This document shows, piece by piece, positions 1-64,000 of a stretch of DNA of 64,000 nucleotides. The first letter of the stretch is position 1. The number at the start of each line of letters is the position of its first letter. Position numbers and translations under genes: made by a program. Below the pieces are notes generated by a model. The model did no database searches. It saw nothing but the letters and a program-made list of their open reading frames with translations, and was not told the DNA's origin. The stretch is from a virus, in the IMG/VR virus record IMGVR_UViG_3300027754_003462. One strand, given 5' to 3'.

Positions 1-119
1 TCAAATATTTCCCGTATCTCAGGAACCACTTGATCTAACACATGCGGTTCGGGCGGAGCAGGAGGTTCTGGCGGCGGAGGCGGAATATATGATGATTCGT
101 CTTCCTGTTCCCAGATCAT
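1..119 (-). CDS. Partial CDS (N-terminus only), proline-rich start, runs off the window
   Basis: ATG at 119-117 overlaps the upstream TGA (ATGA). The frame reads MIWEQEDESSYIPPPPPEPPAPPEPHVLDQVVPEIREIF and is open to the window edge. Confidence 0.6.
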   Translation of the reverse strand, partial: MIWEQEDESSYIPPPPPEPPAPPEPHVLDQVVPEIREIF

Positions 120-805
120 TCTATTGACCTTTGCTGGCAATATTCAGTTAGTATGCGTTCTCTGTGCCATTCACTACCCATGGGAGTGTCAGCAAACTCG
201 TGAAAGCATGGAGTGCCCAGGGTGTAATGCAACAACTTGGCCGCGGGATTAGGCCCGTATTCATCGGGTAACCAGTTCCATTCTGGCGGCAATTCACCAA
301 TGCGAGTATCATCCAACCACGAGAAGCGGTGGAGTTCACTACCTGTGGATCGTTGCACAAACTCAGGAGAAAGTTTACGATTGGGAAAACTATTACAATT
401 CCACAAAATAACACTAGACCAATTTTTTCTAGGATAGTCTTCATTTTTAGAACCTAGGTATTTCACAGGCATGCGAGTCTTGTAGACATGCTTGACCACT
501 TGCACGTCTTTGGTAACATCTTTCATAGCCCAAAGTTCTGCAACATCACCACGCACAATCATGTCACCGTCAATGAAGATAGCCGAACCCGAAAATCCCA
601 TCAAGTACGGCACCAAAAATCTTGTGTAGATAAAGTGATTGCTACCGTCAGTGTGTGTTTCCGAATAGTCCCGGAACAGATTCAGTGCTACAGGCACAAT
701 ACTCACAGGTCTGCTTGCGTGTCTAATAATGCTGTTGACACAGGTGTGATATGCTATGGCCTCACGCGGATCATAGCCAATAAAGATTGGTATAATGTCT
801 TTCAT
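116..805 (-). CDS. GT-A fold glycosyltransferase (GT8-like)
   Basis: IFIGYDPRE start, FIYTRF, DxD motif (IDGDM), RKNWSS and WNWL...HYTLG. Start moved to MKDII (805), which forms an ATGA overlap with the upstream stop. Confidence 0.8.
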   Translation of the reverse strand: MKDIIPIFIGYDPREAIAYHTCVNSIIRHASRPVSIVPVALNLFRDYSETHTDGSNHFIYTRFLVPYLMGFSGSAIFIDGDMIVRGDVAELWAMKDVTKDVQVVKHVYKTRMPVKYLGSKNEDYPRKNWSSVILWNCNSFPNRKLSPEFVQRSTGSELHRFSWLDDTRIGELPPEWNWLPDEYGPNPAAKLLHYTLGTPCFHEFADTPMGSEWHRERILTEYCQQRSIE

Positions 806-1557
806 CTGCGCTCGATATCCTCTTCTACACAATTCTCACCGTATTGTATTTCAATTAGTTTGAGTGGTTGGTCAGTTTCGTTGCACAACATGTGCCATTG
901 ATTTTTAGCAATCCAAATATATTCGTGCGGTCCATATGTACCTACCAAGTCGTGATCGCTTGAACTGTCTAGTGTGTAAACTGCGGCTTCACCTTGGGCC
1001 ACAAACCAAAACTCTGCACGTTGATCGTGACGTTGCATACTCAAACATGTTTTGGGTGCCACAGTAAGTTCTTTGAGTTTGGTATGTGTGCCTACTTCGT
1101 GTAACACACGATAGTAACCCCAGGCACGTGATGTTTTGGGAGTTTTCCACTCCTCTAATATCCAGGAACTAGAATTGGCTTTGTCTTCCCCTCCGACCCC
1201 AAACACAAATTCCACATCATCAAATACCTGTTCTGGAATGTTTTTGGATGTACGGTCTCCGCCGTTGGCAAACACAATTTCATCGTTGGGATATTTTTCC
1301 TTGACCTTGCGGATAGCATCAATGCTGGATCCGTCATCGTCGTTGAATTCGATTACTTCCCCAACCATGTGTAGATTGTCCAACACAATCATGCGTTCGC
1401 GCCAGGGCATGAATGGGCGGCCTTTTTTGCGTGTGAGCCACGCATCAGAGTTTAGGCCCACAACCACGTGATCACCCAGGTGATCAGCATGATTTAGGTA
1501 AGAGATATGCCCGGAATGCAGAGGATCAAAGCCACCAGTTACTATGACGATTTTCAT
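802..1557 (-). CDS. Bifunctional cytidylyl/adenylyltransferase (RfaE/HldE domain II or TagD-like) fused to a mannose-6-phosphate isomerase type II-like cupin
   Basis: TGGFDPLHSGH (HxGH) with GLNSD and FANGGDR. C-terminal RAWGYY..LSMQRH..RAEFW..WH..IEIQYG..EEDIER. Start set at MKIV, 5 nt after TAAATA. Confidence 0.8.
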   Translation of the reverse strand: MKIVIVTGGFDPLHSGHISYLNHADHLGDHVVVGLNSDAWLTRKKGRPFMPWRERMIVLDNLHMVGEVIEFNDDDGSSIDAIRKVKEKYPNDEIVFANGGDRTSKNIPEQVFDDVEFVFGVGGEDKANSSSWILEEWKTPKTSRAWGYYRVLHEVGTHTKLKELTVAPKTCLSMQRHDQRAEFWFVAQGEAAVYTLDSSSDHDLVGTYGPHEYIWIAKNQWHMLCNETDQPLKLIEIQYGENCVEEDIERR

Positions 1558-1565
1558 GCAGGTAT

Positions 1566-2018
1566 TTACACCTGGATGTCTTCCATGCCTGCAGTTCTTA
1601 GGCGGACCACATGTCCCATTTGCCACTGTTTGGTGTCCAGCCCCTTGAGTATGCCTAACCAGCGATTACGCAGGTACGCCACTTCATTGATCAAGGTTTC
1701 GTAGTCAATAACTTCGTCTTCGCCGTCCACATACTTTTCAGCATCTCTTGATGTCAGCGCACGAGCGTACCCTTCAAGATACTTTTGAAAATGTTTTCTA
1801 CGTATCTTACGCAGTTGGATATTGAGATAGTTTAGTACTGCCTCAATCTCTTGCAGTTGATTGTACCTAAACTCAGTGATGCCGGGCAAAGCGGTGATAT
1901 TCTTTTCCACTAGGCCGTAGATCTTGCAGTCCTTTTTGGCATCTTCAAGTTCACGCTCGTAGTGATTTATGAAGTCTGGGATGGCACCAAGGCTGGCAAC
2001 TACGCGGCTGTACCACAT
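1566..2018 (-). CDS. uvsY: Recombination mediator UvsY-like
   Basis: Helical 150-aa protein with YVDGED and KGLDTKQWQ motifs, close to uvsX and gene 32. Confidence 0.75.
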   Translation of the reverse strand: MWYSRVVASLGAIPDFINHYERELEDAKKDCKIYGLVEKNITALPGITEFRYNQLQEIEAVLNYLNIQLRKIRRKHFQKYLEGYARALTSRDAEKYVDGEDEVIDYETLINEVAYLRNRWLGILKGLDTKQWQMGHVVRLRTAGMEDIQV

Positions 2019-2281
2019 TAGTTTTCCCAGTCTTCGTCTTCTTCCTCTTCTTCTGACTCATCTTCTTCATCTTCTGCCGCATAGTCTTTGTCGTTGTCAA
2101 GATATGCAGTCAGCGCACGTTTGATGTCTGAATCACCTTTGAAGGCCGCACGAATGTCTTCCACATCACTATCATTGTCCATCAAGATCTGTATCACAGT
2201 TTCCGCAGCTTCGTCACGGTCTACTGTGTTTACAAAACGCTTGAGTTCTCCCCAAATTTCACTGGCTATTGTTTCACTCAT
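2018..2281 (-). CDS. Small acidic hypothetical protein
   Basis: ORF overlaps both neighbours and has a GGAG SD. Ends in a D/E-rich tail. Confidence 0.7.
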   Translation of the reverse strand: MSETIASEIWGELKRFVNTVDRDEAAETVIQILMDNDSDVEDIRAAFKGDSDIKRALTAYLDNDKDYAAEDEEDESEEEEEDEDWEN

Positions 2282-3332
2282 CTGCTGTTTCCTCCGGAGT
2301 ACTTACCTCTGCTCTCTGATTTGCAAAGTCTTTCATAACAGTATCGAGACAATTGTCGTCATTGCGTTCCCATGCCTTACGAAACTTCTTGATCACTTCG
2401 CCGTCGCTTGTGGTAAACACCAAACTATTGCCTTCTTTCTTGAGCATGGCTTTCTTCTCAATCAAGTCGGTTAGTCCCGAATAAGGACTCATTCCAGTTT
2501 CGTACGGAATTTTAACTTGTACACCTTCGAAGGGTTTGGCGTAGCGAGTTTTCATTACCTTGCATGCGGCACGAATGCCCATGACGTCGGTAATCTTGTT
2601 ACCGTCTTCATCTTCTTTGAGTTTGAGTTTTTTCATGGCAACAACAATCGAACTTGCATAAACAAACCCTTGACCACCCGAGATTTTATCGTCAGGATCA
2701 AACATGTCTTGACTAGCGTATGTGTGATTGGTACAAACCAAGCCCACATTGTAACTGCCAAACATGTTTACACAGTTACGAACCAGTGCAGTAAGTGCTT
2801 TGGGTTTACGGCCCATGTCACCTTTCATATCACCCGCATCGAACTGGTTAACGTCAGTAGGGGTAAGCAACATGCCCAATGAGTCAATAACAAACAACAC
2901 CTTTGGACGTTCGCCATCTGGTAGTGCTTTGTAGTCGCTCATGAATGTGGAGATTGTTTTGGCCACATCATCGATCATGGCCATTGACAATTTCAACAAC
3001 TTGGTGTCGCTAGTGTCTACCCCAAGATCATGCAACCATTTTTCATCTAGTGCATTTTCACTATCAATCAGCACCACATAGATGCCTTGCTCCTGTGCGT
3101 TCTTAATAATGTTCCCAGAACAAATATAACTTTTACCGGCACCCGATTCGCCAGCAAACACAGTAACTTTGCCCAATGGTACGCCGCGAGTGAAGTCTCC
3201 GCTGATCAGGTAGTTCAAGGCATAGTTGCCTGTTGAGATCCAGTCTGTGGGATCGTTAAATCCAATACTAAGGCCATCAATGCTCTTAGTGATTTCCTTG
3301 CGGAACTTGCTTACGTCAAATGGTTTTCCCAT
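2274..3332 (-). CDS. uvsX: RecA-like recombinase UvsX
   Basis: Walker A GESGAGKS, DSE, Walker B FVIDSLG, TNH and SGG motifs. Confidence 0.95.
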   Translation of the reverse strand: MGKPFDVSKFRKEITKSIDGLSIGFNDPTDWISTGNYALNYLISGDFTRGVPLGKVTVFAGESGAGKSYICSGNIIKNAQEQGIYVVLIDSENALDEKWLHDLGVDTSDTKLLKLSMAMIDDVAKTISTFMSDYKALPDGERPKVLFVIDSLGMLLTPTDVNQFDAGDMKGDMGRKPKALTALVRNCVNMFGSYNVGLVCTNHTYASQDMFDPDDKISGGQGFVYASSIVVAMKKLKLKEDEDGNKITDVMGIRAACKVMKTRYAKPFEGVQVKIPYETGMSPYSGLTDLIEKKAMLKKEGNSLVFTTSDGEVIKKFRKAWERNDDNCLDTVMKDFANQRAEVSTPEETADE

Positions 3333-3334
3333 GT

Positions 3335-4111
3335 TTACTCCAATGTAATAAAATTATTTTCTATCAGTGAATTCTTATAGAACAATTGCCTGTATTGTAA
3401 CAGATTTTCATCTAGTTTGTCAAAGTTTGCCAGTGGCATTTGGCTACCCACACAGGGCAAACCATGTTGATCACACCATGTTTGATATTGTGTTGGCGGT
3501 GCCCATGTTTCGGGTCGTGCTACATTCAATTGCAATGTTGTGTATAATTCCGAAAAGTCATTCAAATCAGTATCCACAATTGAGTCGTTGTTTTGCCATT
3601 TTTGCCAAGTAGATCTACCAAGATTGTTGTAGGCAATAGATATATTGTAAACTCCGAATCCCAATGCCCTTGTACCAAAACGGTTGGACATTGTGTAATT
3701 GGGATCTGGAGTGACTGCTTTGAAATTCAAAGTAGACTCCTCAATAGCATGTATCAATTTATTGATTGCCTCTAGATCTCCCGGCAACACATGATCTGCT
3801 ACAGTAGCAATATTAGGAAAACGTTGATGAAGTTTGACCCACAGTCTGTGTAGATGATTGAGATCATCTTGATTGCCTGGGTCAAGCTCCATATCAAAAT
3901 CTGTCAAATGCAATCGATTGTGAACAAAAGATTGTATGCGATCAAAACGTTGTTGTAATTCTTGACTCAGAGAAGCATACCCTAGGTCCGACACTGTGTA
4001 TTGATTTAGAGCACGAGAATTAAGTTGCTCTACAAAATATTCGTAAACACTGTGATCGATAACCGCAAGTTCTATAACATCATGAGTTTGAGTCCAGCGC
4101 AGTTTTGGCAT
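3335..4111 (-). CDS. Hypothetical protein
   Basis: Long ORF filling the gap between gene 32 and uvsX. Start set at MPKLRW, after the terminator. Confidence 0.65.
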   Translation of the reverse strand: MPKLRWTQTHDVIELAVIDHSVYEYFVEQLNSRALNQYTVSDLGYASLSQELQQRFDRIQSFVHNRLHLTDFDMELDPGNQDDLNHLHRLWVKLHQRFPNIATVADHVLPGDLEAINKLIHAIEESTLNFKAVTPDPNYTMSNRFGTRALGFGVYNISIAYNNLGRSTWQKWQNNDSIVDTDLNDFSELYTTLQLNVARPETWAPPTQYQTWCDQHGLPCVGSQMPLANFDKLDENLLQYRQLFYKNSLIENNFITLE

Positions 4112-4116
4112 ACAAT

Positions 4117-4141
4117 AAAAACAAGGCCCGTAGGCCTTGTT
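4117..4141 (-). terminator. Rho-independent terminator after gene 32
   Basis: AACAAGGCC-TACG-GGCCTTGTT followed by T-run. The loop is a C(UACG)G tetraloop. Confidence 0.8.
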
Positions 4142-4144
4142 CAA

Positions 4145-5152
4145 TTACTTTTGCTGTCTAGCGCGGATCATGGCCAAAATGTCTTCGGCCTTTTGTCCAC
4201 TAGCGGCAGGTTTTGCCACAGGAGCGGTTGGTGCTGGTGCTTCGTCTTCATCAAAGTCGCTGACAGGAGCCGCTACTTTGAGTGCTGGCTTTGCTGCCAC
4301 TTCATGAACATCACCGTGTCCATCTACTGCTACAGCAGGTGCCGGAGTTGAACTACCGGCAGGTGCTTGTACACCAGCAGGACGGAAGTATTGACCCCAA
4401 CGCTCTGTGTCGTATGGCTGGCCATCAACTGATGCTTCAAACATCTCTTTGATCACCTTCAACTCAACATCAGTTGGCTTCTTGGGCAAGAATGTGCTCA
4501 AGTCAAACAGCCCATGTGCATCAACTGCGGCTTGTTCTGCTTCGGTCAGGGCCGACTCTTTACGAGCCCACTTTGACCCATTGTAGTCAGCGAAGCCGCC
4601 CTTGGCACCTTTGCTGATACGGAAGTCCAGGCCACGCAAGTAGTCTGTTGGCAATTCTTCCAGTTCAGGATCCATCAAGGCTCCTTTGATGGTTGTGAAG
4701 ATTTGTGGACCAATGATGAATCGGCGAATTGGATTCTCAGGTGACTTGTCATCGCTCAAGGGATTCTCACGCACAAAGCCTTGGAAAATGTAACTGCGTT
4801 TCTTCCAGTACTTACGACCCATGTCTTCAAGGCTCTTGTCCTTGAACCAGGTACGAACTTCTGCCAGGATTGGGCAGGCTTCGTTCCACATTTCCACGCA
4901 AGGTACTTGTACCATAACTTGCTTGGAGTCCATCTCTCCTTTGACGCCGTTGAAGGGCAAACGAATCATTGCTCGTTCTTGCCAGAAGAATGTGTTTTTT
5001 GTGTTACCGTCGGGTAGGAAGCGTAATGTGGCAGATGCGCCTTCTTCCATGTTCCAATGTGGGTAAATCGAATTGTCCCCACCGGTGGATTGCCCACCTT
5101 GTTTTGATTCTGCCGCTTGTAAACGTGCGCGAATATCTGCTAATGATGCCAT
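4145..5152 (-). CDS. gp32: Single-stranded DNA-binding protein gp32
   Basis: LRFLP, CPI, YWKKRSY and DY..SKW motifs with a low-complexity C-terminal tail. Lies in the recombination cluster. Confidence 0.9.
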   Translation of the reverse strand: MASLADIRARLQAAESKQGGQSTGGDNSIYPHWNMEEGASATLRFLPDGNTKNTFFWQERAMIRLPFNGVKGEMDSKQVMVQVPCVEMWNEACPILAEVRTWFKDKSLEDMGRKYWKKRSYIFQGFVRENPLSDDKSPENPIRRFIIGPQIFTTIKGALMDPELEELPTDYLRGLDFRISKGAKGGFADYNGSKWARKESALTEAEQAAVDAHGLFDLSTFLPKKPTDVELKVIKEMFEASVDGQPYDTERWGQYFRPAGVQAPAGSSTPAPAVAVDGHGDVHEVAAKPALKVAAPVSDFDEDEAPAPTAPVAKPAASGQKAEDILAMIRARQQK

Positions 5153-5336
5153 ATTGTGTTGCCTTTCTATGCGTTAATATGATTTTAAAATTTAAGTCTT
5201 GCTTAAATGCTGCCTACAAGGTTATTTTAACACAGCCTGTCTGTGTTTCCTACCAGTACGGTAGAGAATTTTGCCTAACTAGTTGTTTACGGAAGTGTGC
5301 GCTACTACACACACTTCTTTCATGTGTTTATTTATG

Positions 5337-8132
5337 TTATTTCAGCAAAGCCAAGGATTTTATTCTTGCCAGCACAGCATCGCCTTCTTTAAGCCCATCG
5401 CCGAGTTTGTCACCAATCTTGCCGCCTGCTAGGCCTCCGATTACACCGCCAACTGGTCCGCCGGTTACAGCACCCATTGCTCCACCTGCAATTGCCCCTG
5501 GAAGTCCACCAATGGCTCCACCTAGGGCCGCGCCAGCCGCTGGGCCTACTGCTTGTCCGGCCATGTCACCTGCGATACCTCCGGCAGCACTGCCTGCCAA
5601 TGTACCTTTCCACCCATCAGTGAGTTTCCGTGCATTTCGCACAATCTCGTTGTCTTCATCACCGCGAGCCCGCCCAGGATTCTCATCTGAACCGTGATAC
5701 AAATTCTGACCGGCACTGTATATTGCATCAGCAGGTGCATTTGCTACGTCAGCGGCAGTTGCTCCAATATCTTTGGCAGTGTTGGTTATTGGAAGATTTG
5801 TTTCTCTTACAAATTTTGGAGTTTCATCAGGAGTGCCCGAATCATTGGCATTAGTGGCCATTTTATTGCCAAGCGTGGCTCCTACTATTCCTCCAGCAAG
5901 TGCTCCTGGAAGTCCGCCAGCGGCAAGGCCACCCATGCTGCCAACGAACCCACCAGCACCGGCACCTGCCAATTTTTCTCCAGGGTCATCTTCTTCGTCC
6001 ATGGTTTCATACATGCCGCCACATTCGGCCAGACCGTGTTCAGGACAGTATTCGCCTTCCATGGTCATGTTGCATCCGGCACCTTCTGTAGCCACTGGCA
6101 TGGCCATTGGGGCAATAAGGTTTTCATTTACACCTAATTCATCTGCCAGGCGATCGCTGATCCAGTTGTAAGGATCGCCAGTACGTGCTTTCATTGTGCC
6201 ATAAGGCATTTCACCATTGTCACTGTAGTAGTCATACAAGGCATGATACAGGTCATCATCAAGGTCACCGTTGGCTTCGAAGTTTTTGACTTCGTGTTTG
6301 AAACGGTTTAGAATGTGCTCTAGTGTTTCGCCTGCACTGTCCATCAAGCGGCTTTCGGCCACTGGCAATCCGGCCAAGTTACGCAGGCTGTTGATGTCTT
6401 CGAATGTGGCCAGGTTGTCACCTTCTGCCGCCACAGCAGGTTGTTGCGCTTTTGTAACACCAATTGTGAACTGTCCCATTACCGGTTGGGTAAATAACCA
6501 CCGCTGGTCTCTAAACATATCAAAGTATGGATTAACTGCTTTGTTCATGTTTTCCCCTGTAAGCGCACCAGGTTGCCGTAAATAAGGGTCGTTGAGACTC
6601 TTGCCCATTTCTCGATACACATCGTCTGCCCACCGCTGGCCTCTGCGTTTGCTGATAGTGATTGAACCATCATCATTGTATTTGGGCTCAAACTTGTCCT
6701 GACCACAATATTGATCTAATGATTTGAGTATTTTTTGAGCATACTGGTTAGTTGCCTGTGGATCTATTTGAGCATCTAACGCTGGCGCCACTTGTCCTGG
6801 TATTGCTTCCGCAATAGGTTGTTGTGGCATAGGATTAGGTGGTACAGCCGCTGCCACAGGAGCAGTTGCGCCTGTTTGTGGTTCGGCAGGATTGCCCGGA
6901 GCGACAGGCTCTGGCAACTCAACGCCCAGTTCGGCCAAGCGGTTCATAACTTCTGTATCGTTCCAGCAGTTGGCTCGCGGATCTTGATCAGCCAGAGCAT
7001 GCAGTCGATCAAACAATTCATCGTCACCCACCAAGTCATACAGTTGTTCTGTTGCGTTGGTTGCATCGGGACCAACAATGAGTTCTTTGGTCATGAGTGT
7101 TTTTAACTTGTCCAATTGCTCAGGAGTTTCTGGCAGGGTCCATGTGCCTTCTGCTAGATTGTTAATCCAGTTTTCAAAAATATCTGCTTCTTTCATATCT
7201 TGTCCTCTTTGCTGAATCTTGGCCAGCAGTGGTAATGCCGCTTCAATACGGCTGTCTATACTCTGTTCAATGAACAGGGTCTTGATGTTGTCAACAACAC
7301 CTTCTTGTTCGTTAATGGTGGCTGGATGCCACGATTCGAAATACTTTGCGTAGCCACGGCCTGAGGCCATGTGCTTGAGATTTTCACGTAAGGTTTGATA
7401 GTAGACTTGTGCTTCTGTTACTAGTTCTTGTGTGACACCTTCCAAGATACGATTGGCACTTGCTCTATTGAACCGGCTTAACACAGCAATTTCGGTTACT
7501 GTTTCTGAGATGTGACAGCCGCGAATGTCATAGGGCTTGCCACCTTGGCGCACATGTTCCAACATGGCTCTGGCACCACTTAGACTTTTAAATCCCAGTT
7601 TGAACTTTTCACCCTCGGCTGTTTCGATAAACATCCGGTCAATGTGGCGATAACGTGCATCACCTTCGCCCAAGGGCTGACTGTGTACAATTTGTAATCG
7701 GGCTTGAGTAGGCTCGCCTGCGTAACTGACTTTGCGAGTGCCATAGTAGCCTTCAAACAGGCCCTCTTGTATGGCTGCCATGCCTTGCATGGTGTGCTTG
7801 AGTTGGTTGATGTCCGCTATGCTGTGTGTCCAACGATTGCTGGTGGCCTTTTGATTCAGGTGCTGTAAGAAGTCAAAGAACTCTGACTTGTCATCACCTT
7901 CCATGGTACGACCTAGATTGTCCCCGTACATGATCTTCATCTCATTGTCGCTGTCCAGCACAATGACCATGGTGCCGTAGTTCTTGCCTGCGCCGGAAAT
8001 GTAGTCAAATGTAAATGTTTTGGCATCTTCTGCGTTGGAGGGCTTGCCCATTCGGTCCAGCATTTCGGGGTGGAAATTGCGTGTGGCCAGCAAATCCAGC
8101 AGTTGTTGTGATATAGAGTTTGTTGTTGCCAT
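5337..8132 (-). CDS. 931-aa modular protein, probably virion/head-associated, with C-terminal glycine zippers
   Basis: Long ORF with TAAATA 7 nt upstream. Contains recurrent hydrophobic-X-E motifs and GxxxG arrays. Confidence 0.7.
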   Translation of the reverse strand: MATTNSISQQLLDLLATRNFHPEMLDRMGKPSNAEDAKTFTFDYISGAGKNYGTMVIVLDSDNEMKIMYGDNLGRTMEGDDKSEFFDFLQHLNQKATSNRWTHSIADINQLKHTMQGMAAIQEGLFEGYYGTRKVSYAGEPTQARLQIVHSQPLGEGDARYRHIDRMFIETAEGEKFKLGFKSLSGARAMLEHVRQGGKPYDIRGCHISETVTEIAVLSRFNRASANRILEGVTQELVTEAQVYYQTLRENLKHMASGRGYAKYFESWHPATINEQEGVVDNIKTLFIEQSIDSRIEAALPLLAKIQQRGQDMKEADIFENWINNLAEGTWTLPETPEQLDKLKTLMTKELIVGPDATNATEQLYDLVGDDELFDRLHALADQDPRANCWNDTEVMNRLAELGVELPEPVAPGNPAEPQTGATAPVAAAVPPNPMPQQPIAEAIPGQVAPALDAQIDPQATNQYAQKILKSLDQYCGQDKFEPKYNDDGSITISKRRGQRWADDVYREMGKSLNDPYLRQPGALTGENMNKAVNPYFDMFRDQRWLFTQPVMGQFTIGVTKAQQPAVAAEGDNLATFEDINSLRNLAGLPVAESRLMDSAGETLEHILNRFKHEVKNFEANGDLDDDLYHALYDYYSDNGEMPYGTMKARTGDPYNWISDRLADELGVNENLIAPMAMPVATEGAGCNMTMEGEYCPEHGLAECGGMYETMDEEDDPGEKLAGAGAGGFVGSMGGLAAGGLPGALAGGIVGATLGNKMATNANDSGTPDETPKFVRETNLPITNTAKDIGATAADVANAPADAIYSAGQNLYHGSDENPGRARGDEDNEIVRNARKLTDGWKGTLAGSAAGGIAGDMAGQAVGPAAGAALGGAIGGLPGAIAGGAMGAVTGGPVGGVIGGLAGGKIGDKLGDGLKEGDAVLARIKSLALLK

Positions 8133-8150
8133 GGTAGTATATTTAGCGCA

Positions 8151-9740
8151 TCATCGCATCAAAGCAATGAAGGGAAAAGGTTCGATTATGTTATCAGTGT
8201 GGTCTTTTAGGTAGGAATTAAGGTCTGCATGATAAGATTGTAACAACATCAGCATACGGGTCACAAGCAGGCCTGCCATCACAAGATCATCTGTTTCTCC
8301 GATCTTGGCCGCGTAACTGGAACCGGCAGCCACAAATGTTTTTAGTTCAGTTATCAGGGGTTTTGAGTAGATCTTCATACGCCCAGATTCTATTAGAATT
8401 TTGAACTTGTTGCAGGCCACAATCTTGCTCTTGTTGGTAGTGGTAAATCCCTTGCGGATTCTGCGTCCGTTTGAACTTTGTACTGAATTGTCGCTGAGGA
8501 AATAGCCCGGGATATTTTCTTCTCCGTATTCTGCAATGGAGATCAAGGCTGCTTCACCCAAGGTATTGTTTTCCACTGAGTAGTAGATTTTCTTTTCATC
8601 CTTGACCACTGAGTGTATTTCTTTGATGATGTCTGCTAGGATTCGGATCTGTGTGGGCACATCCGTTCGGTTGTGGCGCCATTCGGCCACTTGTTCAGTG
8701 GTTTCTGCTTCAAATACTTGTATGGCCGAAGGATCGCCACCTGTACCCAGGCTAGGATCAAGTGCCACAATGTACATCTTGTCCTGGTCAATGGGGCGAT
8801 ACCAGCGTACTTGTCCAGTCTTGTGTGTGGGTTCTTGACCTTCCAGTTCCAATAACTTGATAGGAGCGATCAATGTTTCGTCGTTGATAACAAAGTCACA
8901 GTCCATCTCTCGACGGAAACGTTCGTCGCCTAGTTGGCTACGCTGTTCTGCGGCCCAGGCATCGTCACGGTCTGGGTGCTCACGCCAAAAGGCACGAAAT
9001 GCCCGAAAGCCGTTGATGCCCAGGCCATCGGCTCGTGGGTTGCCAAACTCATCTTCTGTCTTGTTGGCACCCTTCCAGATGTAGGCAAACTGATCTTCGT
9101 CTGAGTTGGGCGTGCTAGTGATAATTGCTTTACCACCTGTGCTCAGTGTGGGTGTGATAGATGTCCAGAACTCTTTGGCAATTGTGGGTCTCACAAACGC
9201 AAACTCGTCTAGATACAGCAAGGTAATACTCATACCACGACCGGTATTTTCAGTTGTTGTTTGACTTACAATACGTGATCCGTTGTCAAACTCTAACGAG
9301 CCTTTGTTGTAACTGGTGGCACCTGCTCTAATATGATTAGGGCATAGTTCATAGGCATAGCGAATACGTTGCATGATCTCTTGTGCGCCCAGATATTTGT
9401 GTGCGGCAATAAGAATAGTAGCATCAGGTATAAACATAGCATACCATAACAGGTAACCTGCGGCTGACGTTGACTTACCGGTTTGTCGAGGCATCAGCGA
9501 AATTGAGAAACGATTGTTGTGATAGTTTGCAATCAGTCTCTGTTGATATTCAAAAGCATGATACAACATTTTGCCACGAACAGGATGTTGAATATGAAAA
9601 AAGTTGTCCATGAAGTACATAGGGCCGGTCACAGGATCTGCGCACCGAGCAAAGTCTTCAAGTTCTGATTCAGTGAATGTTTCTCGACGATGTGGTGCTT
9701 TGACCAGTACAGTATCAAGCGTATTTTTTGCGCCAATCAT
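8151..9740 (-). CDS. gp17: Terminase large subunit
   Basis: Walker A PRQTGKS, Walker B YLDEFAF, TSTPN, and nuclease motifs ALDPS and DDLVMA. Start at MIGAK is inferred. Confidence 0.95.
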   Translation of the reverse strand: MIGAKNTLDTVLVKAPHRRETFTESELEDFARCADPVTGPMYFMDNFFHIQHPVRGKMLYHAFEYQQRLIANYHNNRFSISLMPRQTGKSTSAAGYLLWYAMFIPDATILIAAHKYLGAQEIMQRIRYAYELCPNHIRAGATSYNKGSLEFDNGSRIVSQTTTENTGRGMSITLLYLDEFAFVRPTIAKEFWTSITPTLSTGGKAIITSTPNSDEDQFAYIWKGANKTEDEFGNPRADGLGINGFRAFRAFWREHPDRDDAWAAEQRSQLGDERFRREMDCDFVINDETLIAPIKLLELEGQEPTHKTGQVRWYRPIDQDKMYIVALDPSLGTGGDPSAIQVFEAETTEQVAEWRHNRTDVPTQIRILADIIKEIHSVVKDEKKIYYSVENNTLGEAALISIAEYGEENIPGYFLSDNSVQSSNGRRIRKGFTTTNKSKIVACNKFKILIESGRMKIYSKPLITELKTFVAAGSSYAAKIGETDDLVMAGLLVTRMLMLLQSYHADLNSYLKDHTDNIIEPFPFIALMR

Positions 9741-10491
9741 CCAATATTCTTTCTGCAAACATTTTGTGTCCTTGTGGGCCAGCATGCATGTAATCTCTGG
9801 CATACTCTACTTCTTCTCGACTGCGAGCAAAATAATCGTGTGCGTCGTAGGTCAAACAGGGTATTCCTAAATTTTGACAAAGAGCCTGAACTGCCAATTT
9901 GTTCTTTGCGTTATTTAAGTCTTGATTACCTTCATTTGTCATCCAGTGCTTGAGAATCACATCAGCACCGAACTCACCGTCAGTGGTATTGGGCATCATT
10001 GTATGCATTTCAGGTTTGCCTGTTGCTCTAATAATATCAAATCTGTTTTTAGGTGGAGCGGCCATGACAACCAACTCCGGGCGTAACACTGGCAACCAGA
10101 ACTTTGCCAACATAAAACAAGTGTCTGCGCTGGTACCGCCCCAGGCCAAGTTGTATGATGTCATGTTGAGTTCATTGCCCAATATGGTCGGCCAGATTGT
10201 GTCAAGTGGCAGTCCAATGCCCACTGTGTAACTACAGCCCAGTGCAACCACCGACTTGACTCCAAACTCAAATTCTTGGCATCTGAATCCATACTTGTTT
10301 ATCTTGTATGTGATTGCATTGGGCTTGTCCCAACCTTTGGCCTGAAAATATTCACGGTGTGCAGGATCTTGTATCATGCGCTCGTAACTTTCTTTAGTGT
10401 CTGTTGGCAGCCAATCTAGTGTTCGTCCGGCACATGATATCCCCGGGTGCCACGGTGGTGCCAATGGCAGTGAATCTTTAAACGAATCCAT
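9715..10491 (-). CDS. SGNH/GDSL-like hydrolase or acyltransferase
   Basis: ALGCSYT (GDS-like block), NLAWGGTS and DYMH (DxxH). Confidence 0.6.
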   Translation of the reverse strand: MDSFKDSLPLAPPWHPGISCAGRTLDWLPTDTKESYERMIQDPAHREYFQAKGWDKPNAITYKINKYGFRCQEFEFGVKSVVALGCSYTVGIGLPLDTIWPTILGNELNMTSYNLAWGGTSADTCFMLAKFWLPVLRPELVVMAAPPKNRFDIIRATGKPEMHTMMPNTTDGEFGADVILKHWMTNEGNQDLNNAKNKLAVQALCQNLGIPCLTYDAHDYFARSREEVEYARDYMHAGPQGHKMFAERILDDWRKKYA

Positions 10492-11635
10492 GTTTGATTC
10501 CTTCTGCAAGTTCTGACCATAGGTCAACAAAATGCGTTGTTTTGTTTAGTTCAGTTTCTATTTTTTGATGAAACTTCAACACCTCAGGTTTATACTTGTT
10601 GATATCTTTGACATAAGTGTTATCCTGTAACTGCTTGCGATAGTTTTGTAGCGTGTGTATTCCTAAATTAATGTGGTGGCCCCAGCGTTCTGTCACTTGA
10701 TCAATTTGAGACATTGCCTGCAATCGCAGTTGTTCAGGCAGTCGTCTTGCATCTAGATCATAAGGATGCATGAGTTCGCACCAGTAAATTTCTAAAGATC
10801 GGGCTGTACAGAATTCATAATATGAAATCAAATCAAATGCATTGTATATGCTGTAGGCCGGGTGTGCTTTGATTGTTTGTGAATCTTGATTCATAGTGTC
10901 AAGGTTGGCAGTTAGTGTTGTCCATTGTGCTCCGTTGCGAACATATTCAAACTTGTCAGCCTCAACATTGTCAAAACTCACCATCCACTCCACACGTGGC
11001 CAAGTCTTGAGTTTTTGGTATATAGGGTTTGTGACAATGTTCACACTGAGATTGGTTGTGACCATGACATTGACTTTGTTGGGATCAAGGTGATCTAAAA
11101 AATCAGCCAGGCCTTTTTGCAATAGTGGTTCTCCGCCACCTAGACTGAGTCCGTGTATGTTATGGCCTTGTGTTTTTGCAAGTGCAATCAAGTCCTCATG
11201 CTCATTTTTAACATGATTGATAGGTATTTTCTTGACGCTTTGCCAGGCTGTGCTGGTTTCAGGATTACAATACACACAAGATAAGTTACACAAATTACTC
11301 CAGTTGACCACAAGATGTTGTAATTCAAAAAAATCTAAATCTTTGTCAATCTCTGTTAGTGTACTTTGGTCAGCATGGCGCACCGTCCTGCCACTTGAAC
11401 CTGTTGTTTCTTCAAGACTTTTGCACCAACTGCATCCTGGGTGCCATTCACCACGAGCCATGGTTTCTCTCATGCTTGTTAATATAGGGCCTCGAATGAT
11501 GTTTTGTATTGTGTCTTTTTTGTTGTTTCCCACCATCTCTACACAATGGAAACAAGGACTAACATGCCCGGATTGATCAATGTTCAAACTGGTCCAAGGC
11601 GCTGAGCAAAATGTAGGGCTGTCAGTTATTTGCAT
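10478..11635 (-). CDS. Radical SAM enzyme with N-terminal SPASM/twitch-like Fe-S domain
   Basis: CNLSCVYC, GGEPLL and TTN. N-terminal CSAPW..PC..CSWC. Confidence 0.85.
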   Translation of the reverse strand: MQITDSPTFCSAPWTSLNIDQSGHVSPCFHCVEMVGNNKKDTIQNIIRGPILTSMRETMARGEWHPGCSWCKSLEETTGSSGRTVRHADQSTLTEIDKDLDFFELQHLVVNWSNLCNLSCVYCNPETSTAWQSVKKIPINHVKNEHEDLIALAKTQGHNIHGLSLGGGEPLLQKGLADFLDHLDPNKVNVMVTTNLSVNIVTNPIYQKLKTWPRVEWMVSFDNVEADKFEYVRNGAQWTTLTANLDTMNQDSQTIKAHPAYSIYNAFDLISYYEFCTARSLEIYWCELMHPYDLDARRLPEQLRLQAMSQIDQVTERWGHHINLGIHTLQNYRKQLQDNTYVKDINKYKPEVLKFHQKIETELNKTTHFVDLWSELAEGIKHGFV

Positions 11636-12765
11636 AGGAATTCCAATTCTGGCCATAGTCGTACAAAATCTCCCGATTTGTCTGGATGGAACACAGTTTC
11701 GTTGTCATGAATATGTTTACGAAAGTTTTGTTGTATCTCAGGATTGGGCTCTGATTGACTGTACTTGTCTCTTGCTTGATCAAAGAACTGTCGCTCTGCT
11801 GGGGTAGCAATGTCCATCTCATAGAATCGATCGATTTCCCGGCTGGCCAACTCAGCCACTTCGGGTCCATGTTGGAACGGATCAAGATAATCTGGTTGGA
11901 ATAAATTTTGCCACAGCACTGTGGTGCCAGTATCTTGGGCAAACTGCCTAAACTCACAAAGTCGTGTGGCACTGTAAATATTGTATACAGCGTGTATGCC
12001 GCCCCAATGGCCATTGTTCTTCATGAGATATTTAACTGTTTGTATATTGTGTTGCAACAACTTCCAGTCAGCACCGTGACGTACATATTCTAGTCTATCA
12101 CCCGTGTTGTCAAAACTCATGGACCAGCCTACATTACGTCTCTGGGTAAGTTTTTTAAATATTTTATTTTTTTCCAGATCAACATTCATATTTGTGATCA
12201 GTGTTACTATGGCACTTTCAGGAATGACATCTAGCAAGCGTTCGTTTTCGGGCAATAATAATGGTTCGCCTCCGACCAAGGCCACTTCGTGTATGTGTTC
12301 ATGATGTTGCTCAAGAAAGTCACACACTTGTTCATAGTAGGGTCTTGTGCCTGATCGGAATGGCACGTTTTTTATACTAGCCCATTTACTAGAACAACCG
12401 GGCCCACAGTAGTTACAACTCAAGTTACAGGTTGTGTTCCAACGCACATCAAATATCACAGGATAGTGATATCGGTCACCTGCTAGGGCATAATCAAAGT
12501 TGGGATTCACACGGTTGTGCCAGGCACGTTCCGAGTCTGCGCCAAAGCGTTCGGCTTTTACACAATTACTGCAATACTCATGCGGCTGACCTTGTGCTAG
12601 GCTGGCACGTATTTCTGCCATTAAATCAGTGTTTAAGATTTCTTCAATGGTGTTGGCATTGAGGTTACCCAACATGTTGGGATTGCCTGCGCAACAGGTT
12701 TTGACATTGCCTTGGGGATTGATGTGCAGGCCACGCCAGGGTGCCGCACAGTAGAAATTGCTCAT
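11626..12765 (-). CDS. Radical SAM enzyme with N-terminal SPASM/twitch-like Fe-S domain (paralog)
   Basis: CNLSCNYC, GGEPLL and ITN. N-terminal CAAPW..CC..CSNC. Confidence 0.85.
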   Translation of the reverse strand: MSNFYCAAPWRGLHINPQGNVKTCCAGNPNMLGNLNANTIEEILNTDLMAEIRASLAQGQPHEYCSNCVKAERFGADSERAWHNRVNPNFDYALAGDRYHYPVIFDVRWNTTCNLSCNYCGPGCSSKWASIKNVPFRSGTRPYYEQVCDFLEQHHEHIHEVALVGGEPLLLPENERLLDVIPESAIVTLITNMNVDLEKNKIFKKLTQRRNVGWSMSFDNTGDRLEYVRHGADWKLLQHNIQTVKYLMKNNGHWGGIHAVYNIYSATRLCEFRQFAQDTGTTVLWQNLFQPDYLDPFQHGPEVAELASREIDRFYEMDIATPAERQFFDQARDKYSQSEPNPEIQQNFRKHIHDNETVFHPDKSGDFVRLWPELEFLCK

Positions 12766-12800
12766 GTAGTATTTACATGCCCAATTTTGCGATGCTACAT

Positions 12801-12878
12801 TTACACCGGGCTGTAGGGATTACGATGTCGATCGTATCCATCGTCGGGCGGTAATACCGGGTACTCGTTATTCCGCAT
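12801..12878 (-). CDS. 25-aa peptide MRNNEYPVLPPDDGYDRHRNPYSPV (absent from the ORF track)
   Basis: Translated by hand. ATG overlaps the end of the nuclease gene and the ORF fills the intergenic gap. No clear SD. Confidence 0.5.
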   Translation of the reverse strand: MRNNEYPVLPPDDGYDRHRNPYSPV

Positions 12879-13686
12879 TGCGACCACACCGGGCACGTTT
12901 GGCATTGGTCAATGCACCAAAATCCACTGGCCATTCTTTGCCAGGTTGTACTTCCGTAACACCTGGGGGAAACTTATAGTCAACCCCTGCTACTTTTTCT
13001 ATTTCTGCAATGGGCCGGCGGAACACAGTCAAGTCGTTGCCCAGGTTAACATAGGGCTTGGTATGTGGGAATACCCAACCTGCGGCCTGCTTGGTTGTGT
13101 TGTTGATAACAATCTTGTAGAAGCCATGTGGTACAATAACACCGTTGCCAATTGTGGGGTCACCGGCACCATACAATGCACCTACATAAATTGTGAAAGG
13201 TTGGTTTAGTTGCACCGTCCATCCGCGAACTGCTGTTTCCAACAGTTTCCAAATACCACGATTTAATGATCCGTGTTGCGGATACATGTTGGTCATCAAG
13301 AAACTTTCATATTCCACTTGTGCTGACCAACTCAAGTCACCGTCAGGAGCGGCATGTCCTTTGTCGTAGCCTGTGCCTGCATAGTCATCTGGTCTGGCAC
13401 CTGTGCCACCTAGGCTTTGGTCTGCTACAAATGCATTAGTGCGCGGAAAGCATCCTAGTGCGTTTTGTGGTAGTAGTGTATATGCCACATAAGCAGGAAT
13501 CTTAACAGGTGCATCATATGCCACAAGATACGCTTCACGGCAAATTGCTTGTACCGGACGATTGACTATGGCAAATCCATAAGGTGAGTGTACTTGACAT
13601 GCCTGTACAGGATTAGGAGCACGTTGATCCCAGGCTTGTGCTAGTCCTGCTGTGAGTAGCAAGACCACGGTTAATATTTTTTTCAT
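12868..13686 (-). CDS. DNA/RNA non-specific endonuclease (NucA/EndoG family) with signal peptide
   Basis: GYDKGH (DRGH-like), TNMYPQ..LNRGIW and VP..FYKI. N-terminus MKKILTVVLLLTAGLAQA. Confidence 0.85.
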   Translation of the reverse strand: MKKILTVVLLLTAGLAQAWDQRAPNPVQACQVHSPYGFAIVNRPVQAICREAYLVAYDAPVKIPAYVAYTLLPQNALGCFPRTNAFVADQSLGGTGARPDDYAGTGYDKGHAAPDGDLSWSAQVEYESFLMTNMYPQHGSLNRGIWKLLETAVRGWTVQLNQPFTIYVGALYGAGDPTIGNGVIVPHGFYKIVINNTTKQAAGWVFPHTKPYVNLGNDLTVFRRPIAEIEKVAGVDYKFPPGVTEVQPGKEWPVDFGALTNAKRARCGRNAE

Positions 13687-13718
13687 TGTGTAGCCTTTTG
13701 TAATATGCTACTATTTAG

Positions 13719-14099
13719 TTAGTAACCGTTGAAGGGTTTTACTGGGCTGGTGTGATTGACCGAGGCTGGTTCTAAACTGTTGGGGGTACTTATCTGTACC
13801 TTTTTAACAGGCAGGCCGGCCATTTTCAATGCTTGATCAATAACTGGCTCTACTGAGGCATTGAATCCAGCAATCACAGCATCTTCGCCAAATGCGGCTT
13901 GTGCTGACCAAGCAGGCATGTTGGGTATGGGATCTTGTGTGCCGGCATCACTTCTGGCTCGAGCCATGGCCACACCCAGACGATATATTTGATAAGGGTC
14001 ACTGGACTGCACCCCTGGTAACACAAACACATGATTCATGGGATCTGCCAGTTCAGGAGGCAATGTTGCTTCTTCAGTGATAAATTCTCGTGCTCTCAT
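13719..14099 (-). CDS. Probable internal head protein (CTS-like N-terminus)
   Basis: Begins MRAREFITE. Paralog of the next gene (R.GVAMA, VN.TSP..F.GY). Confidence 0.6.
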   Translation of the reverse strand: MRAREFITEEATLPPELADPMNHVFVLPGVQSSDPYQIYRLGVAMARARSDAGTQDPIPNMPAWSAQAAFGEDAVIAGFNASVEPVIDQALKMAGLPVKKVQISTPNSLEPASVNHTSPVKPFNGY

Positions 14100-14467
14100 C
14101 AGTAGCCTTTAAATGCTTCAATGGGACTAGTGGTGTTTACCGCAGGATGTTCTTCACTGTCAAAATCGCCGTGATTTAGATCTTCATAATCTGCCCCAGC
14201 TGCCTTGTATGCTTGTATGAGCATTCGTTGCTCAACTTCAGTATAAGGGCTTGCTGTGCGTTTTTTTCCTACCCAACTCTTGCCATCCATCTTGATTGGT
14301 TTATTAGATCCGTCGGCCATGGCCACGGCCATCATCACACGATTGAGAGTATAGTCACTGTTGGCTTTTTCACTGTCACTAAACAAATTAAGGCCCACCG
14401 TGGCACTTTGATTACGGGTGCTTAATTTTCCCTGACGCATTTCAGTAACAAACTCTTGTGCTCGCAC
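14099..14467 (-). CDS. Probable internal head protein (CTS-like N-terminus)
   Basis: GTG start, begins MRAQEFVTE. Its stop overlaps the next start (TGATG). Confidence 0.6.
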   Translation of the reverse strand: MRAQEFVTEMRQGKLSTRNQSATVGLNLFSDSEKANSDYTLNRVMMAVAMADGSNKPIKMDGKSWVGKKRTASPYTEVEQRMLIQAYKAAGADYEDLNHGDFDSEEHPAVNTTSPIEAFKGY

Positions 14468-14469
14468 GA

Positions 14470-14799
14470 TTAACTCGAAGTTGAGCCGTACACACCACTT
14501 GTGCCGGATGTGGCAGTACCTAGTGCTGTGGCTGTGAATGCATTGCCTGTAACAATGTTAAGGTAGTTGCCGGCTCCGATATAGTACTGTTGCACGGTAT
14601 TACCTGGTACCACAATGGCATTGGCATACAAGTTGCCTGTGGGCATGGTGGTGTTCACCGGCACACCATTGGCCTGTATGTATTGAGTTTGTGTCAAACT
14701 AACTTGGAATGTAACGTTGGCCAACGTGGTAGCAATTTCTACCTTGTCTGTAGTCCAAGCCACGTTGGATACAGCGTTGACAACTTGAACAGCAGGCAT
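14470..14799 (-). CDS. Small beta-rich protein, probably virion structural
   Basis: T/N/V/A-rich ORF with AAGGA SD inside a late operon. Confidence 0.6.
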   Translation of the reverse strand: MPAVQVVNAVSNVAWTTDKVEIATTLANVTFQVSLTQTQYIQANGVPVNTTMPTGNLYANAIVVPGNTVQQYYIGAGNYLNIVTGNAFTATALGTATSGTSGVYGSTSS

Positions 14800-14969
14800 T
14801 ATTTTGTGTCCTTGGGTGGTTCACTCACAACTGGTTGAAACAAGTTGCGTGTTTGATCCAACACACCGGGAATGTACACTGGTTGTTGTTTGTAACCGCC
14901 AGTGGCAGGACTATGTGGATTGATAACAGGGGGTGTTGTCAATGCTGTGGTAAAAGGTTGTGTGGTCAT
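14799..14969 (-). CDS. 56-aa proline-rich protein
   Basis: Start MTTQPF follows a GGAG SD directly after the stop of the 982-aa gene. Confidence 0.55.
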   Translation of the reverse strand: MTTQPFTTALTTPPVINPHSPATGGYKQQPVYIPGVLDQTRNLFQPVVSEPPKDTK

Positions 14970-14970
14970 A

Positions 14971-17919
14971 TTATACTCCGTATTGTCCTTTGTATTGTTT
15001 CCAAAGATTAGCAGTGGAAGCAAGAATGCCTTCGTCAATATCTTTTTTCTTGACAGCATTTGTGCCTGGAATTTTTTCTCCAACTTTGACGTCATTATCT
15101 GCAAGGCCTTTTGTAAACAAGTTGCCTTCTTCAGTTTTTTCTTCGTCAACTTCTTTTTTCTTGACACCGGCCATTTCCATCATTCTATGAAGTTCTTGAT
15201 CATCTTCGTATGTGTGTTGACGCTCGTCCTGGCTGGCAATCACAGGAATAGTTGTTTGTCCAGTTGATTTAGGACCGTTTAATCCACCCGAATATTCAAA
15301 ACTATCTTGTGCAGTTTCAGTGTTGGTAGGATAATCAGGTGAATTTTGGCTTACAACGTCATCGCCATAGGCTTCGTCAACTGTTTCGCAGCCGCAGTCT
15401 TCTTGACCACATGCATCGCACACTTCGTCGTCGTGGCCATGATCATCATCAACTGCTTGACGTATTTGATCAGCAATGCCTTCTGCACCGTGTACTTCTA
15501 TTTCGGCGCCAGGTGCTTGGCCGCCCATGTCATGATCGCCGCCTAGGCCGGCATTTTTCAACAACTCGCCCAGTTTCATGGCATCGTCATCAGTGGCAGT
15601 CACAGTCACGCTCCGACTTGGGCCGCCTGTGGCGTCAGTGTTCATGCTCATGCTGATATTCATGCTTTCAGAGATCATGCTTTCTAGTTCACGATTCATG
15701 GAGTCATAAATGCCTTGTCCAAACCCGAAGCCACTTGATGCTGTGGGAGTGTCAGTTCCGCCTTGCTCTTTGACTTTCTTTTTCTTCTCGTCGTATTCAA
15801 TGTCTTTGGTGACTTTCTTGCCGGCTTTTTCTGCTTTGGTATCTTCGGATCCACGCTTCTTGCCGTGAATGCCATCTTTCTTTTTCTCATCATACTCAAT
15901 GTCTTTGGCAACCTTGCGGCCTGCACGTTCAGCACGGTTGTCACGGGTAGAAGTTTTTTCTTCGCCCATGGCCATTTCGTCGTCCTCTTGGTTCTGCATG
16001 TAGTCGTCCACAGCAGTCATCATGCTTTCGATCTTGGCCAACTTGGATTGTACCCATTCTGGCAGGTTGTCATTGTCGCCCAGGATCTTTTCCAGGGCTT
16101 GTGCATGACGCACCACAGTTTTAATACTGTCTTTGGCCATGTCGCCTTCTTGATCATACTCACCACGATCTATGATATCAAGATCACCTTCCGCCATGTC
16201 TTGTTTTAAGGCTTGCACAACAGCAGTTAACAAATCATTGAATGTTAATTTGGGATTGACCAAGGCACCGGGAACAATAGTTTTGTCGCCGTATACAAGG
16301 TCAACGTCGTCAAAATAAAGTGGAGAATTTCTTGGCAAACCGGCGTTTTTTTCTAACCAGTTTGTAAGTTTCTTTACATCCTGAGTTTCTTTGTAGTAAC
16401 CAGCGACGTTTCCAAGATCGGCTTCGTTGGTTTTGCGACCGCCTTTGTGTTTGGTAGCCTTGCTGGTCACACGCTCAGGGCCTTTGTCAGCACCTTTTGG
16501 ACGACCGCGTCCGCGCTTTTCACCTGCGGCTGGCTCATCACTATCAGCACCTACTGAATAACCTGTGTTGGGATCAACTCTGCGTGTTACTCTGCGGCCG
16601 CCAGGAACTTCTTGTGTGTCATGCTTGTCACCGTGTGTGACATCGCCAACTTTGCGTTTGCGCATTTCATCACGGGCGCTGTCCACAGTCGGAAAGCCTT
16701 CGTCAGCCACTTGCTTGTTGCCGCCTTTGCGCAACATAGCAAAGTCGTTGGCATCTAGTTTGCCGTTCTTGTTCATGTCAATTTTCTTTTGCTTGGGACT
16801 AAGTGCGCTTTTGATGGCTTCAGCAGCCACGTCACCCAACATCTCATCAACTTCTTTCTTGGCGCCGGCAATCTTGTCGGCAAAAGTAATTTTGTCTTTG
16901 GGAGGTGCAAGTTTAGCAAATGACTTTTGTTTAGGTGTCATTGGCGCACCGTCTTCTTCAGCCATGGCAGCATTTCTCATTTTTGCTGGCATCTGTGATG
17001 CTAACTTTTGAGCATGCATTTTATCGTTCATATTGGCTTTATGGACACTGGTTTTATTGGATAAATCTGCATAGTGTTGGCTTGCTTTATTGTACCCAGG
17101 AATCAATGCCATTTCAGGATCATCACTTTGTTTAACCAATTTACTTTTTATACGGTCAACTTCATTATCAAATTTTACACTACGTCGGTTTGCCGCATTT
17201 CTAGTTCTGTTTAGCAACTCAGAACTTAGTTCATCAAGTTCTTGTGGCTTCTTGCCAGTTTGTGGCATGCCCATCTTGCGTTGCAAGTCTTTGCGCATGG
17301 ATTGATCGTCACCATGGCCCAGGCGGTTCATCACAGCGCCGCCAACTTTCTTGACTGCACTGCCAACTCGCTTGGCCACATCACCCATGCCCTCGTCCAT
17401 GTCTTTTTGTTTTTTACGCAAGGCACTATTGAACTTGTCATCTAGTCTATTGTATTTGTCAGATGCTTTTTGATCTCGGCGATCGTCAGCATCAGCATAT
17501 TTCATACCTGCCTTGTCCCTTGCACGTTTTAATAGGTCAGTACTGAGTTCATTGACTTGGTCTTTATCATACTTGTCATACTTGGCACGAACTGGATCCA
17601 GTGCCTTGCCTTCACGTCCAGCCTTGGCCAGGGCCTGCATGCCTTCTTTGCCATACTTCTCATAGCCTTTGGCCGCACGGCTCATGCCTTCTTCTTCTAG
17701 TTTGCCAGATTTTTTCATCTTTTGGAACTGAGCACCCGCCACACGCTCACCAGCGGCCTTGCTACCGTATTCTTTGCCGGCTTTTTTTGCCAAGGCATCA
17801 AACCCAGTGGTCTTGTTGTTGTGCTTGCCCATGTCACGTTCATTTAACTGACCGTGTGTGGTTTCTGGCTTCTCGCGAATTGCGTTTAGTTTGTCGTTGA
17901 GATTGTAAAAAAATGTCAT
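14971..17919 (-). CDS. 982-aa charged modular protein, probable prohead core/internal polyprotein
   Basis: K/D/E-rich with about 15 spaced [VLIM]-X-E-like motifs and one EF-hand-like loop (DMNKNGKLDANDF). GAGGA SD. Confidence 0.7.
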   Translation of the reverse strand: MTFFYNLNDKLNAIREKPETTHGQLNERDMGKHNNKTTGFDALAKKAGKEYGSKAAGERVAGAQFQKMKKSGKLEEEGMSRAAKGYEKYGKEGMQALAKAGREGKALDPVRAKYDKYDKDQVNELSTDLLKRARDKAGMKYADADDRRDQKASDKYNRLDDKFNSALRKKQKDMDEGMGDVAKRVGSAVKKVGGAVMNRLGHGDDQSMRKDLQRKMGMPQTGKKPQELDELSSELLNRTRNAANRRSVKFDNEVDRIKSKLVKQSDDPEMALIPGYNKASQHYADLSNKTSVHKANMNDKMHAQKLASQMPAKMRNAAMAEEDGAPMTPKQKSFAKLAPPKDKITFADKIAGAKKEVDEMLGDVAAEAIKSALSPKQKKIDMNKNGKLDANDFAMLRKGGNKQVADEGFPTVDSARDEMRKRKVGDVTHGDKHDTQEVPGGRRVTRRVDPNTGYSVGADSDEPAAGEKRGRGRPKGADKGPERVTSKATKHKGGRKTNEADLGNVAGYYKETQDVKKLTNWLEKNAGLPRNSPLYFDDVDLVYGDKTIVPGALVNPKLTFNDLLTAVVQALKQDMAEGDLDIIDRGEYDQEGDMAKDSIKTVVRHAQALEKILGDNDNLPEWVQSKLAKIESMMTAVDDYMQNQEDDEMAMGEEKTSTRDNRAERAGRKVAKDIEYDEKKKDGIHGKKRGSEDTKAEKAGKKVTKDIEYDEKKKKVKEQGGTDTPTASSGFGFGQGIYDSMNRELESMISESMNISMSMNTDATGGPSRSVTVTATDDDAMKLGELLKNAGLGGDHDMGGQAPGAEIEVHGAEGIADQIRQAVDDDHGHDDEVCDACGQEDCGCETVDEAYGDDVVSQNSPDYPTNTETAQDSFEYSGGLNGPKSTGQTTIPVIASQDERQHTYEDDQELHRMMEMAGVKKKEVDEEKTEEGNLFTKGLADNDVKVGEKIPGTNAVKKKDIDEGILASTANLWKQYKGQYGV

Positions 17920-17923
17920 TGTA

Positions 17924-18529
17924 TTATCCTCTTGGGTTTGCGCCAGTGGCTGGGCGGGGTTGACGCTTGATATTGGTCATGGGGCTCTTGTTACCCATTG
18001 GCAATTCATTTGTGGTTTTGGCAGGAGGTGTCTTGCCCCCGGCCACGGTAAAATTACTACGATATGCATTTTTCAAGACTTCGTGATCGTACGGACCAGT
18101 TGCATAGTCTTTGCTCAAGGCTCGTTGTTCTGCATCAGGAGCAGGGTATGGTGAATCTAACAAATCTTTATTTTGATCTGCAATCTTTTCACTTTCAATG
18201 TCGAGACTTTCTTCATATGGAGTGGACATCATCACAATGCGATTGGGATCCAGCCCAAGAATCTGTGCCAGTTGTTTGATTTGTGGCTCAATGGCTGGAT
18301 ACTTGAATTCCACATCCACAATCTTCATTGGCTGATTGGGAAACGCTGGAAAATCAGGGATCACTCGACGAACCGGTGTGCTCTTGGCATTTGACATATT
18401 GACAATGTCAAATTGAGCACATTTATCTCGGAGTTCTTTGAAAAAGCCATCGGGCACATCACCCACCACTTTGATGCGGTAGTTGTATGTACGTTCGCTT
18501 TCGGCTAGGTATTTGGCAAATGGTTTCAT
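17924..18529 (-). CDS. Probable head-associated protein (CTS-like N-terminus MKPFAKYLAE)
   Basis: Preceded by TAAATA and an AGGA SD. First gene of the internal-protein block. Confidence 0.6.
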   Translation of the reverse strand: MKPFAKYLAESERTYNYRIKVVGDVPDGFFKELRDKCAQFDIVNMSNAKSTPVRRVIPDFPAFPNQPMKIVDVEFKYPAIEPQIKQLAQILGLDPNRIVMMSTPYEESLDIESEKIADQNKDLLDSPYPAPDAEQRALSKDYATGPYDHEVLKNAYRSNFTVAGGKTPPAKTTNELPMGNKSPMTNIKRQPRPATGANPRG

Positions 18530-18550
18530 ATTCAGTATCCTGTTGTATAT

Positions 18551-19057
18551 TTATTCTTTTTGCGTGTTTTGGCTTTTGCCAATAATACGTTCCAGCAGAT
18601 CATTGCGGCTTAGAACCACGCCGTGTGCTGTTTGTGCGGCGGCCATGCCCTCAGGATCTTTGGCATCCAGGGCTTGTTGTTGTTGATCTAGACGCATTTT
18701 TTTCATCTGTAGATCAATCATTTTGAGTTTCTTGTCCAGTTTGGCAGTCTTGGCTGTGATAGCATGACCCAGCATGTTTGATGCTACTGAAAAGATTTCA
18801 CTGGCAAAGCGTGAATCAACTTGAAAACCAAGATCCATGAGATCTTTGTAACTGCCTGTTGCCAGGCCGGCAAGTTCATCCATTTCGGTATCTGTTGCTT
18901 CAAGCCCACGCACAGCAGGCAAAGCATTGTCTACTTTGTCAATGGCTTCGTCCAGGGCTAGTAGTGTTTCTCTATTGGTAGGAAGTGTGGGCAGAGCAAG
19001 GTCTACTTCTTCCTCGGTGTGTGGGAGATCAAAAAGGTCTTCAAGTTTACGAGTCAT
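18551..19057 (-). CDS. Probable terminase small subunit (gp16-like)
   Basis: Size, LEDLFDL N-terminus and central coiled coil (..VASNML..KMIDLQ) resemble T4-like small terminases. Has its own late promoter. Confidence 0.5.
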   Translation of the reverse strand: MTRKLEDLFDLPHTEEEVDLALPTLPTNRETLLALDEAIDKVDNALPAVRGLEATDTEMDELAGLATGSYKDLMDLGFQVDSRFASEIFSVASNMLGHAITAKTAKLDKKLKMIDLQMKKMRLDQQQQALDAKDPEGMAAAQTAHGVVLSRNDLLERIIGKSQNTQKE

Positions 19058-19073
19058 GCCAATATTTAGTGGC

Positions 19074-19505
19074 TCACGCTCGACCGTTGTGAAACATGTC
19101 TTGTTCGGTTATGACTCTGAATGTGAGTCCGTTGCGTCGGGCCCATTTGGTCGCCGCGTCCCATTTGGCATAGTTGATGGCAACTATAGCACGTTCTTTT
19201 GAACTCATTTTTGACTCAATTACGCTTTGTTTTTTGGGTTTGATTTCAATCAATTCGGCTCGCATTTGATTGCCTCTAGTGCGATATGTTATTAAAAAAT
19301 CTGGGATATACTGTGTCATCTTGCCTGTCAAGGGATGACGATAAGGGATAGCAATTGATTCACTGGCCCACTGTAGTACAGCATCATTTGAGTCGCAGAA
19401 CTTCATGAAACTAAATTCCCAACCAGATCTGTAGCGGGGCTCGCCGTTGCCCACATACTTGGCACGGTTCACTACTGTATATGTGCCTTGTGCCCAGTGT
19501 GCCAT
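19074..19505 (-). CDS. gp4: Head completion nuclease gp4 (TnsA-like)
   Basis: YRSGWE, WASE, YIPDF, EIKP and N.AKW.AA motifs. Confidence 0.85.
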   Translation of the reverse strand: MAHWAQGTYTVVNRAKYVGNGEPRYRSGWEFSFMKFCDSNDAVLQWASESIAIPYRHPLTGKMTQYIPDFLITYRTRGNQMRAELIEIKPKKQSVIESKMSSKERAIVAINYAKWDAATKWARRNGLTFRVITEQDMFHNGRA

Positions 19506-19867
19506 TATTGTCTGACGTTTCTAGCCGCGTAGTAGTTGGGTGCTACTGGTATGCCCACTCCCAACAAGGTAGCACGGCTTCTGATACTGTTGAGATAGTA
19601 GGCCATGTTGATGTTGAGATCCAATTGCTCACCGCTGGCCTGGAATGTTTGCAACAGGGTCAATGGAGGAATATTAGTGTCTTGTGCCACTCTAAATAAA
19701 CTGGCAGTAAAGTTATCTGCGGCTTGTTTTGTGGTCATCACACTCTTGAAGTAACTGTTGACTATGTCATAGTCACCCACAGGAATGTTCACATCATAGT
19801 CATAGAATGCATCAAACACTCGTACTGTTTGATCAATGTTGTAGTTGGTGTAATTAATGCTGGCCAT
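19505..19867 (-). CDS. Hypothetical protein in the tail cluster
   Basis: ORF coupled to gp4 (TAATG overlap). Confidence 0.65.
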   Translation of the reverse strand: MASINYTNYNIDQTVRVFDAFYDYDVNIPVGDYDIVNSYFKSVMTTKQAADNFTASLFRVAQDTNIPPLTLLQTFQASGEQLDLNINMAYYLNSIRSRATLLGVGIPVAPNYYAARNVRQ

Positions 19868-19887
19868 AATTAGTAATTACCTAAAAA

Positions 19888-21015
19888 TCACTTTGGAGTA
19901 GGATAATACATACCACTGGCTCGTCCAGGAATCTGTCGCATGGCAGCTGGTACTGCTCCTTTGACCACATTTGTTCCCAGAGCCACTGCTTCGTTGACAG
20001 CAATACTCTTGAGATTTTTACCTTTAAACGTATTGTAGGTTGTGCCGGCTTTTTGTATAGCACCAATGATGCCCAATGGTCCACCACTTTGTAAGTCTTC
20101 TATGATACCTCCTGCGGCATCCAACAGGCCACCTTGTCCCATGAAGTTGGCACGACTGCCCGGACGACTGATTGGACTCAGTGTTTGATCATAGTGAGAG
20201 GGATCAGCAAAGCCTTTGATATTCTGATCTGGCCTACCTTTGCCAATGGCCCCTGCATAGTATTTCACAGTTTCATAAGCAATGGTCATGCTGTTCTGCA
20301 TGGTGCCAGCACCTTCTGCATAGGAGTACTGATCATGTGAGTAATTGGTGATTAGTGGATTGACCAACACATAAGTTGCTGTTTTGTGTTGATCCATGCC
20401 AGTGATCTGAATATCAAGAAAGAACGGAGCCTTGCCCGAAGGACCTGATGTACCATCATTGTAGGCTTCACCAATATAGCCCCAGTCGTTGACATTGCCC
20501 ACACGTTGGTTGGCATAGATGTCACGAATATTGTATCCAAATCCTGTGACTTTATTGGCGCTTTCACCAAGGCTGCCGTTGTTGCCATTTTCCAATACTT
20601 CATTGTAACTTTGGCTGGCATCTTTGTAGTAGTAGTTGTAGTAGGCGTACCACATCTTGCGCACATTGTCCCCAGCATCATCGTGAAATACCACAGTGAC
20701 AGGATCATAATTGATCTTGGTCTGTACCACACGCTTGCGATTGTATTGATTGAGAGTTTCGTTGGCAATTGTGAACTTGGGCAAGTCCACAGTCTTTACC
20801 ACATAACTCAATGATGAATTGCCTTGCACTCCAAGATAGGCAGCCAGGCCAGGAACACCTGCAAAGTTAAGAGTAAAACTAACGTGGAAAAGGAACTTGT
20901 ACCGAGGTTTAAGTTCAAATGAGTTGGGAGTAAACACCTTGCTTGCGTGAGTGTAATCACGCAAGGCATTGACTTCAGTAAATCCTTGAAAGAATTGTTG
21001 ACCAAATGTTGGCAT
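19888..21015 (-). CDS. Tail-tube-fold baseplate/tube initiator (gp54/gp48-like)
   Basis: PRYKFLF, VDLPK..ETLNQYNRKR and YDPVTVVFHDD. Directly follows the tail tube gene. Confidence 0.65.
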   Translation of the reverse strand: MPTFGQQFFQGFTEVNALRDYTHASKVFTPNSFELKPRYKFLFHVSFTLNFAGVPGLAAYLGVQGNSSLSYVVKTVDLPKFTIANETLNQYNRKRVVQTKINYDPVTVVFHDDAGDNVRKMWYAYYNYYYKDASQSYNEVLENGNNGSLGESANKVTGFGYNIRDIYANQRVGNVNDWGYIGEAYNDGTSGPSGKAPFFLDIQITGMDQHKTATYVLVNPLITNYSHDQYSYAEGAGTMQNSMTIAYETVKYYAGAIGKGRPDQNIKGFADPSHYDQTLSPISRPGSRANFMGQGGLLDAAGGIIEDLQSGGPLGIIGAIQKAGTTYNTFKGKNLKSIAVNEAVALGTNVVKGAVPAAMRQIPGRASGMYYPTPK

Positions 21016-21025
21016 TGCCTAGCCC

Positions 21026-21676
21026 TTAGGCGCCTAGGCCAACACCTGTTACTGAACCACCGATGGTGCGTCCAAGTCCGGTGGCAATAGCACCAATACC
21101 ACCATCGTTCACACTGGTCTTGGTCTGTGCGGCGTTGTCATAAGCAATGTTCAAATTGATTGTGACACCTTCGTTGGTACCATAGTTGAGTTCACCGTAG
21201 TCAGCACCCTTCAGGTAGCAACCATACAGTTCCCAGTTCTCAAGAACTGTAGGTGTGTCTGCACCATTGCCACCATCAAGAATTTGAATTGTGGTCATAA
21301 ACTTGTAGTCAATACCAGCCGCGGCTGATGCTTGTTCCAAGAAGTCCAGTTGTTTCTGCATTTGTTCACCAACCAGTGTCATAACACTGCCTGATGCATC
21401 ATCACGTACTGAACATGCGATATCAGCCCAGGTATGACGTCCGGCCAACTTCAGCGTTGAGTTGTAAATTGGTAATGCGATTTCTTCAAATGTTAGATTG
21501 GGTCTTGCCACGCTGACAACTTGTTTGGTCATTTCTGTTGTGCTATTAGTTACACCAAAATTTTGAAACAATACTCTAAATCTGTATTTGAGTTTGGGCA
21601 TCAACAGGCCCTGGGCGCTCGCGGATTGATCGCTTGCTAACGGTACTGTCATTCTGTTTAGTGATGCGCTTGCCAT
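21026..21676 (-). CDS. gp19: Tail tube protein
   Basis: PKLKYRFRV, AGRHTW, WELYGC and IAYD motifs. Directly downstream of the sheath gene. Confidence 0.85.
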   Translation of the reverse strand: MASASLNRMTVPLASDQSASAQGLLMPKLKYRFRVLFQNFGVTNSTTEMTKQVVSVARPNLTFEEIALPIYNSTLKLAGRHTWADIACSVRDDASGSVMTLVGEQMQKQLDFLEQASAAAGIDYKFMTTIQILDGGNGADTPTVLENWELYGCYLKGADYGELNYGTNEGVTINLNIAYDNAAQTKTSVNDGGIGAIATGLGRTIGGSVTGVGLGA

Positions 21677-21709
21677 TTGTTATCTCCTATATGTTTATTT
21701 ACCTGAAAC

Positions 21710-21731
21710 GAGGCCTGAAAAATCAGGCCCC
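21710..21731 (-). terminator. Hairpin after the sheath gene (possible terminator or processing site)
   Basis: GGGGCCTGA-TTTT-TCAGGCCTC followed by only a short T-run. Confidence 0.5.
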
Positions 21732-21738
21732 AGTTTCA

Positions 21739-24700
21739 TTATTGTCCGGCAGCAATTGCCCCAGTGTTCTTGATACGCAGGGGAATGTAGATGAATTCCA
21801 CTGCTTTCACTGGCTCAATAGCAACGTCTACCCACAATTCATTGCGGTCAATACGTGCAGGAGTGTTATTGCTCAAGTCACAAACAACCAGGTAGTCATA
21901 CAAGGCACGCTTGGCAACCAAGTCAATCATCAGGCTATTAACACTGTTGGTGATTTGATTGCGTGTGATTGTGTCATTGGGTTCAAACAAGTACAGTTTA
22001 CCAATCTCTTCCAGGCGTCCACGCAAGAAACACACCAGGCGTGCCACGTTGATACGATCCAGTGCTGTGGTTGTGGCAGTGGTGGTCTTGTTACCAAAGT
22101 TGGTGATACCAATTCCGGGAATGAACGTGATTGGGTTGATATTGCGCTCATACAGGATGTCACGTACTGATTGACTCACGCCAATTTGTGTAAACTCACC
22201 TGTGGTGGCTTCAATATAACCAATTGCCAAGGCATTGTCCACAACACCACGACGTGTGCCTGCTGGCGCCAACCATGGATAACTTGCGGCATCACTGCGC
22301 AAGATTGTGCGTACCATCATGTGGCTTGGTGGTTGAACAACTGTGTTTCCGCCAAGATCTGTGGTCTGACAACTGGGGTAGAACACACCGCAATAGTTGC
22401 TGGTCAAGATGTTGCCATCGCCATTGGGTTGCCCCAGGCCATTGTTGTTGGTAGCAAACGCCACCAGGCTTGTGCCATCTGGGCCCAGGCGCATGGGTGT
22501 GTCACCAACCACAAACAGAGTGTTGTTGCGTTCGTTGCTGAGTGCAATCATGTTTGGTGTCAACTCTGGATAAGCAGGTGTGGCAATGATATTGTATTGG
22601 TTCTGTTCTTCACGTGCTGCCACGCTGGTGTCAATACCTGACTTGAGTGCCTCCACAATAATTTGACGCTGTGCCAAGCGACCTGACCACATGCTGCCAT
22701 TGGATTTGTTGCCACTTGCTGTGAGCCATGTGCTGAGATCTATCAGATTCCAGTATGCAGTATTGCTTGGTGCTGTGCCGGCTGAGGTGGCCACGGCACA
22801 AACGTAGATGCCATTGCTGTAACTCACAAAGTCATTCACAGCATAGGCTGTGGTTGCTGAATAAGCATCAATTGCATAGTCAGTGGCTGTGGTTGTAAAG
22901 TAGTCTTGTTGCCAAGTCTTGACATTATAACCAGAACGACGTGTGTTAAACAACAAGGTACCTTGTGGATACAGTGCAGGGTTAGGTGCATCTGGATCTA
23001 GATAATCGCTGGTCAACAAACTCACGATGCTTGGCAATGCATCTGCTGAAGGGTCTGTGGTGCCGTTTGTGCTCCAACGTGCATCTGCAAACAGGATACC
23101 ATTTTGTGTGGTTTGATCTGTGGTGTCAATTTCTACCCACTGTTCAACACCGCTGACTGCTTGCCAACGATACAGTTTGGGATAGTTTTCCAGATCGGAT
23201 GTGTCAATCCACAAGTCTCCGTATACCAACGGACTCAATGATGTGTCAGTTTGTGTGGTAGGTGCTGTGGCACTGATGATGGGTCCGGTAGCATTACAAT
23301 CAGTTAGATCGTAACCACGAACATCATTGGTAACGTTTTGGTAACCCTGCCAGGCGCCATCATCTTGAATCATGATATCAGCTGCATCAACTGCACTGTA
23401 ATACCACAAACGACCATCTGCTGGATATGAGTCTGGCGCAGTAGAACTGGCTGTGTATTCAAACAATGGTGTTGAAACAAAGTTACTGAGTTTGAGTCCT
23501 GTGCCACTTACTGGGTTTTGTACTTGATCAGGAGCGCCTACTGCAAAACCAGCAATTGTAACTGGGGTACCGGATACATTTCTTAAAAATATTGTGCCGC
23601 CGGCTGAATGAGTAAACACAATGTTACCTGCTGAGTTAACACTGGCTGTAACATAAGGATTTGCAATAGCCGATACAGCAGTGATGAAATCACTTACTGT
23701 GCCGGTTCCGCCAATGGTAGCAGTAGCGGTAGATAGCGTGGTTGATCCAGGCACCGTGGCATTGACAGCAAAACTATTACCTACAGTAAATGCCGCTCCT
23801 GTAGGTACGGTAGTGCCAGTTATTATTGTGGCGCCTGCCGCATAACGTTCTTCAATTGTGAATGCCGCGGTAGGAATAATGGTACTCCAATCAAAAGTAG
23901 TCCAAGCCACATAAGTAGTGCCTGCTGGAATGTTCTTTCCGCCGCCTGTGGGATCAAGTGAATAAATTGCGGTGATATCACCGGTATAGGCAGGGCAAGA
24001 TTGTGTGATAAAAGTTCCAAGGGCGGCACTGTATTGCTTGACTATCAACTGCAATCCGTTGTTGGCACTACTCATGTTTTGCCACACAGAACCTGTGGGT
24101 CTTGCATTTAATGGATCAATAGTAGCACCTGAAATCCATTTGGGTTGTTCATAACTGTAACCTGGGAAGTATTCTGGAGCAGGATACTGGCTTGCAGTAA
24201 TACCCAACTGAGTCAGCAACGCAGTTCCCAAGTTAGGGCCGGCCACAACTTCAATAAAGCCATCACTGTTCAATGTGGAACCGTCTGTACCTGCGGCACT
24301 GGTAGCATACAGATACAATTGATTGCTCACTGCCCGAGCAGTAACGCCAGTGATAGCGGCACTATTAATAACCGCAACAAATCCTGCCACAGTGTTGGTT
24401 GCACCAACTGTGACTGTGGTGCCGTTGATGATCATGTTGGCACCCACAGTCAAGGTAGTGGTAACTGCATTGGTTCCTGCCACTGTGGGCCATGAAGTTT
24501 TCCAGGCATTGCTACCAACTTGATTCCAGGTGTTGTCGTATTTTTTGTAATAAACAAAAGCATATGCATCTACTGCCGACACAGCATAGTCACCAATACT
24601 GCCAATGGTTGCCAATGGTGTGGCATCAGCAATTGGGTCTGACCCGTCGCCTCCCACTGTGTCTGTTGTGTCTGTGATTATGGTAGGAGTTTGTAGGTCA

Positions 24701-25167
24701 AATGTTTCTGTGGTGGCATTCCATTCAAACAGGCCCCAAGTAGAAAGGCCTGTGTCCAACCAGTAGGTGCCGTTGGCCGGGGTGCCCAATGGACGAGTCA
24801 AACTGGCTGTGAGTGCTGTCAAATCAACATCAGCACGTTGGATATAAGCGCGGTTTGTCACACCCAAGGCAGAGTAAGCGGCCAGCAAGCCGTATTCGTT
24901 GAGTTCGTATCCGTTGATAGGAGTACCAGTTGTGGTGTTGTAGAAGAATGGCACACCAAAGGTGGCTGCTAAATCACGCTGGCTGGTGATCAAATATGTT
25001 TTGTTTGCATTAGCGGCAAGAGTACCGGCTGCTACAGTGATTCCATCACTGGATACTTTGTTTTGCGCTGTGGCAACCACAAAGTAGGGTACTGTGTTAA
25101 CGGCTGAGGGTACGTATTGACTCTCGTCAATTACTGTTACTTCTACGCCTGGTGATGTTAAAGCCAT
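21739..25167 (-). CDS. gp18: Contractile tail sheath protein (large, with inserted domains)
   Basis: MALTSPGVEV..IDES, PWLAPAG.RRG, INPI, DRINVARL, FEPND and IEPVKAVEFIYI. Confidence 0.95.
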   Translation of the reverse strand: MALTSPGVEVTVIDESQYVPSAVNTVPYFVVATAQNKVSSDGITVAAGTLAANANKTYLITSQRDLAATFGVPFFYNTTTGTPINGYELNEYGLLAAYSALGVTNRAYIQRADVDLTALTASLTRPLGTPANGTYWLDTGLSTWGLFEWNATTETFDLQTPTIITDTTDTVGGDGSDPIADATPLATIGSIGDYAVSAVDAYAFVYYKKYDNTWNQVGSNAWKTSWPTVAGTNAVTTTLTVGANMIINGTTVTVGATNTVAGFVAVINSAAITGVTARAVSNQLYLYATSAAGTDGSTLNSDGFIEVVAGPNLGTALLTQLGITASQYPAPEYFPGYSYEQPKWISGATIDPLNARPTGSVWQNMSSANNGLQLIVKQYSAALGTFITQSCPAYTGDITAIYSLDPTGGGKNIPAGTTYVAWTTFDWSTIIPTAAFTIEERYAAGATIITGTTVPTGAAFTVGNSFAVNATVPGSTTLSTATATIGGTGTVSDFITAVSAIANPYVTASVNSAGNIVFTHSAGGTIFLRNVSGTPVTIAGFAVGAPDQVQNPVSGTGLKLSNFVSTPLFEYTASSTAPDSYPADGRLWYYSAVDAADIMIQDDGAWQGYQNVTNDVRGYDLTDCNATGPIISATAPTTQTDTSLSPLVYGDLWIDTSDLENYPKLYRWQAVSGVEQWVEIDTTDQTTQNGILFADARWSTNGTTDPSADALPSIVSLLTSDYLDPDAPNPALYPQGTLLFNTRRSGYNVKTWQQDYFTTTATDYAIDAYSATTAYAVNDFVSYSNGIYVCAVATSAGTAPSNTAYWNLIDLSTWLTASGNKSNGSMWSGRLAQRQIIVEALKSGIDTSVAAREEQNQYNIIATPAYPELTPNMIALSNERNNTLFVVGDTPMRLGPDGTSLVAFATNNNGLGQPNGDGNILTSNYCGVFYPSCQTTDLGGNTVVQPPSHMMVRTILRSDAASYPWLAPAGTRRGVVDNALAIGYIEATTGEFTQIGVSQSVRDILYERNINPITFIPGIGITNFGNKTTTATTTALDRINVARLVCFLRGRLEEIGKLYLFEPNDTITRNQITNSVNSLMIDLVAKRALYDYLVVCDLSNNTPARIDRNELWVDVAIEPVKAVEFIYIPLRIKNTGAIAAGQ

Positions 25168-25262
25168 AATGGTTTCCTTTTCAAGTTGTAGATATTTATT
25201 GGCAAACGCCAAAAACACCCAGTTTGAACAACCTACATGTAGGTTCGTGTGCTAAATACCCC

Positions 25263-25607
25263 ATGAGACCGTTTTGTAAAGTGTGTGGGGTGTTGCCTCG
25301 TGCAGTGGCCTATCACAAATATGACCGTGTGTACTATAGATCCATGTGTACTGCTTGCCAACGTCGAGGTCGCAAACAAAAGGCGCCGGTGCCTCGTTGG
25401 CAATTGGATGGTTACAAGAAAAAACCTGCATGTGACAAATGCGGGTTCAAAGCACGATATTCCAGTCAATTGTTTGTGTTTCACCTGGACGGTGATCTAA
25501 ACAACAGCAATCAACGCAATCTACGAACTGTGTGTTTGAACTGCGGTGTAGAGGTCAAGCGTAGTGACGTTACTTGGCGTCGGGGAGATCTTGAGCCGGA
25601 CTTGTGA
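25263..25607 (+). CDS. Zinc-finger HNH-like protein
   Basis: Four CxxC pairs and H.DG..NN...NL. Start MRPFC lies 4 nt after TAAATA. Confidence 0.7.
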   Translation: MRPFCKVCGVLPRAVAYHKYDRVYYRSMCTACQRRGRKQKAPVPRWQLDGYKKKPACDKCGFKARYSSQLFVFHLDGDLNNSNQRNLRTVCLNCGVEVKRSDVTWRRGDLEPDL

Positions 25608-26232
25608 CCAATGATTTGACTTGCTGGTAGAGATCGTCTAGGGTGCCGTTGTTGTCTAATAACACATCGAAGTCCGTGCCGACCCAGGCAGTTTCACTAG
25701 CATGGATGCCAAATTTTTCTAATTTTCTGTGACTAATTGACCAGGTTGAGTTGCCGTTGGCACCACGATTTACACTCACCGCCGCATCATACCAAGAGGG
25801 TTCGGGCCCACGAGTCACTCTAATAACCCGGCCACCTGCACTTTTGATAGCCTTGATTTCGTTGGGAAAACGGCAGTCTGAAATCACCACATCATCTTGG
25901 CTGTGACGCAGTTTGTTTTCTAAACTGGCAATCCAGATATCGTCATGAAATCCGGCTCTGCACACTTCTGTGCCCCAGTATTGCAAGATCCAACGTGGAG
26001 TTAAAGTGGGCATGTGCAAGCGTTCGGCCCACCATGGATCCACTTGCTCACGCCACTCTCGGGCTTGTTTTGTGCGCCCTTCAAGCATGGTTCTGTCCCA
26101 ACCAAACACCTGTGCCACAGCATCTTTAAGAGTTGATGCAAATGATTCCCTACGAAAATGATGTAAATTAACAAGATAGTCAGCAATAGTATCTTTGCCC
26201 GACCCTATAAATCCGCAGATGCCAATGATCAT
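25570..26232 (-). CDS. gp1: Deoxynucleoside monophosphate kinase
   Basis: GFIGSGKDT P-loop, TPRWILQ.WGTE, DCRFPNE and HASE. Confidence 0.9.
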   Translation of the reverse strand: MIIGICGFIGSGKDTIADYLVNLHHFRRESFASTLKDAVAQVFGWDRTMLEGRTKQAREWREQVDPWWAERLHMPTLTPRWILQYWGTEVCRAGFHDDIWIASLENKLRHSQDDVVISDCRFPNEIKAIKSAGGRVIRVTRGPEPSWYDAAVSVNRGANGNSTWSISHRKLEKFGIHASETAWVGTDFDVLLDNNGTLDDLYQQVKSLVTSPAQDLPDAK

Positions 26233-26233
26233 A

Positions 26234-26896
26234 TTAATCCTTTTTAAAAATATCTAAATCAGTTTTATTTGTCCGCAGTCCCATGATATTGACACTGTAT
26301 CTAGGATAGTGACTTGCGTTTGCTGTTGAATGTGGAGTGTTTGCCCAGTCGAACCAATGCACATCTCCGGCTTGCCAGTGTGTGTATGTGCATGTTCCAT
26401 AAATGTAAAACTGCCCAGGGCGCCAATCTTCCAGCATCACAACCAACTTCACAATGTCAGCAGGATCACTATCAGGATATACCATGTCCAACTTGTCAAT
26501 GTGTTGATTAAACACCTGTCCGGTACGCTGTACATGCACTCGTGTTTTTTCTTGCTCTAGTGCAAACTGTGCAGACAACTGCTTGATATTGGGCACCCTG
26601 TCCAAATCATCAAACACATCTGTCAGTTCCATTTCAGGGTTTCCCCCACCCTGCACAATATCATATTCTTCTTGTTCTATGTGAGGGCTCAGACTTGTGG
26701 GTCTTGGCGTTGCCACGGTACTTTTTCTGTTGCGCCAGGTCATGGGTCGAGTGTGCCGCTTGATATACTCAAGTTCTTGGGCCCAGGTGTTTTGGTAACG
26801 TCCTAGTATTCGAAACCACTCACCGGGCTTGTCGATTCTCGTATCATCAAAATGATATTTACTTTGATTTTTTGTGTATTCCCAATTGCTTTTCAT
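26234..26896 (-). CDS. Cupin/2OG-Fe(II) oxygenase-like protein
   Basis: HxD (HID) with a distal H (PHSTAN) and a downstream R. Confidence 0.55.
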   Translation of the reverse strand: MKSNWEYTKNQSKYHFDDTRIDKPGEWFRILGRYQNTWAQELEYIKRHTRPMTWRNRKSTVATPRPTSLSPHIEQEEYDIVQGGGNPEMELTDVFDDLDRVPNIKQLSAQFALEQEKTRVHVQRTGQVFNQHIDKLDMVYPDSDPADIVKLVVMLEDWRPGQFYIYGTCTYTHWQAGDVHWFDWANTPHSTANASHYPRYSVNIMGLRTNKTDLDIFKKD

Positions 26897-27417
26897 TTGA
26901 GTTCTGTTACTTTGAGATGTTGAAGTGTTGCTTGCAACATGCCTATTTGTCTACGGCAGTCTTCTAGGGCATGGTGGCTGGTGGGAGGGATTGGTAGTTC
27001 AGGCCACAGACTAAACACTGTGCGGCTATCTCGAACCATATAGTATTTCCAAGGCAGGGCTTTGCCATAACTCTTGTAGGCATGCTCAAGAATCGTGCAA
27101 TCAAACGTGGGCCCTTGACAATACAAAAATTTACTAGTCCAGATGAGTTTGCCTAACTCATCTAGAGCCTGATCTAACGGAACACGATCATCCTCAGCAA
27201 ATGCTTCTTCTCTAGCATGGGTAGGTTGGGTTGCCCACCAATTTAAAGTACTGTCATCGATAGTTCGATTTTCTTGACTTTCTAATGAAACCCTGGCGTA
27301 GTAATATTGTTTATAATACCCAGAACCCAAGGGATCAAATGATTGGGCGGCTATAGTTAAGATGGTGGCAGCAGGTGCCACCCCAATGGTTTCGATGTCG
27401 ATCATTAGTGAACTCAT
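26893..27417 (-). CDS. DEDDh 3'-5' exonuclease (DexA/RNase AS-like)
   Basis: MIDIET, GPTFD, RDSRT and HHALEDC. Confidence 0.85.
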   Translation of the reverse strand: MSSLMIDIETIGVAPAATILTIAAQSFDPLGSGYYKQYYYARVSLESQENRTIDDSTLNWWATQPTHAREEAFAEDDRVPLDQALDELGKLIWTSKFLYCQGPTFDCTILEHAYKSYGKALPWKYYMVRDSRTVFSLWPELPIPPTSHHALEDCRRQIGMLQATLQHLKVTELK

Positions 27418-27423
27418 ATTAAC

Positions 27424-27452
27424 ATTATACGTTAACATCTAAAAAATATCAA
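27424..27452 (-). promoter_or_regulatory. Sigma70-type early promoter
   Basis: TTGATA-17 nt-TATAAT, with ATG 6 nt downstream. Confidence 0.75.
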
Positions 27453-27530
27453 CTGTTATGGTAAATAAAGGTGCCAATCGCGATACTGGACATATCCACC
27501 GGCTCTAACAGTTTATGAGGAACTATCAGC

Positions 27531-28094
27531 ATGAATACTTATCCACCTAACTATTACGTTTATGCATATCTGCGTAAATCAGATCTAACTCCATACTATA
27601 TCGGAAAAGGCAAAGGATACAGAGCCTGGGCCAAACAGCACAATGTCAAAATTCCTACTGATGCTAATAGAATTGTGATAGTAGAATCCAATCTTACCAA
27701 TATCGGTGCTCTTGCAATTGAGCGACAATTGATAAGATGGTATGGTCGCAAAGATTTAGAGACAGGAATACTTCGAAATTTAACCGACGGCGGAGACGGC
27801 ACGTTTAATCTTGTTCCGTCGGAAAAAAGAAAATTGGCTTGTATTAAATCTAATCAAGAACGAGTATGGACCGAAGAGTCAAAAAATAAACTGCGGGCAT
27901 TTAATTTAGGAAAGAAGCAAACTGCTGAATCTAATTTTAAACGAAGCCAAACTCTTAAAGGTAGAGCGTTCACTGAGGAGCACAAACTAAAAATAAGCCA
28001 AGGTCAAAAAGGTAGAGTGCAGTCTGCTGAAACCAAGGCAATTATTAGTGCAAAGAAACGGGCACGAGATGCGGCCCGTAAATTGCTTAATTAA
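27531..28094 (+). CDS. Free-standing GIY-YIG-like homing endonuclease with NUMOD3-type repeats
   Basis: YVYAY..PYYIGKG..R, NLTDGG and repeated (T/S)EE.K.K.S motifs. AT-rich, and its TAA overlaps the TAA of gp13 within TTAA. Confidence 0.8.
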
Positions 28095-28855
28095 CCAATC
28101 ACCCAAGTAAGTGGCTGACTTGCATCCACGTACATTTTGAGTTCTTCAATTTTGGCATCCATCATGGCTTGCCCTTCGCTCTTCATTGCGGCACCGTTTA
28201 GTTGCCCGCCACCTTGTGGTCCAGCAATGGTCGAGAACTTTTCACGTGCTTCACCAATGATCATTTTACAAGCACCAACCATGTAATCCCGAATCCACTG
28301 CTGAATTTGGTAGTCACTCAGCAACTGGATTTCAGGTTTGGTCTGATACACCCAGAGCAGGACATTTTCGCCAGTGCCTTTTGGATCACGAATCAGTTGC
28401 AGTTTCTTGGTCACAGGATTCCAGGTATAGTTCATGTATGCACCAAACATGCGTCCAGCAAGTTCAACATACTGTGAGTAGAAGTCGTATGTGGCCAAGC
28501 CACCTGCCACGTTGAAGTTCATAAGGTAAACGTTGATACTTGCCTGTGCAAACGGATCAAAATTTGATGCAAACGGTCCTGTTGAGTCGCCAAATGTTCT
28601 GCGAAAAATTTGACGTACACTTTGCACTTCCTGTGGCAAAGTATAAATGTTGAGATCTCGAATCAACTCCATGAAGATGTAGGCTTCTTCATAGGCATTT
28701 TGAGCACGTTGGCGATAAACGCCTAGAGTACGCTGATATGCCGCTTCGTAGTGTGCAGGGTCTAATTCAAGATCAATGATTTGATCACCCATGGTCAATT
28801 TGCAATACTCAATAAGATTTTGCTTTAACTCGGGTAAGGTATTTTGTTCAGCCAT
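28091..28855 (-). CDS. gp13: Neck protein gp13
   Basis: [29 protein letters not shown] and terminal WVIG. Confidence 0.8.
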
Positions 28856-28879
28856 TGGGGAGACTCCGTTCCCCCTTAT

Positions 28880-30007
28880 TTACCAGGCTTTAAGTATGAT
28901 CAAGTTCTCAGTACCCCGGGCATTCCAGGGTGTTTCTGTAGTGGTTAGATCCCGGTAGATCTTTCTAGAGGCTGGCTTGCCTGCGGCCTGTATGGCTCGG
29001 ACAACATCTGCTGGTTTGCGCACAGTTTTTTGCAGTGTTTCCACAGTACTGTAACCAATAATGCTGTTGTTCTTGATGGTAAATGCCTGTGTATGGCTGT
29101 CTGCTACCACATGAATCAACTTGCGTTTCTTGGTATCGTACAACCAGGCTTCGGCCTTGTCCACTAGACTTGCGGCTGGCAGTCCTTTGAGTTTGAGTTC
29201 CACAAACTCTGCTGTGTGTTTGAACTTGGCCGCACGTTTCTCTGGGGGTACTGTCCGGACCTTGCGTGGCTTGCGTTCCACTTTCTTGATCTGAACATAA
29301 GCACCGCAGTCGTTGATCACCGCTTCGCAAAACTTTACGCAATTACGCAATTGAATCTTGGTCAGGTACGAGTATGCTTCCACCAGCAATGGATCCTTGC
29401 CCGCCACTGCCTCTTCAAACTCTGCCAGTTTGCGTTTCCAACGATTGGAGATTTCACTGGTCATTTGTGGCGCCACGTTCATACCACGGATTACCATGAT
29501 AGGCTTGTAGTCTGCTGACATCTTGGCACCGGCCATCATGAATTCATCAAACATGCCATCCAACTCAGCCGCACACTCGCCAACTTTTTCTCTCAGGCGA
29601 TCTTGTATGTTAGGCCGGGCTGGTCCTTCTTGGGCTGGCTCAGCATCCGCCTCAACTGTTTGTTTGCTGGATAAAATTTCTTTTAGCAAGTTGTCCAGTT
29701 TGATCTGTTCTGTTTCGCTTAACTCTAATCCCACCATCTTCATGCGACATAACCAGCCTGTGGTTAGGCGTATAGCCGAATCTGGAATGCTTTTTAGTAC
29801 TCGCACATCTGCCTTGCGATCCTGCGACTCCAAGTAGTTCACAATCATTTCACGAGCATCTTTTTTGCCGTAAAAATAGTTGTACCAACTGAATGCTTTG
29901 CTCAGGGCACTGATGCGATTTTCTGTGGGTTGTGTTTTCCACGGAGGCTCTCCACCCATGACATTGGTATCAGAACTACGGGGGTTCAGCAGTTTAATGG
30001 GTTTCAT
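28880..30007 (-). CDS. Hypothetical early protein
   Basis: 375-aa ORF with AAGGAG SD, driven by a consensus sigma70 promoter. Confidence 0.7.
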   Translation of the reverse strand: MKPIKLLNPRSSDTNVMGGEPPWKTQPTENRISALSKAFSWYNYFYGKKDAREMIVNYLESQDRKADVRVLKSIPDSAIRLTTGWLCRMKMVGLELSETEQIKLDNLLKEILSSKQTVEADAEPAQEGPARPNIQDRLREKVGECAAELDGMFDEFMMAGAKMSADYKPIMVIRGMNVAPQMTSEISNRWKRKLAEFEEAVAGKDPLLVEAYSYLTKIQLRNCVKFCEAVINDCGAYVQIKKVERKPRKVRTVPPEKRAAKFKHTAEFVELKLKGLPAASLVDKAEAWLYDTKKRKLIHVVADSHTQAFTIKNNSIIGYSTVETLQKTVRKPADVVRAIQAAGKPASRKIYRDLTTTETPWNARGTENLIILKAW

Positions 30008-30034
30008 CAGGGCTCCTTTAGTGGTAATACAGTA

Positions 30035-30063
30035 ATTATAGCACTTTGGGATTTATTGGTCAA
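30035..30063 (-). promoter_or_regulatory. Sigma70-type early promoter
   Basis: TTGACC-17 nt-TATAAT. Confidence 0.85.
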
Positions 30064-30080
30064 CCGCCCATAAATACTGC

Positions 30081-30791
30081 ATGATCTTCAATGATAGCAA
30101 ATATACACGTTGGTATAATCAACTCGTCGGGCAAGCAGGGGCTCGAATTTTGCCACGAGATGTTTATACAGAGAAACATCATATTGTTCCCCAAAGCCTC
30201 GGAGGAAACAATAGCATAGACAATCTGGTTAGGCTTACTGCCCGTGAGCATTTTGTTTGCCATTGGTTGCTTACCAAGATGGTTACCGGAGTAAATCAAA
30301 AAAAAATGGCCTATGCTTGTAAGCGAATGATGCATAGCAAAAATTCTAGCCAACCCAGATATCAAATTACATCAAGAATATACGAGAACCTTAAGATTCA
30401 ATTAAATGTAATGCTTAAAAATAGGCAGTTCAGTGAGTCTTGGAAAGAAAAATTAAAACAAGCGGCTAGAAAACGTGCTGACAATGAAAGTATCGATGCC
30501 AAAGAAATTAGAAGAAAAACTATGATTAGTGTCAATAAATCGCGCAAAGGTGAGAAACGATTAGCCACCACAGGTGACAAAAATCACATGTTTGGAATAA
30601 GACTAACTGGAGAGAGCAATCACTTTTTTGGAAAGAAACACACAGAAGAAACTCTTGCAAAACTTAAAGTCCCAAAACCTAAATTTCAATGTCAACATTG
30701 TAAGACAGTTGTAGGTGGCCAATCAAATTTAATACGCTGGCACAACGACAATTGTAAATTAATTTTAGGAGAATTAAAATTCCACGCCTGA
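30081..30791 (+). CDS. Free-standing HNH homing endonuclease
   Basis: EKHHIVP.SLGG...NLV.LTAREHF.CH, NUMOD3-like FFGKKHTEET and C-terminal CQHC..WH..C. AT-rich. Confidence 0.85.
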   Translation: MIFNDSKYTRWYNQLVGQAGARILPRDVYTEKHHIVPQSLGGNNSIDNLVRLTAREHFVCHWLLTKMVTGVNQKKMAYACKRMMHSKNSSQPRYQITSRIYENLKIQLNVMLKNRQFSESWKEKLKQAARKRADNESIDAKEIRRKTMISVNKSRKGEKRLATTGDKNHMFGIRLTGESNHFFGKKHTEETLAKLKVPKPKFQCQHCKTVVGGQSNLIRWHNDNCKLILGELKFHA

Positions 30792-32152
30792 GCATGTACC
30801 GGCCCAACCGGACTCGAGATTATCAATTCCTTGACCGCATCATAAGTGAGCAATACACTGTAGGTGGCCTCGACATTTTCCTGCACCGATACATGGGACC
30901 GCAAACCGGAGGCGAAGATAGTGCATTTTCGGGCAACGGTGATGCCACCCAGCCCACTTATGATAACTTGGATCCTTTGAACATCCAAGATCTCCTGTTG
31001 TTAGAAAACCGTGACAGAATTTACGATCCAGACGTGTATTGCATGCGTGGCGTGTACAATCATCAAGACATTGACTTTGATCTAACACAATTTGGCCTGT
31101 TCTTGAACAACGATACGTTGTTCATCACATTCCACTTCAACGACATGATTGACATATTAGGACGTAAAATCATGAACGGTGACGTGCTAGAAGTGCCCAA
31201 TCTAAAAGATTACTATCCATTGAACCCGTCTATTCCCCAGCCATTACCTCGTTACTATGTGGTGCAAGATGCTGACTATGCCACAGAGGGCATGAGCCAA
31301 ACCTGGTTGCCACACACCTGGCGTGTGAAGGCCACACCAATGACCAACAATCAAGAGTTCAAAGACATACTCAAGAAACCTGTGGTCAGCGAAAATATCT
31401 GGGACAACGGCAACTTCTATCCCACTGGCTGGATTACCAACTACGGCGATGTGTACTATCAAGCCCGACAAAACGTACCTGCTGGTACAGACATCACAAA
31501 CACTGACTACTGGCAATTGTATACTCCACTTACACAAAGCGATGTGTTCAGCACTCGTCCCAAAGACAATCAAATCAACGATGCCATACTCACACAGGCA
31601 GATGTAGAGGTTCCACTAAGTGGTTACGATGTCAAACCGCTGTATGTTGTGCCTACCCTGGACAACGGACAACCAGCCAATCCAATTGGTCTAACAAACC
31701 AGAGTGGCGACACAGTGGATGGTACACAAGGTGGCATGAATGTCACATCAAAGGCCGATGGCTATACCGTGGGCTACTTGTCCGGTGATGGGGTTCCGCC
31801 AAATGGGCTGCCAGTTACTTCAGGAGTACAATTCCCATTGGGTGCTGTGGCCGGCGACTACTGCTTGCGAGTGGATTACTTTCCCAATCGACTGTTCCGC
31901 TACGACAGCCGACGTTGGGTCAAAATTGAGGACAAAGTGCGAACAAATCTCAACAACGGGCCTACCAATGATACTTTACGGTCGGGCTTTGTCAACAATA
32001 CATACACTACGTCCACAACAGATCTTGGTAATATCCCACAACGTCAGAGTCTCAGCCAGATACTGAGACCACGTGCAGACAATGGAGACCAGAAAGGTTT
32101 TCAGGATCCCAATCCGCCACCTGATACACAACCGGGCCAGAAATCGAGTTAA
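30779..32152 (+). CDS. gp14: Neck protein gp14-like with extensions (probable ATT start at 30779, first ATG at 30794)
   Basis: DLLLLENRDR, FDLTQFGLF and GDVLEVP motifs. Precedes the gp15-like gene. Confidence 0.7.
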   Translation: MPRLSMYRPNRTRDYQFLDRIISEQYTVGGLDIFLHRYMGPQTGGEDSAFSGNGDATQPTYDNLDPLNIQDLLLLENRDRIYDPDVYCMRGVYNHQDIDFDLTQFGLFLNNDTLFITFHFNDMIDILGRKIMNGDVLEVPNLKDYYPLNPSIPQPLPRYYVVQDADYATEGMSQTWLPHTWRVKATPMTNNQEFKDILKKPVVSENIWDNGNFYPTGWITNYGDVYYQARQNVPAGTDITNTDYWQLYTPLTQSDVFSTRPKDNQINDAILTQADVEVPLSGYDVKPLYVVPTLDNGQPANPIGLTNQSGDTVDGTQGGMNVTSKADGYTVGYLSGDGVPPNGLPVTSGVQFPLGAVAGDYCLRVDYFPNRLFRYDSRRWVKIEDKVRTNLNNGPTNDTLRSGFVNNTYTTSTTDLGNIPQRQSLSQILRPRADNGDQKGFQDPNPPPDTQPGQKSS

Positions 32153-32154
32153 TC

Positions 32155-33561
32155 ATGAGTCAAATGTTTTTTTACGATGCGCAAATACGCAGATTTTTAT
32201 TGCAGTTCACACGAATTGTCAGCAACTTTCAAATTGAATATGGCAACGAAACAGATGGCGTGAACAATGCCGCACTAATACGTGTGCCTGTTCGTTACGG
32301 AGATGCTAGTCGTAATGCTCAAGTTATTATCCAGGAGAATAGTCGCAACTCAATGCCAGCCTCACCGCTGATGACGTTCTACGTATCAAGTTTAGATTAT
32401 GATCGTCCCAGAATGCAAGAGCCGTATCATGTGAGCAAAATTCAAGTTCGCCAACGTGCTTATGATACCGAAACTGACTCATTTGAAACCACCCAAGGCA
32501 ATGCGTTCACAGTAGAGCGACTGATGCCTGTGCCTTATAAACTAGGAATTACACTGGACATCTGGACAAGCAATACCAATCAAAAAATGCAGTTGTTGGA
32601 ACAAATACTGACCTTGTTCAATCCCAGTCTGGAAGTGCAAAGCACCGACAACTTTATTGACTGGACTAGCCTGAGTGTGGTTGATCTAGAGTCAGTGACC
32701 TGGACGTCAAGAACTGTGCCAATTGGTACTGAAAATCCCATTGACATGGCCACTATCAAGTTTAGCCTGCCCATATGGATTAGTTCACCGGCCAAGGTCA
32801 AGAAACTGGGCGTGGTAGAACGTGTGATCATGAGCATGTATGATGCGCAAGGTGATCTAAGCAATGCGGTCACAGACAATGACTTGTTGTTGGGCACCAG
32901 AGTCATAGTCACTCCTTGGAATTATGAAACTGTGGTAATTGGCAATCAAATACAATGCTTGCAAGGCCGTACTATTGTGCCCAATGGTGCCAATGATGAT
33001 TTGACCCCCACAGCAATTGTAGCAGGCAGTAGCCTGTTATGGCCGGCTGTGATCAGTGCCTACGGTGTGTTACGCCCGGGTATCAGTCAAATACGTCTGG
33101 ATCAAGAGGATGGTACTACAATTGTGGGAACCATTGTGATCAATCCCAACGATGATCGATTGTTGATTTATGATATTGATCAAGACACAGCACCACAAAA
33201 CACCTTGGATCCTATCACTGCCATTATTGATCCACTAATATCTGGTCCCAATTATGGATTGCCTGCACCGGCTGTGGGTCAACGCTATTTGTTAACTGAC
33301 GCAACTGGCGCAACAATCAACACATATCCTCCAGAAGCATGGCAAGGTGCTGTGGGACAACAGTTGGTAGCAAGTGCCAATGATGTGATTGAATGGACTG
33401 GTATCTACTGGCGAATTGTTTTTAACAGTGTGGCTCAAGCGGCAACTGTTCAATATGTCACAAACATTACCACAGGTGTTCAATACGAATGGACTGGTGT
33501 CGAATGGGTCAAGAGTTATCAAGGTGTGTATGTTGGAGGCACATGGAGTCTAGTGCTTTGA
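32155..33561 (+). CDS. gp15: Tail terminator/sheath stabiliser gp15-like with C-terminal extension
   Basis: FFYD.QIRR, RVPVRYG, MPVPY, QLLEQIL.LFNP. Confidence 0.8.
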   Translation: MSQMFFYDAQIRRFLLQFTRIVSNFQIEYGNETDGVNNAALIRVPVRYGDASRNAQVIIQENSRNSMPASPLMTFYVSSLDYDRPRMQEPYHVSKIQVRQRAYDTETDSFETTQGNAFTVERLMPVPYKLGITLDIWTSNTNQKMQLLEQILTLFNPSLEVQSTDNFIDWTSLSVVDLESVTWTSRTVPIGTENPIDMATIKFSLPIWISSPAKVKKLGVVERVIMSMYDAQGDLSNAVTDNDLLLGTRVIVTPWNYETVVIGNQIQCLQGRTIVPNGANDDLTPTAIVAGSSLLWPAVISAYGVLRPGISQIRLDQEDGTTIVGTIVINPNDDRLLIYDIDQDTAPQNTLDPITAIIDPLISGPNYGLPAPAVGQRYLLTDATGATINTYPPEAWQGAVGQQLVASANDVIEWTGIYWRIVFNSVAQAATVQYVTNITTGVQYEWTGVEWVKSYQGVYVGGTWSLVL

Positions 33562-33971
33562 AGGCAGTGGGAGTGTGGTTCCGCAGTCGGGACACCAAAC
33601 GCTATCTCTATCTCTTGAGAAACGACGTCAAGCATCCGGGTGCCTGGGGCCTGCCTGGCGGCAAGATCGAAACTGGCGAAACCTTGCTAGGTGGGATGGA
33701 ACGTGAGTGTATTGAAGAACTGGGTTTCTTTCCCACTTACTTGAGATTGATACCCTTGGAAAAGTTTACATCAGCAGATTTGGCTTTTGAATATCACACC
33801 TGGATATGTGTTGTGGACACTGAATTTGTGCCTAGACTCAACTATGAGCACTTGGGATATGCCTGGATTGACGCTGGCACTTGGCCCAAGCCCATGCATC
33901 CTGGGTTATGGAATACCATGAATATTGACGCTGTGCAACAAAAAATTCAGCAGATAGAACAGACTTTATAG
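33543..33971 (+). CDS. NUDIX hydrolase
   Basis: Nudix box GGKIETGETLLGGMERECIEELG. GGAGG SD before 33543. Confidence 0.85.
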   Translation: MESSALKAVGVWFRSRDTKRYLYLLRNDVKHPGAWGLPGGKIETGETLLGGMERECIEELGFFPTYLRLIPLEKFTSADLAFEYHTWICVVDTEFVPRLNYEHLGYAWIDAGTWPKPMHPGLWNTMNIDAVQQKIQQIEQTL

Positions 33972-34913
33972 TCTGCCGACCACAATCTCAATTGTACCTG
34001 ACACGCCGTCAAAGTTTTCCAATGCTTTGCCGATCACTGTGCCCATGGCAGGTGCGGCACTGGCTTGTGCATATCCATTGCCGGCTGTGACCATCATGTC
34101 ACCTTTGCGTATGGTACCTGTTACTGACGTTGGCACACGACCTTGAAGAGCCACTGCCACCTTGTGTTCGCTTTCAAGCACACTGTTCATCAAGTGAGCA
34201 GGGTTGGTAGATACAACTCCGGCTACTCGCGGATCAGCATTGGTAGTTGATATAGTAACTTCATTTTTGCCACCAAAAATCAACACAGTGCCTGGTGCGT
34301 ATTCAGCGTCGGTTGAATAAAGTTCTGCTAAGTCAGCGTACTGTGCTGTGGTTGCTTTGCCAAACACAGTGTTAAAATAAACTGTTGAGTTACCGATATT
34401 GCCAACACCGTTGGCATTGTTGTTGACAATATTACCGGCACTAACGTTGCCAGTTGATACGGTTAAACTTGAGCCTGTGATGGCCGCGCCTGTAATTGCG
34501 CCAGTTGCAGAAATCAATCCACCTGTCAAGATGTTGCCACCAGTTACGTTAGCAGTTACTGATACAACTGCACCCAAATGACTCGAACCGGTGATAGTAC
34601 CGGTTGCTGATACTAAGCCACCTGTCAACACATTACCACCAGTTACGTTGGCTGTTGCCGAAATCACTCCACCTGTCAATACATTACCACCGGTTATGTT
34701 GGCAGCACTGGTTATGGTTGATGTTGCTGATATCAACCCACCAGTGAGCAAGTTACCACCGGTTACGTTGCCTGAGAATGTCGCAGTAGAAACAACCAGC
34801 GTGCCAATGATGTTTCCGCCGTAGATGTTGCCTGTAGCGGAGATAATACCGGCACTGGATATGATATTACCTGTTGCTGATATTCCTGTTGTGCCGTCTA
34901 GTGATAATGCCAT
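33966..34913 (-). CDS. Short repeat fibre protein with C-terminal YADLAE domain (S74-like chaperone/autocleavage type)
   Basis: TGGN repeats followed by AQYADLAE..VAGVVST.PA.LMN..GRVP..KGD..IGKALE. Confidence 0.7.
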   Translation of the reverse strand: MALSLDGTTGISATGNIISSAGIISATGNIYGGNIIGTLVVSTATFSGNVTGGNLLTGGLISATSTITSAANITGGNVLTGGVISATANVTGGNVLTGGLVSATGTITGSSHLGAVVSVTANVTGGNILTGGLISATGAITGAAITGSSLTVSTGNVSAGNIVNNNANGVGNIGNSTVYFNTVFGKATTAQYADLAELYSTDAEYAPGTVLIFGGKNEVTISTTNADPRVAGVVSTNPAHLMNSVLESEHKVAVALQGRVPTSVTGTIRKGDMMVTAGNGYAQASAAPAMGTVIGKALENFDGVSGTIEIVVGRL

Positions 34914-34934
34914 TCTAATTAGTCCTTGCTGTAT

Positions 34935-37900
34935 TTATGGTGCGTAAACATATAGCGTCGAAGCATCGGGCACTGTAATGTTGTATCCAGTTGCAATTGT
35001 AACCGGACCCAATAGCAGTGCATTTACAGCATTTGCCACAGTTACGTTGGCTTCCAGAGTCTTTGGCCCTGCAAATGACCCATACATGGTCAAACTGCCC
35101 AGATTAATAACCACAGTGTTTGATGCCCCGCCCACGCTCATGGCAATATTGCCCGAAGCAGCCGGAATAGTGATATTTGTAGAACCGTTTGCAATTCTGT
35201 CCGCAGTACCTGCGCTGAGTCCGGTTAAAAACGCACCATTTCCAACATAATAATTAGCAGTAATATTGCCAGTTGCTGAAATTTGTCCAGCAGTTAAAAT
35301 GTTACCACCAGTGATGTTGGCTGTAACTGATACCACAGCACCCAGATGACTTGTGCCAGTTACTGTGCCTGTTGCTGATATTAGTCCGCCGGTTAATAAA
35401 TTGCCGCCAGTGGTATTGCCACTAACAGTGACCGAAGTCAGTGTGCCAACACTTGTGATGTTTGGTTGTGCGGCGGTGGTCACTGTGCCAGCAGTGGTTG
35501 CGCTTGTTGCTGTGGTTGCACTGCCCACAGTTAACGATGAGGCAGTGCCCGTCAATCCAGTTCCTGCACCACTAAATGATGATCCAGTTATAGTACCTGT
35601 GGCTGATATCAGGCCACCCGTCAACAAGTTACCACCGGTTACGTTAGCAGTTACGCTTACTACAGCACCCAAATGACTTGTGCCAGTAATAGTACCAGCG
35701 GCACTGATCAGGCCACCTGTCAAGATATTACCACCCGTAACGTTACCTGTGGCACTAAGTGTGGTTCCAGAAATTACGTTAGCGCCTGAAATATTACCAC
35801 CCGACCCGCTGGTAATGATATTTCCACCTGTAACGTTGCCTGTGGCACTAACAAGTCCACCTGTTAGTACGTTGCCACCTGTAACGTTGGCAGCACTTGT
35901 GATTGTTGAAGTGGCTGATATTAATCCTCCAGTTAAGATGTTACCACCTGTGATGTTAGCCACCGCTGATACAATGGCGCCGGATAACAAGTTACCGCCA
36001 GTTATGTTGGCTGTGGCACTTACAAGCCCACCTGTCAGCAAGTTACCACCTGTGATGTTGGCTGTTACTGATACAACTGCACCCTGGTGACTTGTGCCAG
36101 TGATAGTACCGGCTGCTGATACTAAGCCACCTGTCAGCAAGTTGCCACCTGTGATGTTGGCAGCACTTGTGATTGTTGATGTGGCACTTACAAGCCCACC
36201 TGTCAGCAAGTTACCACCTGTGATGTTGGCTGCCGATATAATGTTTCCACTTGCTGAAACAATACCAGTTACATATTCACCAGTTGTAGCAAACACCGCC
36301 ACATTACTTGTTCCACCGACTCCAACAGAGACATTGCCACCTGAACTCACAACGCTGACGTTTGATGTACCACTGACTATCTGTGTAGGAGTTCCGGTAG
36401 CAATACCAGTTAACTGTGATCCGTTACCAATAAAGAAGTTACCAGAGACGTTACCAGTTGCACTTATAAGTCCAGCAGTTAAGATATTGCCACCAGTTAC
36501 GTTGGCTGTGACTGATACCACAGCACCCAAATGACTTGTGCCAGTTACAGTACCTGCGGCACTGATCAGTCCACCTGTTAATAAATTACTACCTGTGATG
36601 TTGGCAGCACTTATGATTGTTGATGTTGCTGATATTAATCCAGCAGTTAATAGGTTGCCACCAGAAACGTTGGCTGTTACAGCCAAACTGCCCAGTGTAC
36701 CAACTGAAGTGATAGCAGTTTGTGCGGCAGTGGTCAATGTGCCAGTCAAGTTGGTGGCACTAACTAGAGTCGCACCAGTCAAGTTACCTGCTGTAATGTT
36801 ACCAGTTACTGCCAGTGATGTCAGAGTTCCAACACTAGTGATATTACCTTGTGCCGCTGTGGTCACTGTACCTGCTGTGGTTGCTGATGTAGCAGTGGTT
36901 GCACTGCCCACAGTCAACGATGAAGCAGTACCGGTCAATCCAGTTCCTGCACCACTAAACGATGATGCGGTCACAGCACCTGTGGCCGATATTAGGCCTG
37001 CTGTTCTTATGTTGCCACCTTGTATGTTGCCAGTAACGCTCAAAATACCAGTAGGTATATTGGTTTGTCCTGTGCCATTCACATTTAGATTGATGTTGCC
37101 GTTGGCTGAGGTATTGACCCACAACTCGCCCCCGTTAACGATGTTGCCAGTTAAACTTATGTTGCCTGCACTAATGATTGCACCAGTTGCCGAAATCAAT
37201 CCAGCAGTTAGTAAGTTTCCACCGGTTACATTACCGGTTGCGGTGATCAATCCAGCTGTCAACAAGTTACCACCTGTTATGTTGGCAGCACTTGTAATGG
37301 TTGATGTAGCACTGAGTAGGCCACCAGTGAGCAAGTTGCCCCCAGTGATATTGCCTGTACCACTAGCAACACCAGATCCAAACAACAAATTACCCGCAGT
37401 TATATTACCCGTGGTTGATACTGGGTTTGTACCCAAGGCAGCCAGGTTGGCCACAACGTTGGCATTGCCATAACTTGAGGCGATCCCAGTCAGTTGTGAA
37501 CCATTGCCAATGAAAACATTGCCAGAAATGTTACCGGTTGCTGATATCAGCCCACCTGTCAACAAGTTACCACCTGTGACGTTGGCAGCAGCCGAGATTA
37601 GGCCACCAGTTAGTAAGTTACCGCCGGTAATATTTGCTGATACACTTACCACAGCACCCAAATGACTTGAACCAGTTACAGTACCAGTTGCTGAGACTAA
37701 TCCACCAGTTAAGACATTGCCACCAATGATGTTGGCACCACTGGTAATAGTCGATGTAGCACTTATTAAACCACCTGTCAATACATTGCCGCCGGTTACG
37801 TTGGCTGTGGCACTTATTAATCCAGCAGTTAATACATTGCCACCTGTGATATTTGCCGCTGACGTAATAGTTGATGTGGCTGATATCAATCCACCAGTTA

Positions 37901-40900
37901 GTAAATTACCACCTGTGATGTTGCCCACAGCACTGGCTGTGGTTGCAATCTGTGCGGCATTCAAATAGGCTGTGCCCCAGTAATTACTAGGACCACCAAA
38001 AGCCAAAGTGGCGTTGGCTGCGGGTGTGACAGCAATATTACTTTGCCAACTTGTGGTGGTGTTGTTGAATCTCCAGGTGGCCAAGTTGTTGTTACCAACA
38101 TCTAGACCAGCATTGTTCAGTGCGGCACCTGTGTTTTGATTGTTACCAACAGTGATGTTGAGATCATTGGTGGTAATTGTGTTTGAATTGATGGTTGTGG
38201 TATTGCCGTAAACTGTCAGATTACCATAGATAATGGCATCGCCTGTGTTGCCAGTTCCGATACTCAATGATCCGCCTGTGACCGCACCCACTGCCGAAAC
38301 TTGTCCAGCAGTCAATATATTACCACCGGTTATATTGGCAGCACTTGTGATTGTTGATGTTGCCGATATCAATCCAGCGGTTAGCAAGTTGCCACCGGTG
38401 ATGTTGGCAGTTGCTGATACAATAGCCGCAGATAATAAATTTCCACCAGTTACGTTGGCTGTGACACTTACCACAGCACCCAAATGACTCGAACCAGTGA
38501 TAGTACCGGTTGCTGATACTAAACCGCCTGTTAATAAATTACCACCAGTTACATTGGCGGCACTTGTGATTGTTGATGTAGCACTTACTAGGCCACCTGT
38601 CAATACATTACCACCAGTTACATTGGCAGTAACACTTACTACTGTGCCCAGGAAACTTGAACCAGTTACTGTACCTGTTGCTGATATTATGCCAGCAGTT
38701 AATACATTACCACCTGTAACGTTACCTGTTGCTGATACCAATCCAGCAGTTAATAAGTTACCGCCAGTTACGTTACCGGCCACGCTGAGTGCTGAGCCGC
38801 TGGTGTTGGCAATGGCAACAATGGTATTGCCAGTGTAACTCACTGTAGTGTTACCAGCGTTTGCGCCAATGGTCAATGTGCTGTTGCCTGCCACCCCACT
38901 AAAAATAGTCACGTTACTGGTGGAGTTGGCAACACCGTTGGCAGCAAGATTGATTGATTTGGTATTGGCACTGGATGTTGCACCTGTGCCAATGTTTAGA
39001 GTTTGTGTGGCAGTGGACTGACCAATTAAAATATTGCCGGTTTGTGTTGCGCCACCAATGGTTGTGGCGCCTGTGGTTGCATTGGTTCCAAGTAATGTAG
39101 TTGTTGACGATGTACCAACTAAACTGATGGTACTGGTTGCAATAAGGGTACTATTTGCAGATAAAGCCGTGACGCTGAGTGTTCCACTGATCGATGGACT
39201 TGCACTTAACACAACACTGCCGGATCCGGTCGCTGTGCTAAAATCAGTGAGACCAGACTCCCAATCAGCGGCGGTGGTCAGTGCTGTTCCAATACAGGTA
39301 CACATTGCAGTTGTACCTGCAAGCACTGTGATAACTGCATTTAATCCTGACGACTGAACTGTTACACTTCCAGTGCTGTTGTTAACAATATGGAATGTCC
39401 AACCTGTTTGTAATGTACTCGTTACTGGCAATACAACTGTTTGTGTAGTTGCTCCAGTAAATTGCTGATAATACGAACTTGTATTATCTAATGTAGTTGT
39501 TCCGGCTGCGGTTACAGTCGAAGTGTAGCCCATTAATGCTGCCATCGCAGCCGGAGCAGAAGTTTTTCCTGTTCCGCCGTAAGCAAGTCCAACTGCGTTT
39601 GCTGACCAAGTACCAGTTGTGAGATTTCCAACACCTGTGATATTGGTTTGACTGGCTGTGGTCAATGTACCTGCGACGCTTGTGCCCGACAGGTTACCGC
39701 CTGTGATGTTACCAGTGGCAGATATCAGGCCGCCTGTTAATAAGTTACCACCAGTAATGTTGCCTGTACCACTAGTAATACCTGCCCCAAAAAACAAATT
39801 GCCCGCAGTCACGTTACCTGTAGTTGATACTGGATTTGATCCCAAGGCAGCCAAGTTGGCCACAACGTTGGCATTGCCATATGTTCCAGTAATACCAGTC
39901 AGTTGCGAGCCATTACCAATGAACACATTGCCACTAATATTACCAGCGGCACTTATCAGGCCACCAGTCAAGATGTTACCACCAGTGACATTGGCTGCTG
40001 AAGTTATGGTTGAGGTGGCTGAAATTAATCCACCCGTTAAGAGGTTACCACCAGTGACATTGGCTGCCGAAGTTATGGTTGATGTGGCACTGATCAATCC
40101 ACTAGTGAGTAAGTTACCACCAGTGATGTTGCCTGTACCACTAGTAATACCTGATCCAAACAACAAATTACCCGCAGTTATGTTACCTGTGGTTGATACT
40201 GGGTTAGATCCCAAAGCAGCCAAGTTGGCCACAACATTGGCGTTGCCATAACTTGAGGCGATACCAGTCAGTTGTGAGCCGTTACCAATGAACACATTGC
40301 CACTAATATTACCAGCGGCACTTATCAATCCGCCTGTTAAAAAGTTTCCGCCTGTGGCGTTGGCCGTAACAGCCAGTGAACCTAATGTGCCAACGCTTGT
40401 GATATTGGTTTGACTGGCGGTGGTCAATGTACCTGCAATGCTTGTGCCCGACAAATTGCCGGCTGTGATATTGCCAGTGGCACTTATCAATCCGGCAGTT
40501 AAGATGTTACCACCTGTGATGTTACCGCTTGCACTAACAACAGCCGCAGTTATCTGAGTTGCACCGCCGGCACCTGTCAATACTGTTTGTCCACCTGCTG
40601 GATTGGTTAGCACAAGTGCTGTGGCATTGGCACTAATTGTACTGTTACCCAAATAGATTGTGCTGTTGCTCAACCACAAATCTCGCCAACGTTGTGTGTT
40701 TGAACCCAGATCATACGTGATGTTGGCAGCCGGCAATATGTTACCGATTATGTTGCCGCTGATGCTTAATCCACCTGTCAATAAGTTGCCACCAGTGATG
40801 TTACCTGTTACACTTACCACTGCGCCCAAATGACTTGTACCAGTAATTGTGCTTGCGGCACTTATTACACCACCAGTCAAGATGTTGCCACCAGTTACGT

Positions 40901-41450
40901 TGGCAGTGGCACTGATCAATCCACTGGTGTTTAGGCTACCTGCTGAAACATTTCCGGCGCTGACATTGGCCACTGTGGTATTACCACTAACACTTAAAGT
41001 TCCTGTAGCACTGATTGCACCACCTGTTAATAAGTTACCGCCAACAACGTTGGAGGTGGCACTTAAATTATTGCCAGTAATATTGCCTGACGCACTTACG
41101 ACACCTGTGATGTATTCACCTGTTGTGGCAAATACTGCCACGTTGCCAGTTCCGCCCACACCCACTGTGACGTTACCACCCGAACTTACTACTGTGACGT
41201 TAGAGGTACCGCTGGATATGTTACTAGGGTTAGTAGTGATGCCAGTTAATAGCGCACCGTTACCTAAGATGTAGTTGCCAGACACGTTGCCAACAGCACT
41301 GATGTATCCGTTTGATACCAGTGTGTTGGCCGTGATAACGTTGGCTGTGGACAGTATGCGTGTCCAGGTGTTGCCGACGTTGGAGAACTGATACGTTATG
41401 TTGTTGACAACAGCAGTTTGCCCGTTTGTCGGCGATACTGGGAAGGCCAT
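34935..41450 (-). CDS. Giant repeat fibre protein (2171 aa)
   Basis: MAFP.SPTNGQ N-terminus and dozens of TGGN(L/V/I)LT(G/A)GLISAT repeats. Confidence 0.8.
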   Translation of the reverse strand: MAFPVSPTNGQTAVVNNITYQFSNVGNTWTRILSTANVITANTLVSNGYISAVGNVSGNYILGNGALLTGITTNPSNISSGTSNVTVVSSGGNVTVGVGGTGNVAVFATTGEYITGVVSASGNITGNNLSATSNVVGGNLLTGGAISATGTLSVSGNTTVANVSAGNVSAGSLNTSGLISATANVTGGNILTGGVISAASTITGTSHLGAVVSVTGNITGGNLLTGGLSISGNIIGNILPAANITYDLGSNTQRWRDLWLSNSTIYLGNSTISANATALVLTNPAGGQTVLTGAGGATQITAAVVSASGNITGGNILTAGLISATGNITAGNLSGTSIAGTLTTASQTNITSVGTLGSLAVTANATGGNFLTGGLISAAGNISGNVFIGNGSQLTGIASSYGNANVVANLAALGSNPVSTTGNITAGNLLFGSGITSGTGNITGGNLLTSGLISATSTITSAANVTGGNLLTGGLISATSTITSAANVTGGNILTGGLISAAGNISGNVFIGNGSQLTGITGTYGNANVVANLAALGSNPVSTTGNVTAGNLFFGAGITSGTGNITGGNLLTGGLISATGNITGGNLSGTSVAGTLTTASQTNITGVGNLTTGTWSANAVGLAYGGTGKTSAPAAMAALMGYTSTVTAAGTTTLDNTSSYYQQFTGATTQTVVLPVTSTLQTGWTFHIVNNSTGSVTVQSSGLNAVITVLAGTTAMCTCIGTALTTAADWESGLTDFSTATGSGSVVLSASPSISGTLSVTALSANSTLIATSTISLVGTSSTTTLLGTNATTGATTIGGATQTGNILIGQSTATQTLNIGTGATSSANTKSINLAANGVANSTSNVTIFSGVAGNSTLTIGANAGNTTVSYTGNTIVAIANTSGSALSVAGNVTGGNLLTAGLVSATGNVTGGNVLTAGIISATGTVTGSSFLGTVVSVTANVTGGNVLTGGLVSATSTITSAANVTGGNLLTGGLVSATGTITGSSHLGAVVSVTANVTGGNLLSAAIVSATANITGGNLLTAGLISATSTITSAANITGGNILTAGQVSAVGAVTGGSLSIGTGNTGDAIIYGNLTVYGNTTTINSNTITTNDLNITVGNNQNTGAALNNAGLDVGNNNLATWRFNNTTTSWQSNIAVTPAANATLAFGGPSNYWGTAYLNAAQIATTASAVGNITGGNLLTGGLISATSTITSAANITGGNVLTAGLISATANVTGGNVLTGGLISATSTITSGANIIGGNVLTGGLVSATGTVTGSSHLGAVVSVSANITGGNLLTGGLISAAANVTGGNLLTGGLISATGNISGNVFIGNGSQLTGIASSYGNANVVANLAALGTNPVSTTGNITAGNLLFGSGVASGTGNITGGNLLTGGLLSATSTITSAANITGGNLLTAGLITATGNVTGGNLLTAGLISATGAIISAGNISLTGNIVNGGELWVNTSANGNINLNVNGTGQTNIPTGILSVTGNIQGGNIRTAGLISATGAVTASSFSGAGTGLTGTASSLTVGSATTATSATTAGTVTTAAQGNITSVGTLTSLAVTGNITAGNLTGATLVSATNLTGTLTTAAQTAITSVGTLGSLAVTANVSGGNLLTAGLISATSTIISAANITGSNLLTGGLISAAGTVTGTSHLGAVVSVTANVTGGNILTAGLISATGNVSGNFFIGNGSQLTGIATGTPTQIVSGTSNVSVVSSGGNVSVGVGGTSNVAVFATTGEYVTGIVSASGNIISAANITGGNLLTGGLVSATSTITSAANITGGNLLTGGLVSAAGTITGTSHQGAVVSVTANITGGNLLTGGLVSATANITGGNLLSGAIVSAVANITGGNILTGGLISATSTITSAANVTGGNVLTGGLVSATGNVTGGNIITSGSGGNISGANVISGTTLSATGNVTGGNILTGGLISAAGTITGTSHLGAVVSVTANVTGGNLLTGGLISATGTITGSSFSGAGTGLTGTASSLTVGSATTATSATTAGTVTTAAQPNITSVGTLTSVTVSGNTTGGNLLTGGLISATGTVTGTSHLGAVVSVTANITGGNILTAGQISATGNITANYYVGNGAFLTGLSAGTADRIANGSTNITIPAASGNIAMSVGGASNTVVINLGSLTMYGSFAGPKTLEANVTVANAVNALLLGPVTIATGYNITVPDASTLYVYAP

Positions 41451-41460
41451 TCTCTATCCT

Positions 41461-42756
41461 TTATTGCATACTTATCACGATTTCGATAGTGCCTTCGCCG
41501 CCGTCAAAGTTCTCCAATGCTTTACCAATCACGGTACCCACAGCAGGATTGGCTTCGGCTCGCGCACGTCCATTTCCAGCAGATACCATCAAATCGCCTT
41601 TGGCGATAGTACCAGTCACCTGAGTTGGCACACGTCCAGCCAGGGCCACAGCAGTCACGTGAGCCCCGTTCAGAGTGGAGTTCATCAAGTGAGCAGGGCT
41701 AGTAGACACTACGCCTGCAACCCGCTTGCTAGAATCATGTGTACTTAGTGTTACTTCTTGCGCACCATCAAAATCCAACACAGTTCCGGGTGTGTAAACA
41801 GCATCGCCCAGGTAATTTTCAGCCAAGTCAGCGTATTGTGCTGTGGTTGCTTTGCCAAATATGGTGTTGAAGTAAAGACTGGTTGAACCAATGTTACCCA
41901 CACCATTGCCGTTCGCGTTGACTATATTACCCACAGTGATTGTACCAGTTGATACTGTCAAGTTGCCACCTGTGATGTTACCAGTTACCGATACCACAGC
42001 GCCCAAATGACTCGAACCAGTCACAGTACCAGTTGAACTGATCAGACCACCTGTCAAGATGTTGCCACCTGTGATGTTGCCACTTGCGCTGTAACTTGCG
42101 GCTTGACTTGAACCACCCAATGATAACAAACCAGCGGTTAATATGTTGCCACCTGTGATGTTGGCGGCTGATGTGATTGTTGATGTAGCACTTATCAAGC
42201 CAGCAGTTAATACGTTACCGCCAGTGACGTTGCCGCTTACACTAGTTACACCAGTGATAAAAGCACCAGTAGTAGCAAACACAGCCACGTTTGCAGTACC
42301 ACCGATTGTGATGTTGGCATTGCCGCTGGCTGACTGAATATCAATCAGCGTGGTTCCATTTTGGATACGATCGCCTAAGATATTACCAGTTAGTGTAGCA
42401 TTACCAGTCACAGTCAAGTCACCGGTGATACTCAAACCAGTGCCGTACCATACACCAACGTTGGCTGTGCCAGCCACTGTGTGTGTGATATTGCCGCCAG
42501 AACCGTTAACTTTGACGTTTGATGTTCCGTTTATGATTTGAGTGGCATCTACACCTGTTAATTGTGATCCGTTGCCTATGAAGTAATTGCCAGTGATATT
42601 ACCTGTTGCACTCACTGTTGTGGCGTTGTTGGTTATAAAACTTCCCAGGGTATTTGCTGTAACTTTGTAAGTTGCACCACTATAGTCTGCAGGAACTACC
42701 GTAGCCCCATCAATAGTATTGGTGTTTGATAATGCTGATATGGTTGTTGTTGCCAT
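41461..42756 (-). CDS. Repeat fibre protein with YADLAE domain (431 aa)
   Basis: Same repeats and C-terminal domain as 33966-34913. Confidence 0.75.
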   Translation of the reverse strand: MATTTISALSNTNTIDGATVVPADYSGATYKVTANTLGSFITNNATTVSATGNITGNYFIGNGSQLTGVDATQIINGTSNVKVNGSGGNITHTVAGTANVGVWYGTGLSITGDLTVTGNATLTGNILGDRIQNGTTLIDIQSASGNANITIGGTANVAVFATTGAFITGVTSVSGNVTGGNVLTAGLISATSTITSAANITGGNILTAGLLSLGGSSQAASYSASGNITGGNILTGGLISSTGTVTGSSHLGAVVSVTGNITGGNLTVSTGTITVGNIVNANGNGVGNIGSTSLYFNTIFGKATTAQYADLAENYLGDAVYTPGTVLDFDGAQEVTLSTHDSSKRVAGVVSTSPAHLMNSTLNGAHVTAVALAGRVPTQVTGTIAKGDLMVSAGNGRARAEANPAVGTVIGKALENFDGGEGTIEIVISMQ

Positions 42757-42767
42757 TATAAATTTCC

Positions 42768-42896
42768 TTAAATTAACACTAACTCTTGGCCGTCAATGGT
42801 TGTAAGATACAATCCACTGATGGTTGTGAGATACACCACAGCACTCATTTCCCAACCCCCGGCTATTTGCCATCCTGATCCGATAGTTAAACTCAT
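42768..42896 (-). CDS. 42-aa protein (absent from the ORF track)
   Basis: MSLTIGSGWQIAGGWEMSAVVYLTTISGLYLTTIDGQELVLI. TAAGGA SD, and the ORF fills the gap between two fibre genes. Confidence 0.7.
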   Translation of the reverse strand: MSLTIGSGWQIAGGWEMSAVVYLTTISGLYLTTIDGQELVLI

Positions 42897-42905
42897 GATA
42901 TTTCC

Positions 42906-45900
42906 TTATATTCTGCCTACTACAATTTCTATTGTGCCTTCTGCACCGTCAAAATCTTCTAGTGCTTTGCCGATTACTGCGCCTGATAAAGGCTCGGCTT
43001 CTGCTCTAGCACGACCATCTCCAGCGGATACCATCATATCGCCTTTGGCAATTGGTCCAATAACTTGAGTTGGCACACGACCTGTTAGAGCCACTGCTAC
43101 CTTGTGTTCACTTTCCAATGTTGCGTTCATCAAGTGAGCAGGGTTGGTACTGACTACGCCAGCAACTCGACGACTTGAATCTGTCGTACTTATTGTGACT
43201 TCTTGAGCACCGCCAAATACCAGCACGGTACCTGGAGCATAATCGGCGTCGGAAGCATATACTTCAGCCAAGTCAGCGTATTGTGCTGTGGTTGCTTTGC
43301 CAAATATGGTGTTGAAGTAAAGACTGGTTGAACCAATGTTACCCACACCATTACCATTGGCATTCACAATGTTGCCCACCGTAACTGTACCAGTTGACAC
43401 TGTCAAGTTGCCACCTGTGATGTTGCCACTTGCGCTGTAACTTGCGGCTTGACTTGAACCACCCAATGATAACAAACCAGCGGTTAATATGTTGCCACCT
43501 GTGATATTGGCTGTGACGGATACCACAGCGCCCAAATGACTCGAACCAGTGATAGTACCGGTTGCTGATACTAAGCCACCTGTCAATACATTACCACCTG
43601 TGATGTTGCCACTTGCGCTGTAACTTGCGGCTTGACTTGAACCACCCAATGATAACAAACCAGCGGTTAATATGTTGCCACCTGTGATGTTGCCACTAGC
43701 ACTGATCAACCCGGTTATATAAACACCTGAGGTAGCAAATACTGCCACGTTTGATGTGCCGGCAATTGTGATGTTGGCATTGCCGTTTAATGTTTGAATA
43801 TCAATCAGTGTTGTACCATTTTGGATACGATCGCCCAGGATGTTACCACTCAGTGTGGCATTGCCTGACACACTCAAGTCACCTGTAATTGCCACAGCGC
43901 CTGAACTGATCACCATCACGTTTGATGTTCCATTCACTGATGTTGTGACGTTACCACCAGAACCGTTTACTGTAACATTTGATGTGCCGTTGTTGATGTT
44001 GCTTACTGAGGTGATAATACCAGTCAGTGTAGCACCGTTGCCATAGTAGTTTGTGGCGTATACATCGCGGAATACCTGGGCCGAACTACCAATATCGTAT
44101 GTGGTATTGGCATTGACCAATAGGCTACCTGAGATTGATACATTGGCTACCACGCCACCTGCAAATGCCGGACTTGATATGTCGACCCAGTAATTAGACG
44201 TTCCATCATTGATATACTCATACAATACATCAGTTGTGGAGTTGTACCACTGCCATCCAGTTGTTGCACTGGCAGGAGGTGTTCCAGATGCTGTGAAGTT
44301 TACAATTGCTATACCGTTGGCATAGTAGTAGTTTGTTGCTGTAACGTTGCCACCACGGATGTTGCCTGTGGCACTTATGATGCCAGCAGTCAACAAGTTG
44401 CCACCTGTGATGTTGGCAGTTGCTGATACCAGGCCACCTGTCAATACATTACCACCTGTGATGTTGGCAGCACTAGTGATAGTCGAGGTTGCACTGATCA
44501 ATCCAGCAGTCAACAAGTTGCCACCTGTGATGTTGGCAGCCGAAGTAATAGTTGATGTTGCTGAGATCAAGCCAGCAGTGAGTACATTACCACCGGTTAT
44601 GTTGGCAGTTGCCGATACTTGACCGGCTGTTGTTACATTGCCGCCAACAACGTTGGCTGCTGATGTTATTGTTGAAGTGGCAGATATCAATCCACCTGTC
44701 AACACATTGCCACCGGTTACGTTGGCAGTTGCCGAAATCAATCCTGCTGTGAGCAAATTGCCACCAGTGATGTTGGCAGCACTGGTTATGGTTGATGTTG
44801 CCGAAATCAATCCAGCAGTTAATACATTACCACCAGTGATGTTGGCAGCTGAAGTGATGGTTGATGTTGCCGAAATCAATCCAGCAGTTAATACATTACC
44901 ACCTGTGATGTTGGCAGCACTGGTTATGGTTGATGTTGCCGAAATCAATCCAGCGGTCAACAGGTTGCCACCTGTGACGTTGCCACTTGCACTTAGTACA
45001 CCTGTGATGTATTCACCTGAGGTGGCAAATACTGCCACATTGCCTGTTCCGCCCACACCCACAGTAATATTGCCACCTGAACTTACTACAGTGACATTTG
45101 ATGTGCCGTTGTTGATGTTGGCTACACTGGTGATCACCCCAGTCAAGAAATAACCATTACCTAAAACATAATTACCAGTAACGTTGCCGGTTGCACTTAG
45201 CACCCCCCCAGTAAAGAAGTTACCGGCAGTGATATTACCACTTCCTGAAATTGATCCACCTGAGCCATTGGTGTTGATATTATTTGCAGTTATGTTGCCT
45301 GTGGCTGATATTTGGCCACCTGTCAACACATTGCCACCAGTTATGTTGCCAGTGGCTGATACTAATCCACCAGTTAATACATTACCACCTGTGACATTGG
45401 CTGTGACGGATACCACAGCGCCCAAATGACTCGAACCAGTGATAGTACCGGTTGCTGATACTAAGCCACCTGTTAAAATGTTACCACCAGTTACGTTGGC
45501 AGTGGCACTTACTAATCCACCAGTTAATACATTACCACCTGTGATGTTGGCTGCTGAAGTGATTGTACTAGTGGCTGAAATCAGGCCACCAGTTAATACA
45601 TTGCCACCTGTGATGTTGGCTGCACTTGTGATTGTACTGGTAGCACTTATCAGGCCACCTGTAAGTATGTTACCACCTGTGATGTTGCCAGCGGCACTTA
45701 CTATTGTTCCGGCATTAATAAATGAACTTACGGCTAGACTTGTACCATTTGCCACACCAATGTTTGGCGTTGTAAGGTTGGCACTTGTTTTGACGCTGAT
45801 GTTACCACCACCGTCGAACGCTGTGGTAACACCATCAACTTTGGCATTGAATACCGATCCAATTAAACTTAAACCAGCACTGGTGTTAGCAGTGTATGAC

Positions 45901-48581
45901 CCTGCGGCAGAGAACTGTGACCAGGTAATTGCTGTGGTGCCCATTGTTCCAGCGGCATCAGCAGTACATACCCAACCTGTGTCAGCATTGGTTGAACCTG
46001 TTTCAACGAATGTAAATGCCCCAGGAACCTCAGCCCAGACGTTCATGTCCACAGCACGTGTCAACACTGTGGCACTGGTGTAGGTGTAGATACCGTTGTT
46101 TGCCGCTGCCACTTCATTTTTAACCAACACACGAGTGCCAACTGTGGCAATGCTTGAACCGTCAATTGTGGTGTATGTGCCGGTTGTGGTCAATGTGGCG
46201 CCCACACCTGCGGTGCCGTTGTTGTATGTTATTGTACCACTGGATGCTGTGGCCAGGGTGCCTGTCGTGGCTGCCAGAACCGATGCCTTGGGATCAAGAC
46301 CTTGAGCCACATTGTCAACGTAGACTTTTGTTGCGGCGTCTTGATCAGCAACTGGATCTGCCAGGTTGTTGATGTATCTATTGCTCATCAACACGTTGCC
46401 CACAGGATTCACTGTGATATCTCCGCTTCCAGTGCTGAGGGTTAGACCAGTAGCGCCAACAACGTTGGCAGTCAATACATTGCCGCCTGTGATATTGCCA
46501 GTTGCTGATATCAAGCCACCTGTTCTAATATTGCCACCGGTTATGTTGGCAGTTGCTGAAATCAATCCACCTGTCAACACATTGCCACCAGTTACATTGG
46601 CAGTTGCCGAAATCAATCCACCTGTTAGTACATTGCCACCAGTGATGTTGGCAGCTGAAGTGATGGTTGATGTTGCCGAAATCAATCCAGCAGTCAATAC
46701 ATTACCACCTGTGATGTTGGCAGCTGAAGTGATGGTTGATGTTGCCGAAATCAATCCAGCAGTTAATACATTGCCACCTGTGATGTTGGCTGTGGCACTA
46801 ACAACACCACCTGTTAGGACATTACCACCAGTTATATTGGCAGATGAAGTGATAGTTGATGTTGCTGAAATCAACCCAGCAGTTAGTACGTTACCACCAG
46901 TTACATTACCACTTGCACTTAGTACACCTGTGATGTATTCACCTGAGGTGGCAAATACTGCCACATTGCCTGTTCCGCCCACACCCACTGTGACATTGCC
47001 ACCTGAACTTACTACAGTGACATTTGATGTGCCGTTGTTGATGTTGGCCACTGATGTGATAACTCCAGTTAATAGCGCACCATTACCTAAGATGTAGTTG
47101 CCGGTTACGTTACCAGTAGTTGAAATATTTCCACCAATCACGTTGGCAGTGGCACTCACTAGTCCACCAGTTAATACGTTACCACCTGTAATGTTTGCCG
47201 CACTTGTGATTGTACTAGTAGCTGAAACTAAACCACCGGTTAGCACATTACCACCAGTTACATTGGCTGTGGCACTGATTAGGCCACCTGTTAGTACATT
47301 ACCACCAGTGATATTGGCGGCACTGGTTATGGTTGATGTGGCCGAGATCAAGCCTGCTGTGAGCAAGTTACCACCTGTGACGTTACCAGTTACCGATGCA
47401 AGTCCACCTGACAGCAAGTTGCCACCTGTGACATTGGCAGTTGCTGATATCAGGCCACCAGTTAGTACATTACCACCTGTGATGTTGGCTGCTGAAGTGA
47501 TTGTACTAGTGGCTGAAATCAGGCCAGCAGTTAATACGTTACCACCTGTGATGTTGGCAGCACTGGTTATGGTTGATGTGGCTGATATTAGGCCAGCAGT
47601 CAACACATTACCACCTGTAATGTTGGCAGTTGCTGATATCAGGCCACCAGTTAGTACATTACCACCTGTGATGTTGGCTGCTGAAGTGATAGTTGATGTT
47701 GCTGATATTAGTCCACCAGTTAATATGTTACCGCCTGTGATGTTGGCAGTTGCACTTACTAAACCGCCAGTTAATACATTACCACTGGCAACGTTGGCGG
47801 TGCCCACACTGACCGCAGTGGCATTAGAAGTGATTGTTTGAGCACCTAGTTTGATGCTAGTTCCAGACAGGTACAAATCCCGCCAGGCTTGTGTGGCACT
47901 GCCCAGGTCATATGTGATGTTGGCACTGGGCAATAAATTACCCAAAACATTACCAACAACGCTCAAATTACCCGCAGTGATAGTGCCAGCGGCTGATACC
48001 ACGCCGCCAGTTAAGACGTTGCCGCCGGTTACATTGGCTGTGACTGATACCACAGCACCCAAGTGACTTGTGCCAGTTATGGTACCTGTGGCACTAATCA
48101 ATCCACCAGTTAAAATGTTGCCGCCGGTTATGTTACCGGCCGCTGAACTTGTTCCGTTCGTGGCCAAATTGCCACCTGTAATTGTACCCGATGCACTCAA
48201 TACGCCTGTGATGTATTCACCTGTTGTGGCAAACACTGCCACGTTGGCAGTTCCACCAACAGTGATAAAAATGTTGGCATTGGCAGTGGCCGCTATGTTT
48301 GAGTTACCTGAGGAGATTGGGAAACCGGCACTGGCAGCCGAGACCCCGGTAAGTTGTGAGCCGTTACCAATAAAGAAATTGCCGGTGCCTACAGTGATGT
48401 TGCCCACAGCCGAAATTGTGGTACCTACTGTGAGTGCTCCATTCACAGCAATTGTGTTGGCTGTGATAACGTTGGCTGTGGATAAAATTCTGGTCCACGA
48501 ATTGGTTGCGCTAGAGTATTGGTAAGATACTTGGTTTACTACCGTTACTTGTCCGTTTGTGGGTGATGCTGGGAAGGCCAT
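42906..48581 (-). CDS. Giant repeat fibre protein (1891 aa) with YADLAE domain
   Basis: MAFPASPTNGQ start, TGGN repeats, DAATKVYVD motif and a RVLVKNE..NGIY fibre domain. Confidence 0.8.
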   Translation of the reverse strand: MAFPASPTNGQVTVVNQVSYQYSSATNSWTRILSTANVITANTIAVNGALTVGTTISAVGNITVGTGNFFIGNGSQLTGVSAASAGFPISSGNSNIAATANANIFITVGGTANVAVFATTGEYITGVLSASGTITGGNLATNGTSSAAGNITGGNILTGGLISATGTITGTSHLGAVVSVTANVTGGNVLTGGVVSAAGTITAGNLSVVGNVLGNLLPSANITYDLGSATQAWRDLYLSGTSIKLGAQTITSNATAVSVGTANVASGNVLTGGLVSATANITGGNILTGGLISATSTITSAANITGGNVLTGGLISATANITGGNVLTAGLISATSTITSAANITGGNVLTAGLISATSTITSAANITGGNVLTGGLISATANVTGGNLLSGGLASVTGNVTGGNLLTAGLISATSTITSAANITGGNVLTGGLISATANVTGGNVLTGGLVSATSTITSAANITGGNVLTGGLVSATANVIGGNISTTGNVTGNYILGNGALLTGVITSVANINNGTSNVTVVSSGGNVTVGVGGTGNVAVFATSGEYITGVLSASGNVTGGNVLTAGLISATSTITSSANITGGNVLTGGVVSATANITGGNVLTAGLISATSTITSAANITGGNVLTAGLISATSTITSAANITGGNVLTGGLISATANVTGGNVLTGGLISATANITGGNIRTGGLISATGNITGGNVLTANVVGATGLTLSTGSGDITVNPVGNVLMSNRYINNLADPVADQDAATKVYVDNVAQGLDPKASVLAATTGTLATASSGTITYNNGTAGVGATLTTTGTYTTIDGSSIATVGTRVLVKNEVAAANNGIYTYTSATVLTRAVDMNVWAEVPGAFTFVETGSTNADTGWVCTADAAGTMGTTAITWSQFSAAGSYTANTSAGLSLIGSVFNAKVDGVTTAFDGGGNISVKTSANLTTPNIGVANGTSLAVSSFINAGTIVSAAGNITGGNILTGGLISATSTITSAANITGGNVLTGGLISATSTITSAANITGGNVLTGGLVSATANVTGGNILTGGLVSATGTITGSSHLGAVVSVTANVTGGNVLTGGLVSATGNITGGNVLTGGQISATGNITANNINTNGSGGSISGSGNITAGNFFTGGVLSATGNVTGNYVLGNGYFLTGVITSVANINNGTSNVTVVSSGGNITVGVGGTGNVAVFATSGEYITGVLSASGNVTGGNLLTAGLISATSTITSAANITGGNVLTAGLISATSTITSAANITGGNVLTAGLISATSTITSAANITGGNLLTAGLISATANVTGGNVLTGGLISATSTITSAANVVGGNVTTAGQVSATANITGGNVLTAGLISATSTITSAANITGGNLLTAGLISATSTITSAANITGGNVLTGGLVSATANITGGNLLTAGIISATGNIRGGNVTATNYYYANGIAIVNFTASGTPPASATTGWQWYNSTTDVLYEYINDGTSNYWVDISSPAFAGGVVANVSISGSLLVNANTTYDIGSSAQVFRDVYATNYYGNGATLTGIITSVSNINNGTSNVTVNGSGGNVTTSVNGTSNVMVISSGAVAITGDLSVSGNATLSGNILGDRIQNGTTLIDIQTLNGNANITIAGTSNVAVFATSGVYITGLISASGNITGGNILTAGLLSLGGSSQAASYSASGNITGGNVLTGGLVSATGTITGSSHLGAVVSVTANITGGNILTAGLLSLGGSSQAASYSASGNITGGNLTVSTGTVTVGNIVNANGNGVGNIGSTSLYFNTIFGKATTAQYADLAEVYASDADYAPGTVLVFGGAQEVTISTTDSSRRVAGVVSTNPAHLMNATLESEHKVAVALTGRVPTQVIGPIAKGDMMVSAGDGRARAEAEPLSGAVIGKALEDFDGAEGTIEIVVGRI

Positions 48582-48656
48582 AATTTCTCCTGTTGGTCTT
48601 TTCTACTGCTACTACTTATACCAAAACAAAATATTTTTGTGACAAGCATTTTACTA

Positions 48657-49325
48657 CTAATTTCCTAGGTTTTCTTGCTCTGCAAGCCATTCTTCACGGG
48701 TCAATTTTCGAGATTGGTCTTGTTTTTGTTGTTCTAACCACTGTTCTCGAGTCATCACTTGCGTATTTATTGTGGCCGATTGCTCTCGCAACCACTCCTC
48801 TGTGGTCATAGTGCGAGTCACTGTGACCAAGTTTGTTGGTGTTGCGCTGTGTACCGTTTTGACTTCGATCTGCGAGGCCAACCACTGTTCTCGAGTCATG
48901 GGTGTGTTTGATTGTTGCTGTTGTGCCAACCACTCATCAGCGGTCATTTTTGTTTGTTCTGCCAACCATGCTTCAACTGATATTGTGGGTGTTGTTGTTT
49001 GCTCCGCGGTCTGTTCATGGTCTGGCGAATAACGTGGATATTTTGTTTTTACTGCACGTATTCTAGCAGCCATTTCTGCGGGAAACACCCCAGCATGGTA
49101 CAAGGCATCCAGTTGTTCTTGTATAGTTGGGTACTCTCTAGCACGATTTCTTTGATATTCCGCCCAGTCATAGGCCTGTTGCAAACGCTGTTGTTCTTGA
49201 TATATTTGTTCCGCAGTGACTGGAGCAGTCGCAGGCCGGTGCCAGGTTATGGTCTGATCATACATGCTCACGCTGACTTCTGCGTCAGGTACCAAACTTT
49301 GAATAGCATGAAATACGGTTATCAT
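48657..49325 (-). CDS. Fibre-associated (assembly chaperone-like) protein with six T-x-E-x-W-L type repeats
   Basis: YQRNRAREYP.I.EQLDALYH..VK.KYP N-terminal domain and a repeat tail. ATGA overlap with the upstream fibre gene. Confidence 0.6.
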   Translation of the reverse strand: MITVFHAIQSLVPDAEVSVSMYDQTITWHRPATAPVTAEQIYQEQQRLQQAYDWAEYQRNRAREYPTIQEQLDALYHAGVFPAEMAARIRAVKTKYPRYSPDHEQTAEQTTTPTISVEAWLAEQTKMTADEWLAQQQQSNTPMTREQWLASQIEVKTVHSATPTNLVTVTRTMTTEEWLREQSATINTQVMTREQWLEQQKQDQSRKLTREEWLAEQENLGN

Positions 49326-51232
49326 GATGCGGCAATCTCCTGGGCTATCAACCAGATATTTGTGCTGGTCAGTGTGCTACTGGTATTGGATACTCGTTGC
49401 TGTAATTTATAAGTTACCGCACCTGTTGTTCCCGGTGCATCTAGATAACTGTAAGATATAGCACCTGATGCACCAATACCACCAGTTGATACTGTTGTAC
49501 CAACTGTTTGCACTTGCAAACTAGTACTGGGTGATCTAATCAATTGTGTATCAGCAGTGACGTTTGCTCCTGCCAATGCACTAAACTCACTGGTACCAGT
49601 GGCCAAAATCAGCACTTTGCTGGTTGCGCTTGAAGGAGTAATAGTTACGTTTGCATAAGTGACATCAACATAGGATCCACTGTTTGTTACACTGCCGCCC
49701 AGGCTTGAACTCATCACCGTTTGTACCACGGCACCCAAGGGCATGTTGTATGCTGGTAATCTGTTGTTGATGTAGAGATTTTGTGTGTAAGTGTTGCGAA
49801 AATACACACTGCTGGTACCAATGTCATAGGTAACGTTGGCTATTGGTATCAGTGTGCCAGAAATTGCCACGTTGGCTACCACTCCCCCGGCAAAGGCAGG
49901 GCTGGTGGTATCTACCCAATAGTCACTGGTACCATCATCAAGATATTGATACAATACATCATTCACGGTATCGTACCATTGATCAGTTACTTTGGGTGCT
50001 GGGCTTGTGGGAGGTGCTGTATTGGCTGTGTATATTATTCCTGGAGGAACCGGAGTGCCATTGGCATAATAGTAATTGTTTGAAAGTATATTACCGCCAG
50101 TGATGTTGCCCGATGTAGAAATTTTACCGACTGTTAGTATGTTGCCACCAGTTATGTTGCCAGTGGCTGATACTAATCCACCAGTTAATACATTACCACC
50201 TGTGACATTGGCTGTTACACTCACCACAGCACCCAAGAAACTTGATCCAGTGACTGTGCCAGTAGCAGATATCAGCCCACCTGTTAAAATGTTACCACCT
50301 GTGATGTTGGCCGCTGATGTAATAGTCGAAGTGGCAGATATCAAGCCGCCAGTTAATACATTACCGCCTGTGACGTTACCACTCAATGACGCAATGGTAC
50401 CTGTTAAACTTGGCGCATTAACAATAGTAGTAGCAATCACATTGTTAGCATTGACGTTGGCAACCGAAGTAATTGCCCCAGTTGAACTGATCAGGCCACC
50501 AGTTAATACATTACCACTAGTAACATTACCGCTTGCCGAAACCACTCCCGAAACGTATGCACCTGTATTAGAAATTACAGCAACATTGCTGGTGCCATTA
50601 ACCCCCATGGTAATATTGCCATTGGCAGTGGCAATGTTTACATTACTAGTGCCGTTGCTGATGAATGTTGTGTCTACCCCAAACTCACCAACATATCTGT
50701 AGCCAACAACATAAATTGTGTTGGCTGTTCCGGTACCAATAGCAGTTGGTATAGTTGCGCCATTGAAGTTTAGTACGCCAGACTGGTAGTCAAAGAACCA
50801 GGTGTCATCGCTACCGGAACCGGCACCAAACAACTTGGTACCTGTTGTTTGAGGGTTACTTAATCCTGGAGCACCAGCATACACCTGTACCAGGTAGTTG
50901 TCGCCAAACTGTGTGGGAATCCAATTGGTTAGGTTTGTTTTCCAGGTTTGATTGTCAGGTGCTGTTAGATCTTCGGTGCATTGCACTGTGGGACTGTATC
51001 CAGCGCCACCGCCATCTTTGTACACCTGTACCAGTGATGTGGTATTGGCCGGAGGTGAAGCAGGTATGTCTCCACTTTGTGTCCAAATAAGGTCACCACG
51101 ATACAGCAGTGGACTGGCAATGCTTTCGTTGAAGGCTTCTTTGGAAGCAGGCTCGGCTGTTTTGGTTACACCGTAGCCGACCTTTTTCCAAAGGTAGTCA
51201 ATCTTTTGTGATTCGTTAAACGAGGCGGCCAT
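49322..51232 (-). CDS. Fibre/virion protein (636 aa)
   Basis: KIDYLWKK N-domain, WFFDYQSGVL, TGGN repeats and a beta-rich tip ending AQEIA. Confidence 0.7.
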   Translation of the reverse strand: MAASFNESQKIDYLWKKVGYGVTKTAEPASKEAFNESIASPLLYRGDLIWTQSGDIPASPPANTTSLVQVYKDGGGAGYSPTVQCTEDLTAPDNQTWKTNLTNWIPTQFGDNYLVQVYAGAPGLSNPQTTGTKLFGAGSGSDDTWFFDYQSGVLNFNGATIPTAIGTGTANTIYVVGYRYVGEFGVDTTFISNGTSNVNIATANGNITMGVNGTSNVAVISNTGAYVSGVVSASGNVTSGNVLTGGLISSTGAITSVANVNANNVIATTIVNAPSLTGTIASLSGNVTGGNVLTGGLISATSTITSAANITGGNILTGGLISATGTVTGSSFLGAVVSVTANVTGGNVLTGGLVSATGNITGGNILTVGKISTSGNITGGNILSNNYYYANGTPVPPGIIYTANTAPPTSPAPKVTDQWYDTVNDVLYQYLDDGTSDYWVDTTSPAFAGGVVANVAISGTLIPIANVTYDIGTSSVYFRNTYTQNLYINNRLPAYNMPLGAVVQTVMSSSLGGSVTNSGSYVDVTYANVTITPSSATSKVLILATGTSEFSALAGANVTADTQLIRSPSTSLQVQTVGTTVSTGGIGASGAISYSYLDAPGTTGAVTYKLQQRVSNTSSTLTSTNIWLIAQEIAAS

Positions 51233-54200
51233 TAAGCGGCTACTCCTATTGACAAGGCTGTGATAGATTGGCCACTTGCCAATGCAATTCTAATTAAAAT
51301 GTTGTTGCCAGTACTGTTAGCGGCATTTTGAGATCCCAGAGTCATTGTGTATCCTACGTTGGCAATTGCTGTATTTAACGGTATCACATCCGCGCCGGTC
51401 AAGGCACAACCGTTTGAGCCATTGCCACCAGTACCACTGGCAGCACCCGGAACTCCTGATCCAGCATACTGTGTGTATGTTTCCAGCCATCCGTTGATGG
51501 TACTGGTAGGTCCTGGGAATCCCGGAGTGGGCGATGAGAATCCACTCTTGTCTATTGTTGTGCCCGGTGCCGCTACCCAAACTCCTGCAACACCTGTGGT
51601 TGTGGTCAATCTAATGTCAAAGTTGGCCAGGCTTGGTCTTGCAAATGCAAAAGTAAAATACTGTGTGCTTGTACGGCCGCCAGTGATTGACAAGTTTGGT
51701 CCTACTGGCAAGTATCCTGTGCTCAAGTCAACAGCATATTGCGTGAGTACACCATACCGCACCACAGCCTCTGGTGTGCCGGCAATGGTTTGTGCTCCAG
51801 ACCAAGCGTTGGCTGTGTAATAATTAGTTGAGTCAGAAAACACTGGAGTGTTGCCTGCTGTGCTCATCACAATACGTATGGCCGCTTGTGTGTTGGCAGT
51901 AGGTGTGCAAGTGATTGACTGCTCGTTCACCCCAGAGTTTGCGCCAGCATACATCTGTATCTTGGTTGGCAATTGTACGGTGGTACCAGTTCCAATCACG
52001 TTGAGTACGTTGGCCTGCAAGGTGCTCACGCTGTTGTTTGCACCGGTAATGTTGCCGGTCAAATTACCAAAAGTGTAGTTTGCACTGACGCCAATGTTGG
52101 CCTTGACGTTGCTACCGGTCAACATACTGTTGCCTGCATTGTCAAGTTGTGCCAGAGTCTTGGTCTGAGTTGCCGATAACACTGCACCCGAACCTTCGTA
52201 TACCGTACCACTGGCCAATGTAAAAGGCGTAGCACTGGTATAAGTTTGACCTGCTAGATTGCTGACCTCTAGATTGGCAATTGTGATTGCAGGTGAGCCT
52301 GTGTTGTAGTAAGGAATTCCTGAAATGTATCTGTAGGTTCCTGCTGTGGACTCGACCATCAACACGTTACTAGTAACTAGGCTGGGTGCTGTGTTCAAAT
52401 TGTCTTTGACAAAGCCCACATAGTTGGTGTTGCCTGATACTGAGTGTACCATTTTGTAATTGTTATAGCCTGTGCTCAAACTGCTCAATGTACAACTTAC
52501 GTTGGCGCTGAACACTTTGTAGAAGTAACTGGGTACTGCGGCATTGGCCACGTGCAAGTCTTGGTCGGCCGACACAACCAAAGCGCCCGATGTTCCAACA
52601 GTGTTACTTACATTGCTAAATGACACATTGCCAGCGGCCGTATTATTTACATACGCAGTCAGTGTTCCTGTTACCGCTGTGTTGGCATTTTGTACGTTGG
52701 CACTGGTTGTGATAGTTGCTGTTGTTGCAAAACGTGTGACACTTGTGCCGTTGGCCGGAATGTTTCCACCTGATGCGTCAGCGGCACCGGCTGCCAACAA
52801 TGGACTTGTGCCCTGGCTGGCATTGGCAATGGTCAAATTGGCAAAGCCGCTCAGTGCAGTGGGTGCAGTAGGGTTAGCGGCAATAAAGATATAACCTGTA
52901 GTACTCAAAGTATTACTCTGTGCTGTACTGGTTATGCCATTGGGTGTTCCGTTGGCCTGTAGTGACACAGTAAAGGCGCCAGTACCGGTATAGGTGTGCA
53001 GTGTGTTGCCCACGTTGCTTACGCCGTTGCTGAATGTGGCGTCGCCCCAGGTCCAGTTGGCAATATTGCTGTTCTCGCTGGTGTTCTGGAATGTAAAAGT
53101 AGACCGATTGGCACCGTTGTAGTCAGTGTAGAGATAGCCAACTCTAGCGTTGCCTGTATTGGCAGTGGCATTGGTAGTGACGTTGGCAGTGGTTCCAACA
53201 AAGTTGGCACGAGTCTGTGGTTCAATTGTGATTGTGATGTTGCCACTCTTGAATGGGCTGGTACTATAACCGGTGTACAAGGACAAGTTTGCAGTGAACT
53301 GTTGATAGATGTTGCCTGATTGATTGGCCGCACTCAACGCAAAGGTATTGGTAACGTTGGCAGCGCCAGGGTTGCCAGCAGTACCAGATGCAACAACCAC
53401 GTTGCTGACATTGCCGTCACCGTAGTTTAGATAATAATACTGTTGTGCACCAAAACTTGCTGTGTTACCTGGCGCACCGTTTGAATCGTTTCTAAAACTT
53501 ATCACACCTGATCCATTGATCACATTGGCTCGGTTGGCAGTGACAAACACATTGCTGGCCTGTGATGAGTAAACTTTGACATTGGTGTTGGATGATGTCA
53601 CACTCACCGGAGTGGCACCTGCATTGGCACTGTTACCTGTTAGGTTAACTCCGTACAACACATCAGTGTTGGCCGTAGCATTGGTAAATGTATGACTTGC
53701 TGTGGTCCAGTTGTTGGCTGGAATCACAATGGTGCCATCACCCCAGTTGATTGAGTAAGTTTCTGCGTACAAACTGCTGTTGGTTATCAGCACACCGCCA
53801 GGGGTGTCCAACGTTGTTCGGTTGGCAGTGAACGATGGTATTGGAGTAGGCGTATACAATGTTATTGTGGTAGACGCTGTGCTGGTTGATCCTTTGGCTC
53901 CATTGGCCACATTTCCATTGTAGGTTCCATTGGTGTTGTATGCGGTGTAGGTCACTGTGAATGTACCACCAGATACATTGCTGAATGTGTGTACAGCGTT
54001 GGCTGTGGTTGCATTGGCAGTACCATCACCAAATTGCCACAAGTAAGCGTTGGGGTTACCGACGTAACGGCCTGTTAGTGCCACACTCAATGGACTTGGT
54101 CCTGAACTCACGTTGGCAGTGATATAAGCGTTGCCCACATAGGTACTGTTGGCTATGTTCAGTGCCACTTGATTCAAGTCATCTAGGCCATCTGTGACAA

Positions 54201-57200
54201 AAGTTGCTGTGGTCCAACCTGGGTAGGCCACGTTTTGTACAAGATTACCATCTGTTGGTGTACCCAGTGTTATTGTGTTACCTTGACCACCGGCGGCAAT
54301 AACACCAGTTAGAGCAGAACCATTGCCAAGGAAATAATTACCAGAAATATTACCAGTTGCTGAAACTATTCCGGCTGTTAATATGTTGCCACCGGTTATG
54401 TTGGCTGTGGCACTGATAACACCACCTGTCAGCAAATTTCCACCGGTTACATTAGCAGTTAAACTTACACTTGTACCAGTTGCCGCGCCAATATTTGGCG
54501 TTGTGAGATTGGCACTGGCCTTGACAATAATATTGCCTGATCCATCAAACGCTGTGGTGTTGTTGTCCACCAAGGCATTGAATTGCGATCCCACAAGGCT
54601 TAGGCCAGCACTGTTGTTGGCAGTATAACTGCCGGCACTGGAGAATTGTGTCCAAACAATAGCGGTTGTGCCAATTACCACCGGCGCATTTGTAGTACAC
54701 ACATATCCAGAATCGGCATTGACTGAGCCCAACTCAACAAAAACAAATGCTCCAGGTACTTCGGCAGCCTGATTCATGTCGGCAGAACGAGTCAATACGT
54801 ATGAGGATCCTGCATCGTTGGCGGTGACTGTATAGATACCGTTGTATGGAGCATTACCACCAGTTTCATTCTTGATCAACACTCGATCACCAACTGTGGG
54901 TGAGGTTCCATCAATAGTTAATAAGCCTGAGGCAGATCCAGTTATGGTTGCACCAACTCCGGCAGTTCCGTTGTTGTAGGTATAAGCAGGTAGTGTGGTG
55001 GCTGTGGCCAAAGAAACGGATGCTTTGGGATCAAGTCCTTGCGCCACATTGTCAACATAGGCTTTGGTTGCGGCATCTTGGTCTTGCACCGGGTCAGCAA
55101 GATTTCTAATAATTTTATTGCTGACCAGAATATTTCCAACGGAGTTTAACGTCAAATCACCATTGGTAGCAATTGTCAATGAGACGCCAACTATACTATT
55201 GGTGTTAATATTGCCGCCAGTGATATTGCCAGTTGCCGAAATCAATCCACCTGTTAGGACATTGCCACCAGTTATGTTAGCGGCACTAGTGATAGTACCG
55301 GTTGCAGATATCAATCCACCTGTTAGGACATTGCCACCAGTAATATTTGCCGCACTGGTGATTGTTGATGTAGCACTGATTAATCCACCAGTTAGTAAGT
55401 TGCCGCTGATAATATTACCAGTTGCTGTGATTAAACCTGCGGTTTGTAAATTACCAACAGTTGCATTGCCAGTTGCTGTGATTAGTCCGGCGGTAATTAA
55501 GTTGCCACCAGTAATATTGGCTGCCGAAGTAATGGTTGAAGTAGCACTGATTAGGCCACCGCTAAGTAAATTACCAGTTGTGGTATTGCCGCTAACACTT
55601 AAACTTGTTAATATGCCAACACTTGTAATATTGGCTTGTGCATTGTTTGTTACTGTTCCTGCTGAATCAGCATAGGTAGCATTGGCCACGGTGCCTGTTA
55701 CGTTGGCACCAGTTAAACTTGTTAACCCAGCACCATTGCCAATGAACACATTGCCTTGGATGTTGCCTATTGCTGATATTAGCCCACCAGTTAATACATT
55801 ACCACCAATTATGTTGGCAGCACTGGTAATAGTCGATGTGGCTGATATAAGACCAGCAGTTAAAACGTTGCCGCCGGTAACATTGCCACTTGCACTCAAT
55901 ACGCCAGTGATGTATTCTCCAGTTGTGGCAAACACAGCAACATTTGCTGTTCCTCCGACTCCAACAGTGATGTTGCCACCCGAACTCACAACGGTAACAT
56001 TACTTGTGCCATTATTAATATTGGCAACGCTTGTGATAACGCCGGTCAACAGCGCACCATTACCGAGAATATAGTTACCACTTACATTGCCTACAGCACT
56101 TATCAATCCGCCTGTTATAACATTGCCACCAGTTACATTCGAAGTTGTTGTTACAGGGCCAGTTAAGCTGACCAGGTTGCCAGAATATGTTGGCAAGTAA
56201 TTGGCCACATCGGTATTTGAGTATCCTGCTGGTAAGCCAGTAATTAGAGCACCATTGCCCAGCAAATAGTTGCCGGCAATGTTGCCAGTGGCACTTACTT
56301 GTCCAGTAATGTAGGCACCAGTAGGGGCAAAAACCGCAACATTACTAGTTCCAGTTACACCAACTGTGACATTACCGTTTGCATTGACTGTGACGTTGCT
56401 GTTGCCGTTTGTGATTGCGGCGCCAGCACTTGCTATAATACCTGTCAGTTGCGAGCCGTTACCAATGAAGTAATTGCCTGTGACATTGCCAGTGGTCCTA
56501 ATGTTACCAACTGCACTTATTGTACCACCAGTGAGTAAATTCCCAGTTTGAGTATTACCAGTCACGCTTAGATTTGCCAGTACGCCAACTTCGCTTGCTT
56601 GTATTCCAGTCAGTTGACGACCATTACCAATAAAGTAATTTGTGGTTGTAATGTTGCCAGTAGCACTCACCACTCCAGCAGTTAATAAGTTGCCACCGGT
56701 GGCATTGCCAGTGACAGTAACTGAAGTTAAGGTGCCAACTGAGGTAATGTTGGGTTGTGCCGCCGTGGTCACTGTGCCTGCTGTGGTTGCCGATCCAGCG
56801 GTAACAGCGTAGGTAGCATTGGCCACGGTACCCGTGACATTGGCACCTGCTACGGTGTTTGCTGTATTAGCGTAGGTGGCTGTGGTTGCGGTGCCAGCGG
56901 TTACGGCATAGGTGGCATTGGCCACAGAGCCTGTGATATTTCCGCCTGGTATATTGGTTAGACCGGCACCTGATCCAATAAACCGCCCAGTGGTAGTGAT
57001 ATTACCAACAACGTCTAAGTATAATAAATCATCTACAACTTTTAAACTTGAATACAATACATTAGAACTTAGTACATCACCAATCAATGCGTTGGCATTG
57101 ACATTTGTTGCAGACACCCCTGTTAGTAATGCGCCGTTACCAATAAAGTAATTGCCAGTTATGTTTCCAACGGCACTGATTTTACCGCCAGTTAGTATAT

Positions 57201-58686
57201 TTCCTGCGGTGGTATTGCCTGACACCGCAACCGATGTCAAGGTACCAACTGAAGTTATATTAGGTTGTGCGGCAGTAGTTACTGTACCTGCGGTAGTGGC
57301 AGTTGTTGCTGTGGTAGCACTACCAGCGGTAGTAGCATAAGTGGCATTGGCCACGGTGCCAGATACATTTGCACCAGCCACAGCATTTGCCGTATTGGCA
57401 TATGTGGCAGTATTGGCGGTATTAGCACTGGTGGCACTACCAGCGATAGTAGCGTAGGTAGCATTGGCCACAGTACCTGTGACATTGGCTCCTGCGACCG
57501 AATATGCTGTACCTGCTATGTTAGCATAGGTGGCATTGGCCACCGACCCTACTATATTAGCACCCAGTAGGTTGGTTAAGCCGGCACCCGAACCGATAAA
57601 TCTGCCTTGAGTAGTTACATTACCAACCACATCCAAATACAGTAGATCATCTACTACTTGCAGACTTGAGTATAATACATTTGAACTGAGTGTGGTTCCC
57701 ACCAAAGCATTGGCATTCACACCCGAAGTTGATATACCAGTTAGTAATGCACCGTTACCAATAAAGTAATTGCCAGTGATATTACCAGTTGCAGTCAACG
57801 AAGTCAGTGTACCAACTGAAGTAATGTTTGGTTGTGCATTGGTATACACTGTGCCTGCTATGGCGGCGTTGGCAACTTGTCCAGTAACATTGGCTGCTGG
57901 TATATTTGTTAACCCTGCACCAGATCCAATAAATCTACCCTGAGTTGTTACATTACCAACCACATCTAGATACAGTAGATCATCTACAACTTGCAGACTT
58001 GAGTATAATACATTGGAACTGAGTGTGGTTCCAGTCAGCGCCGCGGCTGCAATATTGGTTGCGGTTATGCCTGTTAAGAAAGCACCATTGCCAATAAAAT
58101 AATTACCAGCAACATTGGCGGTGGTGGTTATGTTGCCAACAGCAGAAATGCGGCCTGAACTGATTAAGTTGTTGCCGGTAATGTTGGCCACACTTGTGAT
58201 ATTGCCAGTCACTCCCAAGAAGCCGCCGGTAATGACATTACCAGCCACAACGTTGGCTGTGGTTATAACTGGGCCAGTTAAGCTAACAAGATTACCAGTA
58301 TATGTGGGCAAGAAGGCTGCTACATTGGCATTGTTATACGTGGTATTAGCCACAATTCCAGTGATTAATGCACCGTTACCAACTAGGTAATCACCATAGA
58401 TATATTGAAATGTTCTGTCCGGGGCGCCAAGATCGTAAACACCTGATGTGCCAGGAACAATGGTACTATTGGCTTGTATGTTGCCAATACCGTTGCCGGC
58501 CAGAGTTAGCCCTAGATTAGTAACTGTGGTAGTAACTATGTTGCCAGAGATTTTTACTTGACTGCCAACCGGACCGGCAGTCCAGATCTGCGTAAAATTG
58601 TCATTTACTGCGGTAAATGCTTCGCGTAAGGGCTCACCTGTGCCATCGTTGGCATTTGCCCCTACATCTATTATCTGTTGTGTCAT
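51232..58686 (-). CDS. Giant virion fibre/adhesin (2484 aa) with PKD-like domains
   Basis: IDVG..ANDGTGEPLR.AF..N.NF anchor motif, TGGN repeats and WQFGDG/WGDG/YGDG/WTWGD PKD-like motifs. Confidence 0.8.
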   Translation of the reverse strand: MTQQIIDVGANANDGTGEPLREAFTAVNDNFTQIWTAGPVGSQVKISGNIVTTTVTNLGLTLAGNGIGNIQANSTIVPGTSGVYDLGAPDRTFQYIYGDYLVGNGALITGIVANTTYNNANVAAFLPTYTGNLVSLTGPVITTANVVAGNVITGGFLGVTGNITSVANITGNNLISSGRISAVGNITTTANVAGNYFIGNGAFLTGITATNIAAAALTGTTLSSNVLYSSLQVVDDLLYLDVVGNVTTQGRFIGSGAGLTNIPAANVTGQVANAAIAGTVYTNAQPNITSVGTLTSLTATGNITGNYFIGNGALLTGISTSGVNANALVGTTLSSNVLYSSLQVVDDLLYLDVVGNVTTQGRFIGSGAGLTNLLGANIVGSVANATYANIAGTAYSVAGANVTGTVANATYATIAGSATSANTANTATYANTANAVAGANVSGTVANATYATTAGSATTATTATTAGTVTTAAQPNITSVGTLTSVAVSGNTTAGNILTGGKISAVGNITGNYFIGNGALLTGVSATNVNANALIGDVLSSNVLYSSLKVVDDLLYLDVVGNITTTGRFIGSGAGLTNIPGGNITGSVANATYAVTAGTATTATYANTANTVAGANVTGTVANATYAVTAGSATTAGTVTTAAQPNITSVGTLTSVTVTGNATGGNLLTAGVVSATGNITTTNYFIGNGRQLTGIQASEVGVLANLSVTGNTQTGNLLTGGTISAVGNIRTTGNVTGNYFIGNGSQLTGIIASAGAAITNGNSNVTVNANGNVTVGVTGTSNVAVFAPTGAYITGQVSATGNIAGNYLLGNGALITGLPAGYSNTDVANYLPTYSGNLVSLTGPVTTTSNVTGGNVITGGLISAVGNVSGNYILGNGALLTGVITSVANINNGTSNVTVVSSGGNITVGVGGTANVAVFATTGEYITGVLSASGNVTGGNVLTAGLISATSTITSAANIIGGNVLTGGLISAIGNIQGNVFIGNGAGLTSLTGANVTGTVANATYADSAGTVTNNAQANITSVGILTSLSVSGNTTTGNLLSGGLISATSTITSAANITGGNLITAGLITATGNATVGNLQTAGLITATGNIISGNLLTGGLISATSTITSAANITGGNVLTGGLISATGTITSAANITGGNVLTGGLISATGNITGGNINTNSIVGVSLTIATNGDLTLNSVGNILVSNKIIRNLADPVQDQDAATKAYVDNVAQGLDPKASVSLATATTLPAYTYNNGTAGVGATITGSASGLLTIDGTSPTVGDRVLIKNETGGNAPYNGIYTVTANDAGSSYVLTRSADMNQAAEVPGAFVFVELGSVNADSGYVCTTNAPVVIGTTAIVWTQFSSAGSYTANNSAGLSLVGSQFNALVDNNTTAFDGSGNIIVKASANLTTPNIGAATGTSVSLTANVTGGNLLTGGVISATANITGGNILTAGIVSATGNISGNYFLGNGSALTGVIAAGGQGNTITLGTPTDGNLVQNVAYPGWTTATFVTDGLDDLNQVALNIANSTYVGNAYITANVSSGPSPLSVALTGRYVGNPNAYLWQFGDGTANATTANAVHTFSNVSGGTFTVTYTAYNTNGTYNGNVANGAKGSTSTASTTITLYTPTPIPSFTANRTTLDTPGGVLITNSSLYAETYSINWGDGTIVIPANNWTTASHTFTNATANTDVLYGVNLTGNSANAGATPVSVTSSNTNVKVYSSQASNVFVTANRANVINGSGVISFRNDSNGAPGNTASFGAQQYYYLNYGDGNVSNVVVASGTAGNPGAANVTNTFALSAANQSGNIYQQFTANLSLYTGYSTSPFKSGNITITIEPQTRANFVGTTANVTTNATANTGNARVGYLYTDYNGANRSTFTFQNTSENSNIANWTWGDATFSNGVSNVGNTLHTYTGTGAFTVSLQANGTPNGITSTAQSNTLSTTGYIFIAANPTAPTALSGFANLTIANASQGTSPLLAAGAADASGGNIPANGTSVTRFATTATITTSANVQNANTAVTGTLTAYVNNTAAGNVSFSNVSNTVGTSGALVVSADQDLHVANAAVPSYFYKVFSANVSCTLSSLSTGYNNYKMVHSVSGNTNYVGFVKDNLNTAPSLVTSNVLMVESTAGTYRYISGIPYYNTGSPAITIANLEVSNLAGQTYTSATPFTLASGTVYEGSGAVLSATQTKTLAQLDNAGNSMLTGSNVKANIGVSANYTFGNLTGNITGANNSVSTLQANVLNVIGTGTTVQLPTKIQMYAGANSGVNEQSITCTPTANTQAAIRIVMSTAGNTPVFSDSTNYYTANAWSGAQTIAGTPEAVVRYGVLTQYAVDLSTGYLPVGPNLSITGGRTSTQYFTFAFARPSLANFDIRLTTTTGVAGVWVAAPGTTIDKSGFSSPTPGFPGPTSTINGWLETYTQYAGSGVPGAASGTGGNGSNGCALTGADVIPLNTAIANVGYTMTLGSQNAANSTGNNILIRIALASGQSITALSIGVAA

Positions 58687-58741
58687 AGGTAAACCATATC
58701 CTCTGGGGTATTTACCTAAACCCCACAGTCTAAGTTTTTGG

Positions 58742-59326
58742 CTATATTTCTTTGTTTACTAGACGATTTTGAAAATCTGCCATTTGCATGTGTGCTAGAT
58801 TGGCTACCCCTAACAATTCACGTACCTCTGCAGTGGTATCTCCCACTACTCTAAAGAAACTAGTCTTGGGATGGTCTTTCATTATGGTTTGTAACTGTCT
58901 GACCCAGTTGCCAGTAAAAGTGGGATTGGCAGAACTTTTTTTGTAGAACTCTGTGTCAGCATAGCAGTTATTAAATCTGCCGGTGCGTGTAGGACCTAGG
59001 TCAAATCCTATTAGATATATAGCCGTTGCCCCATCAATTGCGGCTTGTGATACCGCTACAGGTCCAGAACTGTAGCCAAAGTATTTTTGTGCTATTCGTC
59101 TTGCGCCAGAGTCTGGCAATGGCTTGCGTGTGTAATAAGTGTTTTTCTGGCTATAGCCTTCGTGCTGAATTCTTTCACTTATGGGGGTGTCTGTGCTGAT
59201 CAACACATCGGGCACAAACTCACGATAGATAGCATTGCACCCATAGGTGATTCCTAGTGTTTTCAACGTTGTTAAATCTACTGCTTGTCGGCTTATGCCG
59301 TTACCTAACACAAATGCTGCGGCCAT
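58742..59326 (-). CDS. CstII/Maf-like (GT42/GT29/DUF115-type) glycosyltransferase-fold protein
   Basis: VLGNGIS, GCNAIY and SSG..A...A...G...IYLIGFD match the motif order of CstII-type sialyltransferases. Confidence 0.6.
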   Translation of the reverse strand: MAAAFVLGNGISRQAVDLTTLKTLGITYGCNAIYREFVPDVLISTDTPISERIQHEGYSQKNTYYTRKPLPDSGARRIAQKYFGYSSGPVAVSQAAIDGATAIYLIGFDLGPTRTGRFNNCYADTEFYKKSSANPTFTGNWVRQLQTIMKDHPKTSFFRVVGDTTAEVRELLGVANLAHMQMADFQNRLVNKEI

Positions 59327-59360
59327 AAAAAAATCCTCCCAGTATATAGCCAGGAGGATT
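59327..59360 (-). terminator. Terminator hairpin with TATATA in the loop and the SD in the 3' arm
   Basis: AATCCTCCTGG-CTATATA-CTGGGAGGATT-TTTTT-ATG. Confidence 0.75.
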
Positions 59361-59375
59361 GTTGGGGGTTACAAA

Positions 59376-60215
59376 TTAACTTGTAACGCTGGCAATCTGT
59401 GCCAATTGCAATGTACCGTTTTGTGCTTGAGCACTAGAAATAACTTCTGCACCAGACCATGTGACATTACCTTCATCAGTAAAGAAGTTTGTTACGTAGA
59501 AGTTTTCACTAGATTGTACGTTTGTGCCAAGATTAGCGTTAGCATAGCTGGCAGTTGTCATACCGTTCCAGTCACGTACCCACTTGTTAGTAATGTAACT
59601 AGCATATACTGCGCTCGAGTCGCCCACCGAGTAAGCAATGCTCATGTAACCAGATGCCGGAGTGGCGGTGTTAGACAACACACACTGACCGACTGGGTAT
59701 GCTGTGCCTGATCCAGAACCGATAGCAGTAACAGTAAATACGTCGCCAACTGCGGCGCCGTTTGGTGCACCACATGCTTGCCAATTTGTTGTTCCAAGAA
59801 CGGCAATTTGATAGGCTTGACCAATGATCATGTCTTCATCAGCAGTGGTTGCGTATGTGTATGCAACCAGAAACTTGTGTGAACCTTTTTGGCGGATAAT
59901 ACGACCTGTATATTGACTAGCAAGAGCATATGTGGCAGTACCGTCTGCCAGGGTAATGTTTACTTTTGCGGCAATTTCTGGAAATGTTGCGCTGGCAGTG
60001 CTGGTAGCAGGTGAGCCACCAACCACACCCAAGAACTGAGTGCTATCTAGTGTTTGAACTGGTGTGTTGTAAACTGGATCTGTTAACGATCCAAAGTTAG
60101 GAAAACCAGCGTCTGTCAAGACGTTTTGGTTGTATGAGGTAACCACTGGATCAGATCCAGAAACAGTGGTTCCAGAACCAATGTTTGTTTTTTGTATTTT
60201 AAGAGCTCTTCCCAT
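59376..60215 (-). CDS. Probable virion structural protein
   Basis: MGR.LK start with strong TAAGGAG SD, IIRQKGSHKFLV motif, T/S/A/G-rich. Late promoter upstream. Confidence 0.65.
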   Translation of the reverse strand: MGRALKIQKTNIGSGTTVSGSDPVVTSYNQNVLTDAGFPNFGSLTDPVYNTPVQTLDSTQFLGVVGGSPATSTASATFPEIAAKVNITLADGTATYALASQYTGRIIRQKGSHKFLVAYTYATTADEDMIIGQAYQIAVLGTTNWQACGAPNGAAVGDVFTVTAIGSGSGTAYPVGQCVLSNTATPASGYMSIAYSVGDSSAVYASYITNKWVRDWNGMTTASYANANLGTNVQSSENFYVTNFFTDEGNVTWSGAEVISSAQAQNGTLQLAQIASVTS

Positions 60216-60349
60216 TTGATTTCTCCTTATAGAAGCCCAATGTGCGTTCCAGGCACTACGCAGGGGAAACCTGCATAAAACACCGTATTGTGTTGACAAG
60301 TATTTAGCGAAAATGTAAAATAGAATGTCACCACAGCGTAAATATCCCT

Positions 60350-61504
60350 ATGAACCAACAACAAATAGATTTAATCGAACAAGGCAATCAACATCGTGCC
60401 AATCACGAACCTGAAAAATCACTAAAATGTTATGCACAGGTTTTAGTTGACGACCCCGATAATGCCGCGGCATTTTGTAACTATGGCAACGTCATGCGTG
60501 AGTTGGGTTATCCCAAACGTGCTATACCATTTTTACAACATTCTATTCTATTGGATCCTTCTAACATTACTGCACAGTTTAATTTAGCAGTGGCATACCT
60601 GCTGACGGGTGACTATCAACGCGGGTGGGCGCAATACGAAACTCGTTGGCAATTTGAGCACTTGCAAGGTACTGAACCAAAATTCTCACAGCCACGCTGG
60701 CGTGGTGAAGATATTCGAGACAAAACTATTCTTGTGGTGGGCGAGCAAGGTCACGGAGACTGTGTTCAGTTTTCAAGATTTATTTTTAACTTGCATGCCA
60801 TGGGTGCTCGAATCAAATTACAAGTCACCGACGGATTGATCCCGTTGCTGAGTCAGAGCAACATTATAGAACATGTGGGTAGATACAACGAAGACATGGG
60901 CGAGTTTGATTACTGGGTTCCTATCATGAGTGTTCCTGGTATATTGGGCATCACATTAGATAACTTGCCACGAATGCAAAACTATCTTACTGCTACTCCG
61001 GCATTGACAAAAGCATGGCAAGATAGACTAGGTCCTAAAAAACGCATGCGGGTGGGTGTGAGTTGGAGTGGGCGCAAAGATTCTTGGATACATCAACACA
61101 AGAGTGTGCCGTTTCCGGTGATACTAGAAATGATTCAATCTAATCCTCAATACGAATGGATCAATCTACAAGTTGACGTGTCACCCGAAGAAGAGGCACA
61201 GTTAAATCAAGTTGGTGTCACTGGATATCCTGGAACAATTGTTAGTTTTGCTGACACAGCCGCATTGATCATGCACATGGATGTGGTGATATCTGTTGAC
61301 ACTGCCATCAGTCATTTGAGTGGCGCACTAGGTAGACCCACCTGGGTGATGTTGAATCAGTACGGACAGGACTGGCGTTGGTTGTTGGATCGCAACAATA
61401 GTCCTTGGTATCCTACTGCCACTTTGTTTAGACAACCCACACGCGGTGACTGGGCCAGTGTCACTAAAAAGATTGCTCAATACTTGTCATGGTATAAGGT
61501 TTAA
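60350..61504 (+). CDS. TPR-repeat plus GT-B (GT9/heptosyltransferase-like) glycosyltransferase
   Basis: N-terminal TPRs, EQGHGD..QF.RF, GVSWSG, FADTAA..DVVISVDT..HL.GALG.P and DWRW..SPWYP. Confidence 0.8.
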   Translation: MNQQQIDLIEQGNQHRANHEPEKSLKCYAQVLVDDPDNAAAFCNYGNVMRELGYPKRAIPFLQHSILLDPSNITAQFNLAVAYLLTGDYQRGWAQYETRWQFEHLQGTEPKFSQPRWRGEDIRDKTILVVGEQGHGDCVQFSRFIFNLHAMGARIKLQVTDGLIPLLSQSNIIEHVGRYNEDMGEFDYWVPIMSVPGILGITLDNLPRMQNYLTATPALTKAWQDRLGPKKRMRVGVSWSGRKDSWIHQHKSVPFPVILEMIQSNPQYEWINLQVDVSPEEEAQLNQVGVTGYPGTIVSFADTAALIMHMDVVISVDTAISHLSGALGRPTWVMLNQYGQDWRWLLDRNNSPWYPTATLFRQPTRGDWASVTKKIAQYLSWYKV

Positions 61505-62402
61505 ATTGATCCATTTGAATCATAATTTTGTTTCTAAATTTTTCGCTATGAAAATATTGTTTGTTATGTTCCACTCGATCTAACACTCGATAATAATCAT
61601 CTAATATAGTTCCACTGAGAACCCATTGCTCCGTAAAATCAGCAATTTTTTGAAGTCTGACAGTAGAGTTAGTTTCATTATCCCACGACTCCCAGGGCAC
61701 AATATCTCTAAACATATCTAGTCCTATATCCTGTAAAAATTTATTAACTCCTGGGCCACAGGCAATAATTGGAATTTGTCTAGCCATAAATGGTTTGCAA
61801 GTTTTTTCGCTTATCCATGATTGGTCTATTACTGTTTCAGTTACAAGATTCACTGCATACTGATTGTAAACTGCATGGCCAAGGCCATAAAATCCATCAT
61901 TCATTTGTCTATTCTCTAGACTTTCTCCCGGTAACACACGATAGTTAGCAAACGTATACATCATTTGATCTAATATATTTTTACGTTGAAATTCTTCAAA
62001 CAAATATGTTCGATGAGGTCGAGTGTTATTGTTTAGGCACATAACTTTTTGTGTTTTATTTGAGCCGGCATCCATAACAAATCTAGGCCACCAAAGATTT
62101 GCTCTCAAGCTGAACATCCATAAAAATATTGGGAAAAAATATACACCCGGTTTAGGTTGTAACCAAAATTCAAAATTGTTAGTCAATATTGGGTCTATGT
62201 TGGTTGGTATTTTATTATCTGGATAAGGATTATGCGTTATATCTACAACTTGATTTTTCAAAGGGTGAGTAGATAGCAAGTTTAATGTTTCGTCACAGTT
62301 TTCAAAATCGTTGTCTGTTATTACTAATGTATCTTCTAACAACCATTGTGTAAGATAAGTTCGATTGGTATAAAAACGTTCAGGGTTTAAATGATATATC
62401 AT
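61464..62402 (-). CDS. Putative glycosyltransferase (GT10/GT-B-like), AT-rich
   Basis: NLVTET..ISEKT.KP...Q.PI..G resembles the E(N)..(T/S)EK donor-binding motif of GT10. Start set at MIYHL. Confidence 0.45.
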   Translation of the reverse strand: MIYHLNPERFYTNRTYLTQWLLEDTLVITDNDFENCDETLNLLSTHPLKNQVVDITHNPYPDNKIPTNIDPILTNNFEFWLQPKPGVYFFPIFLWMFSLRANLWWPRFVMDAGSNKTQKVMCLNNNTRPHRTYLFEEFQRKNILDQMMYTFANYRVLPGESLENRQMNDGFYGLGHAVYNQYAVNLVTETVIDQSWISEKTCKPFMARQIPIIACGPGVNKFLQDIGLDMFRDIVPWESWDNETNSTVRLQKIADFTEQWVLSGTILDDYYRVLDRVEHNKQYFHSEKFRNKIMIQMDQFKPYTMTSIEQSF

Positions 62403-62418
62403 TGAGTATATAGCCAAC

Positions 62419-62441
62419 AAAAAACCTGCTGACGCAGGTTT
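62419..62441 (-). terminator. Rho-independent terminator
   Basis: AAACCTGC-GTCA-GCAGGTTT followed by TTT. Confidence 0.75.
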
Positions 62442-62473
62442 CTTGCCTTCCCATCTCACGGTGAATTTTTTTC

Positions 62474-63235
62474 TTACAGAGTATTTAGTTTGAGTTTGCA
62501 TTTGTCACCGTGAAAGCCGTTGTATCTTGCCTTGCTAGCCTGGATTCCACAATGTGGACAGATCTGTTTAGGCTGTTGAGTATAATGAGTTCCAGCGGCT
62601 TTTTGTGCCGCTACTGTTGCTGATAACTTTGCACCCATGCCTTCTGGTTTAGATTTACCTTTTGCCGCGTCTGACCGTATACGTTTTCCCTCTTCGCTCA
62701 TTGGTCCTTTGGGTTTGCCTTTTGCAGATAGAGACATTTTTAATTTTGTTTCTTCACTATGAGTTTGTCCAGTTCTCCTTGCCGCTAGTGCCGCCTTCCA
62801 TTCATCTGTTGGCTTAAACGGATTAGATGCTTTAGTTTCTCGAATTTTAATTTTTTGTGCTTCACTCATGGGCCTGCCTTTGTTATTAGCCTGGCGGCCA
62901 GACATTGTTGCACTATGCACCACTGAGAATTCCTTTTTAAGATTCTCGTAAACTCTTGCTGTAATCTTTGTTTCATACCGTTGAGTGCATTTACCGTTTC
63001 GTTTCATTCCATTTAATGCATAAATCATCTTTGCCTTTGCTTCACCAGTATGCATCTTAGTTAACAACCAGTGACATATAAAATGTTCTCTTGCTGTAAG
63101 ATCTACAAGATTGTTTTTGTCATCTGTGCCGTTTAGGCTCTTAGGTATAATATGATGGCGTTCAGTATATCCATTAAGTTTACGTGTTCTAGCACGATCT
63201 GTAATAGCAGTATACCAAATAGTATATTTATTCAT
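62474..63235 (-). CDS. Free-standing HNH homing endonuclease (paralog of 30081-30791)
   Basis: ERHHIIP.SL.G...NLV.LTAREHFICH, HSEETK.KMS and CPHC..H..C. Confidence 0.85.
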   Translation of the reverse strand: MNKYTIWYTAITDRARTRKLNGYTERHHIIPKSLNGTDDKNNLVDLTAREHFICHWLLTKMHTGEAKAKMIYALNGMKRNGKCTQRYETKITARVYENLKKEFSVVHSATMSGRQANNKGRPMSEAQKIKIRETKASNPFKPTDEWKAALAARRTGQTHSEETKLKMSLSAKGKPKGPMSEEGKRIRSDAAKGKSKPEGMGAKLSATVAAQKAAGTHYTQQPKQICPHCGIQASKARYNGFHGDKCKLKLNTL

Positions 63236-63282
63236 ACTGTTATTTATCTCTAACTTTACTTTTACGTAAATATGTAGTCAAT

Positions 63283-63308
63283 AAAAAAACGCCCCGAAGG
63301 GCGTTTTT
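63283..63308 (-). terminator. Rho-independent terminator after the major capsid gene
   Basis: AAAAACGCCC-TTCG-GGGCGTTTTTTT, with the T4-typical C(UUCG)G loop. Confidence 0.9.
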
Positions 63309-63334
63309 GTATATCGTGTAGATAAGAATAGTTC

Positions 63335-64000
63335 TTAACTGAACGATAGGTTCGAAACGGCTATCTCTCCCACATAATCTCCGGCATTGCCGAATGAAGA
63401 TGCAGTGTTTGTCAATTCGATGTAACCGTAACGTGTCATGAATGACACGACTGGTTCGAATGTGCTTGGATCCAACACAACGCCTGAAGACATCAAAGGA
63501 ATGTATGGGCAGTAGAATGCTGGAGCGTCTGCTTCTGAAGAACCTTTGTAACCGACCAACACTGGTGTTGTATCAGCTGCATAAGAGTCAACGAACACAC
63601 GCATGGCGCCGTTCAATGTACCAACAAACTTGGTGTTTGTAGGTGCTTCGAATGTGCCTTCTGTGGTACGTGCAAATGCGCTAGTTGTAGCAGATTGCAA
63701 CACTGTCAAGGCAGCTGAAGAGACAACAGCATAGTTACCTGCGCCACGACGTGTGCGTTGGGCGATCAAGTTAGCAACACGGTTGATCAAAACAGCCAAT
63801 GCGGCGTGTTCGTCACCAACGAATGTAGCAGTACCTGAAACAGTTGCTTGGTTGTATGTGAACTCAGTTGCTGCCAATGAACGCAGGCTCAAGAGAATCT
63901 CTTGGTCGATTTCAGCAGTAATTTCTTGAGCCAAAGCAGCCATAATTTCTGCTTCAACGTCAATACCGTGCATGGCTTGTGCATCTTGTGCAGATTCAAA
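63335..64000 (-). CDS. gp23: Major capsid protein (3' part, start outside the window)
   Basis: E.AQD..AMHGIDVEAE, EI..EI, TRRG.GN, VGYKG, FYCPYIPL and FMTRYG. Confidence 0.95.
   Translation of the reverse strand, partial: FESAQDAQAMHGIDVEAEIMAALAQEITAEIDQEILLSLRSLAATEFTYNQATVSGTATFVGDEHAALAVLINRVANLIAQRTRRGAGNYAVVSSAALTVLQSATTSAFARTTEGTFEAPTNTKFVGTLNGAMRVFVDSYAADTTPVLVGYKGSSEADAPAFYCPYIPLMSSGVVLDPSTFEPVVSFMTRYGYIELTNTASSFGNAGDYVGEIAVSNLSFS

Follow-up and report, generated by a model that had tools for sequence, protein, structure and literature searches.

The internal proteins of phage T4, IPI, IPII, IPIII and Alt, carry a capsid targeting sequence (CTS) and are cleaved by gp21 after L/I-x-E (PMC9026906, PMC3012670). 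The prohead core proteins gp22, gp67 and gp68 are degraded by gp21 to small peptides (PMC9026906), and inner-body and ejection proteins of phiKZ, 201phi2-1 and SPN3US are processed by gp21-like proteases (PMC10052503, PMC9026906). Polyvalent proteins of phages and conjugative elements, in turn, unite two to fifteen globular, typically enzymatic effector domains in one chain (Iyer et al. 2017, PMC5512222). The gene considered here lies in a 64-kb window, by which we mean the whole stretch of viral DNA that was analysed. It is a single 982-aa open reading frame (P0001) running on the minus strand from 17919 to 14971; the initial annotation had correctly recognised this frame while leaving its strand unstated. 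Its start is located 4 nt past the stop codon of an upstream gene of 201 aa.

14971..17919, minus strand: 982-aa gene (P0001)
17924..18529, minus strand: upstream 201-aa gene, homologue of the PA5oct virion protein gp282 (E 6e-12), with a T4-CTS-like start
13719..14467, minus strand: two downstream paralogues (122 aa, 126 aa), both with a conserved nine-residue T4-CTS-like start whose last residue is Glu

We put the probability at roughly one in two that the product of the 982-aa gene is a capsid-internal cassette protein which is cut at multiple sites by the prohead protease. Within its clade the gene belongs to the late core genes. In 59 of 64 related loci its homologue is the sole ORF separating the homologues of p201 and p109, its synteny inside the sheath-to-terminase block is fixed, and the genes around it are head-completion and packaging genes. 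An apparent break of the gene in locus L076 is a single in-frame TAA, for which reason a split gene was rejected, and an extra 192-aa ORF in locus L069 turned out to be unrelated. Neither Pfam nor PHROG contains a family matching the protein, a megablast comparison of the gene with phage records gives no match, and tblastn of the protein against 50,697 phage records yields only a 61-residue cyanophage match. An ESM Atlas search retrieves nothing but viral clusters without names. With clustering at 50% identity, the relatives number over 2,800 metagenomic representatives.

Among cultured phages PA5oct is the nearest, and its positional counterpart is gp281 (PQE65_gp281, YP_010678933.1), which is marked as found in virions by ESI-MS/MS. 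Gene order matches that of PA5oct and both flanking genes are homologous. Like the 982-aa gene, gp281 sits in the interval from the gp282 homologue to the large terminase, and its product is acidic and of low complexity, with a similar start, an L-K-N-A-G-L motif and the rare F-K-G end, a C-terminal end type of the 982-aa family which occurs in 2 of 391 PA5oct ORFs. It differs in having half the length of the 982-aa protein. Because neither BLAST (E above 1) nor hhalign (0.35% probability) indicates significant similarity, and the complete genomes of PA5oct, Atu_ph07 and GAP32 give no profile match to the 982-aa family, orthology is based on position and short motifs only, and we dropped the claim of homology to gp281. 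Atu_ph07 gp112 is syntenic, yet it is an unrelated fibre-like repeat protein and was rejected as counterpart. The PA5oct virion list also holds obvious non-structural enzymes, e.g. dNMP kinase, and because these share the list the virion detection of gp281 constitutes weak evidence. The synteny with this virion protein and the shared terminal motifs suggest that the 982-aa protein may enter the head.

A late disordered protein acting outside the head appears quite improbable to us. Such a protein could assist DNA packaging, its gene being placed between those for a candidate small and the large terminase; it could also be a cytoplasmic DNA-condensing factor or a part of the tail or baseplate. 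This would agree with the position of the gene, which has a gp283-like gene on one side and the large terminase gene on the other, with the DNA binding suggested by an AT-hook (see below) and with the weak virion detection of the PA5oct counterpart among co-listed enzymes. However, the 168-aa neighbour does not resemble T4 gp16 (BLAST E 0.86, the sole test on which it was rejected as small terminase), the neighbouring genes carry capsid-targeting-like leaders, and the site statistics described below are not readily explained except by a protease. Furthermore, the protein is too disordered and, with lengths of about 600 to 1,140 aa across the clade, too variable for a tail tape measure, for which a length fitted to the tail, long uninterrupted helices and neighbouring tail-chaperone genes would be expected; that role was rejected also in view of the head-completion and packaging genes next to it.

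Structure prediction by AlphaFold, based on a 55-row alignment, gives a mean pLDDT of 52.6 and small folded islands amid disordered linkers. The following features can be distinguished along the chain.

17839..17919, minus strand: N-terminal leader (residues 1-27) with a conserved helix, then a variable spacer and an L-x-E end (LNE27)
17686..17832, minus strand: cassette A (residues 30-78), a basic helical hairpin ending at LEE76, missing from 55 relatives
17392..17547, minus strand: cassette B (about residues 125-176), from VNE124 to MDE176, in about 30% of close relatives
16957..17229, minus strand: cassette C (residues 231-321), from LDE230 to MAE321, in about 10% of close relatives
16744..16779, minus strand: EF-hand or dockerin-like calcium-loop motif (residues 381-392) with a sub-threshold Dockerin_1 match
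16423..16698, minus strand: conserved basic module (residues 408-499) with a small beta unit and an AT-hook-like motif, ending at TNE499
16189..16422, minus strand: cassette D (residues 500-577), from TNE499 to MAE577, carried by few relatives
15961..16188, minus strand: acidic helical-hairpin (LPEWVQSK) module (residues 578-653), helices 590-612 and 621-642 predicted by AlphaFold
15766..15960, minus strand: basic module (residues 654-718) with a tandem duplicated 18-residue unit (DNA repeat D2), ending at VKE718
15175..15765, minus strand: acidic core (residues 719-915), the most conserved part, with the ISE751 junction, VDE849 and an SGGLNGPK stretch
14974..15174, minus strand: variable C-terminal tail (residues 916-982) with two copies of the K-K-K-(D/E)-h-D-E junction and a conserved aromatic-Lys-Gly end

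This anatomy supports the view of a mostly disordered string of small, self-contained and swappable modules. The start motif of the leader is common to 203 of 246 relatives and its helix is predicted by AlphaFold at residues 2-16; even with differing spacers the leader ends in LNE or LAE, Glu27 being retained in 89% of diverse members with L, I or V always at P3. Cassette A reaches pLDDT values of 92-96 over residues 40-70, and the junction DNA repeats D1 and D9 map to cassette B. The block 325-378 is about as conserved as the C-terminal core. Within the conserved basic module (net charge +7; pLDDT 85-88 over residues 420-450), the AT-hook-like RGRGRPKG comprises residues 469-476 (window 16492-16515), of which G472, R469, R473 and P474 show little or no variation, and the closing Glu499 is retained in 88% with T, V, M or I at P3. 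Cassette D is flanked on both sides by short E-x-D-L microhomology. The LPEWVQSK module (net charge -13) shows homology to the C-terminal portion of a 179-aa protein encoded by cyanophage S-H9-1. In place of module 654-718, whose Glu718 is retained in 95%, many relatives have a DUF3008 module. The core contains a beta-hairpin and a helix ending in a near-invariant L..L..AG motif (783-791) as well as a Cys cluster (834-844), and both in P0009 and P0079 cassettes are inserted exactly at the 751 site. DNA repeat D4 (26 nt, 92% identical) is found in the C-terminal tail, and an aromatic-K-x motif terminates 192 of 246 relatives.

Several of these modules had been named in the initial annotation. 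The helical nature of the LPEWVQSK module agrees with the hairpin predicted at residues 590-642, and the duplicated unit holds up in a diagonal score scan against shuffles, where 667-680 versus 700-713 scores 65 compared to a shuffle maximum of 42. Two ELS..LL.R.R starts (121-134 and 227-240) are present as claimed, but with a score of 38, within the shuffle range, their relatedness is only plausible. The EF-hand-like loop at 381-392 remains sub-threshold in the 982-aa protein itself (Dockerin_1, E 0.0088), whereas among 55 relatives Dockerin_1 is matched in 20 (best 4.7e-5) and EF-hand_7 in 3.

The T4 internal proteins resemble the 982-aa protein in possessing a leader which ends in L-x-Glu, in a basic character suited to DNA association, in a locus whose gene content differs among relatives and in the presence of a T4-type prohead protease in the clade. 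In contrast to one small protein per gene receiving one cut, however, the 982-aa chain offers about 8-16 candidate cuts among swappable cassettes. In addition, the leader of the family, 22-27 residues long, lacks similarity to the T4 ten-residue targeting sequence, and Pfam and PHROG reveal no sequence homology to IPI, IPII, IPIII or Alt. With polyvalent proteins, which are predicted to be packaged and delivered, the protein has in common many modules per polypeptide, a late virion gene setting and extensive mosaicism, as seen from its fixed synteny and 66 cassette clusters in 121 close relatives. Yet polyvalent domains are globular, mostly enzymatic and often accompanied by a peptidase of their own, while the modules of the 982-aa protein are peptides of 30-100 residues whose junctions match the prohead protease motif. 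A domain-library search of 55 members reveals no enzyme families, solely DUF3008, weak EF-hand/dockerin and sub-threshold DUF3164, BOFC_N and Mce4_CUP1 matches; in view of this and of the low mean pLDDT we rejected a classification as polyvalent protein.

All 16 tripeptides which the initial annotation had named as prohead-protease-like sites are present, with their P1 Glu at residues 27, 76, 124, 176, 230, 321, 359, 407, 499, 577, 653, 718, 751, 849, 926 and 963. In the 982-aa protein alone, enrichment over shuffled sequence scarcely exceeds chance: [LI]xE is observed 8 times versus 6.1 expected (p 0.27) and [LIVM]xE 19 times versus 13.1 (p 0.045), the latter corresponding to z 2.4 in local shuffles and rank 4 among the 48 ORFs of the window. 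At the level of the family the excess is clear. Among 113 representatives of 50% identity or less, [LIVM]xE is enriched 1.62-fold over local shuffles (z above 0 in 99%) compared to a background of 1.13-1.17-fold in all ORFs, which amounts to roughly six excess sites per protein, while [LIVM]xD is depleted (0.86-fold). Owing to the common descent of the family members, neither sites nor cassettes can be counted as independent events. A longer form, K-K-(D/E)-h-D-E, defined post hoc once it had been seen, recurs far above chance, [DE][LIVM]DE occurring five times versus 0.25 expected. None of the 16 listed sites falls within a helix or strand predicted by AlphaFold (p 0.004), and 14 are situated in low-pLDDT linkers.

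Of the 16 listed sites, about 9 to 12 show conservation or coincide with cassette junctions. Conserved Glu residues with an interchangeable hydrophobic P3 are found at positions 27, 76, 176, 359, 499, 718, 751, 849 and 915. A hydrophobic P3 precedes 9 of 17 conserved Glu, versus 27% expected (p 0.02), but only 2 of 14 conserved Asp, and at hydrophobic-x-Glu sites Glu is never swapped for Asp. The enrichment and conservation of these sites in the family support the initial annotation in this respect. Weak conservation is observed for the listed sites 230, 321 and 926, and Ala or Thr occupies P3 of site 407. Of the 51 distinct junction sites, 55% have Gly, Ser or Ala at P1', which is T4-like. 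P3 is often Val, Met, Thr or Ala, compared to Leu or Ile for T4 gp21.

The suggestion that indel boundaries of homologues would coincide with the sites is borne out in close relatives, at about three times chance, but weakly so among diverse members. In 121 close relatives, 66 cassette clusters define 132 boundaries, 52 of which lie within 2 residues of [LIVMT]xE versus 17 expected (p 2e-14); the corresponding values for xD and xK are 0.59-fold and 0.8-fold. Sites at both ends characterise 15 cassettes versus 1.1 expected, and in 16 of 23 cassettes the offset is the same at both ends, meaning that the site is regenerated. Cassettes without a site at either boundary number 22 of 66 at a tolerance of 3 residues and 29 of 66 at a tolerance of 2. 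The DUF3008 cassette is flanked by hydrophobic-x-Glu sites in every sequence context examined. Among diverse members an all-against-all boundary test, which is noisier, gives 1.3-1.4-fold compared to about 1.2-fold for Glu without hydrophobic P3, and boundary enrichment of the longer motif is absent there.

It is rather unlikely, in our view, that the product is a disordered virion protein which remains uncut or loses at most its leader, hydrophobic-x-Glu representing linkers left by microhomology-mediated cassette shuffling, or short binding motifs, instead of protease sites. Short DNA repeats are indeed common to junctions (D1, D4 with 26 nt and 92% identity, D9), E-x-D-L microhomology marks both ends of cassette D, boundary enrichment is weak in diverse members, and further i/i+2 patterns are somewhat enriched in the 113 representatives as well (E.[LIVM] 1.4-fold, [LIVM]xK 1.3-fold). 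On the other hand, the 51 distinct and widely differing junctions share only hydrophobic-x-Glu and a small residue, Asp does not substitute for the site Glu, and the conserved leader closes with the same motif whatever its spacer.

A prohead protease gene is absent from the 64-kb window. The prediction of a T4-type prohead protease adjoining the capsid gene is, however, borne out in related near-complete genomes: of five related contigs, three give a Peptidase S77 (PF03420) match above cut-off, among them the two whose completeness is 90% or more, and in related genomes of 320-340 kb the Peptidase_S77 gene stands beside portal, scaffold and capsid genes. In locus L086, for example, the protease gene spans 9399-10046. 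The capsid protein of these relatives carries an L-K-E site at the position where T4 gp23 is cut. The scaffold of the clade is a separate protein of 366 aa with 21-22 sites by two counts, and its gene lies in relatives between those of protease and capsid, where a gp22-like scaffold is expected. Like the 982-aa protein, T4 gp22, gp67 and gp68 are charged and partly helical, and they are cut repeatedly after Glu inside the prohead. Unlike such core proteins, the 982-aa protein has a site density about three times lower than that of the clade scaffold (1.9 versus 5.7-6.0 per 100 aa), its gene is located outside the head module, and its modules are individually conserved and in some cases folded. 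On the basis of site density and gene location it was rejected as a gp22-like scaffold.

Capsid targeting and multiple cleavage of the 982-aa cassette protein probably both occur. The N-terminal helix and the C-terminal aromatic-Lys-Gly tail would bring the mostly disordered chain into the assembling prohead, where the T4-type (Peptidase S77) prohead protease would cleave after Glu at the hydrophobic-x-Glu junctions. Head targeting, each of these cleavages and the fate and function of the fragments are inferences. The cut at residue 27 would free the leader, and the remaining cuts would split the modules into basic helical hairpins, the calcium-loop motif, the beta unit with its AT-hook, the acidic helical hairpin and the acidic core. 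Cassettes bringing their own junction site may be gained and lost as new modules. Basic DNA-binding pieces would probably remain on the packaged DNA, and acidic ones may be expelled.

The proteins of phiKZ, 201phi2-1 and SPN3US are likewise large, head-internal jumbo-phage proteins with several x-x-Glu cuts, some of them associated with DNA. They differ in an A/S/G-x-E motif, in cuts which mostly strip an N-terminal propeptide off one mature domain and in belonging to an unrelated phage lineage, and a cassette architecture is not described for them. A long disposable propeptide is the explanation which these giant phages suggest for the present protein: it would enter the prohead and be cut many times as in SPN3US and phiKZ, its N-terminal two thirds would be shredded and expelled, and only the acidic core past 718 or 751 would be kept, without any multi-peptide cargo. 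SPN3US propeptides of 111-254 residues are indeed removed by several cuts and mostly cleared (PMC10052503), and in the 982-aa family the core 719-915 is most conserved while N-terminal modules are freely gained and lost. We nevertheless judge this explanation unlikely, as conservation of the AT-hook module 408-499 and of the block 325-378 roughly equals that of the core, and the basic modules are of DNA-binding character. Moreover, several modules exist elsewhere as small proteins by themselves, namely DUF3008 and the cyanophage 179-aa protein, which suggests independent functions.

Going beyond capsid-internal cleavage, it is conceivable, though on balance doubtful, that in this clade of uncultured jumbo phages a core gene acts as an exchangeable cargo rack. 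A dozen peptides would be freed in the capsid, associate with DNA and enter the host as counter-ions or anti-defence peptides; DNA-binding, calcium-binding and zinc-knuckle-like cassettes would bring their own sites, and one leader and one tail would load them all. If so, the T4 scheme of one small internal protein with one targeting peptide and one cut would extend to a cassette-shuffling polyprotein, and a simple rule would be at hand to predict capsid cargo of uncultured jumbo phages, with a large untapped pool of small injected peptides. As the family comprises over 2,800 cluster representatives, thousands of proteins would gain an annotation from one bench test. The gene might also provide a natural template for placing several foreign peptides per phage head from one gene, analogous to T4 packaging vectors.

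As regards terminal and head-protein motifs, a guess that the family ends, scaffold-like, at an M-A-G-[VIL] motif proved wrong, this motif being present in 7 of 246 relatives only. L..AG[LIV] was discarded as head-protein marker since it had been defined after instances were seen and found two matches only in an independent genome. In relatives of the 122-aa and 126-aa downstream paralogues, F-K-G-Y forms the C-terminal end.

The window derives from a T4-like myovirus and encodes a tail sheath, two tube-like proteins, a gp4-type head-completion protein, the large terminase, gp32 and UvsX; among cultured phages, terminase similarity places it closest to the PA5oct group of jumbo phages, followed by Atu_ph07 and GAP32. 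The protein studied here and two of its neighbours are encoded as follows:

14971-17919, minus strand: 982-aa protein, the single ORF in this stretch
13719-14467, minus strand: two tandem paralogues of 126 and 122 aa with a conserved nine-residue start

The start codon of the 982-aa ORF, with an AGGA ribosome-binding site upstream, lies 4 bases past the stop of the 201-aa gene. Its product, in which Lys, Asp, Gly, Ala and Glu are abundant, gives neither an above-threshold Pfam family nor a PHROG match. The initial annotation had described it as a series of modules separated by sixteen tripeptides that end in Glu and resemble prohead protease sites, and all sixteen are indeed present (Glu27, 76, 124, 176, 230, 321, 359, 407, 499, 577, 653, 718, 751, 849, 926 and 963). 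When compared with composition-preserving shuffles of this sequence, [LI]xE, the canonical T4 motif, shows no enrichment (8 observed, 6.1 expected) and [LIVM]xE a marginal one (19 versus 13.1, p 0.045); upon local shuffling the latter reaches z 2.4, which ranks fourth among the 48 ORFs of the window. A 931-aa protein (5337-8132, minus strand), which is encoded directly downstream of the large terminase and shows weak PHROG matches to virion structural protein and endolysin, surpasses every other ORF of the window in its [LIVM]xE excess (24 versus 13.8, z 3.5).

An AlphaFold prediction of the 982-aa protein from a 55-row alignment reveals small confident islands amid long low-confidence stretches (mean pLDDT 52.6), and the ESM Atlas model (pLDDT 0.48) is consistent with it.

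Confident islands of the AlphaFold prediction
residues 40-70: helical hairpin
residues 420-450: beta unit
residues 590-642: hairpin
residues 754-790: beta-hairpin and helix

All sixteen sites lie outside the predicted helices and strands (p 0.004), and 14 of them fall into low-pLDDT segments (p 0.009). At many sites the motif extends to K-K-(D/E)-h-D-E, a pattern which occurs far above chance but was defined after its instances were seen; these junctions also show up as short DNA repeats. One main rival explanation takes the junction strings for traces of recombination within an essentially uncut, disordered protein; among diverse family members, the longer motif is not enriched at module boundaries.

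More than 3,000 relatives of the protein are present in a 90%-clustered collection, while a 50%-clustered library holds 2,846 representatives at E values up to 0.001, 269 of which reach 1e-30. Almost all are metagenomic, some being located on viral contigs of 320-340 kb. In this family a mosaic middle is framed by conserved ends: a common start motif is present in 203 of 246 members, and an aromatic-Lys-x tail forms the C-terminal end in 192. Best kept internally are a block at 325-378, an AT-hook module (420-499) whose RGRGRPKG is almost invariant, a helical hairpin (578-640) and an acidic core (719-905). The hairpin module also makes up the C-terminal portion of a 179-aa protein, itself mosaic, from cyanophage S-H9-1. 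Dockerin-like matches occur in 20 of 55 members, EF-hand-like ones in 3 and a DUF3008 module in 9, where it takes the place of the duplicated 18-residue unit. This duplication is solid (score 65 versus a shuffle maximum of 42), while the pairing of two modules by their ELS starts, proposed along with it, is plausible but no firmer than that in a diagonal score test. Hypothetical cuts at the sixteen sites would yield fragments between 11 and 98 residues long, those predicted from 28-499 being all net basic and those from 578-653 and 719-915 strongly acidic. By analogy with SPN3US (PMC10052503), such cuts might instead shred a propeptide and leave one mature core, which is a further main rival explanation.

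Motif frequencies were determined for 113 representatives at up to 50% identity, relatives being non-independent samples in these as in the conservation counts.

Motif occurrence in 113 representatives, observed over local-shuffle expectation
[LIVM]xE: 1.62, z above 0 in 99% of members
[LIVM]xD: 0.86
[LIVM]E: 0.87
[LIVM]..E: 0.75
E.[LIVM]: 1.42
[LIVM]xK: 1.32

Averaged over every ORF of the window and of a related 340 kb genome, the [LIVM]xE background is 1.13-1.17. In 74-99% of diverse members, nine Glu residues (27, 76, 176, 359, 499, 718, 751, 849 and 915) are retained while their P3 alternates among Leu, Ile, Val, Met and Thr; replacement by Asp is seen in at most 9% of members, and in no more than 2% at seven of the nine. 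An interchangeable hydrophobic-type P3 accompanies 9 of 17 conserved Glu compared to 2 of 14 conserved Asp. Hence, the family-wide excess is real, but it concerns about six to nine sites rather than sixteen.

Comparison with the 121 closest members shows that each of the four large cassettes of the 982-aa protein (30-78, about 119-176, 231-321 and 499-577) starts and stops within a few residues of one of the sixteen sites. An all-against-all comparison of these members with stringent flanks gave 66 cassette clusters with 132 boundaries, 52 of which are found no more than two residues from an [LIVMT]xE site, where 17 were expected (3.05-fold, p 2e-14); the controls gave 0.59-fold for xD, 0.8-fold for xK and 1.74-fold for any Glu. 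Fifteen cassettes have a site at both ends, compared to 1.1 expected, and in 16 of 23 site-flanked cases the offset is equal at both ends, which implies that each such cassette carries its own copy of the site. For instance, insertions occur exactly at site 751 (P0009, P0079), at 407 (P0045, P0042) and at 176 (P0022, P0085), and the LNE leader end is duplicated in some cases. The DUF3008 cassette is flanked by hydrophobic-x-Glu regardless of the upstream sequence. What the 51 distinct junction sites have in common is limited to a hydrophobic P3, a P2 that is acidic or small, and Glu; P1' is Gly, Ser or Ala in 55%. The expected coincidence of indel boundaries with sites thus holds for close relatives, but among the diverse representatives, whose pairwise alignments are of low quality, the excess is only 1.3-1.4-fold (about 1.2-fold for Glu without a hydrophobic P3), and 29 of the 66 cassettes of close relatives have no site within two residues of either end. 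Both results count against the junction-site idea.

The best-supported model, to which we assign a probability of about one half, is a capsid-targeted cassette protein which the prohead protease would cut at hydrophobic-x-Glu junctions, cassettes being gained and lost under the constraint that one site per module is retained. T4 gp21 cleaves after L/I-x-E, and the internal proteins of T4 bear a targeting peptide of ten residues (PMC9026906, PMC3012670). At the family junctions, P3 is often Val, Met, Thr or Ala instead of the Leu or Ile preferred by gp21. In phiKZ-like phages, many inner-body proteins are cleaved after A/S-x-E (PMC9026906, PMC10052503), and polyvalent proteins are packaged with many effector domains in series (PMC5512222). 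In our literature search, no account turned up of a polyprotein that consists of multiple peptide cassettes bounded by prohead protease sites.

From sheath through gp32, gene order is fixed across about 50 related loci: sheath, tube, tube-like, 120-aa, gp4-like, 168-aa, 201-aa, the 982-aa-type gene, 109-aa, 122-aa, 126-aa, a variable stretch, large terminase, 931-aa and gp32. The variable stretch (9715-13686, minus strand; a non-specific nuclease, two radical SAM genes and an SGNH-like gene), located before the large terminase, is the sole part whose gene content differs between loci. A single ORF occupies the slot of the 982-aa gene in 59 of 64 loci. In the related contig L076, a lone in-frame TAA (6487-6489) stands where relatives encode the Glu of an M-D-E junction, leaving two reading frames of 455 aa and 502 aa. 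This is not a genuine two-gene form; the TAA may reflect a nonsense variant or an error in sequencing.

PA5oct shares this gene order. Its gp283 is a homologue of the 168-aa protein (E 1e-25; 18551-19057, minus strand), whose position, with about 9 kb of other genes before the large terminase, suggests a small terminase; BLAST found no similarity of this protein to T4 gp16 (E 0.86). The virion protein gp282 is homologous to the 201-aa protein (E 6e-12; 17924-18529, minus strand), the first ten residues of which resemble the T4 capsid targeting sequence (CTS), end in A-E and are kept in 68 relatives. The 122-aa and 126-aa paralogues start with M-R-A-x-E-F-h-x-E, near the T4 CTS and ending in Glu, and diverge afterwards; their relatives end F-K-G-Y, resembling the tail of the 982-aa protein. 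By their sequences, all three neighbours thus carry T4-CTS-like leaders. The slot of the 982-aa gene is occupied in PA5oct by gp281, an acidic protein of 498 aa without measurable sequence similarity to the family, with which it has in common a similar start, an L-K-N-A-G-L motif and an F-K-G end, the latter present in only 2 of 391 PA5oct ORFs. It is marked as found in virions by ESI-MS/MS, evidence which is modest since the virion list also contains clear non-structural enzymes; a role outside the head is the third main rival explanation.

In related genomes that are 92-98% complete, the gene for a Peptidase_S77 protease lies between those for the portal and a 366-aa scaffold, with the capsid gene next in order. 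The scaffold contains 22 [LIVM]xE sites (P3 Leu, Ile, Val or Met), and near its N-terminus the capsid protein bears L-K-E at the position that corresponds to the cleavage site of T4 gp23. The scaffolds of the related genome G002 (L086:10049-11149) and of PA5oct (84724-85830) end R-L-A-G-[LI] plus one residue, as does no other ORF in either genome. A similar L..L..A-G-L motif is almost invariant in the 982-aa family (783-791), recurs at 913-919 and 522-528, and has a counterpart at the N-terminus of gp281; it may represent a shared capsid-binding motif. In the related 340 kb genome the scaffold and a 1,466-aa protein are both within the top three [LIVM]xE z-scores. This 1,466-aa ORF (G002 66378-70778, locus L098) shows the top excess in G002 (24 versus 10.3, z 4.85), a five-residue leader ending L-N-E and K-R-L-A-G-I near its C-terminus; it is a further candidate head-internal protease substrate. 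Homing-endonuclease genes are located amid structural genes in the window (30081-30791, plus strand) and in the related genome (L086:12384-13250), where one comes immediately after a 402-aa capsid gene.

Follow-up and report, generated by a model that had tools for sequence, protein, structure and literature searches.

The many glycosyltransferase (GT) genes of large aquatic phages are routinely read as modifiers of the host surface or of DNA. Glycosylation of virions by phage-encoded enzymes has, to our knowledge, been shown only for mycobacteriophages. In bacteria, Maf is a cytoplasmic enzyme that acts on Ser/Thr of a filament protein (flagellin O-glycosyltransferase), and the bacterial autotransporter heptosyltransferases (BAHTs) Aah and TibC, cytoplasmic enzymes of GT9 type, attach heptose to Ser in giant adhesins whose beta-helix repeats are short and uncharged (Lu et al. 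2014, as cited in PMC7591256). The typical donor of GT9 enzymes is ADP-heptose. Maf and FlmG usually depend on donors made by a NeuB-type synthase and a CMP-sugar synthetase. FlmG, the flagellin glycosyltransferase of Caulobacter, consists of an N-terminal TPR domain, which binds flagellin, and a C-terminal GT-B domain (PMC7591256; bioRxiv 10.1101/2023.12.03.569772). In mycobacteriophages, glycosylation of capsid and tail-tube subunits is experimentally proven (Freeman et al. 2023, as cited in PMC12619734); the GTs are phage-encoded and adjoin structural genes, and the glycans sit on virion proteins. The candidate system described here is similar in its gene placement, but the mycobacteriophage enzymes belong to other GT families, serve a Gram-positive-type host and act on the C-termini of capsid and tail-tube subunits. 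It raises the question whether Gram-negative-type phages also sugar-coat their fibers.

Gene order in the late structural block

The locus belongs to an uncultured jumbo (giant) T4-like phage, of which a stretch of 64,000 nucleotides (the window) was analyzed. A late-expressed structural block lies downstream of gp23, a major capsid gene of T4 type, whose 3' part occupies 63335..64000 on the minus strand (Pfam PF07068 at 8e-62). The block consists of a variable slot (here an HNH endonuclease gene and D345), C384, B307, A194 and 25 kb of six fiber genes. This order, from gp23 to the fibers, is kept in 43 related metagenomic phage loci from IMG/VR, with synteny persisting down to 61% A194 identity; gp23 is 98–100% identical across 40 loci. 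The initial annotation, which had placed GT-like genes immediately upstream of the fibers, is borne out in this respect. Three such genes are present, and the 279-aa protein encoded among them at 59376..60215 (minus strand) is not GT-like. This protein, B307, is rich in Ser, Thr and Ala, has no match in Pfam, PHROG, NCBIfam or PDB, and finds only viral hypothetical proteins in the protein atlas. It lies between C384 and A194 in all 43 syntenic loci. That invariance, together with the capsid and tail-tube subunits glycosylated in mycobacteriophages (Freeman et al. 2023, as cited in PMC12619734), favors a form of virion glycosylation in which B307, with its many Ser and Thr, or else the capsid or a decoration protein would be the acceptor in place of the giant fibers; we regard this form as quite unlikely.

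A late-type promoter had been proposed for each GT-like gene. Copies of the motif TAAATA precede D345, B307, the first fiber gene and C384, the last at a distance of 11 nt from the ATG, so that the proposal stands for C384 and D345; A194 has no such motif. Of the 33 TAAATA motifs, 17 fall within the 120 nt that precede gene starts, zones that make up 4.4% of the sequence, and the window lacks the canonical T4 TATAAATA. The late-type motif suits structural, not replication, timing. It thus speaks against the improbable alternative that some or all of the putative GTs act otherwise, in DNA base hypermodification or, for A194, in a pyrophosphokinase-type cofactor reaction, an alternative to which the frequency of DNA glycosylation among phage GTs lends support (Pyle et al. 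2024, as cited in PMC12619734).

The window start carries a GT8-like gene and a nucleotide-sugar enzyme, as had been annotated. The GT8-like gene (116..832, minus strand; PF01501 at 28.7 bits) lies on the margin of an island of glycan genes, 33 kb from the fibers, and has homologues of 78–82% in two related genomes (G001 and G002), in the first of which its neighbors include GT2-like, FkbM methyltransferase and GT25 genes. The second gene (802..1626, minus strand) encodes a cytidylyltransferase-like nucleotidyltransferase fused to a PMI-type cupin (PF01467, PF01050). Its best NCBIfam match is rfaE domain II, at 75 bits against a cut-off of 181, and TIGR00125 passes; G001 has a 70% homologue. 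The genomes of relatives reveal additional GT, methyltransferase and NDP-sugar genes in the lineage, a point in favor of virion glycosylation. The distance of the window-start pair from the fibers, beside recombination genes, favors host-envelope modification, the main rival of virion glycosylation. The GTs would then modify LPS core, O-antigen or capsule intermediates on the cytoplasmic face, with the help of host flippases, and block superinfection or alter the cell surface, and their adjacency to the fibers would be incidental. Classically, enzymes of the GT9, GT8, GT25, GT10 and CstII-type families work on LPS/LOS (by their Pfam descriptions and the CstII/Cst-I matches), and GT-rich large cyanophages have been read in the same way in print, as modifying the host cell surface (PMC12801897). 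Conversely, surface remodeling late in the lytic cycle would presumably bring little obvious benefit, and with the evidence on C384 and A194 given below we consider this rival possible, though on the unlikely side.

The three glycosyltransferase-like genes

The GT assignments of C384, A194 and D345 hold at the level of fold or HMM, whereas membership in PF01973 (A194) and PF00852 (D345) was not found. C384 (60350..61504, plus strand, divergent) combines an N-terminal TPR region (about residues 5–95) with a C-terminal GT9-like domain. Pfam detects TPR families and PF01075 (GT9) at 25.9 bits against a cut-off of 22, the latter through a short match of 33 residues (299–331, on profile positions 173–205), and homologues show the same Pfam set including PF01075. 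In NCBIfam, heptosyltransferase I, RfaC and RfaQ appear only below threshold. PDB sequence searches with C384 returned only WaaC (E 0.9 over 34 aa), with no match to TibC or Aah. The likeness to BAHTs is that repeat-built fibers occur here together with a GT9-like gene and a nucleotidyltransferase resembling rfaE-II, but BAHTs lack a TPR domain and the rfaE-II score in the window is far below the family cut-off. C384 appears to share with FlmG its two-domain order and a similar size class, although the donor of FlmG is CMP-Pse/Leg and the C384 domain scores GT9-like.

The C384 family is very large (38,141 clusters at 50% identity). The catalytic domain is joined to TPR in all relatives sampled (P0481, P0501, P0508, P0494 and P0361), of which one is a 63% relative and four are more distant. 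This fusion points to a protein partner, against host-envelope modification, and would be unexpected in a DNA enzyme. Homologues occur in the structural modules of two unrelated phages: in Synechococcus phage BUCT-ZZ01 between a Thr-rich tail fiber, a BNR protein and a 2,097-aa protein, and in podovirus ctDrO704 directly behind the capsid gene, with an FkbM methyltransferase and a galT-like gene as neighbors. The recurrence of the late-type motif and of structural-module placement in three unrelated phages likewise weighs against a role at the host envelope. C384 and the uncharged fibers have the same clade distribution, and the BUCT-ZZ01 homologue adjoins fiber genes; both observations argue against a non-fiber acceptor. 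Because the distribution comprises essentially one clade, the co-occurrence counts as one evolutionary event. By its FlmG-like layout and the position of its homologues, C384 is the best candidate among the three genes.

A194 (58742..59326, minus strand) is predicted, from an AF2 model (pLDDT 87) and structure comparison, to be a stand-alone Maf/CstII domain (MAF_flag10, DUF115-like). With VIA-align, the model matches Maf (5mu5_A) at Z 13.1 (rmsd 3.5 Å, 168 of 194 aa), 3.5 Z units ahead of the next family; Cst-I follows at Z 9.6, archaeal HPPK at 9.3 and thiamin pyrophosphokinases at 8. Foldseek returned CstII (E 2.6e-5, TM 0.53–0.56) and Maf (prob 1.00). The HPPK and thiamin pyrophosphokinase matches would suit a cofactor reaction, against which stands the higher score for Maf, and a best match to a protein GT, not to an LOS enzyme, also disfavors host-envelope modification. 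By Pfam, the MptE-like family PF01973 reaches 11.8 bits in A194 against a gathering score of 34.6 and CST-I is likewise below threshold; five of 22 family members match PF01973 (best E 0.012). A profile match to GT42 (CstII/Cst-I; E 0.02–0.06) covers residues 1–36 only. The protein is very conserved (1,647 homologues, of which the best 120 are all 194 aa long): G8, N9 and G10, the N-terminal nucleotide-binding GNG motif, and several Asp are invariant, and H179, a possible counterpart of the GT42 catalytic His general base, is nearly so. A194 has both the GT42 fold and the GNG motif.

The model of A194 corresponds to Maf's central catalytic domain, on which it superposes. Unlike Maf, it consists of this domain only (194 aa), without flanking acceptor-binding domains and without any TPR. 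Nor was a phage-encoded donor pathway of the usual kind found: the CMP-nonulosonate pathway families PF03102 and PF02348 are absent from three related genomes (G001–G003), and neither a NeuB-type synthase nor a CMP-sugar synthetase is encoded in the near-complete one (G001, 99%), a point against virion O-glycosylation. Homologues of A194 at 35–48% identity lie between portal and prohead genes in other phages, which have neither C384 nor B307 and whose fibers are charged, and in Pelagibacter phage HTVC008M a homologue lies between uvsY and uvsW. Since homologues occur among head and recombination genes in phages without such fibers, A194 is not fiber-specific; in other phages its family is tied to head and core genes, not to uncharged fibers. 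The position of these distant homologues, between portal and prohead genes or near gp23, is a further point for a non-fiber acceptor.

D345 (61464..62402, minus strand) is a predicted GT-B glycosyltransferase closest to GT10 alpha-1,3-fucosyltransferases, on the basis of an AF2 model (pLDDT 91) and structure comparison; the lengths of its homologues agree with an ATG at 62402. Foldseek matched FUT9 and H. pylori FucT (E 3e-5). VIA comparison with HpFucT (2nzw/2nzx) gave a best Z of 12.2 (rmsd 4.0, 253 aa) and further values of 12.1 and 11.0, followed by FucT13 (10.9) and FUT9 (10.0), with sequence identity to GT10 of 11–15% and other GT-B families (Z ≤ 10.2) within 2 Z units. Alignment with T4 DNA alpha-glucosyltransferase at Z 8.9 favors a role in DNA modification, at a score that many GT-B enzymes reach. 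D345 matches neither PF00852 nor any other Pfam family at E 0.01 or better, and its homologues carry no precomputed Pfam assignment. The family has an invariant E-T...E-K stretch (E189, T190, E199, K200), whose spacing we take to be that of the GT10 nucleotide-sugar motif. D345 occupies the variable slot in 12 of the 36 loci in which the slot is readable. The slot also holds homing endonucleases, among them the HNH/NUMOD3 enzyme of the window (62474..63235, minus strand; Pfam), which is found in only a few related loci, and radical SAM, fatty-acid desaturase and TANGO2 genes. D345 is an accessory gene in a cargo hotspot, and its adjacency to the fibers is therefore weak evidence; the auxiliary metabolic genes of the slot count in favor of host-envelope modification.

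The giant fibers and their N-X-S/T triplets

Six fiber genes of about 7,900 aa, built from nearly uncharged repeats, had been described and are confirmed as minus-strand open reading frames of 315, 2171, 431, 1891, 636 and 2484 aa (7,928 aa in sum). Their composition is 12–17% G, 14–18% T, 8–11% N and 9–11% S, with D+E+K+R at 1–8% and repeat lags of 17 and 23 aa. Ser and Thr make up 27–29% of the giant fibers, by far the largest Ser/Thr surface, which argues against another acceptor. The first gene of the array (51232..58686; 2484 aa; TAAATA 28 nt upstream) has orthologues of 70–88% identity in nine loci (L001–L009), and its N-terminal 47 aa resemble a cyanophage "baseplate wedge tail fiber connector." The 636-aa fiber (49322..51232; phrog_9417 at 9.5e-38) has tblastn matches in 53 phage records, its N-terminal 185 aa being homologous to a "tail protein" annotated in large phages, phiCbK-like ones among them. 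It is followed by a Gln/Glu-rich 222-aa protein (48657..49325, minus strand) with five T-x-E-x-W-L repeats and zero sequons, whose N-terminal 98 aa match phrog_9114. This protein is kept after the homologue of the 636-aa fiber in one further locus (L007) and is possibly a fiber assembly factor.

The 1891-aa fiber (42906..48581) shares its N-terminus with the 2171-aa fiber (34935..41450; 1% charged, 17/23-aa repeats, no match in a Pfam search) and its C-terminal domain with the 315- and 431-aa fibers, with whose homologues in related loci its C-terminal region aligns. In the 431-aa fiber (41461..42756), which also has PHROG matches, residues 292–428 find counterparts in PA5oct, where the protein is annotated as a virion structural protein, and in Phosso, Atu_ph07 and Campylobacter phages. 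The 315-aa fiber (33966..34913) combines repeats with this shared C-terminal domain of about 140 aa, and its C-terminal part matches phrog_19602 "tail fiber protein," phrog_6427 and phrog_22593.

The initial annotation based its glycosylation argument on the N-X-S/T triplets. The fibers contain 314, a density of 4.0 per 100 aa; the remaining 12,531 aa of the window have 0.83 per 100 aa. This density and an excess of 1.5-fold over composition would favor HMW1C-style N-linked glycosylation. Composition shuffles gave z = 6.5, 5.1 and 4.1 for the three giant fibers, 2.2 for those of 431 and 636 aa, and 0.07, thus no excess, for that of 315 aa, with 102 sequons against 63 expected in the 2171-aa fiber. 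The excess, however, arises only through the repeat consensus: 95 of the 314 sit in N[IV][TS]GGN, and at +2 after Asn, Thr (1.9-fold) but not Ser (0.8-fold) is enriched, and Leu equally so (2.2-fold). In fiber orthologues, the acceptor sites show no extra conservation. Thr at +2 is kept in 79.1% of cases, compared with 80.2% for Thr overall; for the S/T class the values are 84.7% and 85.0%, and Asn is kept in 92%, against 91% in N-x-L. A GT41/HMW1C homologue (PF13844), noted as missing by the initial annotation, is indeed absent from the scanned window proteins, G001 and G002, and no GT fold found here is a known N-glycosyltransferase type. The sequon argument is therefore unsupported. N-linked glycosylation of the triplets is unlikely, in its HMW1C-style form barely credible, and the Asn residues are more readily explained as belonging to the structure of the repeat.

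A candidate O-glycosylation system

Late cytoplasmic O-glycosylation of virion proteins is, tentatively, the best reading of the locus, at somewhat less than an even chance. The conserved order and two protein-GT-like genes speak for virion glycosylation as originally proposed, whereas the sequon argument is unsupported, the adjacency of D345 is weak evidence, and the A194 family is not linked to these fibers in other phages. The proposal remains reasonable because A194 has a Maf-like core and C384 the TPR/GT-B layout of FlmG. Before they are assembled, virion proteins would receive O-linked sugars on Ser/Thr in the host cytoplasm, like flagellin. The TPR of C384 would pick the protein acceptor, most plausibly the giant fibers, and its GT-B domain would add the sugar; A194, reduced to a catalytic core of Maf type, would attach a sugar or extend one, possibly with an acceptor-binding partner, and may act on a more widely conserved virion protein. 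Where present, D345 would cap the glycan, leading to variation from strain to strain.

More specific, and unlikely as a whole, is a flagellin-type O-glycosylation kit (Maf-like core and FlmG-like TPR-GT) that coats about 8,000 aa of fibers, with a swappable GT slot that diversifies the glycan. As no nonulosonate pathway is phage-encoded, the kit would draw on host donors, speculatively CMP-Kdo, ADP-heptose or GDP-fucose. If true, it would extend through a clade of aquatic jumbo T4-like phages, uncultured but widespread, and the slot beside the capsid gene would let the glycan vary between strains like an O-antigen. The conserved late-module pair, which resembles the two known classes of flagellin O-glycosyltransferases, offers a concrete, cloneable test case. 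Virion glycosylation of this kind would matter for how abundant freshwater phages recognize their hosts, how sticky they are and how well they resist proteases, and it would open a first way into the very large, uncharacterized TPR-GT9-like family.

Source phage and fibre array

The 3' end of the window encodes a major capsid protein of the T4 type (PF07068, E 8e-62), of which the C-terminal half is included, and the remainder forms a T4-like late module with the large terminase, a 1,159-aa sheath protein, tube and neck proteins and a sheath stabiliser. UvsX and a ssDNA-binding protein are also encoded, and the large terminase gene is immediately preceded by a pair of radical SAM paralogues that overlap each other (392 and 379 aa; 10478-12765). 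The nearest isolate capsid proteins all belong to jumbo phages (Sinorhizobium phage Phosso, 78%; PA5oct and CBB, 68-72%). At the DNA level, a megablast search of 58000-64000 against isolate phages returned no match, and no comparable cluster adjoins the capsid gene of Phosso. Metagenomes are rich in relatives, including G001, an IMG/VR contig of 343 kb with a completeness rating of 99%. The "moraphage" lineage (PMC12619734) was considered as the lineage of this phage but appears different, judging by the description in its abstract.

All six fibre genes described in the initial annotation are present on the minus strand (33966-58686; 315, 2171, 431, 1891, 636 and 2484 aa), with a sum of 7,928 aa. 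Their products are rich in Gly, Thr, Asn, Ser and Ala, contain only 1-8% charged residues and are built from repeat units of 17 and 23 aa. Database searches with the repeats yielded no match, and the N-terminus of the 2171-aa fibre had no tblastn match among isolate phages. The 315-, 431- and 1891-aa fibres have in common a C-terminal domain that recurs in PA5oct (annotated there as a virion structural protein), Phosso, Atu_ph07 and Campylobacter phages. The 636-aa fibre shares its N-terminal domain with a "tail protein" of phiCbK-like phages, and the 47 aa at the N-terminus of the 2484-aa fibre resemble a cyanophage baseplate-fibre connector. Because these end domains are homologous to phage structural or tail proteins, the six gene products, judged solely on this homology, are very probably tail-associated fibres. 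The array also contains a gene for a 222-aa Gln/Glu-rich protein with five T-x-E-x-W-L repeats (48657-49325), which shares an ATGA overlap with the stop codon of the gene for the 636-aa fibre and is kept in the syntenic locus L007; the protein may serve the fibres as a chaperone or in assembly.

Sequons in the fibre repeats

The abundance of N-X-S/T sequons in the repeats had been taken as an argument for virion glycosylation. The fibres contain 314 sequons, or 4.0 per 100 aa compared with 0.83 in the other window proteins. Enrichment relative to composition is present at about 1.5 times expectation (z 4-6.5 in the three giants), but the excess is repeat consensus, and repeats are non-independent samples; 95 sequons belong to one motif, N[IV][TS]GGN. 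At position +2 from Asn, Thr is enriched 1.9-fold and Leu 2.2-fold, whereas Ser is depleted (0.8-fold). Across 11 alignments of orthologous fibres (60-88% identity), Thr is retained in 79.1% of cases at sequon +2 and in 80.2% over all Thr, the S/T class in 84.7% and 85.0%, respectively, and Asn in 92% of cases in sequons and 91% in N-x-L. Since retention at sequons matches these controls, sequon-specific constraint is absent. Neither the window proteins that were scanned nor G001 and G002, a further metagenomic relative, yielded a domain of the GT41/HMW1C type, as the initial annotation had cautioned for HMW1C. The glycosylation reading of the sequons is therefore rejected, with repeat consensus, composition at +2 and conservation all speaking against it. 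Asn ladders within a solenoid, a caveat raised from the outset, are the simpler reading of the repeat Asn residues.

Glycosyltransferase-like genes between capsid and fibres

Three glycosyltransferase (GT)-like genes, A194, C384 and D345, lie between the capsid gene and the fibres. For A194 (58742-59326), the proposed CstII/Maf-like identity is supported by fold. Its AF2 model (pLDDT 87) superposes best on Maf, a flagellin glycosyltransferase, over 168 residues of the catalytic domain (Z 13.1, rmsd 3.5 A); next in rank are Cst-I (Z 9.6), archaeal HPPK (Z 9.3) and, at Z about 8, thiamin pyrophosphokinases. Foldseek places CstII first (E 2.6e-5), and sequence profiles reach Maf and CstII-type families below threshold only. 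Non-GT or DNA-directed roles for the GT-like genes, to be weighed against these rankings, are quite improbable.

There are 1,647 A194 homologues, of which the best 120 are all exactly 194 aa. In distant loci (35-48% identity in A194), the homologue lies between the portal gene and the prohead protease, scaffold and capsid genes, C384 and B307 are absent, and ordinary charged fibre proteins are encoded downstream of gp23; G003, the contig behind one of these loci, also lacks GT8. In Pelagibacter phage HTVC008M (L079, 77489-78319), the homologue is found between uvsY and uvsW, with the capsid gene 2 kb away. A194 thus belongs to the old and strongly conserved genes of aquatic T4-like phages, and its ties are to core/head regions and not to these fibres. 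Its Maf-like homologues in such phages (L047, L049, L058, L061; L079) are annotated merely as hypothetical. A virion acceptor other than the giant fibres, namely the capsid or B307, is a rather unlikely alternative. B307 (279 aa), encoded between C384 and A194, is not GT-like; searches of Pfam, PHROG, NCBIfam, PDB sequences and Atlas returned nothing, and no relatives of known function were found.

In C384 (60350-61504, opposite strand), three to four TPRs precede a GT9-like domain. The TPR-GT9-like call is borne out, the GT9 domain passing the Pfam cut-off on a short nucleotide-binding stretch only. TPR matches dominate a PDB profile search with full-length C384, and the catalytic part alone reaches only WaaC (E 0.9). 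The family of this catalytic domain (60632-61501) comprises 38,141 clusters at 50% identity, 14,871 of them at E<=1e-30, with TPRs in every sampled member; the best matches are proteins of 1,000-3,000 aa with 2-6 tandem TPR-GT modules. A limited literature search found no functional description of this TPR-coupled GT9-like family. C384 and the uncharged fibres have the same distribution across clades, but this amounts in effect to one evolutionary event. Homologues (26-28% identity) occur in two unrelated phages, both within structural modules. In Synechococcus phage BUCT-ZZ01, the homologue is flanked by genes for a tail fibre with 21% Thr, a BNR protein and a protein of 2,097 aa. In the small spring-water podovirus ctDrO704 (L078, 8620-12053), the capsid gene is followed in a row by the TPR-GT homologue, an FkbM methyltransferase gene and a galT-like gene, a second candidate virion-glycan module. 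These placements lend independent support to C384, the strongest element of the virion-glycosylation idea.

D345 (61464-62402) is modelled as a GT-B enzyme (pLDDT 91) whose best matches are GT10 fucosyltransferases (H. pylori FucT, Z 12.2; plant and human enzymes, 10-11) as against Z 9-10 for other GT-B families, in keeping with the GT10-like call; no tblastn match was found among isolate phages. Scanning IMG/VR with A194 gave 68 loci, 43 of them at >=61% A194 identity, in which the order gp23, variable slot, C384 (reverse), B307, A194 and fibres is invariant as far as the contigs reach. The slot (61464-63335 in the window; same place in L001-L043) is hypervariable and in some loci empty (68-89 bp). 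D345-type genes occupy it in 12 of 36 loci, as two deeply divergent alleles, and a 366-418-aa family that searches failed to identify is often present. Other cargo includes HNH or GIY-YIG homing endonucleases, a 231-aa radical SAM gene, a TANGO2-like gene and a fatty-acid desaturase, and the slot is thus rejected as a site for glycan genes only. Given this hypervariable cargo, the position of D345 next to the fibres is weak evidence of shared function.

The T4 consensus TATAAATA is absent from the window. The shorter TAAATA occurs 33 times; in 17 cases it falls no more than 120 nt ahead of the start of a gene on its own strand, and such zones account for 4.4% of the sequence. A late-type promoter had been assigned to each GT gene; TAAATA does lie ahead of C384 and D345, and also of the first fibre gene and B307, but it is missing upstream of A194, where there is a hairpin whose loop reads TATATA. 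At many genes the arrangement is TAAATA-N4-6-ATG (e.g., 8145, 12775, 19068, 30071, 60339 and 63246). At T4 late promoters, transcription starts a few bases past the motif; with such a start here, the late mRNAs of these genes would have no leader or almost none.

Donor supply and a possible glycosylation route

The GT8-like gene and the nucleotidyltransferase-cupin gene at the window start are both confirmed. The pair is kept in G001 at 70-82% identity, with a GT2-like gene, an FkbM methyltransferase gene and a GT25 gene at most 6 kb away and a GT4 gene at a separate site. The GT8-like homologue in G001 (L073, G001:C1:294807-295511) is read through two in-frame TGA codons, which could represent a broken gene, an assembly frameshift or recoding. 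Neither a NeuB-type synthase nor a CMP-sugar synthetase was found in G001, so a Maf-like enzyme would have to draw its CMP-sugars from the host. Acceptance of Kdo has been reported for one Maf (PMC11339370). The main rival explanation is that the GT-like enzymes modify the host envelope, the usual published reading of GT-rich aquatic phages (PMC12801897). Set beside the structural-module placement of C384 homologues, this explanation is on the unlikely side.

The N-terminal TPR of FlmG binds flagellin and its C-terminal GT-B domain O-glycosylates it in the cytoplasm, and acceptor binding by Maf requires a TPR of its own or a partner (PMC7591256; bioRxiv 10.1101/2023.12.03.569772). By analogy with FlmG, the TPRs of C384 would pick a virion protein whose Ser/Thr residues would be glycosylated before assembly, A194 would be a bare catalytic module, and D345 could act as an optional capping enzyme. 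Late cytoplasmic O-glycosylation of virion proteins, every step of which we infer, is thus proposed tentatively, at somewhat less than even confidence. The virion glycosylation system put forward initially retains its underlying observation and its GT calls but loses its argument from sequons. Proof that phage virions are glycosylated comes so far from mycobacteriophages alone (Freeman et al. 2023, as cited in PMC12619734). If true, the route proposed here would represent a new variant of the process, beyond the mycobacteriophage case.
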